DNA from: Candidatus Omnitrophota bacterium
GTDB taxonomy: Bacteria; Omnitrophota; Omnitrophia; Omnitrophales; Aquincolibacteriaceae
Assembly: GCA_041666865.1 (NCBI GenBank)
Contig: JBAYGD010000006.1
Coordinates: 20,390-84,389 of the forward strand
Direction of reading: 5' to 3'
Length of the DNA: 64,000 nucleotides
Part shown: positions 1-64,000 of the stretch, piece by piece
Layout: the number at the start of each line of letters is the position of its first letter
How positions within the stretch are numbered: position 1 is the stretch's first letter
Notes under the pieces: model-generated
The model's input: the letters and a program-made list of their open reading frames with translations, nothing else
What the model was told of the DNA's origin: nothing
Databases searched by the model: none
Made by a program: the position numbers and the translations under genes

Positions 1-2
1 AG

Positions 3-266
3 GCGGGTGCGAGTCCCGAAAAGTACGGGGTGACCGTGGATTTCAGCGCCGGAGGACTTGCCTTTCATACGGACGAAAACTACCGGCCGGAGAGCCTGCT
101 TGAAGTCACCGTCGAATTGCCCGCCGAATCCCTTCCGATGAACTGCCTTGCCAAAGTCGTCCGTACGGTACGGGAGGGCTCTTTCTGGCGAGTGGCCGTT
201 TTGTTCATGGACCTCCCGGCGGGAGACCGCGCGCGAATCGATCGCTTCGTCGCCGGGGAGTCTTGA
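3..266 (+). CDS. PilZ-domain protein, C-terminal fragment (5' end lies outside window)
   Basis: Frame is open from the window edge (the track lists it only from an internal Met at 30). DFSAGGLAF matches the PilZ DxSxxG motif. Stop at 264-266. Confidence 0.5.
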   Translation, partial: AGASPEKYGVTVDFSAGGLAFHTDENYRPESLLEVTVELPAESLPMNCLAKVVRTVREGSFWRVAVLFMDLPAGDRARIDRFVAGES

Positions 267-267
267 C

Positions 268-3200
268 ATGACCAGGCCCGGGTATTTCAACGAACCGACA
301 CAGCTCGAGATCCATAAACGAATCGTTCGCTGGGCCTTTTTGATCTCCTTTGCGGTTTTCTGCGTTTTTTTTATCACCACGCTGTCAAGCTGGCGATCTT
401 CCCTCGAGATGCTTCAATCGCGGCAAAAAACCCTCTTCCATGAAATGACGTCCGAGATGGTTTACCGGATGGAGAACGAATTTCATCATAGCGTCGAATT
501 TTTGAGATATATGCAAAACTTTTATTCGGGAAGCGAGGTTGTGAACCGTAGTGAATTCCGTGCTTTTCTGGATACCGACAGCCTGAAATCCAGGTACCCC
601 GGCCTCGTGGCCATCCGGTTTATCGAACGTGTTCCGGACCGCGAGGAGCTCGCTTTCGTGGACTCCGTCAAAAACGACAAAAGCCTTTCGAACGCGGGCT
701 ATCCCGGATTTTCCGTCCAAAGGATCCGCGTGCCCGGGAGTTATTTTTCCTCCCGCAACGAAGCCTATGTCATCAAGTACGTTGAACCGTATATCGGGAA
801 TGAAAAAATGATGGGGCTCGATGTTGCTTCGGACCCGGACCGGCAAAAGCTCTACGACCGGGCCTGGATGAGTGGCGAGGTCTCTTTCGGGCATATCACG
901 GAATGGACGAGCGGAAAGAGCGCTTTCACGATTTGTCTTCCGGTCTACGCCAACGACAAGCCGGCTGGCACCATCCTCGAAAGGCGCGACGCCCTCCGCG
1001 GTTTTCTGGACGTGGTGATTCTCTCGGAGGAATTTTTTCCGGAAATCTTCAAACAGACGACCCTGTTTTCAAAAATCGGATGCGCCATCTACAGCGGAGA
1101 TATTCCGTCGGAAAGCGAGGCTAAACGCGCTCCGGTGTTCGCGAATTTCATCCCCCTGGATCGGCGCGGGGTTCAGAAGAAGCCGGCTTTCGGGACGAGG
1201 CAGATCTTCAAGATTGAAGACAGCTGCTGGACGTTGTTTTTTTATGCCACCGAGGACTTCCGCCGCGCGGAGGTGGGCAGCGAAATGCCGCTCATGATTC
1301 TGATCCAGGGGACCCTGCTGAGTTTTCTCGTCTGGGGGATCCTTTATGTCCTTTCGGTCACCCGGCTGAACGCCGTCTTGATTGCCGACCGGCTGACCTT
1401 CGACGTTCAGGAATCCGAGCAGCGCATCCGGGCTTTGGCGCAGTCCGCGATGGACGCCGTCATCTCCACCGATCAGCGGGAAGACATCATTTTCTGGAAC
1501 CTCGGTGCGCAGAAAGCGTTTGGCTTCACGGAATCGGAAGCGCTCGGGAAACCCCTGAAGATTCTTTTCCCCCCGGGTTCCGGGGTGCGTCCCTGGGGCT
1601 TCAAGCAGCACGTCCGGATGGCGTTCGGGGATTCGGGTGGGAAGGTCATCAGTTTGACCTGCTTGAAGCGGGATGAAAGTGAGTTCCCGGCCGAAATTTC
1701 GATGTCGAGCTGGAAGCGGGGAGCCGATGATTTTCTAACCGTCGTTGTCCGCGACGTCAGCGACCAGGAGAAGATGCGCAACGACCTGAGAGACAGCCGG
1801 GACCGATACGCCACGCTGATCGAAGAGTCGCCGGACCCGATGATTTCGCTCGATGTCTTCGAATCGATTTGCGCGGTGAACTCTGCGGCTGAGGGCATGT
1901 CGGGACGACTCCGGGCCGAGCTGATTGGCCAATCCCTGAAACAAGTCGGTTTTATTATGCCCGAATCCCTGGAGACGCTCCGAAAAGAGTTTGAATGGTC
2001 CGTGTCGGGCCAGACGCGTGTTCCTTTTCCGATCGATGTCCGGCAGAGCGCCAATGCGGTCCGGTCTTACGAGGTGAACCTTCATGTGGTCCGGAGCCGG
2101 GAAAAGATCGATTCCGTTTTGGCGGTTTTTCGCGACATCACGGAGCGCAAAAAAATCGAAAAAATCCAGAACGTTGAACATACGGTTCTCCGGATCCTGG
2201 CGTCGGCTGTCACCGAGGAGGACGGCGCGGCCGGGATCGTCGAATACCTCTGTAAGGCATTTCATTGGGCCGTCGGATCGCTGTGGCTGCTCGACGAACA
2301 AGCCGGGCAGCTTCGGGCGGTTTTTGCTTCGGATGGAGCGTTTGAACCCTACCGGGCTGTTACCCTGCAGCAGGCGTGCGCCAAGGGGGTCGATCTTCCG
2401 GGCCGGGTCTGGGAGGCCCAGGGAAGCGTTTGGATCGAGAACGCCGCTTTGGAGCTCGGGCTCGCCCGGCGTCCGCTCGCTTCGGAGCTTCGCTTACAAA
2501 ATGCGGTTGGCTTTCCCATCTTCAACCAAAATGATTTTATGGGAGTCCTGGAGCTTGTGGGATTCGGGGTGGGGAGGCCAGACGAAGGTTTTTTGAATTT
2601 GTTCGGGATGATTTCCCAGCAGGTCGGGCAGTTCCTGTGGCGCAAGCGGGCGGAGGCCCAGCTGAAGAGGGCGGAGCAAGCGCTCGGGGAGCGCGAGCGT
2701 CTGTCCATGGTGTCGCAGCTTGCGGCGGGGGTGGCCCATGAGGTCAAGAACCCGTTGACGATCATTTTGCAGGGGGCAGAATATCTGCAGCGGGACAAGG
2801 ACCTCAAAGACCCCGTCTCGCTCGAAGTCTTGGATTGTATGAAGCAGGCTGTGGAACGTGCCGATAAGATTGCTAAGGGGTTGGTGGAGCTTTCGAAGCC
2901 CGAATCGGTCAGTTTGCAGTCGGAAGATATTCACGCCGTGATCGAGACCAGTCTTTTGCTGATCAAAAACCGGATCGAGCACTCTGGCGTTCGAATCATC
3001 AAGCAATGGCAGCGCGATCTTCCGAAGGCCGTGATCGACCGCGGCAAGATCGAGCAGGTTTTCATCAACCTCCTGACGAACGCGATCGAGGCCATGGTCT
3101 CGGGGGGAGGCCTGCTGACTGTCCGAACTTGGTCGGAGGGCTCGGCAAAGAAGGGGAGAACCGTCGTGGTCGAGATCGAGGATAGCGGGCCGGGGATTCC

Positions 3201-3408
3201 GGCTCATATCCTTCCCAAGCTTTTTACGCCCTTTGTGACCGGAAAGCGGGCGCAGGGGGGCAGCGGACTCGGGCTCCCGATCGTTAGAAACATTATGGAA
3301 ACGCATAAGGGGAAGGTGGCGATCGAGAATGTCCCGGCCGGGGGAGCGAAAGTGACGCTGGTCTTTCCTTGTGAGCGCGACGCAACCGTCATCGGAGGAA
3401 CTCTATGA
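268..3408 (+). CDS. Multi-sensor histidine kinase (TM, periplasmic CHASE-like domain, TM, 2x PAS, GAF, HisKA, HATPase_c)
   Basis: Track ORF 148..3408, trimmed to the first Met after the PilZ stop (MTRPGYF). Two TM helices flank a ~300-aa periplasmic region with CHASE-like motifs (YVIKYVEPYIGNEKMMGLDV). H-box HEVKNPLTII. G-boxes DSGPGIP and GGSGLGLPIV. Confidence 0.85.
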   Translation: MTRPGYFNEPTQLEIHKRIVRWAFLISFAVFCVFFITTLSSWRSSLEMLQSRQKTLFHEMTSEMVYRMENEFHHSVEFLRYMQNFYSGSEVVNRSEFRAFLDTDSLKSRYPGLVAIRFIERVPDREELAFVDSVKNDKSLSNAGYPGFSVQRIRVPGSYFSSRNEAYVIKYVEPYIGNEKMMGLDVASDPDRQKLYDRAWMSGEVSFGHITEWTSGKSAFTICLPVYANDKPAGTILERRDALRGFLDVVILSEEFFPEIFKQTTLFSKIGCAIYSGDIPSESEAKRAPVFANFIPLDRRGVQKKPAFGTRQIFKIEDSCWTLFFYATEDFRRAEVGSEMPLMILIQGTLLSFLVWGILYVLSVTRLNAVLIADRLTFDVQESEQRIRALAQSAMDAVISTDQREDIIFWNLGAQKAFGFTESEALGKPLKILFPPGSGVRPWGFKQHVRMAFGDSGGKVISLTCLKRDESEFPAEISMSSWKRGADDFLTVVVRDVSDQEKMRNDLRDSRDRYATLIEESPDPMISLDVFESICAVNSAAEGMSGRLRAELIGQSLKQVGFIMPESLETLRKEFEWSVSGQTRVPFPIDVRQSANAVRSYEVNLHVVRSREKIDSVLAVFRDITERKKIEKIQNVEHTVLRILASAVTEEDGAAGIVEYLCKAFHWAVGSLWLLDEQAGQLRAVFASDGAFEPYRAVTLQQACAKGVDLPGRVWEAQGSVWIENAALELGLARRPLASELRLQNAVGFPIFNQNDFMGVLELVGFGVGRPDEGFLNLFGMISQQVGQFLWRKRAEAQLKRAEQALGERERLSMVSQLAAGVAHEVKNPLTIILQGAEYLQRDKDLKDPVSLEVLDCMKQAVERADKIAKGLVELSKPESVSLQSEDIHAVIETSLLLIKNRIEHSGVRIIKQWQRDLPKAVIDRGKIEQVFINLLTNAIEAMVSGGGLLTVRTWSEGSAKKGRTVVVEIEDSGPGIPAHILPKLFTPFVTGKRAQGGSGLGLPIVRNIMETHKGKVAIENVPAGGAKVTLVFPCERDATVIGGTL

Positions 3409-3779
3409 GCCATAAAATCATGCTTGTTGACGACGAAATCGACTGTCTGAGAATGATGAAATTGAATCTGGAAGCGGTCGGGGGCTATCATGTCCAGGTC
3501 GAGAGCCGGGCCGTCAAGGCACTCGAGACCGCCAGGACCTTCAAGCCCGATTTGATTTTCCTCGATCTCGTGATGCCCGAGATGGACGGTTCGGATGTGG
3601 CCTGTGCGCTCAAGGCGGACCCGCAGCTGGCCAAGATTCCGGTTGTTTTTCTGACCGCAACCGTGACCGAATCGGAAGTCTCCCAAACCGGACAGCGGAT
3701 CGGCGGCCAAGTATTTCTCGCAAAGCCCGTGACCGTCAAACAATTGACCGACTGCATTCAACAAATCCTGGGTGAGTAA
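3405..3779 (+). CDS. Stand-alone response regulator receiver (CheY-like, no output domain)
   Basis: 124 aa. IMLVDDE...DLIFLDLVMPEMDG...LAKPV receiver signature. ATGA overlap with the kinase stop. Confidence 0.9.
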   Translation: MSHKIMLVDDEIDCLRMMKLNLEAVGGYHVQVESRAVKALETARTFKPDLIFLDLVMPEMDGSDVACALKADPQLAKIPVVFLTATVTESEVSQTGQRIGGQVFLAKPVTVKQLTDCIQQILGE

Positions 3780-3784
3780 AAGCG

Positions 3785-5050
3785 ATGCCAAATTATCAAT
3801 ACCGGGCTAAAGACGGCCGCGGGAAAACCGTCGATGGGTTGATGGAAGCGGCCAGTGAGGGAGAAGCCGTCGAAAAAGTCAACCGGCTTGGGCTTCTTCC
3901 GGTCCGAGTCGAACTGACGGCGGCACCCGTCAAGCCCGAGCCGGTGCAGAAAAGCGAAACCGAAGAAAAGGCTCCGGCCCGCCCCGTTGCGCGCAAAGCG
4001 CCCGCGAAGGGCGGTCCGATCAAGAGCAAGGAGATCACGGCGTTTGGCAGACAGCTCTCGAGCCTGATCCGCTCGGGGGTCCCTATTCTCAAGGCCATCG
4101 GCATCATCAGTCAGCAGTCCGACAGCGCGGCGTTCAAAAAAATGCTCGATCAAATCTACGAGGACGTCAAAAACGGCGCTCCTTTTTCGGCGTCCCTCGG
4201 GAAGTTTCCCGGTTTATTCCCCCCTCTTTATACCGCGCTCGTTGCGGCCGGAGAATCCACCGGGAACCTGGATCAGTCTCTTCTGAGGGTCACCGAATAC
4301 AGGCAAAAACAGGAGGACATCGTTTCCCGCGTCCGGGCGGCCCTGATCTACCCGATGCTGATGGGCATCACGGGGCTCGGGACCATTATTTTCATGCTCA
4401 CTTTTGTCATGCCCAGGCTTTTGGGCATCTTTGCGCGCCTTGGGGGCGAGTTGCCCCTGCCGACGAGGATTCTGATCGGGACAAGCGATGCGCTCAGGCA
4501 GCCCTGGATCTGGGTTGGCGTCGCGGCGGCCGTTTTGGCCGGTGTGGTCTTGAGCCGTCAGAAAAATGAAAAGCACGCTCTGGCCCTGAGTCTTTTTGTT
4601 TTGGGGATCCCGCTTCTCGGGGACTTCGCCCTGAAAATAGAAATTGCGCGCTTTACGCGGACCATGGAGCTTTTGATCAAAAGCGGCATCTCCGTTCTTG
4701 CGGCGATCCGCACCACGGCGCCCGTGATCGCGAACCTGGTCCTGCGCAACGACCTCCTGAAGTGCCTGCAGGATATCAGCGAGGGCGGCTCGTTCGGCAG
4801 AAGCCTCCGGAGGTCGAAGCGTTTTCCGAGTTTCATGATCAATCTGATCAGCGTTGGTGAAGAATCGGGCAAGCTCGATGAATCGCTCGGAGAAATCGCG
4901 AATTTTTACGAGCGTGAAACCGACGAGGCGGTGCGCATTCTGACCTCGCTCCTGGAGCCTTTGATGATCCTCGGGATGGGCCTGGTGGTCGGCTTCATCG
5001 TTGTGGCGATGCTGCTTCCCATGTTCGAAATCAACATGATGGTGAAATAA
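3785..5050 (+). CDS. gspF: Type II secretion / type IV pilus platform protein GspF/PilC family
   Basis: 421 aa with two T2SSF repeats (LSSLIRSGVPILKAI ... LLIKSGISVLAAI) and three TM segments. Starts 5 nt after the receiver stop. Confidence 0.85.
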   Translation: MPNYQYRAKDGRGKTVDGLMEAASEGEAVEKVNRLGLLPVRVELTAAPVKPEPVQKSETEEKAPARPVARKAPAKGGPIKSKEITAFGRQLSSLIRSGVPILKAIGIISQQSDSAAFKKMLDQIYEDVKNGAPFSASLGKFPGLFPPLYTALVAAGESTGNLDQSLLRVTEYRQKQEDIVSRVRAALIYPMLMGITGLGTIIFMLTFVMPRLLGIFARLGGELPLPTRILIGTSDALRQPWIWVGVAAAVLAGVVLSRQKNEKHALALSLFVLGIPLLGDFALKIEIARFTRTMELLIKSGISVLAAIRTTAPVIANLVLRNDLLKCLQDISEGGSFGRSLRRSKRFPSFMINLISVGEESGKLDESLGEIANFYERETDEAVRILTSLLEPLMILGMGLVVGFIVVAMLLPMFEINMMVK

Positions 5051-5061
5051 ACGGACCGGCG

Positions 5062-5859
5062 ATGCTGAAACGATTGTTCCTCCAAGGGGCTTGTTTGGGG
5101 ATGGTGCTGGGTATTTTTTTAGGGGCGAAGGGAAGTCCTCCGACCTGGGAAGAATTGAAAGGCGACCATTTTATCGTCTATTACACCGGCGCGGGTGACT
5201 TTGCGAAGGACGTCCTGCGAAAGGCGGAGGAATGTTATTCCCGGGTCGGTGAAGATCTCGGATACGCTCGGCATTCGAAATTTTGGCAATGGGAAAAACG
5301 GGTTAAGATCTACATTTACAAAACCCACGAGGATTTCGTTCGCGGGACGGGCCGGCAGAAATGGTCGCACGGGTATGCCGATTATCATGCCAAAAAGATC
5401 TTCAGCTATGAGTGGAAAGAAGGATTTCTGGACGCCCTGTTGCCTCATGAAATTACGCATCTGATTTTCCGGGATTACGTCGGGTTCCGGGGCGAAGTTC
5501 CGGTTTGGCTCGACGAGGGGGTTGCGCAGTGGCAGGAGCCCGCCAAGCGGGGGGCTGTCCGGCAGCTCATGAAGTTTTATTTTTATGATGAAAAGGGGTA
5601 TTCGCTGAAAAACCTGACCGAGATCGACGTTCAGAACGTCAGAACGAAACTTGCCGTGGATCTTTTTTACACTCAGTCGGCCTCGGTCATCGATTTTCTG
5701 GTGACCAAGTACGGGGGCGACCGTTTTGTCGACTTTTGCCGTCAACTGCGGGACGGGAAAAAAATGGACGAGGCCCTGCCTTTCGCCTATCCGCTGCAGA
5801 TCCGCAATCTCAACGAACTGGAGGAGCAATGGAAACAGTACATTTTAAGCGCACCGTAA
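5062..5859 (+). CDS. Predicted zinc metallopeptidase, Peptidase_MA-like (HExxH ... E), signal/TM N-terminus
   Basis: HEITHLIF followed by WLDEGVAQWQE gives the gluzincin HExxH plus downstream Glu ligand. Hydrophobic N-terminus. Lies between gspF and gspG. Confidence 0.6.
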   Translation: MLKRLFLQGACLGMVLGIFLGAKGSPPTWEELKGDHFIVYYTGAGDFAKDVLRKAEECYSRVGEDLGYARHSKFWQWEKRVKIYIYKTHEDFVRGTGRQKWSHGYADYHAKKIFSYEWKEGFLDALLPHEITHLIFRDYVGFRGEVPVWLDEGVAQWQEPAKRGAVRQLMKFYFYDEKGYSLKNLTEIDVQNVRTKLAVDLFYTQSASVIDFLVTKYGGDRFVDFCRQLRDGKKMDEALPFAYPLQIRNLNELEEQWKQYILSAP

Positions 5860-6263
5860 ACCCGCAATCCGGCTTCACGCTGATCGAGCTGATGCTTGTC
5901 GTGATCATTATCGGCGCCCTGGTGGCGATGGTCCTCCCTCGCCTTGCGGGCCGCTCCGAACAGGCGAGGGTGCAGGCTGCTCAGGCGGATATCCGCTCGA
6001 ACATCGCCACGGCCTTGAAGCTTTACGAACTCGATAACGGGTCCTTTCCGCCCTCGGGGGAGGGGCTGAACGCGCTTTTCACGAAATCAGGGAACGCGCG
6101 AAACTGGAACGGGCCGTATTTGGAGAAAAGGCCGCTGGATCCCTGGGGCCACGACTATAAATACGACAGCCCGGGAACGCACCGCCCCGGGGATTACGAC
6201 CTGTCGTCGGCAGGCAAAGACGGGGCCGCCGGCACGACCGATGATATTACCAATTGGGATTAA
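5829..6263 (+). CDS. gspG: Major pseudopilin GspG (type II secretion)
   Basis: Track ORF 5736..6263 starts at TTG; trimmed to the ATG giving METVHFKRTVNPQSG/FTLIELMLVVIIIGAL (prepilin cleavage motif with Glu+5). GspG C-terminal signature NGPYLEK...PLDPWGHDYKY...DYDLSSAGKDG. Confidence 0.85.
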   Translation: METVHFKRTVNPQSGFTLIELMLVVIIIGALVAMVLPRLAGRSEQARVQAAQADIRSNIATALKLYELDNGSFPPSGEGLNALFTKSGNARNWNGPYLEKRPLDPWGHDYKYDSPGTHRPGDYDLSSAGKDGAAGTTDDITNWD

Positions 6264-6651
6264 AAAAAGGTCCCGCGGTTTTACCCTGATCGAGGTTCTG
6301 ATCACGGTCGCCGTTCTTTCGGTGGCAACCGTTTTCATCTCGCAGGGCAACCTCTTGAGCGGGGCCGTGTACGGGCGTTCCGTCAACCGCCTGGAAATGC
6401 AGAATTGGGCGGCCGAAAAGATCTGGAAAGTCAAAGAAGAGATTCTGGGCGCCGAATTCCCAGAAGTCGGGGCCTCGAGCGGTGCGGTGCAGGGAAAAAC
6501 CCGCGCCTACCGGTGGACCCTGGACGTCAAAGAGGAGCGCGAGAAGCTTTGCACGGCGTACGAGATTTCGCTTGCCGTGACGTGGCCCGAAGGCGGCGGC
6601 GAAGCCCTTGCCGAGCGTTATGGCGCGATCCTGAAGGTGAAAGGTAAATAA
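6241..6651 (+). CDS. Minor pseudopilin, GspI-like
   Basis: N-terminal RG/FTLIEVLITVAVLSV prepilin motif, 136 aa. Start codon uncertain: it overlaps the gspG end and an internal alternative start is possible. Confidence 0.65.
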   Translation: MILPIGIKKRSRGFTLIEVLITVAVLSVATVFISQGNLLSGAVYGRSVNRLEMQNWAAEKIWKVKEEILGAEFPEVGASSGAVQGKTRAYRWTLDVKEEREKLCTAYEISLAVTWPEGGGEALAERYGAILKVKGK

Positions 6652-6652
6652 C

Positions 6653-7252
6653 ATGCGCCGCTCCCGAGGGTTCACGCTGATCGAAGTGCTCCTCGTGGTT
6701 TCCCTGGCCGCGCTCATTGGCATGGCCGTCTACTCGATGTTCGCGAGCGCGGTCAATATGATGCACCGGATCAGCGATAATGCGCTGGACGAAGACGCGG
6801 ATATCTTCTTCGAAAAGGTGGACCGTGAGATTTCCTGCCAGGTTGTTTTTAAGGGGATTCCCTTCGAAGGGACGGCATCTTCCATGAGTTTCGCGGCCCC
6901 GATTGCTTTGAATCCGGAGAATCCCGCGGAGCGCGGAGTCGGACGAGTCCGGTACGATTTTGGGGGCTCGTCCCAGGGGTTCGTGAGGCGCCAGCAGAAC
7001 CTTCATCAGGTGTTCAAGACGATTGAGGGCGCGCCGGCGTCCCTGATGACAGCGGCAACGAGTCTTCGGTTTCAGTACTTTGTGTACCGGGAAAAGGACC
7101 AGCTCTACGAGTGGACGGAAGAGTGGAACTCTGCGGAGCAGGACGGACAACTGCCGGCCGCGGTCAGGCTCAAGCTCGAGTGTGCACGGGGAGAGGAGGC
7201 CAAAAAGTATGAGCGGACGATTGCTATCCCGATTGCGGGATCCACGCGGTAG
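6653..7252 (+). CDS. Minor pseudopilin, GspJ-like
   Basis: MRRSRG/FTLIEVLLVVSLAAL prepilin leader. 199 aa, the size typical for GspJ. Confidence 0.7.
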   Translation: MRRSRGFTLIEVLLVVSLAALIGMAVYSMFASAVNMMHRISDNALDEDADIFFEKVDREISCQVVFKGIPFEGTASSMSFAAPIALNPENPAERGVGRVRYDFGGSSQGFVRRQQNLHQVFKTIEGAPASLMTAATSLRFQYFVYREKDQLYEWTEEWNSAEQDGQLPAAVRLKLECARGEEAKKYERTIAIPIAGSTR

Positions 7253-8297
7253 TCTTCTGGTGCTCGCGCTCTGGATGATCGCGGTGGTGGCGATTCTTTC
7301 GGTTTCGATCAGCGAGTATGTCCGCCAGAAAATCGCCCTCTCGGACCGTCTGGACCGGAGGAACTGGCTGGCCGGGATCGCGGAAACGGGGGTCACGCGG
7401 GTGCTGTACAAGCTCCGCCAGAAAAAAGAAGCGGCTGAAGGATATCACGGTTTGAACGATACATATACCAGTGCGGCGGGCGACGTCCGGATGGGGGAAG
7501 GGGCTTTGGCTCTTTCGTATCCGGTGCGGAATCCGTGGACCGGCCAGATGCAGATGCGCTACGGCGTCGAGGACGAAGAGGGCCGATTCAACGTCAACGT
7601 CATCGACGGCAAGAGAATCGCCAAGTTTATCGAAGTGGTCGCCGAGGCGGAGGAGGATCAGGCGAAGGAAATCGCCTACGCGATCGTGGACTGGAGGGAC
7701 ACCAACGATTCCCTGTCTGACCCGAAGTTCGGCGCCGAAGACGATGACTACGAGGACCTGGACCCGCCTTATGAGGCCAAAGACCAGCCCTTCGAATCAC
7801 TCGACGAGCTTTTGCTCGTCCGGGGCATGACCCCAGAGATCTTCGAGCGGATTCAGCCTTTCGTGACGATCTACGGCCCCGGGACGGTCAACATCAACAC
7901 CGCTCCGATGGAAGTTTTGATGGGGCTTGGAATGTCCAAGGAGCTCGCAGGAAAGGTCGTGATGTACCGTGCGGGGCAGGACGGGGAGGAAGGGACCTCC
8001 GACGACCGCGTTTTTATGCAGGCGGCGAATGTTTCCACGGAACTGATGAAGAAGGTCAAGCTGGCCGGCGCGGAATCGACGATGGTCTCACAGATGGTCA
8101 GTAAGGGACAGCTGGGCGTCGACTCGACTCATTTCCGGATCCGAAGCCAGGGCAAAAGCATGCGGAAAAAGCAGATTCTCGAGATCGAAGCAGTCGCCGA
8201 CACCGACGGAGTGATCCTGTCCTGGTCGGTTTCGTCGCCGAGGCGCATGAGCGCGCCGGAGCTGTCTTTGGCTGCGACGGGTACGCAAGAGGGATGA
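7209..8297 (+). CDS. gspK: Minor pseudopilin GspK
   Basis: Track ORF 7080..8297 trimmed to MSGRLL...GSLLVLALWMIAVVAIL. The GTVNINTAP motif of the GspK helix-hairpin-helix region is present. Confidence 0.75.
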   Translation: MSGRLLSRLRDPRGSLLVLALWMIAVVAILSVSISEYVRQKIALSDRLDRRNWLAGIAETGVTRVLYKLRQKKEAAEGYHGLNDTYTSAAGDVRMGEGALALSYPVRNPWTGQMQMRYGVEDEEGRFNVNVIDGKRIAKFIEVVAEAEEDQAKEIAYAIVDWRDTNDSLSDPKFGAEDDDYEDLDPPYEAKDQPFESLDELLLVRGMTPEIFERIQPFVTIYGPGTVNINTAPMEVLMGLGMSKELAGKVVMYRAGQDGEEGTSDDRVFMQAANVSTELMKKVKLAGAESTMVSQMVSKGQLGVDSTHFRIRSQGKSMRKKQILEIEAVADTDGVILSWSVSSPRRMSAPELSLAATGTQEG

Positions 8298-8310
8298 AGG
8301 GAGGAGCGAC

Positions 8311-9786
8311 TTGAAACTGGTTTTCGGGTTTCCGAAGAACAAAAAAAAACCGGCGGTTCTCGCGGGAGAGGACTTGGTCTGCGTCAATCTCCAGGACCAG
8401 GAGGCCAAGGTCGCCGTTATCACTTCGAAATTGCAGGGCGACAGGCAGGTCAGCCAATTCTTGAGCTTCAGCGGCCAGGTCCCTTCCGCGGACGATCTGT
8501 CGGACCGTGTGTATGCCGCGCTCCAGCAGCTTCCTTTGAAAAATCCGAAGTTCGTCGGGGTGGTTTCCTCCAACCTCGTCGTGACCCGCAATATCGAAAT
8601 CCCGTCGCGCGATCCGGACGAAATTCGGGAAATCCTGAGCCTCCAGGCGTCCCGGCATACCCCTTACGCTCGCGACGAGATCATCATTGATTATATCAAT
8701 CTCGGAGTTTTCAAGAGCGTCTACACCAAAGTCCTTTTTATCATCGTCCCGAGGACGGTGGCCGCCCGCTACTATAATTTGGCCACCCGCCTCCGCTGGA
8801 GGATCGAGAAGATCGTTTTTATTTCGGAGGCGCTCGCCCGGTTTTTCTGCAAGCACCTGAACCTAGGGGGCGAACGCTTGCCGATTTGCATCCTGCAGGT
8901 GGATTCGACTGTCACCGAATTCGTCATCATGTTCCGGGGAGCCGCGCTCTTTGCCCGGAGCATTCCTGTTGGGGCCAAGCATTTTGCCGTGGCCAAGGAG
9001 GGGTATCAGGCCCGCTTTACCGAAGAGCTGAGGCGCTCCTTTGATACCTATCAGGGCGAGAATATCGACGCCATGCCCTCCCAAGTCCTGCTCACGGGCG
9101 CGATCCAGGGGCTCGACGACCTGAGTTTTACGATCGAGGATACGTTCCGTATGACGGTTAGACGGCTCACGGATCTCAACATGATTTCGATGGATGCCGA
9201 AGTCAAGGCGCAATGCGCGGGGCAGAATCTGGCGGTCCTTTCGGCGGCTGCGCCCGGGCTCCTCGTCGACGAACTGGCGGTGGATTTGAGCCCGGAGGAA
9301 AGCAGGCTCAAACGCCGCATGGAAGAAAGGTCGAAGGAGCTGATCAAAGCCGGCGTGCTCGGGATGGTGCTTCTGGGCCTTTTGTGCGTTTCGTTTGCGA
9401 GCCATATCTATCTGAAGACGGCACGGCTGGATCAGCTGACCAAGCGGTATGAGCCCATTCGCAAAGAAACGAAGTCGCTGGAAGAAACGTACGCCCGGGT
9501 CCGGGCGGTGAAGGGCCATTTGGCGGGGCGGGGGAAGGCCCTCAATTCCCTTGCCGAGCTTTGCTCGCTTCTTCCCAACGACATCTATCTGGCCGACATC
9601 AAATACGATACCGGCGGAAAAATGACGATCAAGGGGACCTCCTACACCAAGATTTCGATCTTCGGCTTGGTCGATAAAATGGGGAGCTCCAAGATTTTCA
9701 GGAATGTCCAAACCAAATATATTACCGGAAGGTCGGAAGAAGGCCTTGCTCTTTCCGATTTCGAAATCGCCACGACCGTGACCTGA
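8311..9786 (+). CDS. GspL-like inner-membrane assembly protein built as a PilM-like actin-fold cytoplasmic domain, a TM segment and a PilN-like periplasmic domain
   Basis: 491 aa. N-terminal ~330 aa are PilM/FtsA-like. The TM segment is LIKAGVLGMVLLGLLCVSF. The C-terminal domain is coiled-coil plus a PilN-like fold. Confidence 0.65.
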   Translation: MKLVFGFPKNKKKPAVLAGEDLVCVNLQDQEAKVAVITSKLQGDRQVSQFLSFSGQVPSADDLSDRVYAALQQLPLKNPKFVGVVSSNLVVTRNIEIPSRDPDEIREILSLQASRHTPYARDEIIIDYINLGVFKSVYTKVLFIIVPRTVAARYYNLATRLRWRIEKIVFISEALARFFCKHLNLGGERLPICILQVDSTVTEFVIMFRGAALFARSIPVGAKHFAVAKEGYQARFTEELRRSFDTYQGENIDAMPSQVLLTGAIQGLDDLSFTIEDTFRMTVRRLTDLNMISMDAEVKAQCAGQNLAVLSAAAPGLLVDELAVDLSPEESRLKRRMEERSKELIKAGVLGMVLLGLLCVSFASHIYLKTARLDQLTKRYEPIRKETKSLEETYARVRAVKGHLAGRGKALNSLAELCSLLPNDIYLADIKYDTGGKMTIKGTSYTKISIFGLVDKMGSSKIFRNVQTKYITGRSEEGLALSDFEIATTVT

Positions 9787-9795
9787 AAAGGAACC

Positions 9796-10362
9796 ATGAA
9801 GCTGATTGATTTCAATAAGCTGGCTGAGCATTATCAGCGCATGTCGAAGCGCGAAAAGCTGATTCTTATCGTGACGGCGACGTTTGTCGCCATCTTTCTC
9901 CTCGACCAGGTGATTATCGGCCCCGTTTACCGCACCCTGCGGTCGGTGGACCGCAAGATCATCGATTTGGAGGCCAATATCAAGCAAAGCATCCGCTTGC
10001 TCGGACAGAAGGAACAGATGATGAAGGAGGCCGAATACTACGCCGATTTTGCGCACTCGGCGAAATCCTCCGAGGAAGGGACGCTGGTCCTCCTCAAGCA
10101 CATCCAGGAAATTGCAAGCCAGGTTTCGGTCAATCTTCTCTATGTGAAGCCCGCCGGGGGAGGCCCTGAAAACAAGGAGTCGAACATTTACCGGGTCAAC
10201 CTGGAATGCGAAGGACAAATGGACCAGATCGTGAACTTTTTCTATGCGATCGAGAACTCGAAAATGCTGATGCAGCTCGAGAAGTTTTCCCTTCAACCGG
10301 TCGCCAAAGGGTCCAGCGTCATCCGCTGCAGTGCCACCGTGGCGCTGACCGGAGTGCCCTAG
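9796..10362 (+). CDS. GspM/PilO-like inner-membrane protein
   Basis: 188 aa. One N-terminal TM (LILIVTATFVAIFLL) followed by a coiled coil and a periplasmic alpha/beta domain. Sits directly after the GspL-like gene. Confidence 0.6.
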   Translation: MKLIDFNKLAEHYQRMSKREKLILIVTATFVAIFLLDQVIIGPVYRTLRSVDRKIIDLEANIKQSIRLLGQKEQMMKEAEYYADFAHSAKSSEEGTLVLLKHIQEIASQVSVNLLYVKPAGGGPENKESNIYRVNLECEGQMDQIVNFFYAIENSKMLMQLEKFSLQPVAKGSSVIRCSATVALTGVP

Positions 10363-10370
10363 CCCGAAGA

Positions 10371-11006
10371 TCAGGCCGCGGGCCGGTTCATGCGATTTTC
10401 GAGCGCGCGGGCAAGATCGTTCCTATTCATTTTCTTGAATTCTTCGATCTGGGCGGAAGCGGAGGCGCGGTCTCCTTGGCTTAGAAACGCTCCGACGAGG
10501 GCGACCCGAGCGTTATCCAGATACGCGTTGAGCTCGAGGGCTTTTTGGTAGGAGGCCACCGCTTCTTTGAGCTCCCCCAGAGAAGCGTAGGCGAGTCCGA
10601 GCTGATAGTGGGCGGCGAAACTGTCGGGATTGGCTTTGAGGGCTCCGAGGAAAGACGTCACGGCGTCCTTGGGCTCTTTACGGGCGGCGTGAATCAGGCC
10701 GAGCTGATAGAGCGGGGCATACTCTCCGGGCGCGGCCTCGAGCACCTGCTTGGCATAGGTCAGTGCCTGTTCGAGGTCGCCGGAGCGCGCGAAGCAAAGG
10801 CTCAGCAGGGATTTCACCCGGATGCTCCCGGGGTCGGCCTCGAGGGCTTTTTCGTATTGAATCAGGGCTTCGGGAATCTTTTTTTCGGCGACAAGCTTGT
10901 TCCCTTCGGTGATGTACGGTTCGGCATCGGCGGCGGAGGCCGGAGCTTTTGCCGCAAAGCAGAGGCAGGAGACGATGAGAATCGCGGTGAAAAGTCCGAG
11001 TTTCAT
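10371..11006 (-). CDS. TPR-repeat lipoprotein (PilF/PilW-like secretin pilotin candidate)
   Basis: Track ORF trimmed to MKLGLFTAILIVSC (signal peptide with LIVSC lipobox). At least 4 TPR units. Confidence 0.65.
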   Translation of the reverse strand: MKLGLFTAILIVSCLCFAAKAPASAADAEPYITEGNKLVAEKKIPEALIQYEKALEADPGSIRVKSLLSLCFARSGDLEQALTYAKQVLEAAPGEYAPLYQLGLIHAARKEPKDAVTSFLGALKANPDSFAAHYQLGLAYASLGELKEAVASYQKALELNAYLDNARVALVGAFLSQGDRASASAQIEEFKKMNRNDLARALENRMNRPAA

Positions 11007-11061
11007 GGGACGTCCTTTCAATGGGTGAAAAATGATAGCACACTTGGGAAGGGGTGTTAAG

Positions 11062-11433
11062 ATGAAAAACGTACAGGGACTCATTCTCATCCTGTTTTGT
11101 GTTTGTCTTTTTCCCTGTCAGCCGGCGGCGCGCGGGCAAGTTCAGGAGAAGGACGTGGAGCCTGCCGACATCGTCGAGAGCAAACCGGACGCAACGGATC
11201 CCGTCTATCTCCTGGTCACGACCAGGGACCGGCAGCATTTCCGGATCCCCAAGGACATGCAGTTGAAGAAAAAGGGGAATGTCTACTTTTTCGAGCCGAT
11301 GGAAAGCTACGTTTTCAAGCGGACGGTCGAGATGAAGGACGATGTCGACGCGATCAAGAAGCGGCTTGCCCTCATTGAGGAACGGCTCGGGATTATGCCG
11401 GAACAGGAAGATACGGACGCTAAAGCGGTTTGA
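11062..11433 (+). CDS. Small secreted hypothetical protein
   Basis: Track ORF 11032..11433 trimmed to MKNVQGLILILFCVCLF (signal peptide). GGAAGGGG RBS upstream. 123 aa. Confidence 0.5.
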   Translation: MKNVQGLILILFCVCLFPCQPAARGQVQEKDVEPADIVESKPDATDPVYLLVTTRDRQHFRIPKDMQLKKKGNVYFFEPMESYVFKRTVEMKDDVDAIKKRLALIEERLGIMPEQEDTDAKAV

Positions 11434-12937
11434 CGGCAGCGGCCGGGGCCGCCTGGTGAACCGGGATCTCAAAAATGAAACGTGCTCCTTTTCCTTCCTC
11501 GCTTTCCACCCACACCCGCCCGTGGTGCAGTTCCACGATTTCTTTGACGATCGAAAGCCCGAGGCCCGTGCCGCTAATTCCCTGAAGGCTGGGTGTGTCG
11601 AGCTGCACGAATTTCTCGAAGATCCTCGCGCAGTCTTTCTTGGCGATCCCGGGCCCCGTGTCCCGGATGCCGATGCGGACCGTTTTGGCTTGCGGGATCG
11701 CTTTGGCATCGATCGTGACCTTGCCTCCTTCTGGGGTGAACTTCAGGGCATTGCCGACCAGATTCGTCAGGACCTGCCCGATCCTGTCCTGATCCGCTTC
11801 GATCTCGAGAGGCTCCGGGAGGTCGAGCTCGATCGTCACTCCCTTGCTTTTGCCCCAGGCCGTAAATTCATGCGACAGGGAGCCGATGAATTCGTCGAGA
11901 CGGAACGGCGCCAAGCGGATCGAAAACTGCTTGGCCTCCAGCTTGGAGAGGTCCAGGAGGTCGTTGATCAGACGGGTCAGCCGGTTGATGTTATTGAGGG
12001 CGATGGTGGCGAACTTTTCCTGCTGGGGATTGAGCGCGCCGTTCGAGGGGTCGGCCAAAAGCCGCAGCGATCCCTGGATGCAGACCATCGGGGTCCTCAG
12101 GTCATGGGAAATATTGGAGAGGAAAGTCGATTTGAGCTGATCCAGCTCTTTTTGCTTGGTGACGTCGGAAAGCACCGAAACGAAGCCGACCGTTTTCCCG
12201 TCTTCGCTCTCGATGACGGCGTTGCTTGCGCGCAGGACCTTTTTGGTTTGGTCGCTCTGGCTCTGGATGACGATCTCTTTCTCTTTTCTGTCTCCGGCCT
12301 CCTGGGACAAGCTGATCAACTGCTCTTCCTTGAGATCGCTCATGATCGACTTGCCGATTTTGTCGTTTTTATTCACGCCGAGCAGTCTTTCGGCGGCGGG
12401 GTTCATGAGAATGACCTCGCCCTTCTTATTGACCATGATGACGCCCTCGGCCATGGAGCGGACGACCTCTTCGGTTTGCTTCTTCTCTTCCCCGAGCTCC
12501 TTGAAATTTGTGTCCAGCTTTTGATACTGTTCGCTGACGCTCTTGAACTGTTTTTCCACGAAGGCGATGGATTTTTCCTTTTCATCGAGCATGTGGCTGT
12601 AACGCGTGCTGATCTCCTCGGCCTTCACCTGGAGTTTTTTTTCCACTTCCTGCTCGATCGTGTGGCTGATCTTCTGCTTGAGGGCGCTGATCTGATGGGA
12701 GGGGCCGTGGAGGTATTTTTCGAGCTCGCCTTCGAGGGTGGGGGCGGGGGCACTCTCAAACTGTATTTTGGCGGCTTTTTGCTCGGCGGCGTGGCGTTTG
12801 GCGGCGTTATGGGCCAAGATGATTCCTGAACCCACCGCAAGAAGGATGATGACGAGAAAGCCTAGGACGACAGGTTCCAAAAAACCCCCTTTCCGCTCTC
12901 TTTTTTTGTTCTTTGGGACAAATCGCCTATTTGACAT
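11420..12937 (-). CDS. Sensor histidine kinase (TM, coiled coil, PAS, HisKA, HATPase_c)
   Basis: N-terminal TM helix. PAS region (MAEGVIMVNKKGEVILMNPAAERLLG). H-box SHDLRTP. G-boxes DTGPGI and GTGLGLSIVKEIV. Confidence 0.85.
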   Translation of the reverse strand: MSNRRFVPKNKKRERKGGFLEPVVLGFLVIILLAVGSGIILAHNAAKRHAAEQKAAKIQFESAPAPTLEGELEKYLHGPSHQISALKQKISHTIEQEVEKKLQVKAEEISTRYSHMLDEKEKSIAFVEKQFKSVSEQYQKLDTNFKELGEEKKQTEEVVRSMAEGVIMVNKKGEVILMNPAAERLLGVNKNDKIGKSIMSDLKEEQLISLSQEAGDRKEKEIVIQSQSDQTKKVLRASNAVIESEDGKTVGFVSVLSDVTKQKELDQLKSTFLSNISHDLRTPMVCIQGSLRLLADPSNGALNPQQEKFATIALNNINRLTRLINDLLDLSKLEAKQFSIRLAPFRLDEFIGSLSHEFTAWGKSKGVTIELDLPEPLEIEADQDRIGQVLTNLVGNALKFTPEGGKVTIDAKAIPQAKTVRIGIRDTGPGIAKKDCARIFEKFVQLDTPSLQGISGTGLGLSIVKEIVELHHGRVWVESEEGKGARFIFEIPVHQAAPAAAVKPL

Positions 12938-12940
12938 AGA

Positions 12941-12966
12941 GCACTTAAGGTAAATACTTTAAGTGC
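12941..12966. promoter_or_regulatory. Perfect 8-bp inverted repeat GCACTTAA-N10-TTAAGTGC in the divergent intergenic region, candidate operator
   Basis: Read directly in the 71-bp gap between the kinase start (12937, minus strand) and the HTH gene start (13009). A TATTAT -10-like hexamer lies at 12975-12980. Confidence 0.45.
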
Positions 12967-13008
12967 CGTAATTGTATTATAACAGAAATCCTTCGGAAGG
13001 GAAAAGCG

Positions 13009-13263
13009 ATGAATACCATGACGGCCGAGGTTTTGAGCGCGCAGGAAATTTGCGAAAAACTCGATATTCCGTATTCCAAAATCAATTATTACACGTACCT
13101 TGGTTTTTTCGAAATCGCCCGGAAGGTCGGCAATAAGCGGTTCTACGACGGCGAACAGGTGGAAAGCCGGTTCCGAGCGATCTCGCGGCTCATGAACGAG
13201 GGCTATCCGCTCTCGCTCATCCGCAAGAAACTGATCGGGGGGCGCGGCGATGGGCTACTATAA
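13009..13263 (+). CDS. Small MerR-family HTH DNA-binding protein without effector domain (BldC/excisionase-like)
   Basis: 84 aa. LSAQEICEKLDIPYSKINYYTYLGF matches the MerR-type [18 protein letters not shown]. Overlaps the downstream gene by 14 nt. Confidence 0.6.
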   Translation: MNTMTAEVLSAQEICEKLDIPYSKINYYTYLGFFEIARKVGNKRFYDGEQVESRFRAISRLMNEGYPLSLIRKKLIGGRGDGLL

Positions 13264-14113
13264 GGTTCTCGGTTTCCAGAAAGAGCCGTTTTCGACAAGC
13301 CCCGACCCCGATTTCTTTTACCTCTCAAAGGCGCATGATGCGGCCCTGACCAATATCCTGATCGAATTGCGGCTCAAGCGCGGTTTGGCCGTCATTTTAG
13401 GGGACGTCGGGACCGGCAAGACGACACTTTCCAGGAAGCTCATTCAGGAACTGAAAAGCCGCGAAGACTGCCTTTTCCACATGATTCTCGACCCTTCCTT
13501 CGACGATCCGCTCCTCTTGTTGAGCTATATCTCCAAGAACTTCGGGATCCCAGTGGGCCCGAACGCCTCGATTTTGTCGCTTCGGGAATCGCTCGAGCAA
13601 TTCCTCTTCGAAAAGGCCGTCGTCGAGGGTAAGACCGTGGCCCTGATCGTCGACGAGGCCCAGAAGCTGAGCGACTCCTCGCTCGAGAATCTCCGGGTCC
13701 TGCTGAACTATGAGACCAACGAGTTCAAAATGCTGCAGCTTGTCCTGCTCGGACAGCTGGAACTTCAGTCCAAGATCAAGGAGATCGCTAATTTCTTTGA
13801 CCGGATCAGCTACAAAGGCAAACTCGAAGCGCTGGACTTTTCCGAAATGAAAGAAATGATCTTTTTCCGGATCCGCCGGGCGGGTTATGACTCCGACATG
13901 AACCTTTTTCTGGACGAGGCTCTGCATGGGATCCATGAATCGACGGGCGGCCATCCCCGGCAGGTGACCATGCTTTGCCATCGGGCTCTGAAGTCTTTAT
14001 TGCTCAAGAACAAACTCGTCGTGGATTCGCAGATCATCGAAGAGTTGATAGAAGAGGATGCGAGGACGGGATGGCAGAGAACGAGCCTCTTACTCCAGAA
14101 AAACAGCTATTAA
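13250..14113 (+). CDS. GspA/ExeA-like AAA+ ATPase (type II secretion accessory)
   Basis: Walker A GDVGTGKTTL and Walker B IVDEAQ. ExeA/MshM family architecture. No C-terminal peptidoglycan-binding domain. Confidence 0.7.
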   Translation: MGYYKVLGFQKEPFSTSPDPDFFYLSKAHDAALTNILIELRLKRGLAVILGDVGTGKTTLSRKLIQELKSREDCLFHMILDPSFDDPLLLLSYISKNFGIPVGPNASILSLRESLEQFLFEKAVVEGKTVALIVDEAQKLSDSSLENLRVLLNYETNEFKMLQLVLLGQLELQSKIKEIANFFDRISYKGKLEALDFSEMKEMIFFRIRRAGYDSDMNLFLDEALHGIHESTGGHPRQVTMLCHRALKSLLLKNKLVVDSQIIEELIEEDARTGWQRTSLLLQKNSY

Positions 14114-14775
14114 AGCTCATTGAAAATCCGAAGCAAGCCTCCGTTAGGGCCGCAAGCGTCAAACGGGAGGGAAGGAAATGGTTTTCCCTCGGCGCGTTCA
14201 AAGGACGCCTGGATTTTTGGAAGAGTTTTTCGGTCCGAAAGCCGGCCGTGCAGAAAAGGACGGGAAAGGAAGCCAACCGCATCCGGCGGCTGAACGCGGT
14301 CCTTTGGGTCCTGCTCATTTTCATGGCGGGTTACACGGCCTACAGCCTTTGGGACATGACGACGGGGATCCGGAAGGCATCGAACCTCATTCTGAACCCG
14401 GACCGGAGCGTCGCGGAACCGAAGGAGCCGGAGATCCGGCTGCAAGACGTGGCTTTTTACCTGGAGAAGATCCGGAGTCGAAATATTTTCAATGCCGCGC
14501 CCCCGGAAGCGAAACCGGAGAGGAAAAAAGAGGACGGAGAGCCCGTGACGGACGAGAAGCCGCTCCAGGCCCAAGACGACGAAGCGACCAAGAATTTTTC
14601 GCTGGTGGGGATTGCGTGGTCGGACGATCCGGAAGCGATGATCGAAGACAAGGCGGCAAGCCGGACCCTCTTCGTAAGGCGCGGCCAGTCGCTTCCCAAC
14701 GGCGTGCGGGTGGTGACGATTTTCAAGGAAAAAATCATTTTGAGTTATAAAGGCAAGGAATTCGAACTCAGTTAA
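14071..14775 (+). CDS. GspB/GspC-like bitopic protein (cytoplasmic N-terminus, TM, Lys/Glu-rich linker, C-terminal secretin-binding HR-like domain; no PDZ)
   Basis: Track ORF trimmed to MAENEP (RBS GAGGACGGG). TM segment LNAVLWVLLIFMAGYTAYSLW. C-terminus FSLVGIAW...GVRVVTIFKEKIILSYKGKEFEL fits the GspC HR / PilP pattern. Confidence 0.55.
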   Translation: MAENEPLTPEKQLLKLIENPKQASVRAASVKREGRKWFSLGAFKGRLDFWKSFSVRKPAVQKRTGKEANRIRRLNAVLWVLLIFMAGYTAYSLWDMTTGIRKASNLILNPDRSVAEPKEPEIRLQDVAFYLEKIRSRNIFNAAPPEAKPERKKEDGEPVTDEKPLQAQDDEATKNFSLVGIAWSDDPEAMIEDKAASRTLFVRRGQSLPNGVRVVTIFKEKIILSYKGKEFELS

Positions 14776-14794
14776 CGTTTGAGAGGCCCGGAAA

Positions 14795-16597
14795 ATGAAA
14801 CGGCTCGGCCGGAGTGCGATCAAGGGTGCGTGGGTGACGCTTCTCGCCGTCTGCCTCAGCCTCGGGGGCGTGAGCGGTTTTGCGGCTGATGAACCGGCGC
14901 CTGACGGAAACGCCGAAGGCCAGGGGGATGGAGCGATTCAGCCGCCGGATCTGAGCGACGAAACGCCCGTCAAGGAGATCGATGTGACCGAAGGCCGGAT
15001 CTCGTTGGACCTGCGCAACATCGAGGTCTCCGAGGCCCTCCGTTTTCTGGCGACCCGCGGCAAGCTTAACCTTGTGATCAGCAAGACCGTTGCGGGACGG
15101 ATTTTTCTTGTTTTGAACAATGTTCCCGTCATGGACGCCTTCGACATCATCCTCCTCAGCAATGCTCTCGCCTACGATAAACAAGGTGAGATCTACCAGA
15201 TCATGACGGACCAGGAATACAAAACGAAGTACGGCAGGGATTTTTCGGACCCCCGGACGGTCCGCATCTACCGGCTCCAATACGCCCTGCCGGAGCGCGT
15301 TTTTGCCGCGGTCGAGGCCCTCAAGAGCGAAATCGGCCGCGTTCTCGTGGACCAGGAATCCGGAACCGTGTTCGTCATGGACACAGCGGAGAAGATCGCC
15401 GAGATCGACAAGGTCGTCGACATCCTCGAGCAGAAAAGGATCGTCCGGGCTTTTCCGCTCCAGTACGCGAAAGTCAAAGACATCGAAGACCGGCTGAAGG
15501 CCCAGCTGGATAGTAAGGGCGTCGGCACGGTTCAGTCCGACGAACGAACCAATCAGCTGATCGTGCAGACCTACCCGGAGCGCCTCAAGCAAATCGAAGA
15601 GCTCATCGCTTCGCTGGACAAAAAAACGAAGGAAGTCCTCATCGTCTCCAAGATCATTCGTGTGACGCTTGCCGATGATTTTCATGCCGAAATCAAGTGG
15701 GAAGGCATGTTCCAAGGGCTGCTCCGTGACGGGAGTTTTATCGGCAACCACGAGCTCGATCCCGTGAACCGGGGGCTGATCGGGCAAAGCTATCTCGACG
15801 ATTACTATAAAGTGGACATTGACAAGACGGAACGGATGATCGCGGGCCCCAAGAGCACGCTTTTGGAAAACCTGGTCATCGGCCAAAAGCTCGACGACAA
15901 GACGTTTGAAACGCTGATCAACTTTTTGCGGACGATCGGCGAGACGCGGGTGCTGGCAAGCCCGAGGATCATGGTGGTCAATAACCAGGAAGCCAAGATC
16001 CACGTCGGCGAACGCCAGGCGTATATTACGAGCACGACCACGACCGGAAGTTCGACGGCGACCACCGCCGAAGAAGTCAACTTCATCGACGTCGGGATCG
16101 AGCTTGCCGTCACGCCGACGATCAACGACAACGGTTACGTCAGCATGAAGATCAAGCCGGTCATTTCGACCGTCAAAGAGTTTTTGCAAACAGCCTCGGG
16201 CAACAAGATTCCGATCGTGGACACTTCTGAAGCCGAGACCAGCGTCATGGTCAAGGACGGGACGACGATCGTGATCGCGGGACTTCGCCGGGACGAGTGG
16301 CAGATCAACGACGATCAGGTTCCCTTTTTGGGGGACGTGCCGATCCTCGGCCGGCTTTTTAAATCGAATTCTAAAAGCAAAAGACGGACCGAGGTCCTAG
16401 TGATCCTTACGCCGACCATCACGGGCGGCGAAAAGTTCGACATGGGCGAGCCGACCTCCCTTGACTATGATATGAAGAGCTACCGGGAGTATTCGGACCT
16501 CAAGCTGGAAGGGGAAAAGCCTGAGGCCGTCCCGCCGGGCCAACCCGGATTTTTCAACCGCGTTCTCAAAAAGATGCACGTTCCTGCCCATGATTAG
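14795..16597 (+). CDS. gspD: Secretin (GspD/PilQ family)
   Basis: Signal peptide, N0/N1-like domains and a C-terminal secretin domain (VLASPRIMVVNNQEAKIHVG ... VPFLGDVPILGRLF ... VLVILTPTI). Confidence 0.85.
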   Translation: MKRLGRSAIKGAWVTLLAVCLSLGGVSGFAADEPAPDGNAEGQGDGAIQPPDLSDETPVKEIDVTEGRISLDLRNIEVSEALRFLATRGKLNLVISKTVAGRIFLVLNNVPVMDAFDIILLSNALAYDKQGEIYQIMTDQEYKTKYGRDFSDPRTVRIYRLQYALPERVFAAVEALKSEIGRVLVDQESGTVFVMDTAEKIAEIDKVVDILEQKRIVRAFPLQYAKVKDIEDRLKAQLDSKGVGTVQSDERTNQLIVQTYPERLKQIEELIASLDKKTKEVLIVSKIIRVTLADDFHAEIKWEGMFQGLLRDGSFIGNHELDPVNRGLIGQSYLDDYYKVDIDKTERMIAGPKSTLLENLVIGQKLDDKTFETLINFLRTIGETRVLASPRIMVVNNQEAKIHVGERQAYITSTTTTGSSTATTAEEVNFIDVGIELAVTPTINDNGYVSMKIKPVISTVKEFLQTASGNKIPIVDTSEAETSVMVKDGTTIVIAGLRRDEWQINDDQVPFLGDVPILGRLFKSNSKSKRRTEVLVILTPTITGGEKFDMGEPTSLDYDMKSYREYSDLKLEGEKPEAVPPGQPGFFNRVLKKMHVPAHD

Positions 16598-17561
16598 ATT
16601 CCTTCTCTTTCTCAAACGCCGGGCTTGGCCGATCGCTTTTTCGATCCTGCTGTGTGGGGCGGTCCTTCTCGGGACTCTTTTCTACTGGTTTCCGTTTCAG
16701 GGGGCAAAAGCGCACTCGGTCATGATGGAGCACAAGGTCAGCAAGCTCAAAGAGGAGAGGGAGAGCCTTCAGAAGTTCTACGAAACCCTGAAACAGAAAT
16801 TCCAGGAGCTTGAGGCGGACCGCGACAACGTGCTCGTGCAGACCCGGCAGCTCCTCGGCGAGCGCGAAAAGTACGAGCAGTCCGTGGTCGAGCTCAATGC
16901 GGTGAAGGAAAAACAAAAAACGCTCACCGAAACGAATGCGGTTGTGACCGAGAAAATGACGGCTGCGGAAACGAAGGTCGCGGAGCTGCAGTCGAGCTAC
17001 GACGCTGCCCGGGCCGAGGCCGAATCCTCAAAGGCCAAGCTTGAGCGAACGACCCGCGAGAACGTCGAACTGGCCACGCGGTCTCAAAACACCGAAGCGG
17101 TCATCAATCAATATAAGCAAAAGGCGGAAGAAAACGAAAAATACAGCCCTCTTTTCAACTCCCTGAGCGTGGAGCACGAAGTGCTCAAGGAAAAATACAA
17201 GGCGCTCGAAGCGCGGCTCGGGGACATCCCCGGACAATTCTCTGAAATGGCCAAGGAAAACCAGGTTTTGATCCACGAGACGGCCGACATGCATTACAAT
17301 TTGGGGGTTTTTTACGCCAAGGAAAGGAATTATGAGCGCGCCCTCAAGGAGTTCCAGAAGGCCGTGGATATTGATCCGGGAGACGCCAAGGCCCATTATA
17401 ATCTCGGCTATATCTATGCCGACCACATGCAGGACAGGGCCCGGGCCGAGCTTCACTTCAAGACGTTCCTAGAGCTGGCCCCGGATGACCCCAACTCGGA
17501 CGCCGTCCGGAACTACATTATCAGCCGGGATGTTTTTAGCGCAAAAGTGTTGAAATCCTGA
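16590..17561 (+). CDS. Membrane-anchored coiled-coil plus TPR protein
   Basis: N-terminal TM segment, ~200 aa of heptad-rich coiled coil, and C-terminal TPRs (HYNLGVFYAKERNYERALKEFQKAVDIDP...). Overlaps the secretin stop by 8 nt. Confidence 0.6.
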   Translation: MIRFLLFLKRRAWPIAFSILLCGAVLLGTLFYWFPFQGAKAHSVMMEHKVSKLKEERESLQKFYETLKQKFQELEADRDNVLVQTRQLLGEREKYEQSVVELNAVKEKQKTLTETNAVVTEKMTAAETKVAELQSSYDAARAEAESSKAKLERTTRENVELATRSQNTEAVINQYKQKAEENEKYSPLFNSLSVEHEVLKEKYKALEARLGDIPGQFSEMAKENQVLIHETADMHYNLGVFYAKERNYERALKEFQKAVDIDPGDAKAHYNLGYIYADHMQDRARAELHFKTFLELAPDDPNSDAVRNYIISRDVFSAKVLKS

Positions 17562-17617
17562 AATAACGGTGGTAGCCTACTGGGCAATCAGCCATCCTAA
17601 CCTTAAGGAGTCCGCGT

Positions 17618-18370
17618 ATGAAAAAGGTCAGTCTACTTGTTTTGGCGGTTTTGTTTTTGAGCACTCAACTCTTGGGATTCTTGCCTGTGGCTTGTGCGCA
17701 ATCCGAAGGTGGGAAACCGTCCCCGGTTGCCCCTAAAATCTCGAAACAAGACGAAGAAGCGAGGGCTGCCCTGCGGAAAAAGATTCTGGAGAAGAAGGAC
17801 GAACTCAACGGGTCCGAGTGGGCCGTCGAGATCAAGTCGCGCTCCGCCAAAGGCGATTTTGCCGGGGAAGACACGCTGACCTTCCAGAACGATAAATTCC
17901 GCTCCGGGAAAACGGAAAAAAGCGGGTACACCGCAACCAATTATACCTTGACGGTTTCGGAGGAGGAAAACGGACCGACGGTATGGGAAACGATGCAGAC
18001 GTCGGCGAACGGGGAAATTACCTTCTGGCGCGGGGAGTGGAAGGATGATGTGATGACGGGCGTGATCAGCCGCCAGCTCAAAGAGGAGAAGGGCGTCGAG
18101 GAGTATTATTTTTCAAGCTCCTTGAAAAAAGAGATCCCCAAGACCACCGAGGAAACCGAAGAGCCAGCGGCTCCTGTGGCCTCCGAGGCCAAATCGGCGG
18201 CCTCGCCGATCCTGAGCAGCACGGCGGCCACCGCAGATTTAGGCAGCGCTGCCATAGAGAAGACGGGCGAAAAGATAGAAGAAAAGAAGACGGTAGCGGT
18301 GAGTGCCGAAGAGAAGAAGTTGGAAGAGAAAAAGGCTGCGGAAAAGAAGAAATCAGCCTGGCTCTTTTAG
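17618..18370 (+). CDS. Secreted hypothetical protein with Lys/Glu-rich C-terminal tail
   Basis: Signal peptide MKKVSLLVLAVLFLSTQLLGFLPVACAQS. C-terminal EKKxxEKK repeats. Last gene before the terminator. Confidence 0.55.
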   Translation: MKKVSLLVLAVLFLSTQLLGFLPVACAQSEGGKPSPVAPKISKQDEEARAALRKKILEKKDELNGSEWAVEIKSRSAKGDFAGEDTLTFQNDKFRSGKTEKSGYTATNYTLTVSEEENGPTVWETMQTSANGEITFWRGEWKDDVMTGVISRQLKEEKGVEEYYFSSSLKKEIPKTTEETEEPAAPVASEAKSAASPILSSTAATADLGSAAIEKTGEKIEEKKTVAVSAEEKKLEEKKAAEKKKSAWLF

Positions 18371-18402
18371 AGTCGTCGGTACTGTTTTAAACCAAAATAA
18401 CT

Positions 18403-18444
18403 GCAGGCAGGGGCGCGGGGGACCGCGCCCCTGCTTTTTTTTTA
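18403..18444. terminator. Rho-independent terminator, probably bidirectional
   Basis: GC stem GCAGGGGCGCGG/CCGCGCCCCTGC followed by a run of 10 T. An A-rich tract on the left flank would serve the convergent hsp20. Confidence 0.8.
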
Positions 18445-18452
18445 TTTCACGG

Positions 18453-18908
18453 TTATTTCACTTCCACATTGATTTGCTTGGGCTGACTGCTTTCGACCTT
18501 CGGTAAAGCGACTTCGAGGACGCCGTCCTTGTAGGCCGCCTTGACCTTGTCGGCCTGGATCTCGGTCGGAAATTCAAGGGTCCGCGAGAAAGCGCCAAAG
18601 GAGCGTTCTGAGTAAAAATATCCCTTCTCTTTGTCTTGGGTCTCTTTTTCGTATTTTCTTTCGCCCTTCAGCGTGAGCTGATTCCCCTTGACCGAAATGT
18701 TGAAATCCTCCCGCTTCAATCCGGGCAGATCGGTCTGAAGGATATAATGATCCGCTTCCTCTCTGACCTCGATCGAGGGCTCGAACCCTCTCGCCCATTG
18801 ATCCTTATGGGTGAGCGAGCGGTTGAACGCGTGGTTCATCTCACTTTGAAGGTCTAGGAGCATGTCGAATGGATCCCAAGGTTCCTGAGTTCGTTTCACG
18901 ATATTCAT
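18453..18908 (-). CDS. Small heat-shock protein, Hsp20/alpha-crystallin family
   Basis: 151 aa. Alpha-crystallin domain motifs (PSIEVREEADHYILQTDLPGLKREDFNISV ... AYKDGVLEVALPK). Confidence 0.9.
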   Translation of the reverse strand: MNIVKRTQEPWDPFDMLLDLQSEMNHAFNRSLTHKDQWARGFEPSIEVREEADHYILQTDLPGLKREDFNISVKGNQLTLKGERKYEKETQDKEKGYFYSERSFGAFSRTLEFPTEIQADKVKAAYKDGVLEVALPKVESSQPKQINVEVK

Positions 18909-19172
18909 GGTAGCCTCCTCCTTTTAACGATGGTTAATTTTGACGTATCCACTTCGTCAAATTCAAAAACTATGCCAACGATCTATCATTACTTAAGCCA
19001 TTTATATAACTATCGTTACAACATTATTTGACTGGGTAATGGGCTGGATCAGAAACGACTCAAGTCGCGTCGGTGTGTTATTATGGCGCACCATTTTAAA
19101 TGCTGAAGATTCCACGGAACTTTCGGCCATCCTGGAAGGTTAACAAGGGTAGAAGAAAGGAGGGGGTTCCCC

Positions 19173-19313
19173 ATGAATGCGATGACTCGAAAGGTAGTTC
19201 TAGGCATGATGGTTCTGGCTACGATGTGTTCCGCGTCGGGTGCCGCTCAAGCGTGCGGCGGCGGTGGCGGCGGAGGCGATAAAGCGCCGGCATCGGATGA
19301 AGCCGTAAAGTAG
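19173..19313 (+). CDS. Unannotated small secreted peptide (46 aa) with Gly7 tract
   Basis: Not in the ORF track (under 60 aa). ATG preceded by AAGGAGGGGG. Product MNAMTRKVVLGMMVLATMCSASGAAQA/CGGGGGGGDKAPASDEAVK has a signal-peptide-like N-terminus. Confidence 0.4.
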   Translation: MNAMTRKVVLGMMVLATMCSASGAAQACGGGGGGGDKAPASDEAVK

Positions 19314-19438
19314 ATCCAGGTTACAAGCTTGTCTCCCTCTGCAGGGACGGCCCAGTCGCTGTCCCTGCAGGTTCCCGCCTATTTTCCTTCAGAACCATTT
19401 CCAAGTACCGATAAATTGATTATCAGGGCCGGCTTTCT

Positions 19439-19816
19439 ATGAGAAAAATTTTATATGGGATGATTCTGCTTACGGCGTTCTCCGGTTGTTCTCAGGACTT
19501 CTGGAAGGCCAAGTACTATCTTTTCAAGGCGGAATCAGCCTTTGAAAAAGCGGAACACAAACGGACGGTGCAGAAAATTCCGCACGATCAACTGCGCGGC
19601 GAGTACGCCCGGGCTTGCGACGACTTTGTCCGGGCCTATATCGTCAATCCAAAAGTTTTTTTTCTCTATCACATCCAGCACGGTATCGACGCGTGCTGGC
19701 GCGGCGGTGAAAGCTTCAACCAGGAGAAGATGGAACGGTTCGAAAAGTCCTACATGAAAGAGCACCCTGTCGAGGCCGAATACGGCGAGATGGGGCTCGG
19801 AGGGCTGGAAGGTTGA
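19439..19816 (+). CDS. Hypothetical lipoprotein
   Basis: MRKILYGMILLTAFSGC gives a signal peptide plus lipobox Cys. 125 aa. Confidence 0.5.
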   Translation: MRKILYGMILLTAFSGCSQDFWKAKYYLFKAESAFEKAEHKRTVQKIPHDQLRGEYARACDDFVRAYIVNPKVFFLYHIQHGIDACWRGGESFNQEKMERFEKSYMKEHPVEAEYGEMGLGGLEG

Positions 19817-19955
19817 GCCTTCGCTGCACCGTGGAGCCCGAAGAGGCGAAGGACCGGCTGCTCGGGACCTATTGGACGATTTCGAAAAGGCAAACGGAGG
19901 CTTCGGTGGTTTTAGCGGACGAGCGATGGTTCCAAAATGTCACGGGCAGGCAGGG

Positions 19956-20561
19956 ATGAGGATTTCCGTTATTTTGGCGCATCCCTCGGCCGGAAGCTTC
20001 AACCATGCGATTGCCGAAACAGCGGTGAGGGTTTTGACCGCGTCCGGCCACGACCTTGTTTTCCACGATCTCTATCGGGAAAAATTCGATCCGGTGCTGA
20101 CGGCCGGAGAGATGGAGCATGGCCCGGACGAAGGGTCCCTCGTCGCTCTTCACTGTTGGGAAACGGTTCGTGCCAACGGGATCGTCATCATTCATCCAAA
20201 CTGGTGGGGTCAGCCGCCCGCGATCCTGAAAGGTTGGATCGACCGCGTACTGCGCCCAGGGGTGGCGTACCGCTTTGAAGAAAACGATCGCGGAGAGGGA
20301 GTGCCTGTGGGGCTTTTGAAAGCCAGGGCGGCTTTGATTTTCAACACCTCCAACACGCCGGAGGTCCGGGAAAATGCCGTGTTTGGCGATCCGCTCGAAG
20401 GTTTGTGGCGCCGATGCATTTTCGAACTTTGCGGGGTTCCCTCGGTGCGCCGGATCGTTTACCGGGTGGTCGTGACCAGCACGCAGGCCCAGCGGAAAGC
20501 CTGGCTGGACGAAGCGGCTGCTTCTGTCCGGGAATATTTTCGGGAGGGCTCGATCTCCTGA
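19956..20561 (+). CDS. Flavodoxin-like fold NAD(P)H dehydrogenase (quinone) family protein
   Basis: Track ORF trimmed to MRISVILAHPSAGSFNHAIAE, the typical Flavodoxin_2 N-terminus. WWGQPPAILKGWIDRV motif. Confidence 0.7.
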   Translation: MRISVILAHPSAGSFNHAIAETAVRVLTASGHDLVFHDLYREKFDPVLTAGEMEHGPDEGSLVALHCWETVRANGIVIIHPNWWGQPPAILKGWIDRVLRPGVAYRFEENDRGEGVPVGLLKARAALIFNTSNTPEVRENAVFGDPLEGLWRRCIFELCGVPSVRRIVYRVVVTSTQAQRKAWLDEAAASVREYFREGSIS

Positions 20562-20599
20562 TGGCGTCCGGGTGCGTTGGGGGTATATAATAGGAAGCC

Positions 20600-21535
20600 A
20601 TGAAAAAAGAAGAGAAGACCAAGGACCAACTCGAGAAGGAGCTGGTCCAGCTCAGCATTGAGCTGGCGTCCCGCAAGCTCATCGAGCGGCAAAGCGAGTG
20701 GATTTTTTCGCGGATCAAGGATGAGCGCTCCAAGCTTGCCGCTGTATTCAACTGCATGCCCAACGGGGTTGCCATCATCCGCGAAGACCACAGGGTCGAG
20801 TTCGAAAACCGGTGGATTCAGGATCGCTTTGGGGCCGAGAAGGAAAAAATTTGCTACAGGGACTACTTCCTGCGCGAGACTGCATGTCCCAACTGCGCGA
20901 TGAAGCGAGCGCTGCGGAGCGGCAAGCCCGAAGAAATTGAAATTAAGACCAAGAATGAACGCTGTTACAAAATGATCGCCTCCCCGATGGGCGAGGTCGA
21001 CGGCGTCCGCACCGTCGTCAAGATCATCATCGACGTGACGGAACAAAAGCGGGCGATTGAGGCCACGTTTCAAAGCCAGCAAAAGTACGTTGACCTTGTG
21101 AACAACATCAATGTCGGGGTCTACCGCGCCACCCCGGAGCCGGGCGGCCGGTTCCTCGAGGTCAATCCTGCGCTGGTGACCATCCTGGAAATGAAATCGA
21201 CCCGGGACCTCATCGGGCGGCTCGTGAGCGATTTCCACGTCAACCGTGTTCGGCGAAAAGAGATCAGCGACCAACTGACCGAGAGAGGGTTCGTCAAAAA
21301 GGAGGAGGCCGAGATGGTGTCGGGCAAGGGCCGCCGGTTCTGGGCTTCGATTACGGCCGTCCGGCGAGAAGACGCCGAGGGCGGCGTTTTTTTTGACGGG
21401 ATCATCGAGGATGTTACCGAACACAAGCTCGTCTTTGAGGAGACGCGGCGCCTGAATGAGGAGCTCAAAAAATCCAATGCTCGCTTGAAACGTCTTGCGT
21501 CGCGCAAGGAATCCCCAAGGAGGCTCGGGCAATGA
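20600..21535 (+). CDS. Cytoplasmic two-PAS-domain sensor protein without output domain
   Basis: N-terminal coiled coil and two PAS-like segments (VFNCMPNGVAIIRED... ; VNNINVGVYRATPE...). Cys pair CPNC. No kinase or GGDEF domain. Confidence 0.65.
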   Translation: MKKEEKTKDQLEKELVQLSIELASRKLIERQSEWIFSRIKDERSKLAAVFNCMPNGVAIIREDHRVEFENRWIQDRFGAEKEKICYRDYFLRETACPNCAMKRALRSGKPEEIEIKTKNERCYKMIASPMGEVDGVRTVVKIIIDVTEQKRAIEATFQSQQKYVDLVNNINVGVYRATPEPGGRFLEVNPALVTILEMKSTRDLIGRLVSDFHVNRVRRKEISDQLTERGFVKKEEAEMVSGKGRRFWASITAVRREDAEGGVFFDGIIEDVTEHKLVFEETRRLNEELKKSNARLKRLASRKESPRRLGQ

Positions 21536-21663
21536 CTTTTCAAAATTTATTTCCGTTCTGCCGTTGCGACACATCACACATCTGCCCCTTTTGCTGGGCC
21601 CTGACGGGCCTTTGCGCGGCGGGCCTCGTCCTGCTTCTCGTTTTTTTTATCCGTAAACGATAG
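21532..21663 (+). CDS. Unannotated 43-aa Cys-rich small membrane protein (CxC-x5-C-x2-C then a TM helix)
   Basis: ATG overlaps the PAS-protein stop (ATGA). AAGGAGG lies 7 nt upstream. Product MTFQNLFPFCRCDTSHICPFCWALTGLCAAGLVLLLVFFIRKR. Confidence 0.45.
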   Translation: MTFQNLFPFCRCDTSHICPFCWALTGLCAAGLVLLLVFFIRKR

Positions 21664-21678
21664 GGGCGGATCTCATCC

Positions 21679-22578
21679 ATGCAAACTTTTCACGTCAAGG
21701 AAAGCCGTCCGCTTTTGGCCTTTCTTCTGGAGGCTCTCGCAGGGACCCCGCGCACGAGAATCAAGGAGCACCTCCGCCTGAAGCGCGTCGCTGTCAACGG
21801 CAAGGCGGTCACGCAGTTCGATCAGCCGCTTGAAACCGGAGACAAGGTCGAAGTCGGAGCGCGCCACGGCGCTCCCGGCCGGATTTCGCCCGGATTCGGC
21901 ATCGAAATCCTGTATGACGATGACGCCGTTGTCGTGATTCATAAGCCTAACGGCCTTTTGAGCGTCGGGAGCGAGACCGTCCGGCATCGTACGGCCATCC
22001 GCGCCGTCAACGATTACCTGAACCGGGAGGCCTCCCACGCGGATATCCGGCGACGGGACCGGGCGATTCGGAGCAAAATGATATTTATCGTCCACCGGCT
22101 CGACCGGGAGGCCTCAGGGCTGATGGTTTTCGCGAAGACGGTTGAAGGCAAGCTCTTTCTGCAGGAACACTGGCACGAGTTTCGGAAAAAATACTTTGCC
22201 GTGGTGGAGGGGAGCCCGGCAGAACCGGAGGGGACGCTTTCCGGCTATTTAAAGGAAAACAAATTTCTGCGGGTGCATTCGGCACGCAAGGGGCCCGGGG
22301 CCCGGATGGCGGTCACGCACTATTCGACGGTCCGTACGAACGGCCGCCATTCGCTTCTCGAGGTCGAGCTTGGCACGGGCAGAAAGCACCAGATCCGCGC
22401 GCAGCTGGCTGAGGCGGGCCATCCCGTTGCGGGGGATGACCGTTACGGTGCGAAGACCGACCCTGCGGGGCGGCTGGCCCTGCACGCCTGCCGGCTCGAG
22501 TTTTGCCATCCGGTTACGGGTGCCCCGATGGTTTTTGATTCGCCTTTGCCTGAAACCTTTAAACGCATCATCGATTAG
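21679..22578 (+). CDS. RluA-family 23S rRNA pseudouridine synthase (RluC/D-like, N-terminal S4 domain)
   Basis: HRLDREASGLMVFAK catalytic motif. N-terminal S4-like RLKRVAVNGKAV. Confidence 0.85.
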   Translation: MQTFHVKESRPLLAFLLEALAGTPRTRIKEHLRLKRVAVNGKAVTQFDQPLETGDKVEVGARHGAPGRISPGFGIEILYDDDAVVVIHKPNGLLSVGSETVRHRTAIRAVNDYLNREASHADIRRRDRAIRSKMIFIVHRLDREASGLMVFAKTVEGKLFLQEHWHEFRKKYFAVVEGSPAEPEGTLSGYLKENKFLRVHSARKGPGARMAVTHYSTVRTNGRHSLLEVELGTGRKHQIRAQLAEAGHPVAGDDRYGAKTDPAGRLALHACRLEFCHPVTGAPMVFDSPLPETFKRIID

Positions 22579-22597
22579 ACCTAAGGAGTTACGAACG

Positions 22598-23713
22598 ATG
22601 AATGTTCAAGGTGTCCCGACACGTACCATTTGGCTCAAAAAGAAGGATCCCCGCGTGGTTCAGATAATCGATCAGCGCGCCCTTCCGCACCGCTTTGTCG
22701 TCGAAGACTTGAAGACCCTGGGCGACTGCTGCCGCGCCATCAAGGATATGCACCTTCGCGGGGCGCCGCTCATCGGCGTTGCCGCCGCCTACGGAATGTA
22801 TTTGGCTGCTCTCGACTCGCCCAAGGGCCTCGCGCCGGCGGCGTGGCGGGCCTGGATGCGAAAAGCGGGCGCCCGGTTGACGGAGACGCGCCCGACGGCG
22901 GTCAATTTGCGGATCGGAGTCGAGCGGGTCCTGGCCGAGATTTTGAAAATCGGCTCCCCAAGCCATGGAATTGAGGCCGCATGCGCCGCCGCTCGGTCGC
23001 TCGAGGCTGAAGAGATTGAAAATTGCCGCAGAATCGGCGAGCACGGCCTTACGGTCATCGAAAAAATCCATCGCGGAAAAAAGGGGCGGCCCGTCCAGAT
23101 TTTGACGCACTGCAACGCCGGCTGGCTTGCCTGTGTCGACTGGGGCACCGCGACCGCTCCGATGTACGCCGCTTTCAACAAAAAAATTCCGGTCCATGTG
23201 TGGGTCGACGAGACCCGGCCGCGCAATCAGGGTGCAAGCCTCACGGCGTGGGAGCTCGGTCAGCACGGCGTTCCCTACACGGTCATCGTGGACAATGCCG
23301 GCGGGCACCTGATGCAACACGGTTTAGTGGATCTTGTGATCGTCGGCTCTGACCGGACCACCGCCTCGGGGGACGTTGCCAACAAGATCGGGACCTATTT
23401 GAAAGCACTTGCCGCCAAAGACAACGGCGTTCCTTTTTATGCCGCGCTTCCTTCCACCACCATTGACTGGGACATGGACGACGGGGTCCGCGAAATTCCA
23501 ATCGAGGAGCGTGAATCGGAAGAAGTGACTCAGATTCAGGGCCTGGACGGCGGTGTGATCCGCAAGGTCCTTCTGACCCCAAAGGGCGCAAGGGCCGCCA
23601 ATTACGGTTTTGATGTGACGCCACGCCGGCTTGTGACGGGCATCATCACGGAGCGCGGGATTGCACGAGCGTCACGGGCGGGATTGCGAAAACTTTTTCC
23701 GAAAAAACAATAG
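22598..23713 (+). CDS. mtnA: Methylthioribose-1-phosphate isomerase (eIF-2B-like family)
   Basis: Track ORF trimmed to MNVQGVPTRTIWL (RBS AAGGAG). IDQRALPHRF, MHLRGAPLIGVAAAYG and VGSDRTTASGDVANKIGTY motifs. Confidence 0.75.
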   Translation: MNVQGVPTRTIWLKKKDPRVVQIIDQRALPHRFVVEDLKTLGDCCRAIKDMHLRGAPLIGVAAAYGMYLAALDSPKGLAPAAWRAWMRKAGARLTETRPTAVNLRIGVERVLAEILKIGSPSHGIEAACAAARSLEAEEIENCRRIGEHGLTVIEKIHRGKKGRPVQILTHCNAGWLACVDWGTATAPMYAAFNKKIPVHVWVDETRPRNQGASLTAWELGQHGVPYTVIVDNAGGHLMQHGLVDLVIVGSDRTTASGDVANKIGTYLKALAAKDNGVPFYAALPSTTIDWDMDDGVREIPIEERESEEVTQIQGLDGGVIRKVLLTPKGARAANYGFDVTPRRLVTGIITERGIARASRAGLRKLFPKKQ

Positions 23714-23740
23714 TTGTTCAGTCTCCACCGGTGGCATTGG

Positions 23741-23870
23741 GTCGACAAAGAAAGGTTTCTCCAAAACGCGCCTGCTTCGCTCGGAGCTCATGGACCTCAT
23801 GGGTTGTGCGCCGATCTCCTCGTCTTCGCAAGCGGCGCTAATTGTTTTTCCGAAACCTTTCTTCGTCTCC
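23741..23870 (+). repeat. Intergenic repeat element, copy 1 (~125-130 bp, terminal inverted repeats GAAAGGTTTC/GAAACCTTTC)
   Basis: About 92% identical to 57122..57260. Both copies lie on the + strand in 3' intergenic spacers. Confidence 0.75.
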
Positions 23871-23921
23871 TCAACCTTCCTCACCGGGGGTATCTGAACG
23901 TTTACAAAAACACATCTGTCA

Positions 23922-24473
23922 TTGAAAGAAATGAAAAATTTAACCTCTGTAGTTCTCCACACTGCTTTTGAACGAGCTCGCACTTACCGCCTTCCGGTTT
24001 TGATGACGTCGACAACCGGAAAGACGGCGAAGGCGATGTTGGATATCGTCAAGGATGCCCCCGTTCGCCTCATCGTGTTGACCCATGACCCAAGGAGAGT
24101 CGGCCCTCAAACAGCCTTTGACTTGGAAGTCAGGCAACGCCTTTTGGCAGGAGGGCATACTTTTCTGGAAGACGAAGCTCCATGGCTGCCTTCGATTACT
24201 ATAAGTCGTTTGCTTGAAATGGCTTTCAATTTATCAAGCCTCACGCCTCAGCAGCGTTTATGGACAAGAAAATACGGGATTGGCGGCAAGGTGTGTTTCC
24301 TTATGACACACAAAGTTATAAAAGCTGGATTACTCCGGACAGGTGAAAGTTGCGTTTGTCTCGGGGGAAGCCGTTCCGGCTGTGATACGGCGCTTCAAAT
24401 GAGGGTTTCTTGTCGAGGAAACCGGCTTTTTCCCGAGGTCGAATCGGTGCTTGTGAGCGCCCTAAAAAAATAA
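23922..24473 (+). CDS. Hypothetical protein (weak resemblance to pyruvate-kinase C-terminal alpha/beta domain)
   Basis: 183-aa ORF in a locally low-GC segment. LPVLMTSTTGKTAKAMLDIVKDAPVRLIVLTHDPRRVG pattern. No confident family assignment. Confidence 0.35.
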   Translation: MKEMKNLTSVVLHTAFERARTYRLPVLMTSTTGKTAKAMLDIVKDAPVRLIVLTHDPRRVGPQTAFDLEVRQRLLAGGHTFLEDEAPWLPSITISRLLEMAFNLSSLTPQQRLWTRKYGIGGKVCFLMTHKVIKAGLLRTGESCVCLGGSRSGCDTALQMRVSCRGNRLFPEVESVLVSALKK

Positions 24474-24485
24474 TCTCAAAAAAAG

Positions 24486-24513
24486 ATTGACATATTTTCC
24501 TGTTCCACTATAC
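24486..24513 (+). promoter_or_regulatory. Sigma-70-type promoter TTGACA-16-TATACT upstream of tRNA-Thr/tuf
   Basis: Near-consensus hexamers with 16-nt spacing, about 60 nt upstream of the tRNA. Confidence 0.55.
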
Positions 24514-24572
24514 TCACAACCTCATTTGTAGGGGAGGACTGTCTCCGTACGTTAATCTTCAGCGCATGATTT

Positions 24573-24645
24573 GCTGGAGTAGCTCAGTTGGTAGAGCACG
24601 TCCTTGGTAAGGACGAGGTCACGGGTTCAAGCCCCGTCTCCAGCT
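24573..24645 (+). tRNA. tRNA-Thr (anticodon GGT)
   Basis: 73-nt cloverleaf folded by hand. Acceptor GCTGGAG/CTCCAGC. Anticodon loop TTGGTAA. T-arm GGGTTCAAGCCCC. Confidence 0.85.
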
Positions 24646-24726
24646 GGAGAGCAAACGAGCGAAACAACGGCATATTCTAAACTCAGACAATCGAATCGAA
24701 AGCAGTCTCACTGAGGAGAACGGATC

Positions 24727-25926
<1,200 letters not shown>

Positions 25927-26150
25927 TTTTGGGATAAGTCAGTCAGCTAGAAGTGGCTCGTATTCAAGTCCTGCTAGGTTTCCTTTCAGGATGGCCCTGA
26001 TGGCGAACTCATCCGGTTGTGGGGCGTTTATTTCGCCAATAAGAAGTCCCGCGACCAAACAGTAAGTCAACCACTGGTTAGCAGTGCGAGTACCGGTAGA
26101 GGATTTTGCGCCTCCGGTGTCCCTGCATTTGCTAGGGTTAAACGGGATGG

Positions 26151-26225
26151 AGGCCTGTAGCTCGAACTGGCTAGAGCGGCGGTCTCCAAAACCGCATGTT
26201 GCAGGTTCGAATCCTGCCAGGCCTG
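26151..26225 (+). tRNA. tRNA-Trp (anticodon CCA)
   Basis: 75-nt cloverleaf. Acceptor AGGCCTG/CAGGCCT. Anticodon loop CTCCAAA. T-loop TTCGAAT. Confidence 0.85.
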
Positions 26226-26303
26226 TTCTTATAAGTAAGAACGTGTGTTTCGGGCATAAAAAATTTATGTCGCGAGAAAGTTTGAGAGGTTGATTAAAAG
26301 ATC

Positions 26304-26489
26304 ATGTTCGAAAAGACGGGCGGTTTTTTCAGAGAGACGAAGCAGGAGCTGAACAAGGTCACGTGGCCGAGCCGCAATGAGCTCTGGCAGGCGACGGTGG
26401 TCGTGATTTTTGCCACACTGATGATGGCGGCATTCATAGCCCTGGTCGATTTTACGATTTCGACGATCGTCCGGGTGTTGCTGAGGTGA
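26304..26489 (+). CDS. secE: Preprotein translocase subunit SecE
   Basis: 61 aa with a single C-terminal TM. Conserved position between tRNA-Trp and nusG. Confidence 0.85.
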   Translation: MFEKTGGFFRETKQELNKVTWPSRNELWQATVVVIFATLMMAAFIALVDFTISTIVRVLLR

Positions 26490-27025
26490 TTATGACGACG
26501 GCGAAATGGTACGTGCTTCATACGCAGACGGGGGTGGAGGCCAAGGTCAAGGCAAGCCTTGAGAGCCGTGCCCAACTCGAGGGGCTCAAGCACATGATCC
26601 ACGAGGTGCTGATTCCCACCGAGAAGGTGAGCGAGGTTCGTTCCGGTAAGAAAAGGATCTCCGAGAGGAAGTTTTTCCCCGGATACATCCTGGTGCAGAT
26701 GGAGCTGACTGACGACACCTGGTACCTCGTGAAGAATACGCCCGGGATATCCGGTTTCATCGGGTCGGGGAAGACCCCGATCCCGCTTCCGGATGCGGAA
26801 GTCGATAAAATCGTAAGGCAGCAGGAAGAAAAGACCTCCAAGCCGAAACCGAAGGTGGAGTTCAGCGTGGGGGAGAACATCCGCGTGAAAGAAGGGTCGT
26901 TTGCCAACTTCAACGGGGTGATCGAAGAGATCAACCCGAACCGCGGCAAGCTCAAGGTGATGGTGACCATTTTCGGACGCCAGACGCCGGTCGAGCTCGA
27001 ATACTGGCAGGTAGAAAAAATTTAA
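26486..27025 (+). CDS. nusG: Transcription antiterminator NusG
   Basis: NGN domain (KWYVLHTQTG) and KOW motif. ATGA overlap with secE. Confidence 0.93.
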   Translation: MIMTTAKWYVLHTQTGVEAKVKASLESRAQLEGLKHMIHEVLIPTEKVSEVRSGKKRISERKFFPGYILVQMELTDDTWYLVKNTPGISGFIGSGKTPIPLPDAEVDKIVRQQEEKTSKPKPKVEFSVGENIRVKEGSFANFNGVIEEINPNRGKLKVMVTIFGRQTPVELEYWQVEKI

Positions 27026-27046
27026 CAAAGCGGGATACGGGACAAC

Positions 27047-27478
27047 ATGGCAAAAGAACTGGTAACGAAAATCAAGCTGCAGGTCCCCGGCGGGCAGGCC
27101 AATCCGGCGCCTCCCATCGGACCGGCGCTCGGCCAGCACGGCTTGAACATCATGGAATTCTGCAAGCAGTTCAATGAGCGCACGAAAGAGCGGCCGGGGA
27201 CGGTGCTTCCGGTCGTGATCTCGGTTTTCAAGGACAAGTCCTTTACGTTTATCTTGAAGTCGCCGCCGGTGGCGATCGCCATCAAAAAAGCGGCAGGTCT
27301 GGCCAAGGCGTCGCCCGAGCCTGGCCGCAATATTATCGGGAAAATTTCACGAGCGGACGTGGCGGAAATTGCCCGTACGAAAATGACGGATTTAAACACC
27401 ACAAAAATCGATAGTGCGATCCGGCTGGTTGAGGGCACCGCCCGCAGCATGGGGATCGAAGTCGTCGATAGCAAATGA
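27047..27478 (+). CDS. rplK: 50S ribosomal protein L11
   Basis: [11 protein letters not shown] motif. Confidence 0.96.
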
Positions 27479-27496
27479 GCCCAAAGGTTTGAAGAC

Positions 27497-28183
27497 ATGG
27501 CAAAACGAAGCAAACGGTGTACGGAACGCTTGAAGCTGGTCGACCGGGAGAAGAAGTACCCTCTCGATCAGGCGATCAAGATTTTGAAGCAGGTCGAGAA
27601 AACGAAGTTCGACGAAACGGTCGCGCTCAGTTTTCAGCTCGGCATCAAAACCGCGGCCAATGAGATGGTCCGCGGGACGGTCAGCTTGCCCCACGGGACG
27701 GGCTCGACGGTCAAGGTGCTTTGCTTTTGCAAGGGCGAATCCGCCCGCGAGGCCGAAACGGCCGGAGCCGACGTGATCGGCGCTGAAGAGCTCGTCAAGA
27801 AGGTTCAGGACGGGTGGCTTGAGTTCGACGTTGTGGTGGCCCATCCGGACATGATGCGCGAGGTCAGCAAGCTCGGCAAAGTGCTGGGGCCGCGCAAGCT
27901 GATGCCGTCTCCGAAGACGGGAACCGTCACGCCGCATGTCGGAAGAGCGGTGAGCGAGCTCAAGGCCGGCAGGATCGAATTCAAAAGCGATAAGACGGGG
28001 GGGCTGCACGCTCCCTGCGGAAAACTTTCGTTTGACGAAAAAAAGTTGCTCGAAAACGCCCAGGTGATCATCCGCGCGGTCAAAGAAGCGAAACCGATCG
28101 GAAGCAAGGGCGATTATCTCAAAAGTGCCGCCGTGACGGCTACGCAGGGACCGGGGATCCGGCTTGCGGTCGCAACGCTGTAA
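27497..28183 (+). CDS. rplA: 50S ribosomal protein L1
   Basis: Family-typical sequence. Position after rplK. Confidence 0.96.
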
Positions 28184-28201
28184 CGGGATCAGGAAAAACT
28201 T

Positions 28202-28735
28202 ATGCCGACGATAGCCAAAGAATTGATCATTCAGGAAATTGCAAAGGAGTTCGAAAAGAACCCCTATGCTTTCATATCGACTTTCGAGTCGATGCCCGTC
28301 GCGGACATGTCGGAGTTCCGGCGGACGATGGAAAAATGTTCGACCCGCTCGCTTTTAGTCAAACACAGCTTTGTCAAAAAGGTTTTCGCCCAGAGGTCGC
28401 TTGGCGATGCGGAGAGGTTCCTGAAAGGCCAGGTCCTGGTGACGTTTGCGGCCAAGGATCCGCAGGTCGCTTCGAAGGCGCTGGTCGCTTTTGCAAAAAG
28501 TAACAAGAAGGTGGTCCCTGCCGGGCTGGTGTTCGAGGGCAAGGTGTACGGAGAGGAATTTATCAAGGCTCTCTCCATCATGCCGTCCCGGCACGAACTG
28601 CTGACCCAGATGGTGATCCGCATGAAGTCGCCGATCTCGGGATTCGTGATGACTTTGAACCAGGTCCTTCGTGGTTTTGTCGTCGCGCTGAATGAAATCA
28701 AAAAACAAAAAGAAGGAAAAACCGAAACGGTATAA
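28202..28735 (+). CDS. rplJ: 50S ribosomal protein L10
   Basis: Family-typical sequence. Position before rplL. Confidence 0.93.
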   Translation: MPTIAKELIIQEIAKEFEKNPYAFISTFESMPVADMSEFRRTMEKCSTRSLLVKHSFVKKVFAQRSLGDAERFLKGQVLVTFAAKDPQVASKALVAFAKSNKKVVPAGLVFEGKVYGEEFIKALSIMPSRHELLTQMVIRMKSPISGFVMTLNQVLRGFVVALNEIKKQKEGKTETV

Positions 28736-28820
28736 ATAAAACCATAGCCCGCGGCGGCCGTTCAAATCGCGTTCAATGAACGGCAAAAAAACACGCGGAT
28801 GCTCAGGAAAGGAAAATAAA

Positions 28821-29249
28821 ATGACAAGCGAACAAGCAACCATGGAATCCAAACCGGTCTCCGAGAAACTTCAGGGGGTCATCAAGACGATCGAGGAGCT
28901 GTCGGTCCTAGAACTTGCCGAGCTCGTAAAGGCCCTGGAAGAGAAGTTCGGGGTCAGCGCTGCGGCGGCGGTTGCCGTGGCGGCACCTGCAGGCGGCGGC
29001 GCGGCAGGCGGCGGCGCAGCGGCGGCGGTCGAAGAAAAGACGGCCTTTGACGTGATTCTTACCAGTGCCGGCGACAAGAAGATCCAGGTGATCAAGGAAA
29101 TCCGCACGGTCACGAGCCTCGGTCTCAAGGAAGCCAAAGACCTCGTCGAAGGCGCGCCCAAGAAAGTGAAGGAAGGCGTGACGAAGGAAGAAGCCGAGAA
29201 GATCAAGAAGCTACTTGAAGATCAGGGCGCGAAGGTCGAGATCAAGTAA
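28821..29249 (+). CDS. rplL: 50S ribosomal protein L7/L12
   Basis: Track ORF trimmed to MTSEQ... (RBS AGGAAAGGAAA). [18 protein letters not shown], an Ala/Gly hinge and a C-terminal domain. A start at 28842 is also possible. Confidence 0.9.
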
Positions 29250-29286
29250 TAAAATCCACTGTACGGAACCTGGGGGCAGAATCCTT

Positions 29287-33080
<3,794 letters not shown>

Positions 33081-33084
<4 letters not shown>

Positions 33085-36000
33085 CTTACGACGTCAATAC
33101 CTTTGATTCGGTCACGATCCAAATCGCATCGCCCGAGGTGATCCGGAAATGGTCGCACGGCGAGGTCAAGAAGCCCGAGACCATCAACTACCGGACGCTC
33201 AAACCGGAAAAGGACGGCCTTTTCTGCGAGCGGATTTTCGGGCCGACCCGCGATTGGGAATGTAACTGCGGCAAGTACAAGCGCATTAAGCACAAGGGGA
33301 TCGTCTGCGACCGCTGCGGCGTCGAGGTGACTCAGTCGAAGGTGCGCCGCGAGCGCATGGGGCACATCGAACTCGTGACGCCCGTCTCGCACATCTGGTT
33401 TTTTAAGACGATGCCTTCGAGGATCGGGAACCTGCTCGACCTGAGCGCGCGTTCGCTCGAGAAAGTTCTTTATTACGAAGAGTACATCGTCATTGACCCG
33501 AAGGAGACGCCGCTCAAGGCGCGCCAGCTCCTGACGGAAGAGGAATACAACAAGGCCCAGGAGCAGTACGGGGCGACGAATTTTATAGCCAAGATGGGCG
33601 CCGAAGCCGTCCGGGACCTCTTGCACGCGATCGAGCTCGACAAGCTTGTTTCTAAATATTCCCGCCAGGTCAAGGCCTCGAAGTCCAAGCAGGCCCGCGC
33701 TCGCGCGATCAAGATTCTGAAGATCGTCGACGCCTTCAAGAAGTCCGGAAATAACCCGGAGTGGATGATCCTCGAGGTCATCCCGGTGATTCCGCCCGAC
33801 CTGAGGCCACTCGTGGCCCTCGACGGCGGACGCTTTGCGACGAGCGATCTGAACGACTTGTACCGGCGCGTCATCAACCGCAACAACCGCCTGCGCAAGC
33901 TGCTCGAACTCAAGGCCCCCGACGTGATTATCCGCAACGAGAAGCGCATGCTGCAAGAAGCGGTCGACGCGCTTTTCGACAACGGCCGCCACGGCCGTCC
34001 GGTGCTCGGAGCCGGGAACCGTCCGCTCAAGTCCTTGAGCGACATGCTCAAGGGCAAACAGGGCCGTTTCCGCCAGAACCTTCTGGGCAAGCGCGTGGAT
34101 TATTCCGGCCGCTCTGTCATCGTCATCGGCCCTGAGCTGAAGCTCCACCAGTGCGGTCTTCCGAAGAAGATGGCTCTGGAGCTTTTCGAACCGTTTATTA
34201 TCCGCAAGCTCAAAGAGCGCGGGCACGTGCACACGATCCGTTCCGCCAAGAAAATGGTTGAACGCGTCAAGCCGGAAGTCTGGGACATTCTCGAAGAAGT
34301 CATTCGCGAGCATCCGGTGCTTCTCAACCGCGCTCCGACGCTGCACCGCCTCGGCATCCAGGCTTTTGAGCCGGTGCTGATCGAAGGCAAAGCGATCCGA
34401 ATCCACCCGCTGGTCTGTACGGCATTCAACGCCGACTTCGACGGGGACCAGATGGCGGTCCACGTTCCTCTTTCGATGGAAGCCCAGATGGAAGCGCGGC
34501 TGATCATGCTTTCGGCCAACAACATTTTTTCGCCCGCCAGCGGCCAACCGATTACGTCGCCGACGCAGGATATCGTACTGGGCGTTTACTACCTGACGAA
34601 GATCCGCGATGGCGCCAAGGGGCAGGGCCTGATTTTCTACGGCCCGGAGGAAGCGATCCTTGCCCACCAGGACGGAGAGATCCATAAGCACGCGCGCTGC
34701 AAGCTTCGCCTGGAATCCGGTGAGCTCGTGGAGACGACGGTCGGCCGGATCATTTTCAATGAGACCCTGCCGAAGGGGTTCCGCTACGTGAACGACTCGA
34801 TTTCCAAGGCCCGTCTTTCGAAGATTATCGCGGAAGTCTTCCGCAAGTTCGGCCATACGGTGACGATCCAGCTTCTGGACCGGCTCAAAAACCTTGGATT
34901 CGAAGAGGCCACGCTCGCCGGCGTTTCGATCGGGATCGACGACATTCAAATCCCAGCGAACAAGGGCAAGCTCCTCGACGAGGCCAAGAACAGCGTTAAG
35001 GCCATCGAAGCGCAATACAAAAACGGTCTGATCACCGAAGGCGAGCGCTACAACAAGGTGATCGACATCTGGACGCATATCACGGACCGCGTTTCCGATA
35101 GCATGTTTGAATCACTCGAGTCCTTCAATCCGGTCTTCATGATGGCTGATTCCGGCGCCCGCGGTTCGAAACAGCAGATCCGTCAGCTGGCCGGCATGCG
35201 CGGTCTGATGGCCAAGCCGTCGGGAGAAATCATCGAGAGCCCGATCACTTCGAACTTCCGCGAAGGCCTGACCGTGCTCGAGTATTTCATTTCGACGCAC
35301 GGAGCCCGCAAGGGGTTGGCCGATACGGCCTTGAAGACGGCTGACTCCGGATACCTGACGCGTCGGCTTGTCGACGTGGCCCAGGACGTCATTGTTTATG
35401 AAGAGGACTGCGGGACCCTGAACGGAGTTTTCATCGAGCCCATGTACGAGGGCGAGGACATGATCGTGTCCTTGAAAGACAGGATCCTCGGCCGCGTCGC
35501 TCTCGACAACGTTGTCGACATCGTGACCGACCAGAAGATCGTGCAGTCCGGCGAAGTCATCGAAGAGGCCACGGCCGACCGGCTCGAAGAGATCGGGATC
35601 GAAAAAATCCGTGTCCGCTCGGTTTTGACCTGCGAGGCAAAACGCGGGATTTGCGCCAAGTGCTACGGGCGCGATCTGGCCACGCGCCGCCTGGTGGAAC
35701 TCGGGTGCGCCGTTGGAATCATCGCGGCCCAATCCATCGGAGAGCCGGGCACGCAGCTGACGATGAGGACGTTCCACATCGGCGGAACCGCCTCCCGCGT
35801 CGTCGAGCAGTCGTATTTCCGCTCAAAAAACGAAGGGCAACTGAAGTACCACAGCCTCAAGACCGTTGTCACGAAAAACGGCGAAATCATTGTGCTGAAC
35901 CGCAACGGCCAGCTGTCAGTTCACGATCCGTCGGGCCGGGAACTCGAACGCTATACGATACCGTCGGGGGCGATTATCAGCTACAAAGAAAACGAAAAAG

Positions 36001-37124
36001 TCGCCAAAGACGAAATCTTCGTCAAGTGGGACCCCTATACGGTTCCGATCCTTACCGAAATGTCCGGGAAAGTGCAGTTTGAAGACGTCGTTGCCGGCGT
36101 TTCGATGAACGAGGAGCTTGACGGGACGACGGGGATGACTGAACGCGTCATCATCGAGCACAAAGAGGACCTGCATCCCCAGATCTTGATTGTCGGAGCC
36201 AACGAAGAAATCCTCGCGTTCTATCCCATTCCGACGGCGGCCCATATCGTGGTCAAGGAGGGTCAGGACATTTCGAGCGGTACGCTTCTGGCCAAGACGC
36301 CGCGCAAAATCGCCAAGACGCGCGACATCACGGGCGGACTTCCGCGCGTGGCGGAGCTCTTCGAGGCGCGCAAGCCGAAGAATCCGGCCATCATCTCCGA
36401 GATTGACGGCGTGGTCGAAATCGGCGATATCGTCAAGGGCCTTCGCAAGATTATCGTGCGCAGCACAACCGGTATGACCAAAGAGTATGGGGTCCCGCAC
36501 GGCAAGCATCTGAACGTGTACACGGGCGATCGCGTGCTGGCCGGCGAGCAGCTCATCGACGGGCCTGTCGTTCCCCAAGACATTTTGCGTGTTTCCGGAG
36601 AGCGCAGCCTCCAGGAGTATCTCGTCAACGAAGTGCAGGAGGTCTACCGTCTGCAGGGCGTGCGATTGAACGACAAGCACGTCGAGGTGATCGTCAGGCA
36701 GATGCTCCGCAAGATCCGAATCGAAGAGTCCGGCGACACCGAATTTCTGGTCGGCTCCCACATTGATAAGGGACGGTTTGCCGACGAAAACGATAAAATG
36801 ATCAAAAAAGGTAAAGAGCCTGCGAAGGCGACGCCGATTTTGCTCGGCATCACCAAGGCCTCTCTGACGACCGAAAGCTTTATCTCGGCCGCGAGCTTTC
36901 AGGAGACGACCCGCGTGCTGACTGAGGCGGCCTCTGCGAGCAAGCGAGACAATCTGCAGGGTCTCAAGGAAAACGTCATCATGGGGCATCTGATCCCGGC
37001 GGGAACGGGTTATCTGGGGCACCATGATTTCCAGCTCGTCAAGGAACTCGGCGATCTTCTGCCCGATCCGACGGCCGCTAAGGCAGTCGGCGAAACCGCA
37101 GGCGCCGCACAGGAGAAAAAATAA
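33081..37124 (+). CDS. rpoC: DNA-directed RNA polymerase subunit beta'
   Basis: Zinc-binding CNCGKYKR...[17 protein letters not shown] catalytic motif. ATGA overlap with rpoB. Confidence 0.97.
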
Positions 37125-37501
37125 TGTCCCCGACGATTAATCAGTTGATTGCCTGCGGAAGGAAAAAGTTCAAAAACAAAACGAAATCGCCGTCCCTGCA
37201 CGGAGCCTCGTTCCGACGGGGGGTTTGTTTGATCGTGCGTACGCAGACGCCCAAGAAGCCGAATTCGGCACTGCGTAAAATCGCCCGCGTTCGTCTCTCG
37301 AACGGTGAAGAAATTACGGCGTATATCCCGGGCGTCGGCCACAATTTGCAGGAGCACTCGATCGTGCTAGTGCGCGGGGGCCGCGTGAAAGACCTGCCGG
37401 GCGTTCGTTATCACATTGTTCGCGGAAAGCTCGACGCGACCGGGGTCGCCGACCGCCGGAAATCGCGATCCAAATACGGCGCAAAAACGCCGAAAAAATA
37501 A
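37124..37501 (+). CDS. rpsL: 30S ribosomal protein S12
   Basis: [10 protein letters not shown] motif. TAATG overlap with the rpoC stop. Confidence 0.96.
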
Positions 37502-37549
37502 AGCTGTGGGGCTCATGAAGAATCAACCCCGCAAACAAGGAAGATCCCA

Positions 37550-38017
37550 ATGAGAAGAAGACGTGCGAAGAAAAGAGAAGTCGTTCCGGACCCCAAATAC
37601 GGGGATTTGCTTGTCTCCAAGCTGGTCAACATCGTGCTGAAGCAGGGGAAAAAGCCGACGGCGGAGGGAATCGTGTACGGGGCCTTCGAAGTCGTGAAGG
37701 AAAAGACCGGAAAGAATCCACTTGAAGTTTTCAAGCAGTCCGTAGAGAATGTACGACCTCTTCTGGAGACGAAGTCCCGCCGAGTGGGGGGTGCCACCTA
37801 TCAGGTTCCTGTCAGCGTCAGGCCCGACCGGTCGAATGGACTGGCGCTGCGGTGGATGCGCAATTACGCCCTCGACCGCAAGGGCAAGCCGATGGCCGTG
37901 AAGCTCGCGGAAGAAATTTTGGACGCTTACAACAAGACGGGAAGTTCATTCAAGAAGCGGGAAGATACGCACAAGATGGCCGAGTCCAACCGGGCTTTTG
38001 CGCACTACCGCTGGTAA
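37550..38017 (+). CDS. rpsG: 30S ribosomal protein S7
   Basis: Family-typical sequence. Confidence 0.96.
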
Positions 38018-38049
38018 ACATAAAAGTTTAGAATTCGAGGACGGTTCCG

Positions 38050-40155
<2,106 letters not shown>

Positions 40156-40174
40156 GGGAGTTTCGACCCAATTT

Positions 40175-40489
40175 ATGTCATCCAACAAGGAAAAAATCAG
40201 AATCAAGCTTAAGGCGTACGATCACCGGGTGCTCGACCAGTCCGTGCACGAGATCGTGGGAACGGCCAAGCGAACCGGTGCCAAAGTGGTGGGCCCGATT
40301 CCTCTTCCAACCCAGATCTGGAAGACGACGGTCCTGCGTGGGCCGACTATTGATAAGAAAGCCCGGGACCAGTTCGAGATCCGGACGCACAAGCGTATGA
40401 TCGAGATCGATGAGCCGACCTCGCGCACAGTGGACGCCTTGATGAAGCTGGATCTTCCGGCCGGCGTTGACGTAGAAATCAAGCTCTAA
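40175..40489 (+). CDS. rpsJ: 30S ribosomal protein S10
   Basis: Track ORF trimmed to [17 protein letters not shown] (104 aa). Confidence 0.93.
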
Positions 40490-40504
40490 GGAACGGACAT
40501 AGTC

Positions 40505-41224
40505 ATGATAGGCATACTCGCAAAAAAAATCGGAATGACACAGCTCTTCGACGAAGACGGGCGCCAGGTGCCGGTGACGGTGCTGGAGGCAGGGCCTTGC
40601 TATGTGACGGAGGTTCGCTCCAAAGAGAAGCACGGCTATAGCGCGGTCCAGCTGGGCTTCGGCCAAGCGAAGGAAAAGCGGCTGAGCCGGGCGCAGCTCG
40701 GACACCTCAAGAAATCGCACAGCCCGGCGCTCAAGTTTGTCCGCGAGATCCGGACCGAAGATACCGAGGGTCTACGGGTCGGCGCGAAAGTGGCGGTCGA
40801 TAATTTCGAGAACGGAGATTTTGTCGACGTAGAAGGCGTTTCCATCGGCAAAGGCTTTCAGGGGGCGGTCAAGCGTCACGGGTTCCGCGGCGCGGCATCG
40901 TTTAGCCACGGCGACATGCAGCACCGAAAAGTCGGATCCATCGGTTCGAAGGCCGGCGGCGTGGGCTGCCGGAAGAAAGTCCGTAAGGGCAAGCGTCTCC
41001 CAGGCCATATGGGCGACGAGCGCATTACGACGCAAAACCTGAAAGTGATCAAGGTGGATGCCGAAAATCATCTCCTTGCGGTGCGCGGGTCGGTGCCCGG
41101 CGCCGAGAACGGCTATGTGGTGGTTCGTCAGGCCATGAAGCGCGGAACCGTGCGCAAATGGAAAGTGCTGGAGGCGGAATCATCGAAGGCAGAGGCTGCG
41201 AAGCCGGAAGGCAGTGCATCTTAA
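40505..41224 (+). CDS. rplC: 50S ribosomal protein L3
   Basis: Family-typical sequence. Confidence 0.95.
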   Translation: MIGILAKKIGMTQLFDEDGRQVPVTVLEAGPCYVTEVRSKEKHGYSAVQLGFGQAKEKRLSRAQLGHLKKSHSPALKFVREIRTEDTEGLRVGAKVAVDNFENGDFVDVEGVSIGKGFQGAVKRHGFRGAASFSHGDMQHRKVGSIGSKAGGVGCRKKVRKGKRLPGHMGDERITTQNLKVIKVDAENHLLAVRGSVPGAENGYVVVRQAMKRGTVRKWKVLEAESSKAEAAKPEGSAS

Positions 41225-41876
41225 CATGAAAGCGCCGCTTTATTCCAAAGACGGTCATAAGAAAAAAGAGATCGTGCTCAATCCCAAGATCTACGCCGCG
41301 CGGGTCAACGTGAGGCTGCTGGAGCTTGTCCGGAACGCGTATTCGGCCAACTTGAGACACGGAACCGCAGACACCAAGACCCGTAAGGAAGTCCGCGGCG
41401 GCGGGAAAAAACCCTGGAAGCAAAAGGGAACCGGCCGGGCGCGTCATGGGTCCTCGCGGTCGCCGATCTGGGTGGGCGGAGGGATTACGTTTGGCCCGCA
41501 TCCGAGAAGCTATTATGTCAATCTTTCGAAATCGATGCGACGCCAGGCGCTCATTTCGGCCTTGAGCCTCCGTGGGGCCGAAAAGAAGCTGACGGTGGTT
41601 GAAGACCTGAAGGTCGAGAACCCGAAAACCAAGGAGTGGGTACAGATTTTGAATGCCCTGCACGTCAAAGGCAAAAAGGCGCTATGCGTCGTCAAGGAAA
41701 TGGCCCCCTCACTGAAGCGGGCCTCATCGAATATGAGCCGGATGGTCACGGTCACAACGGCTCGTGACCTGAATGCATATCACGTTCTTTTGCGCGACAG
41801 GATTCTGCTCGAGGAAGAAGCCCTTCCGGTGATCGAGGCGCGAGTCCTTGAAGGAAAGGAGACCCCGGCGTCATGA
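41214..41876 (+). CDS. rplD: 50S ribosomal protein L4
   Basis: KKPWKQKGTGRAR motif. An alternative start at 41226 (MKAPLY) is possible. Confidence 0.93.
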   Translation: MHLNMKAPLYSKDGHKKKEIVLNPKIYAARVNVRLLELVRNAYSANLRHGTADTKTRKEVRGGGKKPWKQKGTGRARHGSSRSPIWVGGGITFGPHPRSYYVNLSKSMRRQALISALSLRGAEKKLTVVEDLKVENPKTKEWVQILNALHVKGKKALCVVKEMAPSLKRASSNMSRMVTVTTARDLNAYHVLLRDRILLEEEALPVIEARVLEGKETPAS

Positions 41877-42160
41877 GACAGGTTTTCTACGATTCTATTT
41901 TAGAGCCGGTGATAACGGAAAAGATTACGAAGGACTCGGCGAAACTTTCAAAATACGCGTTCCGGGTAGCTCCCGGGGCGAATAAAAAAGAGATCAAGGC
42001 GGCGATTGAGAAGATCTTCAACGTGCATGTGACGCGTGTCAATACGCTGAACGTGTCCGGGAAATGGCGCAGGGTGCGGTATGTTCCCGGAAAGACCGCT
42101 GACTGGAAAAAAGCGATCGTGACTCTTAAGAAGGGAGAAAAAATCGACATTACGTCGTAG
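41873..42160 (+). CDS. rplW: 50S ribosomal protein L23
   Basis: Family-typical sequence. ATGA overlap with rplD. Confidence 0.94.
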   Translation: MRQVFYDSILEPVITEKITKDSAKLSKYAFRVAPGANKKEIKAAIEKIFNVHVTRVNTLNVSGKWRRVRYVPGKTADWKKAIVTLKKGEKIDITS

Positions 42161-42167
42161 AAACTTT

Positions 42168-42995
42168 ATGGGACTCATCAAATTCAAACCCACGACATCG
42201 ACGCGCAGATTCGGAAGCGTCTCGGATTTTGCCGAACTGACGACGGATAAATGCTACAAACCGCTGACCCTCATCCGCAAACGGTCGGGCGGTCGTAACA
42301 ATCACGGCCACATGACCATGCGGGGGCGCGGGGGCGGCCACAAGCGTCGCATTCGTATCGTCGATTTCCGAAGGAACCGGCACGGCGTGGACGCGAAGGT
42401 GCTCACAGTCGAGTATGATCCGAACCGTAGCGCCCGCATCGCTCTCATCCAGTATGCCGATGGCCAGAAGAGTTACATCCTCTGCCCCGTAGGGCTTCAA
42501 GTCGGTGATTCCGTGATGAGCGGCGAGACGGCCGAGGTGAAGGTGGGTAACCACCTTCCCCTGAAGGTCATTCCCGAAGGAACGCCGATCCACAACATCG
42601 AATTGTACCCGGGGCTCGGGGGGAAACTCGTCAGGGCCGCCGGAGCGGTGGCGCAGATCCTGTCCAAGGAAAACGATTTTGCGCATGTGAAGCTCGGGTC
42701 CGGGGAAGTCCGGATGATTCCGCTGGCTTCCTACGCCACCATCGGGCAGTGCTCGAACGTGGACAACGAAAATATTTCGCTCGGTAAAGGCGGAAGGACC
42801 CGCTGGCTGGGATTTCGTCCAAAATCGCGTGCCATCGCGAAAAACCCGGTCGACCATCCGATGGGCGGCGGAGAAGGCAAGTCGAAGAGCGGAAAACATC
42901 CGCAGTCGGCCAACGGACAGCAGTGCAAAGGTCTCAAAACCCGCAAACCGTATAAAGCTTCCAACCGCTATATCGTGAAGGATAGAAGAAAATGA
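42168..42995 (+). CDS. rplB: 50S ribosomal protein L2
   Basis: Family-typical sequence. Confidence 0.96.
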
Positions 42996-43291
42996 GCCGT
43001 TCTACAAAAAAAGGTGTGTATGTCGAGGACAGACTTATGATGCGCGTCAGGGTTGCGCAAGAGCGCAAGGACCGCAAGCCGATCAAGACCTGGTCGCGGC
43101 GCTCCACGATCACCCCGGAATTCGTCGGGTTGACGCTGTCAGTGCACAACGGAAGGACGTTCCACAATTTTTTCGTCTCGGAAAACATGGTGGGTCACAA
43201 GCTCGGGGAGTTCTCTCCGACGCGGACCTTCAAGGTGCACAGCGCTGCGGGCGACAAGGCCAAAGCCCTCGCCACGGCGTCGAAGACTTAA
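42992..43291 (+). CDS. rpsS: 30S ribosomal protein S19
   Basis: Family-typical sequence. Confidence 0.95.
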
Positions 43292-43310
43292 CGGAAGATC
43301 AGAGAGTGCC

Positions 43311-43832
43311 ATGAAAAAAGAAAAGAATCCAAAGAATCCGGTGATCGAGGCTCCTGCGGTGGTTTCCGACAAACGTGCGGTGGCCAAACTTAAACATCTG
43401 CGGATCGGCCCGCGCAAGATGAGGCTCGTGATTGACGCTGTGCGCACGAAGCCCGTGGGCCGGGCTTTTGAGATTTTGATGGTCCTGAAGAAGAAGGCCG
43501 CGCGGATGGTGGAAAAAATCATGAAAACGGCTGTTGCCAACGCGAAAGTCCTCGGAATGGATGAAAACCGCCTCGTCGTCGCCGAAATCAAGGCGGACGG
43601 CGGGCCTGTGATGAAGCGGTTTATGGCACGTTCCATGGGACGGGCCGACAGGATTCTGAAGCGCACCACGCACCTGACGCTCATCCTCAAGGAGGGCGGG
43701 AAGGCGTGGGCGGGGCCGGTGGCCGAAGAAGCCGCCAAGGCCGAGGAAGCGAAACCGGGCAAGGAAAAGAAGGCGTCAAAGGCTTCGGCCAAGGCCGGCG
43801 GTAAAAAGAAAGCCGCAGCAGCGGCGTCATAA
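43311..43832 (+). CDS. rplV: 50S ribosomal protein L22 (with N- and C-terminal extensions)
   Basis: L22 core present. Lys/Ala-rich C-terminal tail. Confidence 0.92.
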
Positions 43833-43851
43833 ATATTTAAGGAGGCTTTTT

Positions 43852-44661
43852 GTGGGTCAGAAGGCACATCCGTACGGGTTAAGATTGGGCTATATCAAGC
43901 CCTGGAAGGCGAGATGGTTTGCACCGAAAAATTTCGGGGCCATGTTGCACGAAGATTTGAAACTGCGCAAGTATCTGAAGACCAAGCTCGGAGCGGCGGG
44001 CATTTCCAGCGTTGAGATCGAGCGGTCGAGCGGTCGTGTGCGCGTGCGTATCTTTACGGCACGGCCCGGGGTGATCATCGGCCGCCGGGGGCAGGAGATC
44101 GATAAGGTCCGCGAGGAGCTTTCGGCCCTGACGAAAAGCGAGCTTTTCGTGGATATTAAGGAGGTCAAGAGTCCCCAGACCGACGCACAGCTCGTTGCCG
44201 ATAATATCGCGCTACAGCTCGAAAAGCGCGTCAGCTTCCGCAAGGCCATGAAGAAATCGGTTCAGCTGGCGATGCAGAAGGGGGCGCTCGGGATCAAGGT
44301 CCTTTGCAAGGGGCGCCTCGGCGGAGCCGAGATCGCGAGGGATGAGGGTTACCGCGAAGGCAAGGTGCCGCTTGGAACGTTCCGGGCGGACGTCGACTAT
44401 GGCTTCGGGGAGGCCTTTACGACTTACGGGACGATAGGCTGTAAAGTTTGGATCTATAAAGGGGATATATTGGTTAAAAAGGAAGATGCCCACCGGCGCG
44501 ACGAGCTTAAGCGCGCGATGGAGGAAAGGGCCCAGTCCGAAGGCCATGTTGCTGCGGCGCAGCCTGAAGCTACGCCGGCCCCTAACACGGCCGCCGACGC
44601 TGCCGGAAGCGCTGTGAGCGAAACACCGGCGCAAACGCCGCCGCCGCAGGACGCCGCCTAA
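43852..44661 (+). CDS. rpsC: 30S ribosomal protein S3 (with Ala/Pro-rich C-terminal extension)
   Basis: GTG start. KH and S3-C domains. Confidence 0.94.
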
Positions 44662-44704
44662 GGCCCCTTCGGGATCGTCATCATTTTGAGAGAGGAATCG
44701 ATTT

Positions 44705-45133
44705 ATGCCGTTAATGCCTAAGCGAGTTAAATTTAGAAAGCAGCAGCGGGGCTGGATGCGCGGTGTTGCGACCCGGGGCTCAACGATTGCCTTCGGGGAT
44801 TACGGCCTGAAAGCCATACAATGCGCCTGGCTGACCGCGATTCAGCTTGAGGCCGCCCGCGTCGCGCTGACGCGGCACGTGAAACGCGGCGGCAAGATCT
44901 GGCTCAGGATTTTCCCCGACAAGTCCTACACCAAAAAGCCGGCTGAAACCCGCATGGGGAAGGGCAAGGGAGCGCCCGAGTACTATGTGGCGGTGGTCAA
45001 GCCGGGGCGGATTTTGTTTGAAATGGGCGGTATTCCGGAAGCGCTGGCGCGTTCGGCCTTGAGGCTGTGCGCTCACAAGCTGCCTTTCCGGACTAAATTC
45101 GTCAAGCGCGAAGGAGTCGCGAGCCATGCTTAA
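44705..45133 (+). CDS. rplP: 50S ribosomal protein L16
   Basis: Family-typical sequence. Confidence 0.95.
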
Positions 45134-45332
45134 AATCGAAGAACTCCGAGGTCTCAGCGAGGCCGAGCTTGAAGATAAGGTCATGAACCTCAAGAAGGAA
45201 CTGATGCAGTTCCGGTTCCAGGCGAAAACCGGAAAATTGGAACAGCAAACCAGGATCCGCGATACCCGGCGGGACATCGCCCGGATGCTCACGGTCCTCA
45301 ACGAAAAGAAACGATCCGAGGCGAAATCGTGA
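45126..45332 (+). CDS. rpmC: 50S ribosomal protein L29
   Basis: Family-typical sequence. Confidence 0.92.
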
Positions 45333-45595
45333 GCACAAGCGAACCATCCAAGGTGACGGGCAAGCGCACGCGCGAGGGCGTGGTCACAAGCGACAAGATG
45401 AACAAGACGGTCGTCGTCGAAGTTACGCGGCTCATGCGGCACGCGGAATTCGGTAAAGTGATCCGGAACCGGAAGCGCTATTCGGTTCACGACGAAAAAA
45501 ACGAGGCCAAAACGGGCGATAAGGTCCGGATCGTCGAAACCAGGCCGCTGTCGAAAACCAAGCGGTGGAAATTAGTCGAGGTCCTCAAGTCATGA
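45329..45595 (+). CDS. rpsQ: 30S ribosomal protein S17
   Basis: GTG start. OB-fold signature. Confidence 0.93.
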
Positions 45596-45960
45596 TCCAA
45601 ATGCGCAGCATTCTCGAAATTGCCGACAACAGCGGCGCCAAGCGCGCGTCCATGATCGGCGTTCTCGGACGTCACGGCAAGCGCGTGGCCGAGATCGGCG
45701 ACATCATTACGGCGAACGTGAAGGAAGCGCTCCCGGAAGGAACCGTCAAGAAAGGCGACGTGGTCAAGGCGGTTGTCGTCCGCACGCGTTCTCCCATCAA
45801 GCGCTCGGACGGTTCGGTGGTGAAGTTTTCATCCAACGCGATTGTGATTATCGATAACAACAAGAATCCCCGGGGGACCCGGATCTTCGGGCCGGTCGCG
45901 CGCGAACTGCGCGAGGCCCATTTTATGAAGATTCTGTCTCTCGCACCCGAGGTGGTCTGA
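45592..45960 (+). CDS. rplN: 50S ribosomal protein L14
   Basis: Track ORF trimmed to [12 protein letters not shown] overlap with rpsQ. Confidence 0.94.
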
Positions 45961-46274
45961 TGCGTATCAAGAAAAACGATCAGGTGGAAGTGATTTCCGG
46001 AAAGGACCGGGGCAAGAGGGGACGTGTCTTTATGGTCTTCCCAAAGGAAAACAAGGTCCTGATCGAAAAAATCAACTATCAAACGGTCTACCTGCGCAAG
46101 AGCCAGCAGAACCCCAAAGGCGGCATCACCAAGGCCGAAGGCAAACTTGACGCATCGAAAGTCCAGCTCATCTGCCCGAGGACAGGACAACGGACCAAGG
46201 TGGGCTGGCGCGTGCTGGCTGACGGAACGAAACACCGGATTTCCAAGAAATCCGGGGAAATGTTGGGGGCCTGA
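45960..46274 (+). CDS. rplX: 50S ribosomal protein L24
   Basis: KOW motif. Confidence 0.93.
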
Positions 46275-46276
46275 CG

Positions 46277-46843
46277 ATGACCACGGAACAGCCAGTTGCT
46301 TCATTTATGTTCGAAAAATACCGCCGGGAGGTCGTGCCTGCCATGATGGCCGAGTTCCACTATGGCAACATCATGCAGGTCCCGAAGCTCCGGAAGGTCG
46401 TCGTCAATATGGGCATCAAGGAAGCCAAGGAGGACGTCAAGATCCTCGAGCAGCTAACCGTCGAGCTGACGCGGATTACCGGTCAAAAGCCCGTGACGAC
46501 GATCGCCAAGAAATCGATTTCGGCGTTCAAACTCCGAGAGGGGCAGCCTGTCGGTCTGAAGGTCACGCTCCGGCGCGCCCGCATGTACGATTTCCTCGAG
46601 CGCCTGTTTCACGTGGCCATGCCCAGGATCCGAGACTTTCGGGGCTATCCGGATTCGAGTTTCGACAGTCAGGGCAATTACTCGCTAGGGGTTCATGAGC
46701 AGACGATTTTCCCTGAAGTGGAATTCGATAAGATCAAGCTCACCAAGGGGATGGACATTACCCTGGTCACGACGGCCAAGACCAAGGAGGAGTGCAAAAA
46801 GCTGCTCGAACTGCTGGGGCTCCCCTTCAGGAAAAAGGGCTAA
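46277..46843 (+). CDS. rplE: 50S ribosomal protein L5
   Basis: Family-typical sequence. Confidence 0.95.
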
Positions 46844-46889
46844 TCGGCCCGGCCGGAATATTCTCTAACACGAAAAGGAACACTGATTC

Positions 46890-47075
46890 ATGGCAAAGAC
46901 CTGTTTGATCGTGAAGCAAAGACGGGAGCCGAAGTTCCCGGTCCAAAAATACAACCGCTGTCAGCAGTGCGGAAGACCGCGCGGGTACATCCGGAAATTC
47001 GCGCTTTGCCGCATTTGTTTTCGCGAGTTGGCGAACCAGGGCTTTATCCCGGGCGTCGTCAAGTCGAGCTGGTAG
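46890..47075 (+). CDS. rpsZ: 30S ribosomal protein S14, zinc-ribbon type Z
   Basis: 61 aa with the CxxC...CxxC motif. Confidence 0.93.
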
Positions 47076-47093
47076 ACAAAGGAGAAACTCAGG

Positions 47094-47489
47094 ATGGCCA
47101 GAACGGATTTTGTAGGTGATTTTTTGACGGTGATTCGCAACGCGGCGCGTGCGCGGCACGAGAAGATCTCGATCCCCGCCTCGAAAATGACGCTTAGGAT
47201 CGCGGAAATCCTGAAGGAAGAGGGTTTCGTAGAGAGCGTGAAGGGCTACACGGAAGGCCATAAAGCGTTCGTGCGCATCCATATGAAATACCTCGGCAAG
47301 AAATCCGCGATCCAGGGCATTAAGCGGGTTTCGACGCCCGGGCGGCGCTGGTATGCGGCCTGCGGAGAAATTCCGAAAGTGCAAGGGGGGCTTGGGATTT
47401 CGATTGTGTCGACCTCCCGCGGCCTCACCACGGACCGCAAGGCCCGTGAGGAAAAAATCGGCGGCGAAGTCATTTGTAAAGTTTGGTAA
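47094..47489 (+). CDS. rpsH: 30S ribosomal protein S8
   Basis: Family-typical sequence. Confidence 0.95.
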   Translation: MARTDFVGDFLTVIRNAARARHEKISIPASKMTLRIAEILKEEGFVESVKGYTEGHKAFVRIHMKYLGKKSAIQGIKRVSTPGRRWYAACGEIPKVQGGLGISIVSTSRGLTTDRKAREEKIGGEVICKVW

Positions 47490-47504
47490 GCAAAGGCGGC
47501 GGAC

Positions 47505-48041
47505 ATGTCAAGAATCGGTAAAAGAGCGGTTGTGATCCCGGAAAAAGTCAAGGTGGTGCTGCAGGGGCGCGCTTTGACGGTCGAGGGTCCCAAGGGCAAA
47601 CTCGGGCTGGAAGTGCACCCCAGGATGAAGGTCCTCGTGGAGGACAAGGAAGTCCGGGTGGAGCGTCCGACGGACATTCGCACGGACCGCGCTCTACACG
47701 GCCTGACGCGCAGCCTGATCCAGAACATGGTGCTCGGGGTGACCCAGGGATATATGAAGGAACTCGAGATCGAGGGAGTGGGATTCAAGGCGATCCTCAA
47801 GGGGAAGGTCCTCAATCTCGCCCTTGGGTATACGCATCCGATCGACTACCAGATCCCGGAAGGCATCGAAATCAAGTGCCCATCCCAGACGAAAATCACG
47901 ATCACCGGGACCGACAAGCAGCTCGTCGGCCAGGTGGCGGCCGAAATTCGGCTTTTCCATGAGCCCGAGCCTTACAAGGGCAAGGGCATCCGGTACGTCG
48001 GCGAAGTGGTGCGGCGCAAACAAGGTAAGACGGTCGGTTAA
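47505..48041 (+). CDS. rplF: 50S ribosomal protein L6
   Basis: Family-typical sequence. Confidence 0.95.
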   Translation: MSRIGKRAVVIPEKVKVVLQGRALTVEGPKGKLGLEVHPRMKVLVEDKEVRVERPTDIRTDRALHGLTRSLIQNMVLGVTQGYMKELEIEGVGFKAILKGKVLNLALGYTHPIDYQIPEGIEIKCPSQTKITITGTDKQLVGQVAAEIRLFHEPEPYKGKGIRYVGEVVRRKQGKTVG

Positions 48042-48055
48042 TTCAAGAGGAATCT

Positions 48056-48415
48056 ATGCTTGCAAAACAGTTGAGACGGATCAAGAGACATCAGGGAATC
48101 CGGAGAAAACTCATCGGGTCAGCCGAACGGCCCCGAGTTTGCGTGCGCCGGTCCCTCAACAACATCTATGTCCAGGCGATCGACGATATCGCGGCGGTGA
48201 CTTTGGCTTCTGCCTCGACCCGGGACAAGGGCTTCCAGAAACCCGAGGGCCCGGCCGACAAAACGGCGATGTCCAAATGTCTCGGGCAGTATTTCGCGGA
48301 GCGGCTCAAACAAAAGGGAATTTCAAAAATTGCATTTGACCGCGCCGGGTATCAATACCACGGGCGGGTTAAGGCACTGGCTGAAGCCTTACGCGAAGCC
48401 GGGATCCAGTTTTAA
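48056..48415 (+). CDS. rplR: 50S ribosomal protein L18
   Basis: Family-typical sequence. Confidence 0.94.
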
Positions 48416-48435
48416 TCCGGCCGCTCGAGCCGGGG

Positions 48436-49050
48436 ATGAAAGGAGAAACGACTTTGGTGGAAGAAAAAAAAGAACGAAAAGGCAGGGGCCAGTCGGAAAA
48501 CAGAGGGCCTCGCAAAGCCTCGCTCATGGCGGGAGCGGGGAACTATGAGAAGGTCATTCAGGTCAACCGCTGCGCCAAGGTTGTCAAGGGCGGCAAGAGG
48601 TTTTCCTTCAGCGCTCTGGTCGTCTGCGGTAACGGCACCGGCGAAGTAAGCTATGCGCTCGGCAAGGCCAATGAGGTCGCGGATGCGATCCGCAAGGCGC
48701 TTACGGCGGCGCAGAAAAACAAGATCAAGGTACTTTTGAAGGGGACCACGATTCCCCACGAAACGATCGGCCGCTTCGGCGCGGCCCGAGTGCTTCTGAA
48801 GCCCGCGGCGCCCGGAACCGGAGTCATTGCAGGCGGTTCGGTGAGGGCCGTGTGCGAGGCTTGCGGCATCAAGGATATTCTGACCAAGAGCTTGGGTTCC
48901 GATAATGCCATCAACGTCCTGAAGGCCACGATTGAAGGCTTGAAGTCGCTGGTGATCTGCAGAGAGCGCGACGGAAAGCCCCCGGCGGCACAGACGGAAG
49001 GCCAGGTTACAAAGGATGCCGAGGAACCGGCGAAGGAAACAGCGTCATGA
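48436..49050 (+). CDS. rpsE: 30S ribosomal protein S5 (N- and C-terminally extended)
   Basis: S5 dsRBD and C-terminal domains. Start ambiguous: AAAGGAG inside the ORF is followed by TTG/GTG at 48454/48457. Confidence 0.9.
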
Positions 49051-49502
49051 GAGCGAAATTTCCCTATAAGAAGCGCAGGAAGCGCGTCGGGTGCGGACAG
49101 GGGTCCGGGCACGGAAAAACCTCTACCAAGGGTAACAAGGGACAGAAGGCTCGTTCCGGACAGACGCGCATGCCCGGGTTTGAGGGGGGGCAGAACCCAT
49201 TCTATCGCCGCGTCCCGAAGCGGGGATTTAATAACGCGGCCTTCCAGCGCGACTATTCGATCGTCAATTTGGACAGCATCGAAAAGCTTGGTTTGAGTGA
49301 GGTGACGCCGGAAATCCTCGTGCGCAGCGGCATGGTTCACGACGTGCTCGACGGGTTGAGGGTGCTCGGGGACGGAATACTGACCAAGCCGGTTACGGTC
49401 AAGGCTCATTATTTTACGGGGACCGCGAAAACAAAAATCGAAAGTGCCGGGGGCCAGGCAATCCTCATGGCGCGGCCCGCGACGCCCAGAACACATAAGT
49501 AA
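49047..49502 (+). CDS. rplO: 50S ribosomal protein L15
   Basis: [16 protein letters not shown] motif. No rpmD between rpsE and rplO. Confidence 0.93.
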
Positions 49503-49524
49503 CGCACGAAAGAGACGCATTGAC

Positions 49525-50883
49525 ATGATTAAGGGTTTCAGCAACATCCTGAAAGTGCCGGATCTGAGAAAAAAGGTGCTTTTTACGTTGCTGATCGTCG
49601 TCATCTACCGGATCGGAAGTTTTGTTCCGACGCCCGGGATTGACGGAGGGGCTCTCGGGAGATTTTTCGAGAGCATTGCGCGGACTCCGGGCGGGACGCT
49701 CTTTGGCATCATCGGGATGTTTACCGGCGGCGCGCTGCAGCGGGCGACCATTTTTGCCCTCGGGATCATGCCGTATATTTCGGCGTCGATCATCCTGCAG
49801 CTTTTGACGGTGGTGATTCCTTATCTGGAGAAGCTTGCCAAAGAGGGTGAGGAAGGCCGTAAGAAGATCATCCAATACACCCGTTACGGGACGGTGATCT
49901 TGAGCATCATCCAGACTTTTTTCATCGCGCTGTGGCTCGAAAACCCATACAGCTTCAACGGAACGGTCATCGTTCCCAATCCGGGATGGGGGTTCCGGCT
50001 GATGACGATATTGACCATGACCACCGGCACGGCTTTCATCATGTGGCTGGGCGAACAGATCGACCAGTATGGGATCGGAAACGGCATGTCAATCCTGATC
50101 ACGGCCGGAATCATCGAGAGTATTCCGACGGCCTTTTGGCAGACGTATCTTTTGCTGTCGCCCTTTGACCTGGCTCACCAGCAGCTGGCTTGGTGGAAGT
50201 TTGCGGTGATGTGCTTTTTGTTTGTGACGACCGTGATCGGCGTGATTATGATCATCCAGGGCCAGCGAAAGATCCCTGTGCAGTACGCCCGGCAGATACG
50301 CGGGCACCGGATGTACGGCGGGCAGAGCACTTACTTGCCGATGAAGGTCAACCAGGCCGGGGTGATCCCCATTATTTTTGCCCAGTCGGTGATCTTGTTT
50401 CCGGCGACGATCGCGGGTTTTTTTCCGAAAGCCGGCGCTCTGACCGCTGCGGCCAGGTTTTTGAGCGCGGGAAGCATTTCGTATTCAATTATTTACGCGG
50501 TCTTGATCCTGTTTTTTACGTTCTTTTATACGGCGATTACATTCAACCCGATCGATGTGAGCGAAAACCTCCAGAAATACGGCGGCTTTATTCCGGGGAT
50601 CCGTCCTGGAAAAACGACGGCCGAATACCTGGATTATGTGATGACGAGAATCGCGACTAGCGGGGCTTTTTTTCTGGCTGTGATCGCGCTTCTGCCGAAC
50701 GTGATTTCGTCACCCAAGGTGATGAATATTCCTTTTACGATCGCGAGCTTTTTCGGCGGCACCGGACTTTTGATTATCGTCGGCGTCATGCTGGATGTGA
50801 TGGCTTCGATCGAATCGCAGCTTTTGATGCGCCATTACGAAGGGTTCATCAAAAAGGGAAAGCTGAAATCGAGGCAGCGATGA
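49525..50883 (+). CDS. secY: Preprotein translocase subunit SecY
   Basis: Track ORF trimmed to MIKGFSNILKVPDLRKK. Ten TM segments. Confidence 0.95.
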   Translation: MIKGFSNILKVPDLRKKVLFTLLIVVIYRIGSFVPTPGIDGGALGRFFESIARTPGGTLFGIIGMFTGGALQRATIFALGIMPYISASIILQLLTVVIPYLEKLAKEGEEGRKKIIQYTRYGTVILSIIQTFFIALWLENPYSFNGTVIVPNPGWGFRLMTILTMTTGTAFIMWLGEQIDQYGIGNGMSILITAGIIESIPTAFWQTYLLLSPFDLAHQQLAWWKFAVMCFLFVTTVIGVIMIIQGQRKIPVQYARQIRGHRMYGGQSTYLPMKVNQAGVIPIIFAQSVILFPATIAGFFPKAGALTAAARFLSAGSISYSIIYAVLILFFTFFYTAITFNPIDVSENLQKYGGFIPGIRPGKTTAEYLDYVMTRIATSGAFFLAVIALLPNVISSPKVMNIPFTIASFFGGTGLLIIVGVMLDVMASIESQLLMRHYEGFIKKGKLKSRQR

Positions 50884-51539
50884 AGCTCGTTCTTTTAGGA
50901 CCTCCGGGCGCGGGCAAGGGCACCCACGCCAAGAAGCTCGGCGGGGCCTATGGGCTCCGCCACTTGGCGACCGGCGACATTTTGCGCCAGGAAATCCGGG
51001 GCGGGACGGAACTTGGGGGTCGCGCCAAGGGCGTCATTGAAAAGGGCGGTCTGGTCTCCGATGATCTCATCAACGAGATGATGGCCAAGCAGATCGAGTC
51101 CGGCGGGGCAGACAAAGGCTTTCTTTTGGACGGTTATCCGAGGACGATCAATCAGGCCGAGGCCCTTGACGTTTTTTTGAAGCATCACGGCATCAAGATC
51201 GACGCGGTGATCAATTTCGTGACGTCCGAGCAGGTTGTGATCGACCGGCTGTCTGGCCGCCGGGTTTGCGCGAAATGCGGCGGGAACTTTCATGTTCATA
51301 ACATCCCGCCCAAAAAAGAGGGGATCTGCGATTTCTGCGGAGACGCTTTGGTGCAGCGCAAGGACGATAAGCCCGAGACCGTACGCCACCGGCTCGAGAC
51401 GTACCGCAAAGAAACGAGCCCTCTCATCGAATATTACCGCCAGCAGGGGCTGCTCCATGATTTTCCGGCCGACCAGGGGGTGGAACCCCTGCAGGTCGAG
51501 TTGAGAAAGTTCTTTGAAAAAGCCGGTCTGGTGCAATGA
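50880..51539 (+). CDS. adk: Adenylate kinase (with Cys4 LID)
   Basis: GPPGAGKGT P-loop. CAKCGG...CDFCG zinc LID. Confidence 0.95.
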   Translation: MKLVLLGPPGAGKGTHAKKLGGAYGLRHLATGDILRQEIRGGTELGGRAKGVIEKGGLVSDDLINEMMAKQIESGGADKGFLLDGYPRTINQAEALDVFLKHHGIKIDAVINFVTSEQVVIDRLSGRRVCAKCGGNFHVHNIPPKKEGICDFCGDALVQRKDDKPETVRHRLETYRKETSPLIEYYRQQGLLHDFPADQGVEPLQVELRKFFEKAGLVQ

Positions 51540-52288
51540 TCGCGCTGAAATCAGCGCGCGAAATAGTGATGCTCACGCAGGCGGCCGGAATTGTTAAGAG
51601 AATATTCCAGGCGGTAGAACCGGCGGTTCGTCCGGGGGTGACGACGGGCGAGTTGGACGCCATCGCGGAGAAGGTCATCCGGTCGAGCAAGGCGGAACCC
51701 GCTTTTAAGGGTTACCGTGGCTATCCGAGCGTGGCCTGCATTTCCGTGAACGAGGAAGTGGTTCACGGGATTCCGGGGCCCAGAAAGCTCCTAGACGGGG
51801 ACCTGGTTAGTTTCGATATCGGCGTCAAATGGGACGGTTTTTACGCCGACGCCGCAAGGACCTGGATTGCAGGGCAGGCGGTTTCAAGGGTCCCGCAAGC
51901 TTTGATCGAAGCGGCTCGGGGGGCGTTGGCCGAAACCCTTGGAAGATACAGGCGCGGTTTCCGGGTAGGTGATATTTCCTCCTCGATTCAGCAGCATGTC
52001 GAGGGGCTCGGGTTCGGGGTTGTCCGCGACTATGTCGGACACGGGATCGGAAGAATGCTCCACGAGGAGCCGCAGGTGCCCAACTTCGGCACGGCCGGGC
52101 GCGGCCCGAGGATCGAGCCGGGGCTCGTATTGGCGATCGAACCCATGGTGACGGAGGGGCAGTACGCCGTCGAAGTTCTGCCGGACGGGTGGACGGTGGT
52201 GACGCGGGATCGTACGCTGGCAAGTCATTACGAAGACATGATTGTTTTTACGGAAGAGGGATATCTGAATTTGACGGGGGAGCTGTAG
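51536..52288 (+). CDS. map: Methionine aminopeptidase type I
   Basis: Family-typical metal-ligand residues. Confidence 0.94.
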
Positions 52289-52293
52289 GGATT

Positions 52294-52512
52294 ATGCCGA
52301 AGGAAGACTCCATCGAAATGGAAGGAACGGTGGTCGAGCCCCTGCCCAACGCGATGTTCCGGGTTAAGCTGGACAACGGGCACCGGGTTTTGGCGCATAT
52401 TTCGGGCAAGATGAGGATGAATTACATCCGAATCTTGACGGGTGACCGGGTGAAGCTTGAGCTTTCGCCGTATGACCTGAACCGTGGCCGGATCACTTTC
52501 CGGGTGAAATAA
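52294..52512 (+). CDS. infA: Translation initiation factor IF-1
   Basis: Track ORF trimmed to [24 protein letters not shown] (72 aa, S1-like). Confidence 0.93.
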
Positions 52513-52534
52513 AAAAAAGAAAGCGGGAAATTTT

Positions 52535-52648
52535 ATGAAAGTACGAAGTTCCGTCAAGCGAATTTGCGAGAATTGCAAGATCATCCGCCGAAAGCGGATT
52601 GTGTACGTGATCTGTTCCAATCCCAAGCACAAACAGCGGCAGGGGTAA
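52535..52648 (+). CDS. rpmJ: 50S ribosomal protein L36
   Basis: Not in the track (37 aa). Product [37 protein letters not shown] with the C-x2-C-x12-C-x4-H zinc ribbon. Confidence 0.92.
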
Positions 52649-52663
52649 AGGGGAGCAACTGAT

Positions 52664-53050
52664 ATGCCAAGAATCATGGGTATTGATATTCCGAGGGAAA
52701 AAAGAACGGATGTCGCTTTGCGCTATTTGTACGGCATCGGGAAGACGCTGGCTGTCCGGGTGCTTGCGGAAGCGGGCGTCGATCCGGCGAAGCGCGCCAA
52801 AGACCTGACGGAAAAGGAAGTCTCGGCGATTACCATCGTCATTCAGAAGCACTACAAGGTCGAGGGTGAGCTGCGCCGGGAAGTTCAGTCGAATATCAAG
52901 CGGATGATCGATATCCGCTGTTACCGGGGCAGCCGCCATCTGAAAGGCCTGCCTGTTCGGGGGCAAAGGTCGCACACGAACGCGAGGACACGAAAAGGTC
53001 CGCGCAAGACTATCGGCGGGCTGAACCGTAAGCCGCCTTCGCCCAAATAA
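52664..53050 (+). CDS. rpsM: 30S ribosomal protein S13
   Basis: Family-typical sequence. Confidence 0.95.
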
Positions 53051-53154
53051 CGACACCGAAAGGTGTTATGTTGAGGCCCGACGGGGATGGCCGCGACATC
53101 TCGAGACGCTTTTAAAATGATCCCGATTCTCGTTTAAAAAAGGAAACGATCCGC

Positions 53155-53526
53155 ATGGCAAAGAAAAAGAAGGTCAGACAAGTTTCGCGCGGGGTGGCCA
53201 ATATCCTGGCGAGTTTCAACAATACCGTGATTACCATCACGGATTCGGAAGGCAACACCCTCTGCTGGTCCTCCTCAGGTGCGGCGGGATTCAAGGGGTC
53301 GAAGAAATCGACTCCTTACGCGGCTCAGGTTGCTGCGGAGCAGGCCGCGAAAAAGGCTCTGGCGTTCGGCATGAAGGAAGTCGAAGTCTTTATCAAGGGA
53401 CCGGGGGCCGGCCGCGAGTCGGCGATTCGAGCCCTGCAGATCGGCGGGCTTCAGATCAGCGCGATCCACGACATCACGCCCATTCCGCACAACGGCTGCC
53501 GACCGCCGAAAAAGAGGAGGGTCTAA
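53155..53526 (+). CDS. rpsK: 30S ribosomal protein S11
   Basis: Family-typical sequence. Confidence 0.95.
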
Positions 53527-53529
53527 TTC

Positions 53530-54156
53530 ATGGGAAAATATGTGGGCCCGGCCATTCGCTTGAGCCGGCGCGAAGGTGTGAATCTTTATCTGAAAGGAAG
53601 CCGGCGGGCCTCCGACGACAAAGTTGAAAGACGACTGTCCACGCCGCCGGGGCAGCATGGCGCTTCCAGGAGAAAGCTTTCCGACTACGGAGTCCAGCTG
53701 CGCGAGAAGCAAAAGCTCAAACGGATTTACGGGCTTCTGGAAAGGCAGTTCCATCTCTTTTTCGTCCGTGCGGCTAAAAAACGCGGGGTGACGGGAGAAA
53801 CGCTGATTTCGCTTCTCGAAAAGCGGCTCGATAACGTAGTCTACCGCCTTTTTTGGGCCAATACGAGGCGGGAAGGCCGGCAGATGGTCAACCATTGCCA
53901 TATCTACGTCAACGGCCGGATGGTGAATATCCCGTCCTACCAGGTGCGGGTGGGCGACAAGATTACGGTTCGGCAGCAGGAATCGACCGTGAACCGCGTG
54001 AAGGCCTGTCTTGAGAAGTGGAAGGATTTGCCGATGCCCGAGTGGCTCGCGCTTGACCGGGGTGCGCTTGAAGCGTCGATTTTGAGGGAACCGACCAAGG
54101 CGGATGCGGCCCTGCCGGTCGAAGAATCTTTGATTGTTGAGTTGTATTCTAAGTAA
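53530..54156 (+). CDS. rpsD: 30S ribosomal protein S4
   Basis: S4 domain. Confidence 0.95.
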   Translation: MGKYVGPAIRLSRREGVNLYLKGSRRASDDKVERRLSTPPGQHGASRRKLSDYGVQLREKQKLKRIYGLLERQFHLFFVRAAKKRGVTGETLISLLEKRLDNVVYRLFWANTRREGRQMVNHCHIYVNGRMVNIPSYQVRVGDKITVRQQESTVNRVKACLEKWKDLPMPEWLALDRGALEASILREPTKADAALPVEESLIVELYSK

Positions 54157-54215
54157 TCCGCGGAAGAGCTTTCGCGTGATCTTGAAAAAGATGATCTCTT
54201 AAGAGGAGGAAGGCA

Positions 54216-55238
54216 ATGGGTATCCGCTGGAAAACATTCGAAATGCCAAAGCGTCTGGAAGTCGACAGGGGAACGTTGACGCCGACCTACGGAAAGTTTG
54301 TCGCTGAGCCGTTTGAACGGGGCTATGGAACGACGATCGGCAACGCTTTGCGCCGCGTCTTGATTTCCTCGATCGACGGGGCTGCGGTGACCAGCATCAA
54401 GATCGACGGGATGCTGCACGAGTTCTCGACGCTCGACGGGGTTTTGGAAGACGGGACCCAGATCGTCCTGAACATCAAGCGCCTGGTTGTCAAATACCAC
54501 GGCAAGGGAACGAAAAAGGTCGTGATCGAGGCGGACAAGGCGGGGCCGGTTTTGGCCCGTCAGGTCCTTGCCGACGAGACGGTTGAAATCGTGAACCCGG
54601 ATATGGTGATCTGCAATCTCACGAAGAACGTGAAGCTGCGGATCGAGATGGAAATCGGCCGCGGGCGCGGGTATGTCCCCGCCGAGCGCAATAAGCAGGA
54701 AGGTTCGCCGATCGGCATGATCCCAGTGGATTCGCTGTTTTCTCCCGTTCATAAAGTCAATTTCACGGTGGAGGAGACCCGCGTCGGCCAGATGACCGAC
54801 TATGACAAGCTGAATCTTGAAATCTGGACCAACGGGGCGATGGATCCCGAAGAGTCCTTGCTGTACGCCTCCAATATCCTCCAGCGCCATCTCGACATTT
54901 TCGTCAACTACGGCGAGATTCCGGTCGAGGAGGAGGAGGAAGAGGAGGAGGACCACGCGTTTAAAGATCTGATTGCCAAACCCATCAGCGAGCTCGAACT
55001 TTCGGTGCGCAGCGCAAACTGCCTCGAGGCGGCCAGCATCAAGACGATCGGCGACCTCGTGCAGAAGACCGAAGCGCAGATGCTCAAATATAAGAATTTC
55101 GGGAAGAAATCCCTGGCGGAAATCACGGCGATTCTCACGGCCATGGGCCTGGCGCTCGGAATGAACATTGAAGAGAGGATGAAAGGCAAAAAGGCGGCCC
55201 CGGCGGTTGCAGCGGCGCCTGCCTCGGACAATGCTTGA
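54216..55238 (+). CDS. rpoA: DNA-directed RNA polymerase subunit alpha
   Basis: NTD plus CTD (helix-hairpin-helix). Acidic EEEEEEEE linker. Confidence 0.95.
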   Translation: MGIRWKTFEMPKRLEVDRGTLTPTYGKFVAEPFERGYGTTIGNALRRVLISSIDGAAVTSIKIDGMLHEFSTLDGVLEDGTQIVLNIKRLVVKYHGKGTKKVVIEADKAGPVLARQVLADETVEIVNPDMVICNLTKNVKLRIEMEIGRGRGYVPAERNKQEGSPIGMIPVDSLFSPVHKVNFTVEETRVGQMTDYDKLNLEIWTNGAMDPEESLLYASNILQRHLDIFVNYGEIPVEEEEEEEEDHAFKDLIAKPISELELSVRSANCLEAASIKTIGDLVQKTEAQMLKYKNFGKKSLAEITAILTAMGLALGMNIEERMKGKKAAPAVAAAPASDNA

Positions 55239-55301
55239 GCCGGTAAGACGCGGCATCGAGCTACAATGACGGATCGATAGAAGGGGAGCAGGTCGAGACC
55301 T

Positions 55302-55895
55302 ATGAGACATTCCAGACACGGAAGAAAATTGGGAGTGAAGTCCAAGCACCGCAAGGCGCTCATGCGGAACCTGTTGAAGAACATGGTGCGCTACAAGAAG
55401 ATCCGCACCACCGTGACGCGCGCCAAAGAGGCGAGAGTGTTCATCGATAAGATGGTTCACCTCGCAAAGCGCTCAGACCTGCATGCCCGTCGGCTATTGA
55501 TTTCGGAAATCGGGTGCCCGGAGACCGTTTCGGTCCTGATACGTGAAATCGCCCCGCATTTCAAAAAGCGTAACGGCGGGTACACACGGGTCCTGAAGCT
55601 CGGGACCTCCCGCGCCGGCGATGCCGCGGAGATTGCGCTCCTTGAGTTTACGGAACTGATCGAGCTGCCCAAGAAAAAAGAAAAAAAGCCCAAGAAGGCG
55701 AAAGAAGCCCCCAAAGCCGAAGAGACGAATGAGCCGGCCAAGAAGAAAAAGGAAGCGCCGGAAAAAACGAAGGGGGAAGAGCCTAAAAAGGGCGAGGCGA
55801 AGGGCGAAGAAAAGCCTAAGGCGGAAAAAGAGGAGGCCGAGAAAAAGGGCGGCTTCCTGAGTAAGCTGAGAAAATTCCTCAAAGGCGATGAGTAA
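55302..55895 (+). CDS. rplQ: 50S ribosomal protein L17 (Lys/Glu-rich C-terminal extension)
   Basis: L17 core of ~120 aa plus a ~75-aa KE-rich tail. Confidence 0.93.
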   Translation: MRHSRHGRKLGVKSKHRKALMRNLLKNMVRYKKIRTTVTRAKEARVFIDKMVHLAKRSDLHARRLLISEIGCPETVSVLIREIAPHFKKRNGGYTRVLKLGTSRAGDAAEIALLEFTELIELPKKKEKKPKKAKEAPKAEETNEPAKKKKEAPEKTKGEEPKKGEAKGEEKPKAEKEEAEKKGGFLSKLRKFLKGDE

Positions 55896-57075
55896 CGCGT
55901 CCACATTCGAACTCTCCAGGAAGGTGCTTGCCGTGGCGCCTTCGGCCACGCTGGCGATAGCCGCCAAGGCCAAGGAATTGGTCGCGCAGGGAAAGAAAGT
56001 CGTTTCCCTGAGCGCGGGAGAGCCGGATTGTGACACTCCCTCCTATATCAAGGAGGCCGCGATCGCCGCCCTGCAAAAGGGCATGACCAAATATACGCCG
56101 GTCAGCGGCACGATCGAGCTGCGCAAGGCGATCGTCGCCAAATTTCAGCGCGACCAGAACCTCACTTTTTCTCCCGAGCAGATCATTGTAAGCTGCGGTG
56201 CCAAGCACTCCATTTTCAACGTGCTGTTCGCGCTTTTGAACGAGGGCGACGAAGTGGCGATTCCGTCGCCCTTTTGGCTCAGTTACCCCGAGATGGTGAC
56301 GGTGCTCGGCGGGAAGAGCGTTTTTATCGAGACCTCGGAGGCGTCCGGGTTCAAGATGAGCCCGCAGGACCTGGAAAAGGGGCTGACGCAAAAAACGAAG
56401 GTCCTCATCCTCAATTCGCCTTCGAATCCTACCGGGGGCGTCTATTCCCGGGAAGAGCTTCTCAAGCTCGTCGAGGTCCTCAAGCGCTTCCCGAAGGTCA
56501 TCATCCTTAGCGACGAGATTTACGAGAAGCTCGTTTTTGACGGCCAAAAGCACTATTCGATCGCGTCCCTCGATCCGTCGATCGCGTCGAGGACGGTGAT
56601 CGTCAACGGACACAGCAAGGCCTACGCGATGACGGGCTGGCGCCTTGGATACGCGGCTTGCCCGGATAAGGGGCTCGCCAACGCGGTTTCGAGCATTCAG
56701 AGCCACTCGACCTCCAACCCCACCTCTTTCGCGCAAGCGGGCGGCGTGACGGCCCTCGAGCAAGGGGAGGCGGATGCGGTGAAGCTATGCGCGGTCTTCG
56801 AAAAGCGGCGCAATATTTTCTGCGAAAAGCTGGCGTCCATTCCCCAATTAGTCCCGGTAAAACCCGGCGGCGCGTTCTATGTCTTCGTGAATTCGAGCCG
56901 CTCGGGCATCGACTCGGTCCGGCTCTCGGAGCGCCTGCTTGACGAAGCTCTGGTAGCGGTCGTTCCGGGCAAGCCCTTCGGAAGCGATTCCCACATCCGC
57001 ATGAGTTTCGCGACCTCCCAGGAACAGCTCGACGAAGCGGTCCGCCGCCTCGCCGATTGGTTCGCGAAGCTTTAA
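55888..57075 (+). CDS. Class I/II PLP-dependent aminotransferase (aspartate aminotransferase-like)
   Basis: SNPTG motif and the PLP-Lys context NGHSKAYAMTGWRLGY. Confidence 0.85.
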   Translation: MSNASTFELSRKVLAVAPSATLAIAAKAKELVAQGKKVVSLSAGEPDCDTPSYIKEAAIAALQKGMTKYTPVSGTIELRKAIVAKFQRDQNLTFSPEQIIVSCGAKHSIFNVLFALLNEGDEVAIPSPFWLSYPEMVTVLGGKSVFIETSEASGFKMSPQDLEKGLTQKTKVLILNSPSNPTGGVYSREELLKLVEVLKRFPKVIILSDEIYEKLVFDGQKHYSIASLDPSIASRTVIVNGHSKAYAMTGWRLGYAACPDKGLANAVSSIQSHSTSNPTSFAQAGGVTALEQGEADAVKLCAVFEKRRNIFCEKLASIPQLVPVKPGGAFYVFVNSSRSGIDSVRLSERLLDEALVAVVPGKPFGSDSHIRMSFATSQEQLDEAVRRLADWFAKL

Positions 57076-57121
57076 TCTTTCCGCGTTTCTCCCATCCACG
57101 GGTGCATTCCACTTCATACAC

Positions 57122-57260
57122 TTGATATCCAGTCGGCAAAGAAAGGTTTCTCCAAAACGCGCCAGCTTCGCTCGGAGCTCTTGGACCTCACGGGTCTTTT
57201 GCCGATCTCCTCGTCTCCGCAAGCGGCGCTGATTGTTTTTCCGAAACCTTTCCTTGCCTC
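57122..57260 (+). repeat. Intergenic repeat element, copy 2
   Basis: About 92% identical to 23741..23870, with the same terminal inverted repeats. Confidence 0.75.
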
Positions 57261-57270
57261 CGTTTCTCCA

Positions 57271-57350
57271 GGGGCCATTTCCTAAACGTACAGGCCTTTT
57301 TTTGTTTGCCCCTTATCTATTGAGCAAGGCCTGTACCTGTAGGAAATGGC
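57271..57350. other. Long imperfect hairpin (~24-bp arms GGGCCATTTCCTAAACGTACAGGCC / GGCCTGTACCTGTAGGAAATGGCCC, ~30-nt T-rich loop)
   Basis: Read directly. The right arm contains the ATG annotated as the mfd-like start. Confidence 0.5.
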
Positions 57351-59292
57351 CCCATTGTTTTCGTTGCCTGTTTCAGCTAACATAACTTCCATGTTTGAAA
57401 AGGTGCGGCGGATCAAAACCGGAACGGTCATGGAGCGCGAGAGCCTTGCCGAGCTCCTGAGGGGCTTTCGCTACGAAAAACGGGAGGCGGTATCGCGCCC
57501 CGGCGAATTCGCGTCGCGCGGGAACATCGTCGATATTTATCCGGTCACTTACCGCACGCCCGTACGGCTCGAATTCGAAGGGGACACGCTGGCCTCCATC
57601 CGTGATTTTTCGCCCGCCGACGGGAAATCCCTGGCTTCTTTCGACGAAGTCTTCCTGATTCCGGTTACGCCTGCTTTCGCGCGTAAGGCCGGACGCCTTC
57701 AGGCGGAACTCGAGTCCTTCGAGCCCCTGACCGAACTGCGAGATCTCCTGCCTGGTGATTTTGTCGTTCACCTCAAGTACGGGATCGGGAAATTCCTCGG
57801 CACCAAGAATCTCCAAACTCAGGGCGAGCGCAAGCGCCATCTGGCGATCGAATACGCAAACCAGGAGATCCTCTACCTCGAAATCCACGAACCCCTCGAG
57901 CGCTACATCGGGGGAGAGGGGCGCGCCCCCAAGCTGAGCAAACTGCACGGCAAAGAGTGGGAGAGGGTGAAGGAGAAGACTCGCCGCGCGATTTCGGGCA
58001 TGGCCCACGAACTCCTCGAGATTCAGGCGAAGCGCAGCTTCGGTAAGGGCTACGCCTTTCCGGCCGACAACGACTGGCAGAGGCAGTTCGAAGCGCAATT
58101 TCCATTCGAGGAGACGCCCGACCAGGAGAAAGCGGTCGAAGAGGTCAAGCGGGACATGGAGTCTCCCAAGGCCATGGACCGCCTTTTGGCCGGAGACGTC
58201 GGCTACGGCAAGACGGAAGTCGCTATGCGGGCAGCATTTAAGGCGGTTATGGGCGGCCGGCAGGTCGCGATTCTTGTCCCGACGACCGTTCTTGCGGAGC
58301 AGCATTATCTGGTTTTGAAAAAACGCCTGAAAGATTTTCCAGTCACCGTCGAGGTCCTGTCTCGCTTCCGTAGCCAAAAGGAACAGTCCGGCATCGTCCA
58401 GTCTCTCAAAAAGGGGACCACCGACATTTTGATCGGGACCCACCGGTTGCTCTCGAGCGATCTTGTTTTCAAGAACCTTGGCCTCGTCATCATCGACGAG
58501 GAGCAGCGATTCGGCGTGCAGCATAAAGAACGGCTCAAACACTACCGGACGTTTATCGACGTCCTTGCCCTCACGGCGACCCCGATTCCGAGGACCCTTT
58601 ACATGTCGCTTGTGGGAGTTCGCGATATGTCGGCCATCAATACGCCTCCGGCCAACAGGATGCCTGTCGACACGACCGTGACCGAATATGACGACCGGAT
58701 TGTCCGGCGGGCGTTTGATCTCGAACTCAGCCGGGAAGGGCAGATTTACTTTGTCCACAACCGGGTCCAGTCGATCGAAAAAGTCCACGAACACCTGAGT
58801 GAGCTTCTGCCCAAGGTGAGGTTCGGGGTCGCACACGGGCAAATGGGGGCGCACGAGCTCGAAGCCGTCATGCAGGCTTTCCTCGAGCGGAAGATCGACT
58901 GCCTGATCGCGACGAATATTATCGAGGCGGGTCTCGACATTCCGAACGTCAACACCATCATCGTCAACCGCGCCGACCTCTTCGGCCTTGCCGATCTCTA
59001 CCAGCTCCGGGGCCGGGTGGGTCGGTTCCCGGACCGCCGCCAAGCCTATGCCTATTTTATGGTGCCCAAGAACTGGGTCATGACCCAGGATGCCACCAAG
59101 CGTCTGGACGCCATCGAGCGCTTCACCGAGTTGGGTTCCGGATTCAAAATTGCCTTGGAAGACCTGGAGATCCGCGGAGCGGGGAATCTGCTTGGGACGG
59201 AACAGAGCGGATTCATCCATGCTGTCGGATTCGACCTCTATTGCCGTATGCTCCGTCAGACCCTCGAAGAAATGAAAAAGAGTAAAAAATAG
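57346..59292 (+). CDS. mfd: Compact Mfd-like transcription-repair coupling factor (UvrB-homology D2 fragment, RNAP-interacting domain, SF2 translocase; lacks canonical N-terminal D1a/D1b/D3 and C-terminal D7)
   Basis: GEFASRGNIVDIYP (UvrB-like). DFVVHLKYGIGKF...LSKLHGKEWERVK (RID). GDVGYGKTEVAMRA, DEEQRFGV and QLRGRVGR helicase motifs. 648 aa versus ~1150 for canonical Mfd. Start codon uncertain (57346 or 57391). Confidence 0.7.
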   Translation: MAPLFSLPVSANITSMFEKVRRIKTGTVMERESLAELLRGFRYEKREAVSRPGEFASRGNIVDIYPVTYRTPVRLEFEGDTLASIRDFSPADGKSLASFDEVFLIPVTPAFARKAGRLQAELESFEPLTELRDLLPGDFVVHLKYGIGKFLGTKNLQTQGERKRHLAIEYANQEILYLEIHEPLERYIGGEGRAPKLSKLHGKEWERVKEKTRRAISGMAHELLEIQAKRSFGKGYAFPADNDWQRQFEAQFPFEETPDQEKAVEEVKRDMESPKAMDRLLAGDVGYGKTEVAMRAAFKAVMGGRQVAILVPTTVLAEQHYLVLKKRLKDFPVTVEVLSRFRSQKEQSGIVQSLKKGTTDILIGTHRLLSSDLVFKNLGLVIIDEEQRFGVQHKERLKHYRTFIDVLALTATPIPRTLYMSLVGVRDMSAINTPPANRMPVDTTVTEYDDRIVRRAFDLELSREGQIYFVHNRVQSIEKVHEHLSELLPKVRFGVAHGQMGAHELEAVMQAFLERKIDCLIATNIIEAGLDIPNVNTIIVNRADLFGLADLYQLRGRVGRFPDRRQAYAYFMVPKNWVMTQDATKRLDAIERFTELGSGFKIALEDLEIRGAGNLLGTEQSGFIHAVGFDLYCRMLRQTLEEMKKSKK

Positions 59293-59499
59293 CGCTATAG
59301 GTTGATCGCCAATGATTTATGTGTGTCCTCGCTGATCGAATTCCCCCCTAAATTCCGCTTCTCCCATTTGTATAATTCAACGTTGTCAGGTACATTTGAA
59401 CGTAAAAGAGGTACTTTTCTCAAGTACGTTATAATGAGGTGTTTTTGCCTCGAAAGGCAGCGGTTTTGACCTGTGTGCTTTAGATCCGGGAAAGCTCTT

Positions 59500-62400
59500 A
59501 TGATCCATCGTAGAGTCCTTCGAATCGTATCCCTCTTGGTGACCGTCTCCTTTCTGGTGACAGATTTCACCCTGCCCGTTGGTCTTGCAGCAGACGAACT
59601 GGGGCCTGTTGCCGCTCAGAAAACGCCGACTGTGCTTTCGGATGATCTTGCCGCAGTTGCGATTCCATCCTCGATCGGAAAAATTCAGGAATTTTGGCAG
59701 GGGACAAGCGGCGATACCGTGGTTCTGGTCCAGGACGCGCATGCGATCCCTGCAGCTCAGCGCAGCATCAAGGCCTTGATCGAGCATTTCCAAAAGACCT
59801 ACGGCCTGAGTTTTGTCGGTCTCGAGGGCGCAGCATCGGAGCTCGATCCCCTGATTTTTAGGAGTTTTCCGGATCGGGAGATCCTGCGTAAAACTTTCGA
59901 CGAATATTTCGACCGGGGAGAGCTGACCGGCCCTGTGGCGGCAGCGGTGCTCGGAAATGAAGCTTTGGAATTCCAGGGCATTGAGGACTGGGACACGTAC
60001 GAACAGGGATTGGCCCTGTATTTAGCCGCCGCTAAAAAACAGCCGGAAATTGCCGCCCAATTGCTCGCCCTCGGCAAGGATCTCGAAGCGCGTAAGGATA
60101 TGATTTTCTCACCCGAACTTCGCGAAATCGATCGCCTGCTCGCTGCTTTCAACAACAATAGCAAGGGCCTCCTCGAAGTCCTCAAGAAGCTTGCCGCGGT
60201 GAAACCTCCGGAGCCGGGCACTGAACTTGCAATCCTCCTCGAAGAAAGCTCCCGGTTGGGCCGGGAGCAGCCGTCACTTGAGATGGAAGTGAAAAGCGTG
60301 TCCAGAGAAGTGGAAAAACAGCTGACGGACCCCAGCGATGTTAAGGCTTACCAGCAGAAATTCCAGGAGTTTCAGACGTCCGGAATCACTCCGCAGGAGT
60401 TCATGCTTTTCCTGAAAGAACTGGCCGCAGGCAGGGGGTGGCCGGTCCGTATTTCCGAAGGCCTGGCCGAGGCCGTGGGGAAACAGAAAAAGATGCGTGA
60501 TATTCAGGGGACCCATTTTTTTACCGACTTTGAAGTCTATGCCTCTTCGGTCAAAGCAGCGCTTTTCAGGACCGACGACGAGCGGAAGCTCGATGAGCGG
60601 AGCCGCCTGCTCGGTCTCCTCGGCAGGTTCACGAAGCTGGAGCTCAACCAGGAGGATTGGCGGGAAATCAAGGACACGTCGGACTCCATTTTTAGTCCAT
60701 TCATGCCAGGACCGGAATTGCCGGCTCTTTTTTTCTACCACTTTGCTTTCTACCGGAACGCCGAGCAGCGCGACGAGGCATTCATCCGGAACCTCTTTGA
60801 AGGGATGAGAACGAGAGGCGAACATTCGGCGCTTGCCGTTTCGGGCGGATTCCACACGGAAGGACTCGTCCGGCTACTCAAAGAGCGAAAGATCTCCTAT
60901 GTGCTCGCCATGCCTGCTATTTCGGAAATCCCCGGCCAGACGACTTACACCGAACAAATGCGCGGGAATGTTTCGTGGAAGGATTACTTTGAAGTCGAAA
61001 ACGGAAAGGTGAATCTCTACAAGGCTTTTGTCCGCGCCCTTCGGGACAACCTGATTGCCCATAGTCCTGAAAGATCTGTTTTGCTCAAAGAATGGCGAGA
61101 CCAAATCCTCCGTGACCTTGCGGCCTCAGGAAAGACGGTTGATGCCGAGCGATACGCTTCTTTCCTGGACGAAATTTCTGTTCGGGCGAATCATGATTCG
61201 CTCCAACGGCGCCTGACGGATGCCTACGCAAAAATCGACCGGTTCATCGACGGCTTGATGCGTCTTGAGTCCGAAGGCAACCTGGACCCCCAACACGTCA
61301 TGCAACTCGTCCGGCCTGCCACGATCGGTGCCGGAGTCAGCAACGGATCCAATCTTGCTCCTGGGGCGATGGCTTCCGTCGAGGTCCGCTTGCCCGACGA
61401 CACTATAGTTCGAATGTTTCCCGAGGTCATTGGCGAGGATGCCGATGCGCAAAGTGCGACCGCCCGGGGCGAGATAAGGACCGTAGAATCCGGGGTGAGA
61501 GTGCCCCAAGAAATCTTCGATCCCTTGACTGCCTTCGGAGAACCCTCCGTCCGTGTGCCTTCTTCAAGAGAGTTGTCGCGCGTGATGATGTCAGCCTATG
61601 CTTTAGCGCAACCGGAAATCGATGTTGATCAAAGCCAACTTATGGCCCGCGGGTCATCCGTTCTTCCAAAAGGACTTTTACTCATTTATCCGACTGCGAC
61701 ACCTATGAGCGAAGACATCCTTTTTGAAATTCTCGATCGGGCGTTACGCTCTGGTTATGCTCCAACGGATATCAGGATCTACAGCGGGGAAGCCATCCGT
61801 GCCCAAGACATACTCAAGCGACACTACTCGAAGATCTGGAGCGCAGCCAACGATGGGTTCGGGGCCTTGGCGGCAGATGCGCAAGAGGCCATCAGAACTT
61901 TATACCGGGGCATTCTGCCGGCCTCCTTCGGCGTGGTGTATGACGACAAGTTAGTTTTTCCGGTCAGCGTTTTGGAGGATTGGGGACTGAACGAGGCTGA
62001 GATTGAACGGATGGCGGTCGAAGCGGAGCGAAACTACGGGGCGCCGGAAGGGCTTCAAAAAATTAACAGCGATGTCTTTTCCGTCGCCGTGAAGCTCCCC
62101 GATTCAGGAAAGGTGCCGGGCAGTCTAAGAGGAAAACCGGTTATCTTGCTCAACGTTTTTTATCCGCGGCTAAAGAATGATTTCGAAAACCCTTCTGCTA
62201 AGACGATTGCCGTTGTCCTGCAGGCGATTCCGGGGGTTGCACCGGTGGCTTGGCACTCTATGTTGTCGCGCTATCGCGGGGGATCTGACCCCAAGACCGC
62301 GGCGGAAGGCAGTTTGAGGCGGGATGCTTACGATCGTGTCATTCCCGTGACATTCCCGGTAGATGTCCATAACAGTTTTGTCCATCTCAACGATGTGGGA

Positions 62401-64000
62401 GATTTTGAACAGGAAAGCAGTGTCTGGTTCCGCTCGGAACAGAGAAGCGAAGGCCTTAGCGAGCAAGAATATTATGCAGCCTATCAGGCCGCACCGCCGA
62501 CCTTGTCTTACGGCGAGTTCCTGGCGCTTCAAGAGCAATATCGGGCCAGAGCCCTCCATATGAAATCCAGCGTTGTTGCCCGTGACCGGATTGCGGTGCC
62601 TTCAACGCCCGTTGTGCGGCGGGAGGATGTTTCCGAACAGGCTAAGGAAGCCGGCGACAACTCGGTTCGCCGCGGCGAAGTTGAATTGTGGATTTTGGCG
62701 GCCGGGACGGGCGGACGAGCTTTCGGATATAAAATTCCGGAGTCTCAAAGGATCCGGGGCTTGATTCCGATTGCCCGTCTTGCCGGGGGCCTGAGGTCGG
62801 GGTTTGAAATCGCTGCCGCGCATGCGCGCTGGCTGGGCAGGACCGTCGCGGGAGATCCAGGAAGAATTCCGGTCCGTTACTGTACGAGCCGTCTTTCAGA
62901 CGCCGCTATTCGTCGGGCCTTGCAGCGATATTCCCATCCAAACTTGCTTACTTCCGTCACCGGAGACATTCCGCGCCTGCAGCCGTACCGGGAGGATTTG
63001 CAGGCAGAGCCCAAAGTTCCTCCGCATCAGATTGACAGGATTCTCGAAAACAACGGCGGTGCGCCGGGCCAGGTTTTTCGCTTTCAAGATGGCAGCATGA
63101 GTCGCAAACCTTTGGGTGCGCTTGCCGCCTTTGATGCCGCGTTTCTGGACGGCAGTTTGTGGGAAAGTTACCGGAAAGGGGTCCGGTATTTGTGGGTCGG
63201 CAATGACAGCGATTTGGGGATGAGCCTGGATACCGCCTTGCTCGGCCGTTTGATTGAGAGCGGAAAGGAAATGCTCTCGGTGATGGTGGAAAAAGACACG
63301 TATTACAAAATGCAGATCAATGGGGAAGACTCCTGGGTTCAGGTTCGTAACGGACAAGTTTTTCGTCATCATCTCCCGGAGGGATTTGGGGCGGGCTATC
63401 GGCTCGACTCGGGTTTGGAAATCACAAAAGAAGGCATTCCTTTCACACTCCCTTCCGGTCAAATCCAGGTGGTACTGGAAAAAGGAGGCGTGCGGGTCAA
63501 CTTGGAAGGGAAGACGGTCATTCTGGAACCGTCCGAATTGCCGAAGGACTTTCCTCAGGATCAACTGCATGAGTTCAACTCCAATCAAACGATCCTCAGC
63601 TTGGAAGCGCTCTTTGCGGCCTATCAGACCGATCCCCGCGAATATCCGAATCTCAGCTATGCCGAAAAGGAAAAACGCCTTGCGACGTTCCATCAGCAAA
63701 TTCGTCCCCCCTTCATGGAAGTCAAAGAAATCCCCGATCCGTCCGAAAAGACCGGCAGGATGAAATTTGGCATCCAGATGACGCATCCTGTCTGCAGACT
63801 CGCGGGTGTCCTCAGGACCGAATACGTGGCTGTTGACCGTGATGCGCGAAGCACGCCGTCCGGGTACGGGTCCGTCAAGGATTTGAATGCGCAGGACTAT
63901 CAGCAGGTTTTTGAGCGCGCCTTTGGCGGCAAACTCGATTTCGAGGACCCTCAAACCGGCCAAATACAGGAAGATGTTCAGATCCCGCCGGACGCGTTGC
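59500..64000 (+). CDS. Very large secreted or membrane-anchored protein, 3'-truncated by the window (at least 1500 aa), with a UDP-sugar pyrophosphorylase (UDPGP)-like region near residues ~1040-1300
   Basis: Frame 1 reads ATG 59500 to the window end with no stop (translated by hand; an in-frame TGA lies upstream at 59467). Absent from the track, which appears to list only stop-terminated ORFs. N-terminus MIHRRVLRIVSLLVTVSFLVTDFTLPVGLAADE is signal-peptide-like. Motifs ELWILAAGTGGRAFGYKIPE and RYLWVGNDSDLGMSLDTALLGRLIE resemble the UDPGP family. A 355-aa antisense shadow ORF lies at 62896..63963. Confidence 0.7.
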   Translation, partial: MIHRRVLRIVSLLVTVSFLVTDFTLPVGLAADELGPVAAQKTPTVLSDDLAAVAIPSSIGKIQEFWQGTSGDTVVLVQDAHAIPAAQRSIKALIEHFQKTYGLSFVGLEGAASELDPLIFRSFPDREILRKTFDEYFDRGELTGPVAAAVLGNEALEFQGIEDWDTYEQGLALYLAAAKKQPEIAAQLLALGKDLEARKDMIFSPELREIDRLLAAFNNNSKGLLEVLKKLAAVKPPEPGTELAILLEESSRLGREQPSLEMEVKSVSREVEKQLTDPSDVKAYQQKFQEFQTSGITPQEFMLFLKELAAGRGWPVRISEGLAEAVGKQKKMRDIQGTHFFTDFEVYASSVKAALFRTDDERKLDERSRLLGLLGRFTKLELNQEDWREIKDTSDSIFSPFMPGPELPALFFYHFAFYRNAEQRDEAFIRNLFEGMRTRGEHSALAVSGGFHTEGLVRLLKERKISYVLAMPAISEIPGQTTYTEQMRGNVSWKDYFEVENGKVNLYKAFVRALRDNLIAHSPERSVLLKEWRDQILRDLAASGKTVDAERYASFLDEISVRANHDSLQRRLTDAYAKIDRFIDGLMRLESEGNLDPQHVMQLVRPATIGAGVSNGSNLAPGAMASVEVRLPDDTIVRMFPEVIGEDADAQSATARGEIRTVESGVRVPQEIFDPLTAFGEPSVRVPSSRELSRVMMSAYALAQPEIDVDQSQLMARGSSVLPKGLLLIYPTATPMSEDILFEILDRALRSGYAPTDIRIYSGEAIRAQDILKRHYSKIWSAANDGFGALAADAQEAIRTLYRGILPASFGVVYDDKLVFPVSVLEDWGLNEAEIERMAVEAERNYGAPEGLQKINSDVFSVAVKLPDSGKVPGSLRGKPVILLNVFYPRLKNDFENPSAKTIAVVLQAIPGVAPVAWHSMLSRYRGGSDPKTAAEGSLRRDAYDRVIPVTFPVDVHNSFVHLNDVGDFEQESSVWFRSEQRSEGLSEQEYYAAYQAAPPTLSYGEFLALQEQYRARALHMKSSVVARDRIAVPSTPVVRREDVSEQAKEAGDNSVRRGEVELWILAAGTGGRAFGYKIPESQRIRGLIPIARLAGGLRSGFEIAAAHARWLGRTVAGDPGRIPVRYCTSRLSDAAIRRALQRYSHPNLLTSVTGDIPRLQPYREDLQAEPKVPPHQIDRILENNGGAPGQVFRFQDGSMSRKPLGALAAFDAAFLDGSLWESYRKGVRYLWVGNDSDLGMSLDTALLGRLIESGKEMLSVMVEKDTYYKMQINGEDSWVQVRNGQVFRHHLPEGFGAGYRLDSGLEITKEGIPFTLPSGQIQVVLEKGGVRVNLEGKTVILEPSELPKDFPQDQLHEFNSNQTILSLEALFAAYQTDPREYPNLSYAEKEKRLATFHQQIRPPFMEVKEIPDPSEKTGRMKFGIQMTHPVCRLAGVLRTEYVAVDRDARSTPSGYGSVKDLNAQDYQQVFERAFGGKLDFEDPQTGQIQEDVQIPPDAL

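Follow-up and report, generated by a model that had tools for sequence, protein, structure and literature searches.

A sensor kinase and a receiver-only protein encoded in a type II secretion gene cluster of Omnitrophota: a candidate accessory signalling cassette

Type II secretion systems (T2SS) are usually regarded as transcriptionally controlled, and direct post-translational control is known mainly from c-di-GMP acting on MshEN-type ATPases and from type IV pili. A contig of Candidatus Omnitrophota, of which a stretch of 64 kb was analysed (the window; positions are counted from its first letter), raises the question of what a two-component pair does inside a T2SS gene cluster. Genes for a sensor histidine kinase of 1046 aa (268..3408, plus strand) and for a receiver-only response regulator of 124 aa (3405..3779, plus strand) lie directly ahead of the gene for the inner-membrane platform protein GspF (421 aa; 3785..5050, plus strand; two Pfam T2SSF matches, E 2e-63), and on the source contig they belong to a gap-free series of GspE (MshEN-T2SSE-PilZ), PilZ, kinase, receiver, GspF and onward. 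An earlier note on this DNA had described these genes as an operon downstream of a PilZ gene, and its coordinates and junctions proved exact on the sequence. The stop codon of the PilZ frame (264-266) and the ATG of the kinase (268) are 1 nt apart, the kinase stop and the receiver start share an ATGA (3405-3408), and 5 nt lie between the receiver stop (3777-3779) and the ATG of gspF (3785). Shine-Dalgarno-like motifs (GGGGAG, GGAGGA, and GGTGAG) were found upstream of the three starts. The operon-like packing was likewise borne out, with gaps of 1-5 nt besides the ATGA overlap. A consensus scan revealed no promoter or terminator site separating the genes, the receiver-gspF junction included, and the number of sites was not above that of shuffled sequences; since the intergenic gaps are very short, a promoter or terminator could not fit in them. 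The kinase, the receiver and the gsp genes are presumably co-transcribed. For comparison, a set of 16 related Omnitrophota loci was used.

The domains named in the earlier note (CHASE, PAS, GAF, a single-domain receiver, PilZ, and GspF) were recovered by Pfam. Based on Pfam matches, TM segments and the H, N, G1, F and G2 boxes, the kinase has the order TM, periplasmic CHASE, TM, PAS, PAS, GAF, HisKA and HATPase_c. The CHASE domain spans residues 92-282 (E 5e-27; PF03924, 95.3 bits against a gathering cut-off of 25), and hydrophobic segments on either side of it (residues 19-37 and 344-362) place it in the periplasm. This region matched PDB 6k62_A (E 2.7e-11), the sole solved relative found by sequence. 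It is followed by PAS domains at 385-499 and 513-628, a GAF_2 domain at 652-789 (E 1e-8), HisKA at 815-880 and HATPase_c at 924-1036. The phospho-acceptor His824 (nt 2737-2739) lies within the H-box AHEVKNPL, and the catalytic boxes NLLTNAIEA (934), DSGPGI (972), LFTPF (985) and GGSGLGL (997) are intact. The H-box belongs to the NtrB/AtoS/ZraS class, and AtoS, ZraS and NtrB were the best NCBIfam hits. Assignment to the NCBIfam subfamily T2SS_HK (NF038348) was rejected: the kinase scored 104.6 bits against a whole-protein cut-off of 450, through its catalytic domain only, and the kinases of the related loci L012 and L014 scored 118 and 100 bits.

The receiver matched Pfam Response_reg only (E 5e-19), and it is the sole REC domain within the window. 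Its key residues D9, D10, D54 (nt 3564-3566), T84 and K107 are intact, and they are conserved in 10/10 T2SS-linked orthologues, which share 57-63% identity with it. A related kinase-receiver pair was also seen in locus L031, followed directly by a gene for a GspG-like pseudopilin. The usual partners of NtrB/AtoS/ZraS-class kinases are NtrC-type transcription factors, and the pair might therefore feed transcription, the receiver being a phosphorelay intermediate, a phosphate sink or a connector, and an unlinked DNA-binding regulator (e.g., of NtrC type) setting the expression of gsp or cargo genes. The H-box and the NCBIfam matches speak for this reading, as do some receiver paralogues located in multi-receiver clusters resembling phosphorelays and a small MerR-like gene within the gsp cluster (13009-13263, plus strand). 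Against it, no Hpt domain, hybrid kinase or DNA-binding regulator was found in the 64-kb window or in the 10 kb upstream, and the receiver stays in cis beside gspF in 10/10 loci. Moreover, alpha-1 positions 14-15, which are the classical kinase-specificity region of receivers, together with five other positions separate the T2SS-linked receivers from about 109 paralogues. We consider that the pair is rather unlikely to work through transcription.

The remaining genes were examined for the identity of the machine. Downstream of gspF lies a gene for an exported Peptidase_MA_2 zinc metalloprotease (5062..5859, plus strand; Pfam, with a signal peptide and an HEITH motif), which is found between gspF and gspG in 15/16 loci, that is, in all those reaching past gspF. 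It is followed on the same strand by the major pseudopilin GspG (5829..6263; start as called on the source contig), which scored 135 bits with TIGR01710, over the equivalog cut-off of 88.85. Minor pseudopilins come next (6241..8297; Pfam N_methyl, T2SSJ, and T2SSK_1st): a GspI-like protein (6241-6651) and GspJ (6653-7252; T2SSJ), both weakly matched by their NCBIfam models, and GspK (7209-8297), with 128.5 bits against a cut-off of 130. A GspL-like PilM/PilN fusion (8311-9786), recognized by the Pfam models PilM_2 and PilN only, and a GspM/PilO-like protein (9796-10362; Pfam T2SSM and PilO), under the gathering score for T2SSM (24.6 against 27.8), complete this part. A divergent unit on the minus strand (10371..12937; Pfam) codes for a TPR protein (10371-11006) and for an orphan PAS-HisKA-HATPase kinase, here called HK2 (11420-12937), which resembles PhoR/PnpS/WalK at scores under the cut-offs; NF038348 was not among the top hits of HK2. 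The second half of the cluster (13009..17561, plus strand; Pfam) contains, after the MerR-like small protein, an ExeA/GspA-like AAA protein (13250-14113), a GspC/B-like protein (13975-14775), the GspD secretin (14795-16597) and a TPR protein (16590-17561). T2SSF, T2SSG, T2SSJ, T2SSK_1st, Secretin, T2SSC and T2SSE were all over their Pfam gathering scores. With NCBIfam models, GspE was just under its cut-off (599 against 630), and so were GspK and GspF, whose best match was TIGR02120 (361 bits against 424). Neither a separate GspH nor a prepilin peptidase was seen in the gsp cluster. Containing the core set of GspD, E, F and G, minor pseudopilins with GspK, and L/M/C, the cluster is predicted to encode a type II secretion system.

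Upstream of the kinase, the window begins with the 3' part of a stand-alone PilZ gene (3..266, plus strand; fragment E 4.5e-13 with Pfam PilZ). The complete gene begins 87 nt upstream of the window (L009 9646-9999) and encodes a protein of 117 aa (E 3e-14; 53.6 bits against the PF07238 cut-off of 22.5). This protein carries both canonical motifs, RxxxR as R7NYRR11 and DxSxxG as D43FSAGG48, and with these and the PF07238 match it is a predicted c-di-GMP receptor. Further upstream are encoded a stand-alone MshEN protein and the GspE ATPase, which has its own C-terminal PilZ domain with the motifs RAFVR and NLSAGG. The stand-alone PilZ and the PilZ domain of the adjacent GspE are paralogs with 36% identity. 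The PilZ gene reported ahead of the kinase is thus a PilZ gene by Pfam, and not an element independent of GspE.

Comparison of the 16 loci showed that kinase and receiver lie between gspE and gspF in 10 of them (with the insertion present in L001, L011, L012/L013, L014, L021, L022, L023, L024, and L025) and are both absent from the other six. The bearer loci were separately sampled, the receivers of L012 and L022 being identical. Their GspF proteins are 55-69% identical to the present one, and their gaps do not exceed 23 nt between kinase and receiver or 73 nt between receiver and gspF. Chance does not account for the arrangement, since 10 loci sampled separately have gspE, kinase, receiver and gspF in this order at such levels of GspF identity. 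A GspF tree with a Nitrospiria sequence as its root placed the six loci without the module in one clade (bootstrap 78); since this clade is nested among the bearers, the tree fits an ancestral module that was lost once. The same clade retains an otherwise identical gsp cluster, so the T2SS should work without kinase and receiver, and because of this the module is most probably an accessory modulator and not a T2SS requirement. The view that secretion is signal-gated rather than constitutive was therefore overstated in the earlier note, although the arrangement suggests that an outside signal may switch secretion on or off.

This loss, which left the cluster otherwise unchanged, would also be expected if the pair stood in the operon for historical reasons and controlled something besides the T2SS. 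A kinase with a lone receiver is seemingly a common layout in Omnitrophota, and paralogues with about 50% identity occur in many unrelated contexts, so that the receiver-only architecture is not T2SS-specific; the function of the module could be only loosely tied to secretion. We nevertheless judge such hitch-hiking improbable, given that the position between two essential T2SS genes was held down to 55% GspF identity despite turnover of the sensor domains, and that the pair in L031, directly before a GspG-like gene, again points towards a link to type IV filaments. The turnover affects the sensor region of the kinase, which exists in CHASE-PAS, CHASE-PAS-GAF, CHASE-PAS-PAS, CHASE-PAS-PAS-GAF or 7-TM versions (CHASE is also present in the kinases of L011, L014, L021, L023, L024, and L025), while the kinase core and the receiver are conserved.

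The preferred reading is that kinase and receiver belong together, and they look like a dedicated cognate two-component pair linked to the T2SS. Such a pair beside a type IV filament-class machine had been proposed, and two observations strengthened the proposal: 10 loci retain both genes between gspE and gspF and no locus has lost only one of them, and the transmitter core QLAAGVAHEVKNPL, with its DHp helix, is nearly invariant among the operon kinases. A competing donor would be HK2, the CHASE kinase then serving another partner. HK2 has no adjacent receiver, it is present in 12/12 loci long enough to span its position, and the window offers no other REC domain. Nonetheless, HK2 remains unchanged in the clade without the receiver, its DHp helix FLSNISHDLRTPM does not resemble that of the operon kinases, and it is the CHASE kinase that overlaps the receiver by ATGA and is always gained or lost jointly with it. 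It is thus very improbable that HK2 is the main phosphodonor.

If kinase and receiver are a cognate pair, CHASE would sense a ligand in the periplasm, and PAS and GAF would respond to cues from the cytoplasm; the kinase would autophosphorylate at His824, from which the phosphoryl group would reach Asp54 in the co-translated receiver. Lacking an output domain, the receiver in its phosphorylated state would most likely act by binding a T2SS component, and pseudopilus assembly and secretion would be raised or lowered. The GspE ATPase is the first candidate target, possibly via its PilZ domain or the stand-alone PilZ, and the receiver input would run beside c-di-GMP sensing by the PilZ and MshEN modules. 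Phosphotransfer, the receiver's target and the direction of the effect are our inferences. For the general proposal, an accessory signalling cassette (stand-alone PilZ, CHASE kinase, and receiver) built into the T2SS operon of an Omnitrophota clade and a phospho-receiver acting on a T2SS component, we see the chances as evenly balanced. A predatory or host-dependent way of life has been proposed for Omnitrophota. A more specific version, which we put forward only tentatively and hold to be possible but doubtful, is that a host or prey ligand in the periplasm is sensed through CHASE and that the phospho-receiver docks on the GspE motor or on its PilZ modules and licenses pseudopilus assembly, integrating phosphorylation and c-di-GMP on one ATPase. 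If true, it would mean contact- or cue-triggered release of lytic cargo in Omnitrophota.

We know of no earlier description of a T2SS motor gated directly by a two-component system. Around one GspE, the present locus combines a sensor kinase and a receiver-only protein with two modules each of PilZ and MshEN, and because there are also natural lineages with and without the kinase and receiver, it offers a compact comparative system for the convergence of phosphorylation and c-di-GMP on a secretion motor. It would add a regulatory layer to Omnitrophota secretion loci, from which the host-dependent or predatory lifestyle of the phylum has largely been inferred. The practical value is limited, since these organisms are uncultured; the proteins are amenable to in vitro work.

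Among known systems, PilG and PilH, which modulate a type IV filament machine, are likewise CheY-like proteins with a single domain. The earlier description of the receiver as PilG/PilH-like is right only trivially, in that all are lone receiver domains: the kinase of PilG/PilH is the CheA-type ChpA, with MCP and CheW-like adaptors, whereas the partner here is a HisKA membrane kinase, and no CheA, CheW or MCP domain was found by Pfam in the genes examined (from L009 position 1 to window position 18370). The PilS/PilR genes, which adjoin pilC and pilA in type IVa pilus clusters, likewise place a kinase with an NtrB-like H-box (AHE[IV][KR]NPL) and a regulator beside a platform gene. However, PilS has a polytopic pilin-sensing domain instead of a periplasmic CHASE, and PilR is an NtrC-type sigma-54 activator that drives pilin transcription through AAA+ and DNA-binding domains. 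A PilS/PilR-like identity was rejected, since the 124-aa regulator consists of a receiver only and neither of the sigma-54 activator motifs GAFTGA and ESELFGH occurs in any frame of the window. In PorX/PorY, the two-component pair of the type IX secretion system, the regulator is reported to make direct contact with the secretion machine; PorX differs in carrying an output domain and in serving a different secretion system, and the present receiver gave a weak score of 49 bits with the NCBIfam PorX model, whose cut-off is 300.

The mechanism proposed here has its closest parallels in Xanthomonas, where EmvR of X. oryzae binds PilB and represses its ATPase (PMC11973254) and DrdR of X. campestris binds both PilB and PilT and stimulates them (PMC13507683). 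These proteins consist of receiver domain(s) only with a phosphorylatable Asp, and they contact a GspE-family ATPase, as the receiver would by analogy. They differ in being encoded by orphan genes outside the machine operon and in controlling type IV pili, and EmvR receives its input from ColS, the kinase of an OmpR-type pair. Control of T2SS and type IV pilus ATPases by c-di-GMP through MshEN domains has been established (PMC4624772, PMC5013675). In MshE, PA14_29490 MshEN and the Xanthomonas PilZ-FimX-PilB system, small signalling modules control a GspE/PilB-family motor post-translationally, and in the present locus GspE carries MshEN and PilZ domains, next to a separate MshEN protein and a stand-alone PilZ that has the canonical motifs. 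The C-terminal PilZ fusion on GspE together with a paralogous free PilZ is not as described for MshE or Xanthomonas PilZ, and the present locus further differs from the known c-di-GMP-controlled ATPase systems, in which no phosphorelay is known to be encoded in cis, by carrying its kinase and receiver between the genes of the motor and the platform.

Between the genes for the motor ATPase (GspE) and the platform protein (GspF) of a type II secretion system (T2SS), the window carries an intact and conserved two-component pair. A PilZ reading frame (Pfam PilZ) enters from the left and stops at 264-266. The kinase gene runs from an ATG at 268 to a stop at 3406-3408 (1046 aa), the receiver gene (124 aa) shares an ATGA overlap with that stop at 3405-3408 and ends at 3777-3779, and gspF (421 aa) starts with an ATG at 3785. 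The earlier note had placed these last three genes exactly (window positions equal those on L009, the 122-kb contig ENA ERZ27249449 that includes this DNA, minus 9733), and Pfam confirmed its calls of CHASE, PAS, GAF, lone receiver and PilZ domains. The kinase contains CHASE (residues 92-282, E 5e-27), two PAS, GAF_2 (652-789), HisKA (815-880) and HATPase_c (924-1036) domains; the receiver protein matches the receiver domain only, and GspF two T2SSF repeats. Since CHASE is flanked by two hydrophobic segments (residues 19-37 and 344-362), it must face the periplasm. The kinase has His824 within the H-box AHEVKNPL and all four catalytic boxes, and the receiver retains D9, D10, D54, T84 and K107. 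Shine-Dalgarno-like motifs precede all three starts. A terminator or promoter dividing the operon, including one at 3779/3785, was rejected: a consensus scan of the junctions revealed no such sites, with a site count not above that of shuffled sequences, and gaps of 1-5 nt leave no space for them. Rfam and tRNA scans gave nothing bearing on the pair. Searching 5.8 billion proteins with the kinase retrieved a single full-length relative beyond the domain level (P0002, 40% identity); this reflects either a rare family or masking by the word-index filter of the search.

The genes upstream were examined on L009, where their order is a 4606-aa gene, F1-type ATP synthase genes, a stand-alone MshEN protein, GspE and a stand-alone PilZ. 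Within L009 1-6885, the ATP synthase genes begin 2 nt after the 4606-aa gene and run in the unusual order epsilon, 76-aa ORF, delta/OSCP, alpha, gamma, beta; L011 has this order too, and L002 and L012 show the part from ATP synthase to gspE. The beta and MshEN genes have 4 nt in common, and therefore the T2SS genes may share a transcript with the ATP synthase genes. The MshEN protein (158 aa, L009 6882-7358), coded immediately before gspE, passes the NCBIfam model NF053729 for an MshE-related c-di-GMP-binding motif (60 bits, cut-off 38); it also occurs in L012, L014, L019, L021 and L022, is absent from some lineages, and varies independently of the kinase-receiver module. GspE (730 aa, L009 7452-9644) itself consists of an N-terminal MshEN, a T2SSE and a C-terminal PilZ domain, so that the motor also bears c-di-GMP receptor modules; with a threshold of E <= 1e-5, its own MshEN did not match the c-di-GMP-motif model of NCBIfam. 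The C-terminal PilZ is kept in all 14 loci with a visible gspE 3' end, among them L002, L011, L012, L014 and L019-L024. The free PilZ protein (117 aa), whose gene starts 1 nt after gspE and whose 3' end opens the window, is 36% identical to the GspE PilZ domain across its full length, and both contain RxxxR and (D/N)xSxxG motifs (NxSxxG in GspE). The PilZ gene noticed upstream of the kinase is indeed present, and its product is thus paralogous to a domain that the T2SS motor carries as a built-in fusion. It is not confined to the source genome, since L021, L023 and L024 also have one.

Downstream of gspF, a gene on the plus strand (5062-5859) codes for an exported Peptidase_MA_2 metalloprotease with a signal peptide and a HEITH motif, which could be a T2SS cargo or an assembly factor; it is kept between gspF and gspG in 15 of the 16 loci compared, that is, in every one reaching past gspF. 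It is followed on the same strand by gspG (5829-6263), whose product scores above the NCBIfam equivalog cut-off, and by genes for GspI-like, GspJ and GspK proteins, for a PilM/PilN-type GspL, and for GspM. Four pseudopilin genes in all were identified, that for GspG and, at 6241-8297, those for a 136-aa GspI-like protein, GspJ and GspK; neither a separate GspH nor a prepilin peptidase was found within the cluster. Between gspM and exeA lies a divergent pair (10371-12937, minus strand) coding for a TPR protein and HK2, a second kinase (PAS-HisKA-HATPase, 11420-12937) that resembles PhoR, PnpS and WalK with scores below the equivalog cut-offs and that has no partner regulator nearby. The second half of the cluster, on the plus strand and ending at 17561, contains genes for MerR-like, ExeA-like AAA, GspC/B-like, GspD secretin and TPR proteins. 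The MerR-family HTH gene (84 aa, 13009-13263) overlaps the start of the ExeA-like gene and is a possible transcriptional regulator of this half. Two small signal-peptide proteins without Pfam match edge parts of the cluster (11062-11433 and 17618-18370), the latter (250 aa) with a tail rich in Lys and Glu. Overall, the cluster is of the complete T2SS type and not of the type IV pilus type. The remainder of the window contains tuf, tRNA-Thr, tRNA-Trp, rpoB/C, fusA and ribosomal protein genes, which locates the cluster in the core chromosome.

The 16 loci of the comparative set all come from Omnitrophota and bear this gsp cluster; the GspF relatives at 65-69% identity are from Candidatus Omnitrophota MAGs. 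A kinase and a receiver are found between gspE and gspF in ten of them. PilZ, CHASE kinase and receiver are present in the window, L021, L024 and L023; L011 and L014 lack PilZ but have the CHASE kinase and the receiver, and the partial contigs L001 and L025 show kinase, receiver and gspF. In L023, a 211-aa ORF without Pfam match and a 501-aa second kinase are inserted between receiver and gspF (4843-6980). The most divergent lineage (L012/L013 and L022) has a 542-aa kinase in which CHASE-PAS-GAF gives way to a domain with about seven TM helices and no Pfam match (L012 6357-7985, L022 4970-6598), the transmitter core and the receiver being kept; the transmitter of the second L023 kinase is 45% identical to that of L012. 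The kinase and receiver genes overlap by up to 4 nt or are up to 23 nt apart, whereas receiver and gspF overlap by at most 1 nt or are separated by up to 73 nt. The other six loci (L002-L004 and L018-L020) lack both genes, gspF starting 69-83 nt after gspE, and the remaining cluster, including HK2, is unchanged as far as each contig reaches; HK2 is present in all 12 loci long enough to reach its position. Neighbour-joining trees were built for GspE and for GspF, with a Nitrospiria sequence as the root of the GspF tree; in them, these six loci formed one clade (bootstrap 78) nested among module bearers, and every deep branch, at nodes of weak support, carried the module. The simplest history would be an ancestral cassette of PilZ, CHASE kinase and receiver, from which kinase and receiver were lost once and the free PilZ several times, the count for PilZ being uncertain because of the weak deep nodes. 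A recent horizontal insertion of the cassette was rejected, since GC content is uniform, that of the cassette equalling its flanks, and all deep branches carry the module.

The DHp helix QLAAGVAHEVKNPLxIxLQG is near-invariant in all operon kinases, though their sensors change, and differs from that of HK2; the window has no REC domain other than that of the receiver. This receiver belongs to a large family of Omnitrophota single-domain regulators of about 125 aa (308 matches at E <= 1e-10), and receivers about 50% identical occur after other kinases, within clusters of several receivers or as an orphan. Paralogues with 50-52% identity belong to a conserved cluster (L026 1372-6375, L027 1368-6375) that combines a PAS kinase, one single-receiver and two double-receiver proteins, a REC-HisKA kinase and a further receiver, which looks like an Omnitrophota multi-step phosphorelay. 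In the receiver tree the T2SS-linked members group together, not exclusively. The proposal that all close relatives are T2SS-linked was rejected, as the smallest neighbour-joining clade with the T2SS-linked receivers comprises 17 of 126 tips. Three clade members of unknown context were checked: that in L030 has a non-T2SS context; that in L029 follows a different kinase without gspE upstream, the contig stopping directly after it; and that in L031 (412-1604, 53% identical) is flanked by kinase fragments and by a directly following GspG-like pseudopilin gene, with no full gsp cluster around it. Compared with 109 paralogues, the T2SS-linked receivers stand out by the residues L14 and L15 in alpha-1 and by A24, S63, T86, Q102 and Q113. 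Alpha-1 is the chief determinant of kinase specificity. Taken together, the near-invariant DHp helix, the distinct receiver alpha-1 and the joint gain and loss of both genes support kinase and receiver being a cognate pair linked to the T2SS operon.

We infer co-transcription of the pair, phosphotransfer within it, and its output. Since the receiver has neither an output domain nor a DNA-binding partner coded nearby, the best-supported reading is control through protein contact, and the component on which the receiver would act is in the first place GspE. The principal alternative is transcriptional, by way of a regulator coded elsewhere; in its favour, the kinase H-box is of the NtrB/AtoS class and kinase-plus-lone-receiver pairs are common in Omnitrophota. 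Control by contact with GspE has precedents in two receiver-only proteins acting on PilB, a homologue of GspE: EmvR represses this ATPase (PMC11973254) and DrdR stimulates it (PMC13507683). Comparative genomics backs a functional link of the module to the T2SS, and the loss clade with its otherwise intact cluster shows the module to be an accessory modulator and not a part of the machine. The signal-gated secretion proposed in the earlier note is plausible, though unproven.

Among known systems, the closest in working are these EmvR/DrdR-PilB cases and the control of MshE-type ATPases by c-di-GMP, which is established to be mediated by MshEN (PMC4624772, PMC5013675). The likeness to PilS/PilR is one of genomic placement only, the regulator here having neither AAA+ nor DNA-binding domains. 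The description of the receiver as PilG/PilH-like does not extend beyond domain count, because the kinase is not of the CheA type and no che genes turned up in the region examined (L009 1 to window 18370). Membership of the kinase in NCBIfam T2SS_HK was also rejected, its score being far below the cut-off. In Omnitrophota preprints that report T2SS-like loci, and pilZ genes close to giant genes, term searches met no response regulators, and "histidine kinase" only in an unrelated domain-legend entry. Two-component modules in operons of the type IV filament class are known; here, the operon is that of a T2SS, the output is a receiver alone and the input from c-di-GMP is double.

Follow-up and report, generated by a model that had tools for sequence, protein, structure and literature searches.

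The 64-kb stretch of Candidatus Omnitrophota DNA analysed here (hereafter the window) probably carries most of a complete type IV filament machine that includes a secretin and belongs to the type IVa pilus (T4aP)/T2SS/MSHA lineage, and we favour a T2SS-like non-retractile pseudopilus over a twitching pilus. Judged by its protein families, the system would lie on the border of T4aP, T2SS and MSHA, with GspG/I/J/K pseudopilins, a PilMN/PilO platform and an MshM-like AAA+ protein. Genes were assigned by comparing Pfam and NCBIfam profile scores with trusted cut-offs, and the upstream flank was read on the 122-kb Candidatus Omnitrophota metagenome contig ERZ27249449:k141_1160274, in which the window occupies bases 21676–85675. 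The locus of the window plus this flank is referred to as L001 (window position = L001 position − 6596); features are on the plus strand unless stated otherwise. All genes listed in an initial annotation were recovered at the same coordinates with the same Pfam and NCBIfam family signals, and the layout in two units that it described is real and conserved in relatives by synteny comparison. The ends of these units were placed differently: unit 1 begins upstream of the window, and unit 2 extends to 18370, beyond the TPR gene that ends at 17561. Every ORF of the locus is intact.

The same annotation found no GspE motor ATPase nearby, which holds for the 64-kb window, where no T2SSE Walker A motif was detected, but not for the locus. 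A 730-aa MshEN-T2SSE-PilZ ATPase with Walker A (GPTGSGKS) and tetra-Cys motifs is encoded outside the window (L001 4315–6507, plus strand), ending 90 nt before window base 1 on the same strand, and the missing motor is a window-edge artefact. The ATPase scored 599 bits for GspE vs 567 bits for PilB in NCBIfam, and 434 bits for PilB vs 404 bits for GspE against PDB structures. From this gene into the window runs an almost gap-free string on one strand, in which a stand-alone PilZ gene (117 aa, L001 6509–6862, starting 87 nt before the window with its 3′ end at 1..266; motifs RNYRR and DFSAGG), a CHASE-PAS-PAS-GAF histidine kinase (268..3408) and a single-domain response regulator (3405..3779, overlapping the kinase gene by 4 nt) separate the ATPase from gspF. 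By synteny the kinase insert is variable, being absent from L004 and replaced by a different kinase in L005. In related loci with enough upstream sequence, gspE was found upstream in 47 of 51, normally adjoining gspF and within 110 nt of it in all measured pairs except L005. A motor-less locus was ruled out by these observations, and an ATPase-less, split T2SS/T4P hybrid dependent on a motor, GspH and prepilin peptidase borrowed from other loci is very improbable, even though neither GspH nor PilD was found in the window and the L protein is of PilM/N type. With an ATPase gene 90 bases before the window, the locus is therefore better described as an unusual variant.

The first gene of the core cluster encodes the GspF/PilC platform protein (3785..5050; Pfam T2SSF 212 bits, NCBIfam GspF 361 vs PilC 284 bits). 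The major pseudopilin GspG (5829..6263, 144 aa, prepilin cleavage at G|FTLIE) scored 136 bits on TIGR01710 (cut-off 88.85) and is followed by a GspI-like minor pseudopilin (6241..6651; N_methyl match, GspI 30.9 bits, below cut-off), a GspJ-like one (6653..7252; Pfam T2SSJ 37.6 bits, cut-off 28) and GspK (7209..8297; Pfam T2SSK_1st, NF037980 129 bits against a cut-off of 130), which has the T2SSK alpha-domain, lacks Glu5 and begins its N-terminus G|SLLVL. In the GspL position, the product of 8311..9786 reads as an end-to-end PilM-PilN fusion by HMM (Pfam PilM_2 and PilN, with no GspL HMM match), by profile and by predicted fold. It comprises a cytoplasmic actin-like PilM domain (residues ~20–320), a TM segment (344–362), a periplasmic coiled coil and a PilN-type ferredoxin-like domain, and a VDLSPEE motif conserved in the family lies just ahead of the TM segment, with D325, L326, E329 and E330 invariant in the family alignment. 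Against PDB sequences the family profile matched PilM structures only, with no match to EpsL/GspL, and the predicted fold was closest to full-size PilM (E ~1e-19 vs ~1e-8 for GspL cytoplasmic domains). The bitopic platform protein that follows (9796..10362, TM 23–41) is GspM/PilO-like, with all scores below cut-off (NF040576 GspM 35.5, T2SSM 24.6, PilO 17.4 bits), and its gene position is conserved in relatives. The PilM/PilN-type identity that had been proposed for the L protein was thus borne out. The description of the locus as a hybrid was right in that T2SS-type G/I/J/K pseudopilins are combined with a PilM/PilN-type platform, but is overstated: GspL is generally taken as a PilM-PilN fusion, and T2SS and MSHA as T4aP derivatives (Pelicic 2023, PMC10191384), so that a fused PilMN is a GspL by architecture.

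Components reported as absent were sought in 73.7 kb, the 64-kb window plus 9.7 kb upstream. GspH joins the tip to the fibre in the canonical T2SS. No GspH was found in this span, its absence following from the presence of only four class-III signal peptide genes in the window, and its lack is conserved in relatives. Nor did the 73.7 kb contain a prepilin-peptidase GxGD motif or a PilT motif, and while gspE was found just beyond the window edge, gspO was not (9.7 kb upstream covered). Pfam tables of the ±10 kb around related loci showed no PilT/PilD signature; genes for either protein may lie in another part of the genome. That no prepilin peptidase gene lies nearby is not unusual, since in TFFscan models it counts as a ‘loner’ gene (Denise 2019, PMC6668835).

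Between the two units lies a 2.65 kb stretch with two minus-strand genes, described in the initial annotation as an antisense wedge; rather than being foreign, it is conserved with the locus. Its first gene, convergent with gspM, encodes a TPR lipoprotein (10371..11006, minus strand, lipobox IVSC; PilW 45.6 and Tgl 37 bits, neither reaching cut-off). It is a candidate PilF/PilW/Tgl-type pilotin for the secretin, and close relatives as well as about twelve more distant loci have it at the same place. The second minus-strand gene (11420..12937) encodes a PAS histidine kinase (Pfam) that also accompanies unit 2 among close relatives. Membership of a small exported protein of unassigned role (11062..11433) is uncertain because it was detected in only 9 loci of the synteny table. 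A sigma-70-like promoter match (TTGACA-16-AATACT, 12931..12958; consensus match only) precedes unit 2, which is headed by a small MerR-type HTH protein (Pfam; 13009..13263) conserved in L004–L009, L011, L062 and L090. There follow a 287-aa AAA_22 ATPase of ExeA(GspA)/MshM type (13250..14113; AAA_22 75 bits, TIGR03015 181 bits, below cut-off) and a bitopic GspB/GspC/PilP-like protein (14071..14775, the start being inferred) with a TM segment, a C-terminal HR-type domain (T2SSC 31.1 bits, cut-off 27; T2SSB 24; GspC_delta 43.8) and no PDZ domain. The secretin (14795..16597) has an N0-like region, two Secretin_N domains and a secretin domain in Pfam, without an AMIN domain, and scored 255 bits for PilQ, 244.5 for GspD and 177 for MshL, all below cut-off. 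An N-terminally anchored coiled-coil and TPR protein in an MshN-like position (16590..17561; Pfam/NCBIfam, TM) also follows the secretin in L004–L009, L011, L089 and L090, and in L062 lies 2.8 kb past the secretin. The last gene (17618..18370) encodes a conserved exported 250-aa protein that matched no Pfam or NCBIfam family and whose L088 homologue is flanked by the giant gene on one side and the ATPase genes on the other; a strong intrinsic terminator (18405..18436; 14-bp stem with 11 GC pairs, T-run) closes the unit.

In its order E-F-G-(I-J-K)-L-M, its GspG above the equivalog cut-off, its GspK alpha-domain, its GspB/C-type HR protein and secretin, its single-pass L protein of actin-like domain, TM and periplasmic ferredoxin-like domain, and the lack of a nearby retraction ATPase, the locus resembles the canonical T2SS of Proteobacteria (Gsp/Pul/Eps/Xcp). 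It differs in having a full-size PilM plus full PilN as L protein, a C-terminal PilZ on the ATPase, a Zn-peptidase gene between F and G, a GspC without PDZ, and a secretin module in its own transcription unit (in most relatives, its own locus), and in lacking GspH, GspN and a local GspO. A true T4aP for attachment to, and movement on, host or prey cells, with its retraction ATPase elsewhere or dispensable, is a possible but rather unlikely alternative. With the T4aP of P. aeruginosa, M. xanthus and T. thermophilus (PilBCD/MNOPQ/T) the locus shares PilM/PilN sequence and fold, a PilO-like partner, a PilP/HR-like protein, a secretin scoring at least as high for PilQ as for GspD, a pilotin-type TPR lipoprotein, and an ATPase that is slightly PilB-like against structures and has an N-terminal MshEN/N1 domain. 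In the searched text of Seymour et al. 2023 (Nat Microbiol, PMC10066038), moreover, TXSScan labels these Omnitrophota filament loci T4aP, and T4aP expression is reported in V. archaeovorus. Against a T4aP, PilM and PilN are fused here, the major subunit is of GspG type and only 144 aa long, GspK has the T2SS alpha-domain, GspF outscores PilC, a GspB/C-type protein is present, the secretin is without AMIN domains, and no PilA-like pilin, PilY1 or PilT/PilU was found in the 73.7 kb or in the flanks of relatives. The T4aP-like platform protein and candidate pilotin, the missing GspH and that published label were counted against the T2SS-like reading.

The ExeA/ExeB (GspA/GspB) proteins are the secretin-assembly pair of the Aeromonas/Vibrio T2SS. 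As in that pair, an AAA_22 gene here precedes a bitopic protein with a T2SSB/T2SSC-matching C-terminus directly upstream of the secretin, whereas the cytoplasmic AAA+ protein has no TM segment or peptidoglycan-binding domain, as in MshM. A relative of the MSHA-type adhesive pilus (Vibrio mshHIJKLMNEGF...), non-retractile and activated by c-di-GMP, is improbable, although the MshM-like gene (the TFFscan MSH model requires mshM, PMC6668835) and an MshN-like TPR gene flank the secretin, the organisation is close to a single locus, PilT is lacking, and an MshEN-domain ATPase is accompanied by predicted c-di-GMP modules. The pilins are Gsp-type rather than Msh-type, the gene order differs, MshL was the lowest of the secretin scores, the AAA_22/GspB-like pair occurs in T2SS too, and in each of the 120 homologues checked the MshEN domain of the ATPase itself has a degenerate c-di-GMP motif. 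Both PilZ c-di-GMP motifs of the ATPase, RxxxR and [DN]xSxxG, are kept in 118 of 120 homologues, and a stand-alone MshEN protein scored 60 bits on NF053729 (cut-off 38), against 16 bits for the ATPase N-terminus. Three c-di-GMP receptor modules are thus predicted (a canonical PilZ at the ATPase C-terminus, the stand-alone PilZ and the stand-alone MshEN), and the fused PilZ and the separate MshEN protein appear to have taken over c-di-GMP sensing from the MshEN domain within the ATPase.

The gluzincin Zn-metallopeptidase encoded between gspF and gspG (PepMA, 5062..5859; Pfam Peptidase_MA_2, motif HEITH) is a conserved operon member found in 60 of 62 related loci. H129, E130, H133 and E152 (HExxH plus the downstream Glu) are invariant in the homologue alignment, and its model, which shows a gluzincin fold at high confidence (pLDDT 89.8), is nearest to M9 collagenase peptidase domains. 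Its single N-terminal hydrophobic helix is predicted to be a signal-anchor or a signal peptide.

Related loci were found in 145 species-representative genomes, almost all titled Omnitrophota, in the order atpG-atpD-(MshEN)-gspE-gspF-pepMA-G-I-J-K-PilMN-M. The secretin module lies within 10 kb in 7 of 47 relatives and at a separate locus in most. Units 1 and 2 are assigned to one machine, because they adjoin in the close relatives L004–L009, L011 and L090, unit 2 is directly upstream of K-L-M in L062, and a distant locus, L091 (Logan SRR12594517 contig), has a single run F-G-H-I-J-K-PilMN-M-AAA22-x-secretin. A decaying or non-functional remnant, as sub-cut-off scores of several components and the missing GspH might suggest, is scarcely credible with intact ORFs, invariant catalytic and ligand-binding motifs, and order and content kept across the 145 species-level genomes down to ~31% PilMN protein identity.

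Gene content and conservation were computed here, whereas the steps of the mechanism are taken from well-studied T2SS and T4aP homologues. By analogy, a hexameric GspE/PilB-type ATPase would dock on GspF and the cytoplasmic PilM-like domain of the fusion, and GspF, driven by ATP hydrolysis, would add GspG subunits beneath a GspI-J-K tip. The platform would be linked to the secretin by the periplasmic PilN-like and GspM/PilO-like domains and by the GspB/C-like HR protein, while the ExeA/MshM-like AAA+ protein, the coiled-coil TPR protein and the TPR lipoprotein may help to place the secretin in the outer membrane. A short non-retractile pseudopilus pushing cargo, or itself, through the secretin in a T2SS-like manner is favoured, given a bona fide GspG as major subunit and no retraction ATPase in the neighbourhood. 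Whether to read the locus as a T2SS or a pilus was decided from the gene set alone, in which the ATPase, secretin and GspM obtain nearly equal scores from T2SS and T4aP models and none reaches a trusted cut-off. Through the three predicted modules c-di-GMP probably gates the activity of the machine, the local two-component systems may provide further regulatory input, and the Zn-peptidase, presumably facing the periplasm, could serve the machine in processing or quality control, or else be its cognate cargo.

F1-like ATPase genes and a giant gene precede the whole set; the divergent F-type ATPase set immediately upstream of the filament cluster comprises epsilon, c, b-delta, alpha, gamma and beta, with no a subunit seen among these genes. 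This placement fits the loci of Seymour et al. (PMC10066038), in the searched text of which filament and F-type ATPase systems lie ≤10 kb apart on 57 of 66 contigs; that text does not describe GspG/I/J/K pseudopilins, a PilM-PilN fusion, a PilZ-fused ATPase, an MA peptidase or the immediately upstream giant gene. L091 shares F-G-x-I-J-K-PilMN fusion-GspM-AAA_22-x-secretin with the same family matches, but as one contiguous operon with a GspH/ComGD-like pseudopilin in addition, neither MA peptidase nor wedge, and a PilMN protein only 22% identical to that of the window. This architecture is thus not confined to Omnitrophota. As predicted from its genes, the locus encodes a complete filament machine conserved phylum-wide in uncultured Omnitrophota.

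The gene content that the initial annotation had listed for the locus was confirmed throughout by Pfam and NCBIfam. Its first unit lies on the forward strand and, as listed, runs from GspF (3785-5050; T2SSF), which scored 361 bits against 284 for PilC, followed by an MA-clan peptidase (5062-5859; Peptidase_MA_2), GspG (5829-6263; TIGR01710, 136 bits, cut-off 88.85), a GspI-like protein that scored below cut-off (6241-6651), a GspJ-like protein that passes the Pfam T2SSJ model (6653-7252) and GspK (7209-8297; 129 bits, cut-off 130), which has the alpha-domain. The last two genes encode a protein that matches both the PilM_2 and the PilN Pfam models (8311-9786) and a GspM/PilO-like protein (9796-10362) that scored below cut-off (GspM_XpsM 35.5 bits, cut-off 60; T2SSM 24.6 bits; PilO 17.4 bits).

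The motor ATPase had been reported as missing. This is true within the 64-kb window, where a six-frame motif scan found no T2SSE-type Walker A, but false for the locus: a gene for a 730-aa ATPase with MshEN, T2SSE and PilZ domains adjoins the window start on the same strand, its stop codon lying 90 nt before window base 1. Exact protein matches put the window on the ENA metagenome contig ERZ27249449:k141_1160274 (122,380 bp). In the flanking sequence the ATPase is preceded on the forward strand by a small MshEN-only protein of 158 aa. Between the ATPase and gspF, all on the forward strand, are a stand-alone PilZ protein of 117 aa (its last 266 nt are window positions 1-266), a CHASE-PAS-GAF kinase (268-3408) and a response regulator directly before gspF (3405-3779). 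The upstream Walker A (GPTGSGKS) was the sole one of the T2SSE family in 73.7 kb, and six-frame scans for Walker A, pilin, PilD (GxGD) and PilT motifs led us to reject a motor encoded elsewhere in the window. On NCBIfam models the ATPase scored 599 bits for GspE (TIGR02533, cut-off 630) versus 567 bits for PilB (cut-off 676), and the best PDB chains gave 434 bits for PilB and 404 bits for GspE. It is thus almost certain that the locus encodes a complete type IV filament machine, motor ATPase included. When a core gene appears to be missing at the edge of a window, the flanks should be inspected before the absence is treated as biology. Of the two genes sought just beyond the window ends, gspE was found upstream but gspO was not: the GxGD motif was not found in 73.7 kb, in agreement with the earlier report that no prepilin peptidase lies nearby, and no GspO/PilD was present in the 10 kb on either side of the loci of relatives. 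The TFFscan models class prepilin peptidase as a "loner" (PMC6668835).

A scan of species-representative genomes identified 145 related loci, 80 of which, nearly all titled Omnitrophota, were kept and compared with the window proteins by tblastn. The ATPase was upstream in 47 of the 51 loci with at least 8.5 kb of upstream sequence, and atpD was in turn upstream of the ATPase in 43 of these 47. The MA peptidase was found in 60 of the 62 loci able to show it, and the order G-I-J-K-PilMN-M was essentially invariant. Where both genes were detected, the gap between GspE and GspF was less than 110 nt in all measured pairs except that of the close relative L005, in which a two-component system is inserted between them, as in the window; a few further loci had no measurable pair, GspF being undetected or elsewhere. 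NCBI assigns the closest homologues of several window proteins to "Candidatus Omnitrophota bacterium", and the source-named matches among the 75 detectable homologue clusters of the PilM-PilN protein are all Omnitrophota/Omnitrophica. The locus is among the most conserved envelope machines of the Omnitrophota.

The second unit, also on the forward strand, is preceded by a promoter-like site (12931-12958) and encodes a MerR-type HTH protein (13009-13263; MerR_1), an AAA_22 ATPase (13250-14113; AAA_22), a T2SSC/T2SSB-like protein (14071-14775), a secretin (14795-16597; Secretin Pfam, 167 bits) and a TM/coiled-coil/TPR protein (16590-17561; TPR models). All of these had been listed, but the unit does not end at 17561 as initially annotated: a conserved, exported 250-aa protein without a family match follows (17618-18370) and a terminator with a 14-bp stem (18405-18436) stands 3′ of its gene, so that the unit ends at 18370. 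The secretin scored 244.5 bits for GspD (cut-off 351), 255 bits for PilQ (cut-off 284) and 177 bits for MshL (cut-off 250). The T2SSC/T2SSB-like protein passes Pfam T2SSC (31 bits, cut-off 27), scored 43.8 bits for GspC_delta (cut-off 150), also matches T2SSB and has no PDZ domain. The AAA_22 protein has no TM segment and no peptidoglycan-binding domain, and since the C-terminus of the next protein matches T2SSB/T2SSC the pair resembles ExeA/ExeB. After the terminator comes a reverse-strand Hsp20 gene (18453-18908), and ordinary housekeeping genes fill the rest of the window: tRNA-Thr (24573-24645), an EF-Tu-type GTPase (24727-25926; GHVDHGKT), tRNA-Trp (26151-26225) and, at the rpoB/rpoC positions, very long ORFs (29215-37124).

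Between gspM and the MerR gene lies a 2.65-kb wedge with two reverse-strand genes, encoding a TPR lipoprotein (10371-11006; lipobox IVSC) with weak PilW/Tgl matches and a PAS kinase (11420-12937) that is kept with the second unit in close relatives. The lipoprotein gene also follows gspM in close relatives and in about a dozen of the more distant relatives, and we read its product as a candidate pilotin. The two-unit layout described by the initial annotation is real; synteny in relatives shows one system, and in this phylum its units are normally split. The secretin unit was at most 10 kb downstream in 7 of 47 loci and was nearby in the closest relatives only, and a metagenome scan with the secretin as query returned only two loci, one with the second unit alone (L089) and one with a window-like layout (L090). 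The unit is a stable module, standing alone in L089 and directly upstream of K-L-M in another relative, L062. In L091 (98-9657), a distant locus outside the family, there is a single contiguous operon with the order F-G-H-like-I-J-K-PilMN-M-AAA_22-x-secretin. The contiguity in L091 and the placement beside K-L-M in L062 are among the grounds on which we regard the two units as one system. L091 includes an extra GspH/ComGD-like pseudopilin and has no MA peptidase; its shared architecture indicates that PilMN-type T2SS-like systems probably extend beyond the Omnitrophota.

The assignment of the 8311-9786 product to a PilM/PilN-type rather than a canonical GspL was upheld by three independent tests (HMM, family profile and predicted fold). 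PilM_2, PilN and TIGR01175 all matched, and none of the GspL models in Pfam or NCBIfam did. A family profile built from 16 sequences matched only PilM chains in the PDB, from M. xanthus (78.6 bits), P. aeruginosa and T. thermophilus, with no match to EpsL/GspL among the PDB sequences. In the AlphaFold model (pLDDT 84) the actin-like domain of about 300 residues best matched PilM (5eou, E 7e-19, TM 0.71 on the target), the cytoplasmic domains of GspL being weaker fold matches with E values of about 1e-8; a canonical GspL was rejected on these grounds. The model also contains a long helix (329-420) that includes the TM segment (344-362), and a ferredoxin-like PilN domain. Just before the TM segment is an invariant D325-L326...E329-E330 motif (VDLSPEE), which appears to resemble the PilM-binding peptide at the N-terminus of PilN. 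The protein has the GspL arrangement of a cytoplasmic actin-like domain, a TM segment and a periplasmic domain. Reviews treat PulL/GspL as the counterpart of a PilM-PilN fusion, and T2SS and MSHA as T4aP derivatives through loss of PilT (PMC10191384); the protein is therefore GspL in architecture and PilM/PilN in sequence.

The reported absence of GspH also stood. The six-frame motif scan found only four class-III signal-peptide genes in the window; no fourth minor pseudopilin was found there or in relatives, and GspH was absent from every Omnitrophota locus inspected. Of the T2SS minor pseudopilins H, I, J and K, the locus thus has I-, J- and K-like genes and lacks H. Since L091, unlike the Omnitrophota loci inspected, does carry an H/ComGD-like gene, the comparison suggests lineage-specific loss. 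The MA peptidase gene overlaps gspG by 31 nt. Among the homologues listed, identity was 46-65% and the HExxH motif and a downstream Glu were invariant; the protein has an N-terminal hydrophobic helix, and the nearest folds to its confident model are M9 collagenase peptidase domains. It could be a cargo or a processing factor, and the metalloprotease SslE, encoded in the E. coli T2SS-beta cluster, is a precedent for a protease beside a T2SS.

Predicted c-di-GMP receptor modules are encoded at the locus. The MshEN domain of the ATPase scored 16 bits on the c-di-GMP motif model NF053729 (cut-off 38), and its motif was kept in none of 120 homologues, while the RxxxR and [DN]xSxxG motifs of the PilZ domain fused to its C-terminus were kept in 118 of 120. 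The stand-alone PilZ protein has canonical motifs, and the separate upstream MshEN protein scored 60 bits on the motif model, above the cut-off of 38. Riboswitch control, for example by c-di-GMP, was rejected: Rfam at the gathering threshold, on the window and on L086, a stretch of the same contig that reaches upstream of the window, matched only two tRNAs. The insertion point of two-component and PilZ/response-regulator genes differs by lineage (L088, 13442-20268; L013, L016, L027, L028, L057, L066) and lies between E and F, F and the peptidase, or the peptidase and G. Such regulatory modules appear to have been gained repeatedly and independently.

On this gene content we place the locus within the T4aP/T2SS/MSHA lineage of type IV filaments. 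Profile scores do not separate T2SS from T4aP for the ATPase, the secretin and the GspM/PilO-like protein. The content is nearest to T2SS, with a GspE-type assembly ATPase encoded with the system, GspF, GspG and a secretin below the GspD equivalog level, but the lack of GspH and a non-canonical GspL keep it short of full T2SS membership. Of the MSHA components, the locus has genes like E, G(F), L (the secretin) and M (AAA_22), with MshL scoring below its cut-off and below both PilQ and GspD; the AAA_22 protein is like MshM in having neither a TM segment nor a peptidoglycan-binding domain, and mshM is mandatory in the TFFscan MSH model (PMC6668835). The TPR gene and the MshM-like gene both point to MSHA; unlike in MSHA, there is no MshA-type pilin, and the N-terminal MshEN of the ATPase lacks the c-di-GMP motif. 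The main rival is a true T4aP, to which the fused PilMN and the TPR lipoprotein point. PilM and PilN both occur, though fused into one protein, the PilO and PilP equivalents are weak, and PilQ scores below cut-off. The GspG equivalog, the GspK with its alpha-domain and the preference of GspF for the GspF over the PilC model speak instead for T2SS, as does the absence of PilT, PilA and PilY1 at the locus. No AIRNLIRE motif of PilT was found in 73.7 kb and no PilT in the flanks of relatives; there was no PilA-type major pilin, and the sole candidate major subunit at the locus is the GspG equivalog. We therefore regard a true T4aP as rather unlikely. A functional reading from the genes favours, with reasonable probability, a complete T2SS-like pseudopilus machine that is probably gated by c-di-GMP. 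The initial observation was confirmed in part, its gene content standing and its missing motor not, and the interpretation of a hybrid system was supported in part.

Upstream of the small MshEN gene, and ending 4 nt into it, are F1-like ATPase genes (L086 1-6885; window position = L086 position - 9733) for epsilon (82 aa), c-like (76 aa), b-delta fusion (244 aa), alpha, gamma and beta subunits. They in turn follow a giant ORF on the forward strand, which is at least 4606 aa long and ends in a TM anchor at its C-terminus (L086 1-1879). Gaps in the gene string upstream of the motor ATPase are at most 93 nt, with several 4-nt overlaps. In two relatives the same gene string stands behind a giant gene, of 6721 aa in one and at least 2890 aa in the other. 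In L086 and in the relative L087 (1-4122), 2-100 nt separate the end of the giant ORF from the ATPase genes; in L088, likewise a relative (giant ORF 1-3125), orf189 and orf274 lie between. The last roughly 200 residues of the giant protein and the TM anchor form a conserved module, which in L088 is the separate 274-aa gene orf274. A homologue of the 250-aa protein of the second unit was observed in L088 (3142-3711), after the giant gene and before the ATPase genes, and this placement suggests that the protein belongs to a larger apparatus. The c-like hairpin scored 24.4 bits for ATP-synt_C; its helix-2 Glu is lost here (FGTSIAV) but kept in L087 and L088 (FAEALAI/FAESLAI). Against canonical F1 beta the beta subunit scored 450-480 bits, and against Mycoplasma G1 beta it scored 324 bits. 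An ordinary ATP synthase is a weakened explanation, given that no a-subunit gene was seen among the adjacent F1-like genes, that beta is divergent and that the c-subunit Glu is lost here, although relatives keep it.

In its searchable text, Seymour et al. 2023 (PMC10066038) describe a non-respiratory "symbiotic" F-type ATPase beside "T4aP" clusters in every Omnitrophota class; by TXSScan, 57 of 66 contigs have the two no more than 10 kb apart. Our locus, in which an Omnitrophota genome has a divergent F-type ATPase cluster and, less than 10 kb away, type IV filament genes, is an instance of this arrangement and was to that extent partly anticipated in the literature. The searchable text of that paper does not mention Gsp-type pseudopilins, a PilMN fusion, a PilZ-fused ATPase, the peptidase or an adjacent giant gene. 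The T2SS-like cluster beside giant genes in West-Roberts et al. 2023 is different, being Tad-like (rcpC, Rotamase_2).

A distinctly long-shot proposal is that the T2SS-like genes do not stand alone as a secretion system and are instead a module of a single conserved apparatus, which also takes in the giant protein and the F1-like ATPase and is encoded by a long run of genes on the same strand. Its parts may be a giant C-terminally anchored surface protein, a membrane-anchored F1-like ATPase, c-di-GMP modules and GspE-F-peptidase-G-I-J-K-PilMN-M. The pseudopilus machine would then deploy or process the giant protein during attachment to host or prey cells, the MA peptidase would be the processing enzyme for it, and the second, rotary ATPase would be functionally coupled to the machine. 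The PilM-PilN fusion with T2SS pseudopilins would, on the same proposal, be a living intermediate in the T4aP-to-T2SS transition.

Three linked features occur here in one natural system, namely a full PilM-PilN fusion with Gsp-type pseudopilins, the absence of GspH and an MshM-like factor, and such a mixture is what one would expect of an intermediate between T4aP, T2SS and MSHA. The Omnitrophota are abundant, uncultured and ultra-small, and are thought to be predators or symbionts. If the machine is a c-di-GMP-gated T2SS-like exporter and not a twitching pilus, the published host-attachment argument from a "T4aP" would need to be re-read, and the locus would be a candidate route for the export of lytic enzymes or for the deployment of giant surface proteins.

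What the first reader, a model, noticed from the sequence alone, without database searches (positions are those of the whole stretch)
5062..5859. Gluzincin-type (HExxH...E) peptidase gene embedded between gspF and gspG
A Peptidase_MA-like protein with an N-terminal hydrophobic anchor or signal is encoded 11 nt after gspF and overlaps the gspG start. Canonical T2SS operons carry no metalloprotease here. It could be a dedicated substrate, a pseudopilin- or substrate-processing protease, or a secretion-coupled maturation factor.
Basis: partly seen in the sequence, partly recalled or inferred. Interest (0 to 1): 0.55.

Follow-up and report, generated by a model that had tools for sequence, protein, structure and literature searches.

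The report
Conserved zinc protease inside secretion-pilus operon
A real, apparently active and exported zinc protease gene sits between the platform gene and the main pseudopilin gene of a type II secretion/pilus-like operon, this placement is the rule across the uncultivated phylum Omnitrophota rather than a one-off insertion, and what the protease cuts is unknown.

Summary

The gene is not incidental. In 75 of 80 species-representative loci found through the peptidase, it lies directly upstream of gspG. In an independent test starting from gspG, 50 of 53 informative metagenome loci carry it there. It is about as conserved as GspF and more conserved than the minor pseudopilins and GspK/L/M. 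The host is a Candidatus Omnitrophota MAG. The locus is the 'F-type ATPase/T4aP' locus already described for that phylum. None of the papers I searched mention the peptidase.

Function is unresolved. I favour a periplasmic accessory peptidase tied to the pseudopilin module (about 0.45) over a dedicated secreted cargo (about 0.35). This is a new variant of a known kind, of moderate interest.

The parts
1..266 (+). 3' part of a stand-alone PilZ gene (117 aa on the full contig), downstream of gspE (MshEN-T2SSE-PilZ) and an F-type ATPase cluster that lie off-window
   Evidence: L171; window position = L171 position - 6216; ORF 30..266
268..3779 (+). CHASE/PAS/GAF histidine kinase (268..3408) and response regulator (3405..3779), inserted between gspE/PilZ and gspF
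   Evidence: Relatives carry an HK+RR module at other junctions of the locus
3785..5050 (+). gspF (inner-membrane platform protein)
   Evidence: PF00482 twice, 212.5 bits; TIGR02120 361 bits, below its equivalog cutoff of 424
5062..5859 (+). pepMA: exported gluzincin-type zinc metallopeptidase (Peptidase_MA_2), the finding
5062..5133 (+). Predicted Sec signal peptide or N-terminal anchor (residues 1-24; candidate cleavage after AKG)
   Evidence: Hydropathy and -3/-1 analysis of 109 full-length homologues; AF2 helix 2-21. SignalP was not available
5446..5460 (+). HEITH, the HExxH zinc-binding/catalytic motif (His129, Glu130, His133)
   Evidence: Invariant in alignment A1; 120 of 120 top homologues keep HExxH-x18-E; lies in helix 119-140 of the model
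5515..5517 (+). Glu152, predicted third zinc ligand (WLDEGVAQW)
   Evidence: Invariant; lies in helix 148-157; aligns with WLNEGFA of M1 aminopeptidases
5820..5826 (+). GGAGGAG Shine-Dalgarno for gspG, inside the 3' end of pepMA
   Evidence: Read directly from the sequence
5829..6263 (+). gspG, major pseudopilin (15-aa leader, G|FTLIE)
   Evidence: PF08334 111.9 bits; TIGR01710 136 bits, above its cutoff
6241..7252 (+). Two minor pseudopilins: H/I-like 6241..6651 and GspJ-like 6653..7252
   Evidence: N_methyl and T2SSJ hits
7209..8297 (+). gspK-like gene
   Evidence: PF21687 77 bits; gene call in L171
8311..10362 (+). Assembly-platform genes: PilM-PilN fusion (GspL-like, 8311..9786) and GspM/PilO-like (9796..10362)
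10371..11006 (-). TPR lipoprotein (lipobox IVSC), candidate PilF/Tgl-type pilotin
   Evidence: The same gene sits in this position in L001 and L002. The pilotin role is inference
13009..17561 (+). Outer-membrane sub-cluster: MerR, ExeA-like AAA_22 ATPase, GspC/B-like protein, secretin GspD (14795..16597) and a TPR protein

Best explanation
pepMA encodes a catalytically competent zinc gluzincin. The Sec pathway exports it, so its catalytic domain sits on the periplasmic side of the inner membrane. It is co-transcribed and co-regulated with the pseudopilin genes of the Omnitrophota T2SS-like type IV filament machine, the locus published as 'T4aP'. I propose it is a lineage-specific accessory of that machine: a periplasmic peptidase acting on proteins the machine handles, either for turnover or quality control of pseudopilins or for trimming of cargo before export.

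Shown by the analyses: the gene is real; the family, fold and intact active-site motif; the export-type N-terminus; the operon position; and conservation across the phylum. Inferred: periplasmic residence rather than secretion, and the identity of the substrates.
For: - Active site: HExxH and Glu152 are invariant. All 120 top homologues keep HExxH-x18-E, and 148 of 150 representatives clustered at 50% identity keep HExxH.
- Export: 105 of 109 full-length homologues have a hydrophobic N-terminal 12-mer, 96 have K/R before it, and all have small -3/-1 residues just before the first conserved fold residue. Only 3 are lipobox-like.
- Synteny: pepMA lies directly upstream of gspG on the same strand in 75 of 80 species-representative loci; the other five are contig ends or an undetected gspG. 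Starting from gspG, 50 of 53 informative metagenome loci carry it there. The order also holds on a 69% GC contig and for a protein that is not among the best 120 close matches.
- Junction stability: only 3 of 75 pepMA|gspG junctions are wider than 300 nt. In contrast, 8 of 66 gspF|pepMA junctions carry inserts over 1.3 kb, and 8 further loci have no gspF within 6 kb.
- Conservation: median 46% identity and 0.98 bits per residue, like GspF (50%, 0.96) and above GspH/I/J/K/L/M (29-36%).
- No propeptide: the fold starts about 5 residues after the signal.
- Divergent relatives are tethered to the inner membrane or fused to periplasmic maturation enzymes: Zn-ribbon-TM-PepMA, Lnt-PepMA next to secA, and PepMA-thioredoxin-like.
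- Co-transcription: no promoter- or terminator-like site separates gspF, pepMA and gspG.
Against: - No substrate is identified, and nothing in GspG looks like it needs extra processing (canonical leader and canonical Ca-site region).
- Three of 53 close gspG loci lack the gene (L137 has gspF directly followed by gspG; also L106 and L166). It is therefore not indispensable for the machine, or it has moved elsewhere in those genomes.
- The nearest structural neighbours (M9 and M30; the more distant M4 family too) are secreted enzymes.
- Operon-embedded cargo genes are known in related systems.
- The conservation figure is biased upward, because the 80 loci were chosen as the best PepMA matches.
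- The membrane-tethered fusions are divergent paralogues and are not encoded at this locus type.
- At least one family member (P0166, L170) lies outside any T2SS operon.
- The signal-peptide call rests on a crude rule, not on SignalP.
Confidence: 0.45

Rival explanations
1. PepMA is the dedicated cargo of the machine. It is exported by Sec, folds in the periplasm, and is then pushed out through the secretin (or carried on the filament tip) to degrade proteins on host or prey surfaces. This would suit the predatory or parasitic lifestyle proposed for Omnitrophota.
For: - It is a soluble single-domain protein with a signal peptide.
- A secretin sub-cluster is present.
- The locus has been linked to host attachment (PMC10066038).
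- The machine persists without the gene in 3 of 53 loci.
- Precedents from my own knowledge, not tested here: tcpF follows the platform gene tcpE in the Vibrio cholerae tcp operon; cofJ lies in the ETEC cof operon; sslE/yghJ (an M60 metalloprotease) heads the E. coli T2SS-beta operon; pulA lies next to pulC-O.
Against: - T2SS cargo sets normally vary between genera. Here one protein keeps a fixed slot and GspF-like conservation across a phylum spanning 29-69% GC.
- There is no propeptide or zymogen feature, which is unusual for broad-specificity secreted metalloproteases.
- Divergent relatives are membrane-tethered or fused to periplasmic enzymes.
- Its linkage to gspG is tighter than its linkage to the rest of the locus.
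Confidence: 0.35
2. PepMA is a general periplasmic housekeeping peptidase. It was captured in this operon in an ancestor of the phylum and persists there by inertia, with no specific functional link to the machine.
For: - Family members occur in other contexts: P0166 in L170, P0248 in L085, and the Lnt fusion next to secA in L169.
- Some loci have lost it.
Against: - The position is kept in 50 of 53 and 75 of 80 loci, despite repeated rearrangement of neighbouring junctions by the HK/RR module and relocation of gspF.
- Overlapping or near-abutting reading frames with gspG are common in these loci.
- No second copy exists in the 64-kb window.
Confidence: 0.12
3. PepMA is a non-catalytic structural subunit (a pseudo-protease), or a substitute for the missing prepilin peptidase.
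For: - No A24 prepilin-peptidase motif was found in the window by a simple regex.
- The operon lacks gspO.
Against: - The HExxH-x18-E site is invariant in 120 of 120 close homologues, which argues against a pseudo-enzyme.
- Prepilins here have canonical G|FTLIE sites, which are cut at the cytoplasmic face by polytopic aspartic A24 enzymes (established knowledge).
- PepMA's catalytic domain is extracytoplasmic, so the topology does not fit.
- gspO is often encoded elsewhere in a genome.
Confidence: 0.04

Closest known systems
Pfam PF13485 Peptidase_MA_2 / MEROPS clan MA(E) gluzincins (structurally nearest: M9 collagenase peptidase domain, M30 hyicolysin/lugdulysin, M1 aminopeptidase catalytic domain)
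   Different: Only 12-18% identity to any solved structure, and no significant PDB sequence match. It is a minimal single domain of about 240 residues. It has no propeptide, no collagen-binding, PKD or activator domains, and no GxMEN exopeptidase motif. It carries its own conserved FWxW loop and an FCRQLRDGK motif. No member of this subfamily has been characterised, as far as I could find.
Canonical type II secretion operons (gspC-O of Klebsiella/Vibrio/E. coli) and the Omnitrophota 'symbiotic F-type ATPase/T4aP' locus of Seymour et al. 2023 (PMC10066038)
   Same: Shared genes are gspE, F, G, J, K, L/M-like, a GspC-like gene and the secretin. On the window's own contig an F-type ATPase cluster and an MshEN/PilZ-bearing gspE lie upstream, as that paper describes.
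   Different: A peptidase gene lies between gspF and gspG. The PilM-PilN fusion and PilO-like protein are T4aP-like features. There are only four pseudopilin genes. No gspO is in the locus. The paper's main text contains neither 'peptidase' nor 'protease'.
Operon-encoded cargo of type IV filament machines: TcpF (V. cholerae tcp), CofJ (ETEC cof), SslE/YghJ (E. coli T2SS-beta, M60 zinc protease)
   Same: A Sec-exported soluble protein is encoded inside or at the head of the machine's operon. tcpF directly follows the platform gene. SslE is an HExxH gluzincin. This rests on my knowledge and was not tested here.
   Different: Those cargoes are confined to a species or genus, are larger or unrelated in fold, and are not conserved together with the machine across a phylum. 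There is no sequence similarity to PepMA. Secretion of PepMA is untested.
Periplasmic envelope-biogenesis metalloproteases such as BepA (M48, HExxH plus TPR)
   Same: An exported HExxH zinc peptidase without a propeptide that acts on envelope-machine proteins in the periplasm. This is an analogy for the favoured mechanism, from my knowledge.
   Different: A different MEROPS family and fold subclass. PepMA has no TPR domain; a separate TPR lipoprotein is encoded after gspM. No homology was shown.

Membership tests
Clan MA(E) gluzincin / Pfam Peptidase_MA_2 | Profile match above the curated threshold | tested here: met
   PF13485 at 61.6 bits against a cutoff of 32.4, covering profile positions 18-199 of 201
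Clan MA(E) gluzincin / Pfam Peptidase_MA_2 | HExxH motif on an 'active-site helix', conserved in the family | tested here: met
   His129, Glu130 and His133 are invariant and lie in helix 119-140
Clan MA(E) gluzincin / Pfam Peptidase_MA_2 | Third zinc ligand is a Glu on a following helix (HExxH-x18-plus-E) | tested here: met
   Glu152 lies 18 residues after His133, is invariant, and sits in helix 148-157. It aligns with the M1 motif WLNEGFA
Clan MA(E) gluzincin / Pfam Peptidase_MA_2 | Thermolysin-like two-subdomain fold | tested here: met
Clan MA(E) gluzincin / Pfam Peptidase_MA_2 | Zinc binding, ligand geometry and peptidase activity | not testable with these tools
This needs ICP-MS and activity assays
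Component of a type II secretion / type IV filament locus | Encoded in one transcription unit with the core genes | tested here: met
   An 11-nt gap to gspF and a 31-nt overlap with gspG, with no promoter- or terminator-like site between them
Component of a type II secretion / type IV filament locus | Position conserved in related loci | tested here: met
   75 of 80 loci found via PepMA and 50 of 53 loci found via GspG. Exceptions are L106, L137 and L166
Component of a type II secretion / type IV filament locus | Physical or functional interaction with machine proteins | not testable with these tools
   No multimer prediction or experiment was available
T2SS cargo (exoprotein) | Sec/Tat export to the periplasm | tested here: inconclusive
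   The N-terminus looks like a signal peptide in 105 of 109 homologues. Cleavage versus anchoring was not decided, because SignalP was not available
T2SS cargo (exoprotein) | Machine-dependent release outside the cell | not testable with these tools
   This needs a secretome or metaproteome
Prepilin peptidase (MEROPS A24) | Polytopic membrane aspartic protease with the GxGDxK motif, acting at the cytoplasmic face | tested here: not met
   PepMA has a single N-terminal hydrophobic segment, HExxH chemistry and an extracytoplasmic domain

The most novel reading that the evidence does not exclude
PepMA is an integral periplasmic protease of the filament machine that cleaves pseudopilins. It would limit or dismantle the pseudopilus, giving proteolytic length control or recycling in a system whose locus encodes no retraction ATPase. 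Alternatively, it rides the minor-pseudopilin tip to be presented to the host surface. Either case would make it a new functional class of type IV filament component, conserved across a phylum.
Probability: 0.12. Interest if true: 0.8.

Novelty: new variant of a known kind. Interest (0 to 1): 0.5.

Why it matters
How pseudopili are kept short and recycled without a retraction ATPase is still unsettled for type II secretion, and so is how cargo is matured and selected. A protease that has travelled with the major pseudopilin gene across a whole phylum is a concrete candidate for one of these roles. If it is cargo instead, it would be the one effector conserved across Omnitrophota. It would then give a direct handle on how these ultra-small, host-dependent bacteria attack or attach to partners. 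In either case the locus published as 'T4aP plus symbiotic ATPase' has a conserved enzymatic member that has gone unremarked. That member can be expressed and assayed without cultivating the organism.

Tried and rejected
- **Incidental insertion or mobile cargo:** rejected on synteny.
- **Pseudo-enzyme:** rejected because the active-site motif is invariant.
- **Prepilin-peptidase substitute:** rejected on topology and chemistry. The regex for an A24 motif in the window found nothing, but it is crude.
- **Lipoprotein:** only 3 of 109 homologues have a lipobox-like motif.
- **Peptidoglycan hydrolase for envelope crossing:** considered and set aside. No gluzincin of this fold class among the structural neighbours is a PG hydrolase. 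This is inference only.
- **Paralogues in the window:** none found.
- **PDB sequence search:** no usable relative. The top hit, Crov588, is a repeat-protein artefact on the LPHEITHLIF segment.
- **NCBIfam:** only a sub-threshold flagellinolysin hit, 15.7 bits against a cutoff of 205.
- **Literature:** searches for PF13485/Peptidase_MA_2, for Omnitrophota plus type II secretion or pseudopilin, and for T2SS plus metalloprotease plus gspG found no description of this gene.
- **Proteome of Ca. Velamenicoccus archaeovorus:** Kizina et al. 2022 is not in the library, and the 2025 follow-up says nothing on pili or this peptidase.
- **afdb50 fold library:** unavailable.
- **Contexts of several divergent homologues:** uninformative because the contigs are short.
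- **Zinc-site geometry:** not measured, because model coordinates are not exposed to scripts (one search lists the contents of /data).

Full report
**1. The observation**

The window has an ORF at 5062..5859 on the + strand (265 aa, ATG to TAA). It begins 11 nt after the stop of a gene with two T2SSF domains, which scores 361 bits to the GspF equivalog model, below that model's own cutoff of 424. Its last 31 nt overlap a gene that passes the GspG equivalog threshold and has a canonical prepilin leader (METVHFKRTVNPQSG|FTLIELM). A GGAGGAG Shine-Dalgarno for gspG lies inside the 3' end of the ORF.

The product matches Pfam Peptidase_MA_2 at 61.6 bits, against a gathering score of 32.4. More than 1100 database homologues reach E = 1e-113. 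The exact protein is in GenBank as 'peptidase MA family metallohydrolase' from a Candidatus Omnitrophota MAG.

**2. The protein**

A 24-sequence alignment spanning 45-60% identity to the window protein has these invariant residues:
- His129, Glu130 and His133 (HExxH);
- Glu152 in WLDEGVAQW, exactly 18 residues after the second His;
- Tyr203;
- an FWxW loop;
- a C-terminal FCRQLRDG motif.

All 120 closest homologues keep HExxH-x18-E. Of 150 representatives clustered at 50% identity, 148 keep HExxH, some with 1-3 extra residues before the Glu.

The AlphaFold2 model is confident (mean pLDDT 89.2, pTM 0.81). It puts HExxH in helix 119-140 and Glu152 in helix 148-157, which is the gluzincin arrangement.

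*N-terminus.* Among 109 full-length homologues:
- 105 have a strongly hydrophobic 12-mer;
- 96 have K/R before it;
- all have small -3/-1 residues between it and the first conserved fold residue (Trp29);
- only 3 look lipobox-like.

This is signal-peptide architecture, and the fold starts a few residues after it, so there is no propeptide. The catalytic domain is therefore extracytoplasmic. Whether the signal is cleaved is inferred, not shown.

**3. The surroundings**

Downstream of gspG come an H/I-like pseudopilin, a GspJ-like pseudopilin, GspK, a PilM-PilN fusion (GspL-like) and a GspM/PilO-like protein. A TPR lipoprotein follows on the opposite strand.

After a histidine kinase on the minus strand comes a second cluster: MerR, an ExeA-like AAA ATPase, a GspC/B-like protein, a secretin and another TPR protein.

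Upstream, on the window's own contig, lie F-type ATPase alpha/gamma/beta genes, a small MshEN protein, GspE with MshEN and PilZ domains, and a stand-alone PilZ whose 3' end is window 1..266. A CHASE/PAS/GAF kinase with its response regulator follows, and then gspF.

This is the 'symbiotic F-type ATPase/T4aP' locus that Seymour et al. described as widespread in Omnitrophota and linked to host attachment. Their main text mentions no peptidase or protease. By gene content the machine is a hybrid:
- T2SS-like features: a GspG-type major pseudopilin, GspJ/K and a GspC-like protein;
- T4aP-like features: PilM-PilN, PilO and a TPR lipoprotein.

**4. Is the gene an accident of this genome?**

No. A scan of one genome per GTDB species found 453 relatives. 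The best 80 are nearly all labelled Omnitrophota. Fourteen are labelled 'uncultured Planctomycetia/Planctomycetales', and a few carry other labels such as Eisenbacteria or Margulisiibacteriota.

In 75 of the 80, pepMA lies directly upstream of gspG on the same strand. The other five are contig ends or an undetected gspG.

Those loci were selected through PepMA, so I ran the reciprocal test from GspG in metagenome contigs. Of 53 loci with at least 900 nt upstream of gspG, 50 carry pepMA there. Sixteen shorter loci show its 3' end.

The three exceptions are real:
- L137 has gspF immediately followed by gspG;
- L106 has the kinase/regulator pair immediately followed by gspG;
- L166 is rearranged.

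The arrangement also holds for a relative on a 69% GC contig and for another protein that is not among the best 120 close matches.

*Junction stability.* The pepMA|gspG junction is the more stable one:
- Only 3 of 75 gaps exceed 300 nt.
- The gspF|pepMA junction carries inserts over 1.3 kb in 8 of 66 loci, typically the kinase/regulator module. In 8 further loci no gspF lies within 6 kb.

So pepMA behaves as the first gene of the pseudopilin module.

*Conservation.* Relative to the window, PepMA has median 46% identity and 0.98 bits per residue. GspF is similar (50%, 0.96). GspH/I/J/K/L/M are lower (29-36%) and GspG is higher (70%). The caveat is that the locus set favours PepMA.

**5. The wider family**

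A profile search of 1.84 billion representatives gives 278 clusters at E <= 1e-30, 2311 at <= 1e-10 and 8043 at <= 1e-3.

Some divergent members lie outside T2SS loci (P0166 in L170, P0248 in L085). Three have informative architectures:
- apolipoprotein N-acyltransferase fused to PepMA, next to secA;
- PepMA fused to a thioredoxin/AhpC-like domain;
- zinc ribbon, then a TM helix, then PepMA.

All three place the domain at the periplasmic face of the inner membrane, alongside envelope-protein maturation functions.

**6. How it most likely works**

*Shown:* an intact gluzincin with an export signal, co-transcribed with the pseudopilin genes and kept there across a phylum.

*Inferred:* it stays in the periplasm and cleaves proteins handled by the machine. 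I favour this accessory reading (about 0.45) for five reasons:
- the phylum-wide fixed slot;
- conservation at the level of core components;
- the absence of a propeptide;
- the tighter linkage to gspG than to gspF;
- the membrane-tethered relatives.

*Main rival:* the protein is the machine's own cargo (about 0.35). This is supported by the secreted nature of its structural neighbours, by its simple soluble architecture, by the host-interaction role proposed for the locus, by the survival of the machine without it in a few lineages, and by precedents for operon-encoded cargo (TcpF, CofJ, SslE; from my knowledge).

*Less likely:* a hitch-hiking housekeeping peptidase (about 0.1). A pseudo-enzyme or a prepilin-peptidase substitute is essentially excluded.

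**7. Comparison with what is known, and novelty**

By every sequence and fold criterion I could test, the protein is a member of Peptidase_MA_2 and clan MA(E). Metal binding and activity are untested.

As a system, I found no description of a gluzincin embedded between gspF and gspG in the literature available to me. Public annotation already names the protein family, and the surrounding locus is published. I therefore rate it a new variant of a known kind: a known machine with a conserved, lineage-specific enzymatic member of unknown role.

Interest is moderate (0.5). The linkage is robust and testable by heterologous expression, but it currently answers no open question. The most novel reading not excluded is proteolytic control of the pseudopilus, or tip-presented delivery. 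I give that about 0.12.

Noticed in passing
L171 1..9995 (the window's own contig, upstream of window position 3785); window 1..3779: Upstream of gspF lie F-type ATPase alpha/gamma/beta genes, a small MshEN protein, GspE with N-terminal MshEN and C-terminal PilZ domains, a stand-alone PilZ, and a CHASE/PAS/GAF histidine kinase with its response regulator. This points to a c-di-GMP- and two-component-regulated machine, matching the published 'symbiotic ATPase/T4aP' locus.
   Followed up: partly
L021 3787..5988; L025 2254..5923; window 268..3779: The kinase/regulator module sits at different junctions in different lineages. In the window it lies between gspE and gspF. In L021 it lies between gspF and pepMA. 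In L025 it lies upstream of pepMA, with no gspF within 6 kb. It is almost never found between pepMA and gspG.
   Followed up: partly
window 10371..11006 (-): A TPR protein with a signal peptide and the lipobox IVSC lies convergent with gspM. The same gene sits in this position in L001 and L002. It resembles the PilF/PilW/Tgl type of secretin pilotin; this is inference.
   Followed up: partly
L137 369..2013; L106 739..1588; L166 289..2135: Three close relatives of gspG (67-73% identity) have no pepMA upstream: gspF directly followed by gspG, response regulator directly followed by gspG, and a rearranged J-K-G order. Whether pepMA is elsewhere in those genomes is unknown.
   Followed up: partly
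P0268 (L169 2862..5243), P0212, P0256: Three divergent family members have fused architectures: Lnt (LNT_N plus CN_hydrolase) with Peptidase_MA_2, next to secA; Peptidase_MA_2 with an AhpC/TSA-redoxin domain; and zinc ribbon, TM helix, then Peptidase_MA_2.
   Followed up: partly
window 5272..5301 (residues 71-80 of PepMA): The invariant aromatic loop (Phe74, Trp75, Trp77, Arg80) falls in the only low-confidence block of the model (mean pLDDT 62). It may be a flap that binds a partner or substrate. This is unexplained.
   Followed up: no
window 5829..8297: The locus has only four pseudopilin-type genes: G, one H/I-like, J-like and K. Some relatives have about 650 nt of extra sequence between gspG and the next pseudopilin (for example L019, L023, L026, L031, L040), room for a fifth gene.
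   Followed up: no
L172 (69% GC) 480..8593: The E-F-PepMA-G-x-J-K-PilMN-M order also occurs on a contig with much higher GC than any of the 80 species-representative loci (29-64%). There GspE lacks the PilZ domain. The organism is unidentified.
   Followed up: no
window 11032..11433 (+) and L001 14058..14426: A small conserved ORF of about 120-130 aa with no Pfam match lies between the TPR lipoprotein and the minus-strand PAS histidine kinase, both in the window and in a relative.
   Followed up: no

Follow-up and report, generated by a model that had tools for sequence, protein, structure and literature searches.

A minimal MerR-like protein and a conserved inverted repeat at the head of a secretin operon in Omnitrophota

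In a 64,000-nucleotide stretch of genomic DNA from a Candidatus Omnitrophota bacterium (in the following termed the window), a type II secretion cluster includes an operon for its outer-membrane module, and this operon is led by a small gene coding for a protein of 84 residues. By family assignment and predicted fold, this protein is a minimal winged helix-turn-helix (wHTH) DNA-binding protein of the MerR family, and its gene is preceded by an inverted repeat which constitutes the best conserved intergenic part in 21 distinct related loci. From this arrangement we infer the binding of the repeat by the 84-residue protein, its dimeric stoichiometry and the sign of the regulation: it appears reasonably likely that the protein occupies the repeat, a putative dyad operator, in two copies and controls the operon, and the mode of control would probably be repressive and take the form of negative autoregulation. 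The features of the region are collected in Table 1.

Table 1. Genes and putative control elements at the head of the secretin operon (window coordinates).
Feature	Position	Strand	Remarks
PAS-HisKA-HATPase sensor kinase	11420..12880	-	probable start TTG 12880; longest ORF extends to ATG 12937
Best sigma-70-like candidate, TTGACA (12931-36)-16 bp-AATACT (12953-58)	12931..12958	+	10/12 in a standard scan
Putative operator dyad, GCACTTAAGGTA-AA-TACTTTAAGTGC	12941..12966	.	26 bp; 12-nt arms, 2-nt centre, one G:T mismatch
Most conserved intergenic block, CTTAAGGTA-NN-TACTyTAAGTGCCGTAA	12944..12971	+	includes the asymmetric 3' extension CCGTAA
TATTAT, weak -10 candidate	12975..12980	+	8/12 with best -35 (TAAATA); not conserved in orthologs
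Shine-Dalgarno-like GGAAGGGA	12995..13002	+	6 nt upstream of the MerR-like ATG; orthologs have GAGGGGA at the same place
MerR-like gene	13009..13263	+	ATG 13009, TAA 13263; 84 aa, HTH-only
ExeA/GspA/MshM-like AAA_22 ATPase	13250..14113	+	287 aa, ATPase domain only
GspB/GspC-like membrane protein	14071..14775	+	Pfam T2SSC and T2SSB; frame and start by comparison with L001 and L007
Secretin, GspD/PilQ-type	14795..16597	+	600 aa; Pfam Secretin and Secretin_N; NCBIfam PilQ/GspD below cutoffs
Coiled-coil and TPR protein	16590..17561	+	part of the same conserved secretin unit
Conserved protein of 250 aa	17618..18370	+	without match to any family; final gene of the secretin unit

The original prediction that the helix-turn-helix gene heads a gspA-gspB/C-gspD unit is borne out by the comparison of orthologous loci, where a kinase gene on the minus strand followed by MerR-like, ExeA-like, GspB/C-like, secretin and TPR genes is found in this order in 17 of the 21 loci, as far as the respective contigs reach. 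As had equally been described, the stop codon of the MerR-like gene (TAA 13263) overlaps the start of the ExeA-like gene (ATG 13250) by 14 nt. The encoded ATPase is 62-88% identical in the orthologous loci, with the overlap again amounting to 14 nt or, in few cases, to 4 nt, and neither a transmembrane nor a peptidoglycan-binding part was found in the protein in Pfam and NCBIfam searches. The GspB/C-like gene starts at ATG 14071 (MAENEPLTPEKQLL...) and shares its first 43 nt with the end of exeA, and two ORFs that had been called mechanically for this gene (13975-14775 and 14178-14750) are misleading. The 250-residue protein at the end of the unit recurs with 51-60% identity in L001, L003, L004 and L010, four of the orthologous loci. 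In the locus L012, the secretin gene directly follows the MerR-like gene with no ATPase gene in between. Upstream of the secretin unit and on the same strand, the window contains gspF, gspG, gspJ, gspK, gspL-like and gspM-like genes, which are separated from it by an antisense TPR gene, a small plus-strand gene and the antisense PAS histidine kinase. A Peptidase_MA_2 gene (5062-5859, plus strand) located between gspF and gspG could code for a secreted or processing protease tied to the secretion system; a CHASE-PAS-GAF histidine kinase of 1086 residues (148-3408) precedes gspF, and no gspE ATPase gene was seen adjoining gspF within positions 148-5050. Downstream of the unit lies a housekeeping block (24727-59292) that includes tuf and ribosomal protein L1 followed by further large unannotated ORFs, with two large ORFs at 29215-37124 being suggested as rpoB and rpoC from their size and position alone. 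This block supports a chromosomal, non-mobile setting.

On its other side, the MerR-like gene is flanked by the kinase gene, which is oriented divergently in 17 of the 21 distinct loci; no match to the kinase was found in the available sequence of L011 and L012, and in L013 and L025 the upstream sequence is too short to judge its presence. The intergenic region had originally been described as a divergent spacer of 71 bp, with the palindrome placed 4 nt from the start codon of the kinase. Both values assume initiation at ATG 12937, a codon that the orthologs do not use, and the proximity of palindrome and start codon is an artefact of choosing the longest ORF. The orthologous kinases begin with the sequence M-D/E-P-I/V-V just before a membrane helix, which corresponds to TTG 12880 in the window. 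This codon is preceded by a strong Shine-Dalgarno sequence (GGAAAGGGGG) and its equivalent was picked by gene callers in L001. As judged from this comparison, the kinase probably starts at TTG 12880, which would leave a spacer of 128 bp to the MerR-like gene, and the 19 N-terminal residues of the long kinase ORF are probably not translated.

In Pfam, residues 11-75 of the 84-residue protein match the family MerR_1 (PF13411) with 36.3 bits compared to a gathering cutoff of 21.6, and the same family is present in all 20 of 20 homologs with E <= 1e-14. No MerR-type family other than MerR_1 is listed in the Pfam scan and no model of NCBIfam matched the protein, which is 100% identical to an entry from a Candidatus Omnitrophota MAG that is named MerR family transcriptional regulator by NCBI. 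The AF2 model of the protein (pLDDT 84.7) starts with a strand (residues 8-10) and two helices (11-18 and 22-30), followed by two strands that form the wing (36-40 and 43-47) and by two further helices (48-63 and 68-79), and it thus displays the MerR wHTH topology with helices 1 and 2, a two-stranded wing and helices 3 and 4. The chain stops five residues past helix 4 in a disordered tail (residues 79-84, pLDDT < 50), and neither a fifth helix or coiled-coil nor an effector domain is found in the model or by Pfam. The description as HTH-only MerR-family protein of 84 residues is thus upheld by the ORF, the MerR_1 match and a predicted structure devoid of a further domain. Among homologs, the N-terminal residues 1-8 are variable, and the disordered C-terminal tail (GGNGHELL) is conserved beyond the gene overlap. 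In Foldseek searches against the PDB, the top match of the model is the complex of GlnR with DNA (4r4e, TM 0.65-0.71), and further matches include CbpM, MtaN, BrlR, SoxR, CadR, NmlR and TnrA (4r22, TM 0.72). The TM-scores to MerR-family domains range from 0.62 to 0.72, with the DNA-binding domains of GlnR/TnrA, MtaN (1r8d) and SoxR (2zhg), which are the best structural matches and are all bound to DNA in the respective entries, aligning over 67-82 columns at values of 0.65-0.72. GlnR is also the best match of the protein among PDB sequences. Chains of BldC, by comparison, align over only 47-63 columns with TM-scores normalised to the query of 0.44-0.47. An identity as excisionase or Xis-type protein was rejected: the respective family HTH_17 (PF12728) scores at 17.4 bits compared to a cutoff of 27 and is thus sub-threshold in Pfam, the setting is a conserved chromosomal type II secretion cluster and a PHROG match is weak (E = 0.0023).

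The inverted repeat upstream of the gene had been reported as perfect palindrome of the form GCACTTAA-N10-TTAAGTGC. Such an element is indeed present at 12941-12966, where it is the sole match in the 64-kb window even if three mismatches are permitted (0.08 expected), and the half-site CTTARRGTA is within the 64 kb confined to this dyad. The description as perfect does not extend to the full dyad, whose arms were found with a repeat tool to extend to 12 nt with 92% complementarity and which has a 12-2-12 organization with one mismatch. Its 3' edge is located 42 nt from the start codon of the MerR-like gene, and the same tool detected no direct repeat in the spacer upstream of this gene. For this genome, the search for additional operators covered about 64 kb, and for each related locus 1-12 kb. 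A generic repeat, whose widespread occurrence had been named as the observation that would speak against an operator, is ruled out by the presence of a single copy in the 64-kb window, one copy per orthologous locus and the absence of the motif in 2.9 million viral contigs. Between the dyad and the gene, a small hairpin (CCUUCGGAAGG, 12990-13002) extends into the Shine-Dalgarno sequence of the latter; it is found in this genome only and is not conserved in orthologs.

The 21 distinct related loci, nearly all of them labelled Omnitrophota, were obtained from protein searches and two collection scans. Each contains one copy of the dyad motif, always on the same strand and 14-48 nt upstream of the first in-frame ATG of the MerR-like gene, with a consensus of aGCACTTAAGGTA-nT-TACTyTAAGTGCCGTAA. 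When 18 loci were aligned with MAFFT, the mean column conservation of the dyad block (12941-12971) was 0.88-0.93, compared to 0.42-0.62 in the alignable rest of the spacer and 0.58-0.77 in the MerR-like coding sequence. We regard this conservation as the strongest argument for a functional element, and the proposal that the palindrome is a specific element agrees with its behaviour across the loci, which is as expected of an operator. A simple symmetric dimer site does not account for two properties of the block, namely the near-universal asymmetry of G9 opposite T18 (12949/12958) and the non-symmetric extension CCGTAA (12966-12971), which is conserved 3' of the right arm. In relatives whose MerR-like proteins are 38-47% identical, both arms of the dyad have changed together, as found in L025 (41% identity, TTGCAGTA-AA-TACTGCAA) and in L029 (ACTTAAAGTA-TT-TACTTCATGT), with the latter sharing the form TTAAAGTA-NN-TACTTCAT with L011 (40-47% identity).

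A conserved dyad could also serve as site for another regulator, such as a response-regulator partner of the divergent kinase, which would make the MerR-like protein a passenger or leave it with other targets. Inverted repeats are bound by many regulators and the divergent arrangement with a PAS histidine kinase in most loci would be in line with such a role. Against it, the position of the dyad is fixed to the MerR-like gene, whereas its distance to the kinase gene varies between about 60 and 260 bp. The dyad is kept in L011 and L012, where no kinase was found in the available sequence, and in L032, where the upstream neighbour is co-directional and no divergent gene adjoins; its divergence parallels that of the MerR-like protein and there is no response-regulator gene adjoining it in the window. 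As far as can be judged from these loci, the dyad tracks the MerR-like gene and not the kinase and, since it stays with the former while the distance to the latter varies, we consider a site for the response regulator of the kinase, or for any other regulator, to be unlikely.

The relationship of the dyad to the promoter of the operon is variable. A TATTAT promoter with a -35 region overlapping the palindrome, as initially proposed, reaches only 8/12 and is not conserved, and the scan prefers the TTGACA-16-AATACT candidate, whose spacer and -10 hexamer overlap the left arm and the centre of the dyad. The latter candidate is not conserved in close orthologs either. No recognisable sigma-70 promoter was detected in the closest clade, and none is shared at a fixed position across the loci, with the predicted promoters being located at -30 to +12 relative to the dyad. 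In L011, L012 and L025, a strong promoter is found immediately upstream of the dyad, and in L029 (169-198) and L032 (159-188) a near-consensus TTGACT/TAGTAT promoter has the related dyad at the centre of its 18-bp spacer. Wherever a core promoter is predictable, the dyad overlaps or abuts it in a geometry that is not fixed. Such variable geometry is tolerated more readily by a repressor than by an activator, and the absence of an effector domain in conjunction with the overlap between dyad and predictable core promoters makes promoter occlusion the most likely mode of control.

In the mechanism that we propose, two copies of the 84-residue protein would bind the 26-bp dyad at 12941-12966 and thereby control their own operon, which would encompass the MerR-like, ExeA-like, GspB/C-like, secretin, TPR and 250-residue protein genes. 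Negative autoregulation through promoter occlusion would hold the output of the secretin module steady, and translational coupling via the 14-nt overlap would tie the output of the regulator to that of the ExeA-like ATPase. The original prediction of local transcriptional control of secretin production is in this respect strengthened by the conserved operator-like dyad at the head of the operon, whereas the regulation itself is, as before, only inferred. In addition to the asymmetry of the block, two observations count against the model. The predicted structure offers no coiled-coil of the kind by which classical MerR proteins dimerise and the N-terminus is not conserved, which leaves no evident means for two copies to cooperate on a palindrome, and the lack of a consistent promoter in the closest clade leaves the geometry between operator and promoter in the window uncertain.

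Alternatively, the conserved block might itself be the promoter. It could be recognized by an alternative sigma factor, with CTTAAGG as -35-like and CCGTAA as -10-like element and the symmetry being secondary, or it could constitute a MerR-type activation promoter with an over-long spacer that is remodelled by the regulator. This would explain why conservation runs asymmetrically into CCGTAA and why a sigma-70 promoter is not detectable in the closest clade; the pattern TTAAGG-18 bp-TAAnnn is legible in most loci, and the dyad in L029 and L032 occupies the centre of an 18-bp spacer, in the manner of MerR-type promoters. A promoter would, however, require neither the conservation of the whole spacer nor symmetric arms, and the hexamers fit no consensus known to us. 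Activation by spacer remodelling is further disfavoured by a protein without effector domain or coiled-coil for an allosteric switch and by the scatter of predicted promoters from -30 to +12 around the dyad, a variation that activators tolerate poorly. Neither in the window nor in the close clade could a promoter be recognised whose spacer of 19-20 bp surrounds the dyad. On balance, we find it improbable that the block is primarily a promoter. Readings of the block as sigma-54, sigma-28 or ECF promoter or as NarL 7-2-7 site, which were compared by eye with consensus sequences, did not fit in spacing or orientation, and no claim is based on them.

The palindrome could also act in the transcript, where it would form an 11-bp hairpin in the 5' leader that stabilises the mRNA or modulates its translation while the MerR-like protein acts elsewhere. 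The sole mismatch of the dyad would become a G.U pair on the plus strand, several changes at outer positions are compatible with wobble pairing, and a folding energy of -18.8 kcal/mol (z = -2.4) was calculated for the region. The predicted sigma-70 promoters upstream of the dyad in L011, L012 and L025 would include it in the transcript, and it lies at a fairly constant distance from the start codon. Yet, if the 11-bp hairpin is scored in 21 sequences, 84.8% of the cells pair compared to 82.6% in column shuffles, and the covariation score of 0.143 is not above that of shuffled alignments (0.132), with 127 out of 500 shuffles scoring as high. The variation within the dyad is mostly one-sided, and a change of T19 to C that recurs in several loci would place an A.C mismatch beside the G.U pair. 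The sequence is kept where a stem would allow for change, a centre of two nucleotides would make the stem open and the dyad in L029 and L032 is located between -35 and -10 elements and would thus not be transcribed as a whole. Rfam contains no match to the dyad region. Since it is sequence and not base pairing that is conserved, a DNA operator is favoured over an RNA hairpin; a known RNA family is rejected given the lack of both a covariation signal and an Rfam match, and a role of the palindrome as RNA appears quite unlikely.

The association with secretin genes is not restricted to close orthologs. A profile search of 1.84 billion representatives identified 178 proteins at E <= 0.001, including 74 at E <= 1e-10, with the 178 family representatives being clustered at 50% identity. 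Most of the 171 of these 178 representatives that are listed contain about 70-126 residues, and the family shares the pattern Y-x-T-x-N-x-YT...GN-x-R-x-Y...EGYPL-x-LIR. Among the listed relatives, of which about 55 sequences were inspected, no fusion of the MerR-like domain to an ExeA-like protein was found. At identities of 31-40% and above, the sampled members lie at the head of secretin or pilus-assembly operons. In the locus of P0041 (31% identity), the MerR-like gene is followed by genes for an AAA_22 protein, a 225-residue protein and a secretin, with the ATPase gene being 72 nt away and a different dyad (TGGTAGATA-N5-TATCTATCA, L028 12-34) located about 30 nt upstream of the ATG. In the locus of P0187 (40% identity), the MerR-like gene overlaps a gene for a ParA/MinD-like ATPase, which is followed by PilM, PilN, PilO-like and secretin genes, and the same order is found for P0189 (38% identity) as far as its contig reaches, the final gene being cut by the contig end. 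This arrangement characterises a sister clade of the small protein (38-40% identity) that comprises L029 and L032, with the secretin gene seen in L029. In outer members, P0191 is located in a CheW/PilZ chemosensory cluster (L030 5001-5240) and P0139 in a phage-like region with primase, DnaB and a SNF2 helicase overlapping the small gene (L031 5001-5237); P0193 is a partial protein match only with an uninformative neighbourhood. The link to secretin operons thus holds for the core of the family and fades in its outer members.

With respect to characterized proteins, the closest working analogy is provided by the Bacillus regulators GlnR and TnrA (4r4e, 4r22 and 7tea), which like the 84-residue protein consist of a MerR-like wHTH of about 80-110 residues without coiled-coil and with a disordered C-terminal tail, and which form dimers on DNA at palindromic sites (PMC5859096). 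The proteins share only about 20-25% identity, and GlnR and TnrA dimerise via a conserved N-terminal extension, whereas the N-terminal residues of the 84-residue protein are variable. The context differs as well, with a secretin operon and a 12-2-12 dyad found here and no sign of nitrogen metabolism among the annotated genes of the window. GlnR and TnrA have glutamine synthetase, which is bound by their C-terminal tail, as partner and recognise sites of the sequence TGTNA-N7-TNACA. The originally proposed BldC-type is not supported by the comparison. BldC from Streptomyces (6ama, 6amk), the founding member of its family, is similarly a small MerR-related protein without coiled-coil or effector domain, but it has 68 residues and assembles as head-to-tail multimers on direct repeats with the sequence AATTXXXX(C) within a large developmental regulon (PMC5859096), in contrast to the single inverted repeat adjoining its own gene in the present case. 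Since GlnR and TnrA bind palindromes and BldC direct repeats, and since BldC also aligns over a shorter stretch with lower TM, we favour the former as analogy. Classical MerR activators such as MerR, SoxR, CueR, BmrR and MtaN share the DNA-binding fold and a dyad operator of about 20-26 bp, which in L029 and L032 is found in the classical arrangement between -35 and -10, but they contain a fifth-helix coiled-coil and an effector-binding domain, neither of which is present in the 84-residue protein.

A different precedent is provided by CbpM (3ucs), a small MerR-fold protein of the Pfam family MerR_2 that is encoded in the operon of its target CbpA and acts by protein-protein contact. Following this example, or that of glutamine synthetase with GlnR/TnrA, the 84-residue protein could chiefly be a modulator of the co-translated P-loop ATPase, with DNA binding being secondary or absent, as might be suspected from the conservation of the 14- or 4-nt overlap, which involves an ExeA-like ATPase in one clade but a ParA-like one elsewhere, from the CbpM-CbpA J-domain complex among the top fold matches and from the conservation of the C-terminal tail past the overlap; we regard this as very unlikely, given that the ATPase is missing in L012 and its gene 72 nt away in P0041, that the Pfam match is to MerR_1 and to no other MerR-type family, and that the conserved dyad, which CbpM does not require and which here points to DNA binding, would be left without explanation. 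The operon itself resembles the ExeA-ExeB (GspA-GspB) systems of Aeromonas and Vibrio and the MshM system of the MSHA pilus, which equally combine an AAA_22 ATPase, a GspB/C-like protein and a secretin, whereas the ATPase of 287 residues lacks their transmembrane and peptidoglycan-binding part. An HTH gene heading ExeA-ExeB or MshM operons is not known to us and was not found in the literature searched, which also contained nothing relevant that would connect a MerR-type gene with secretins, ExeA, MshM or Omnitrophota, and neither Pfam nor NCBIfam holds a curated family for the protein beyond the generic MerR_1.

Returning to the operator model, the two proteins encoded by the overlapping genes might, by analogy to known partners, form a checkpoint in which the co-translated P-loop ATPase, ExeA-like here and ParA-like in the sister clade, switches the pairing of the HTH protein on the dyad. 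This extension is a long shot. If true, the assembly state of the secretin machinery would be read out by the transcription of its module, in a manner comparable to the switching of GlnR/TnrA by glutamine synthetase, which would establish a previously undescribed feedback from the assembly of an outer-membrane channel to gene expression, and such control of DNA binding by an ATPase would raise the interest of the system considerably. As large channels of the outer membrane, secretins are toxic if mis-assembled or over-made and, to our knowledge, little is known about their control in uncultured, small-celled phyla such as Omnitrophota. The MerR-like protein plausibly represents an uncharacterised but fairly ordinary local regulator, a MerR relative that lacks the coiled-coil, is accompanied by a palindromic site and is dedicated to secretin operons. 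It would as such add a third behaviour to those of coiled-coil-less MerR relatives, the use of a palindromic site without the dimerisation segment of GlnR/TnrA, and the 84-residue protein together with its 26-bp site offers a compact and directly testable pair.
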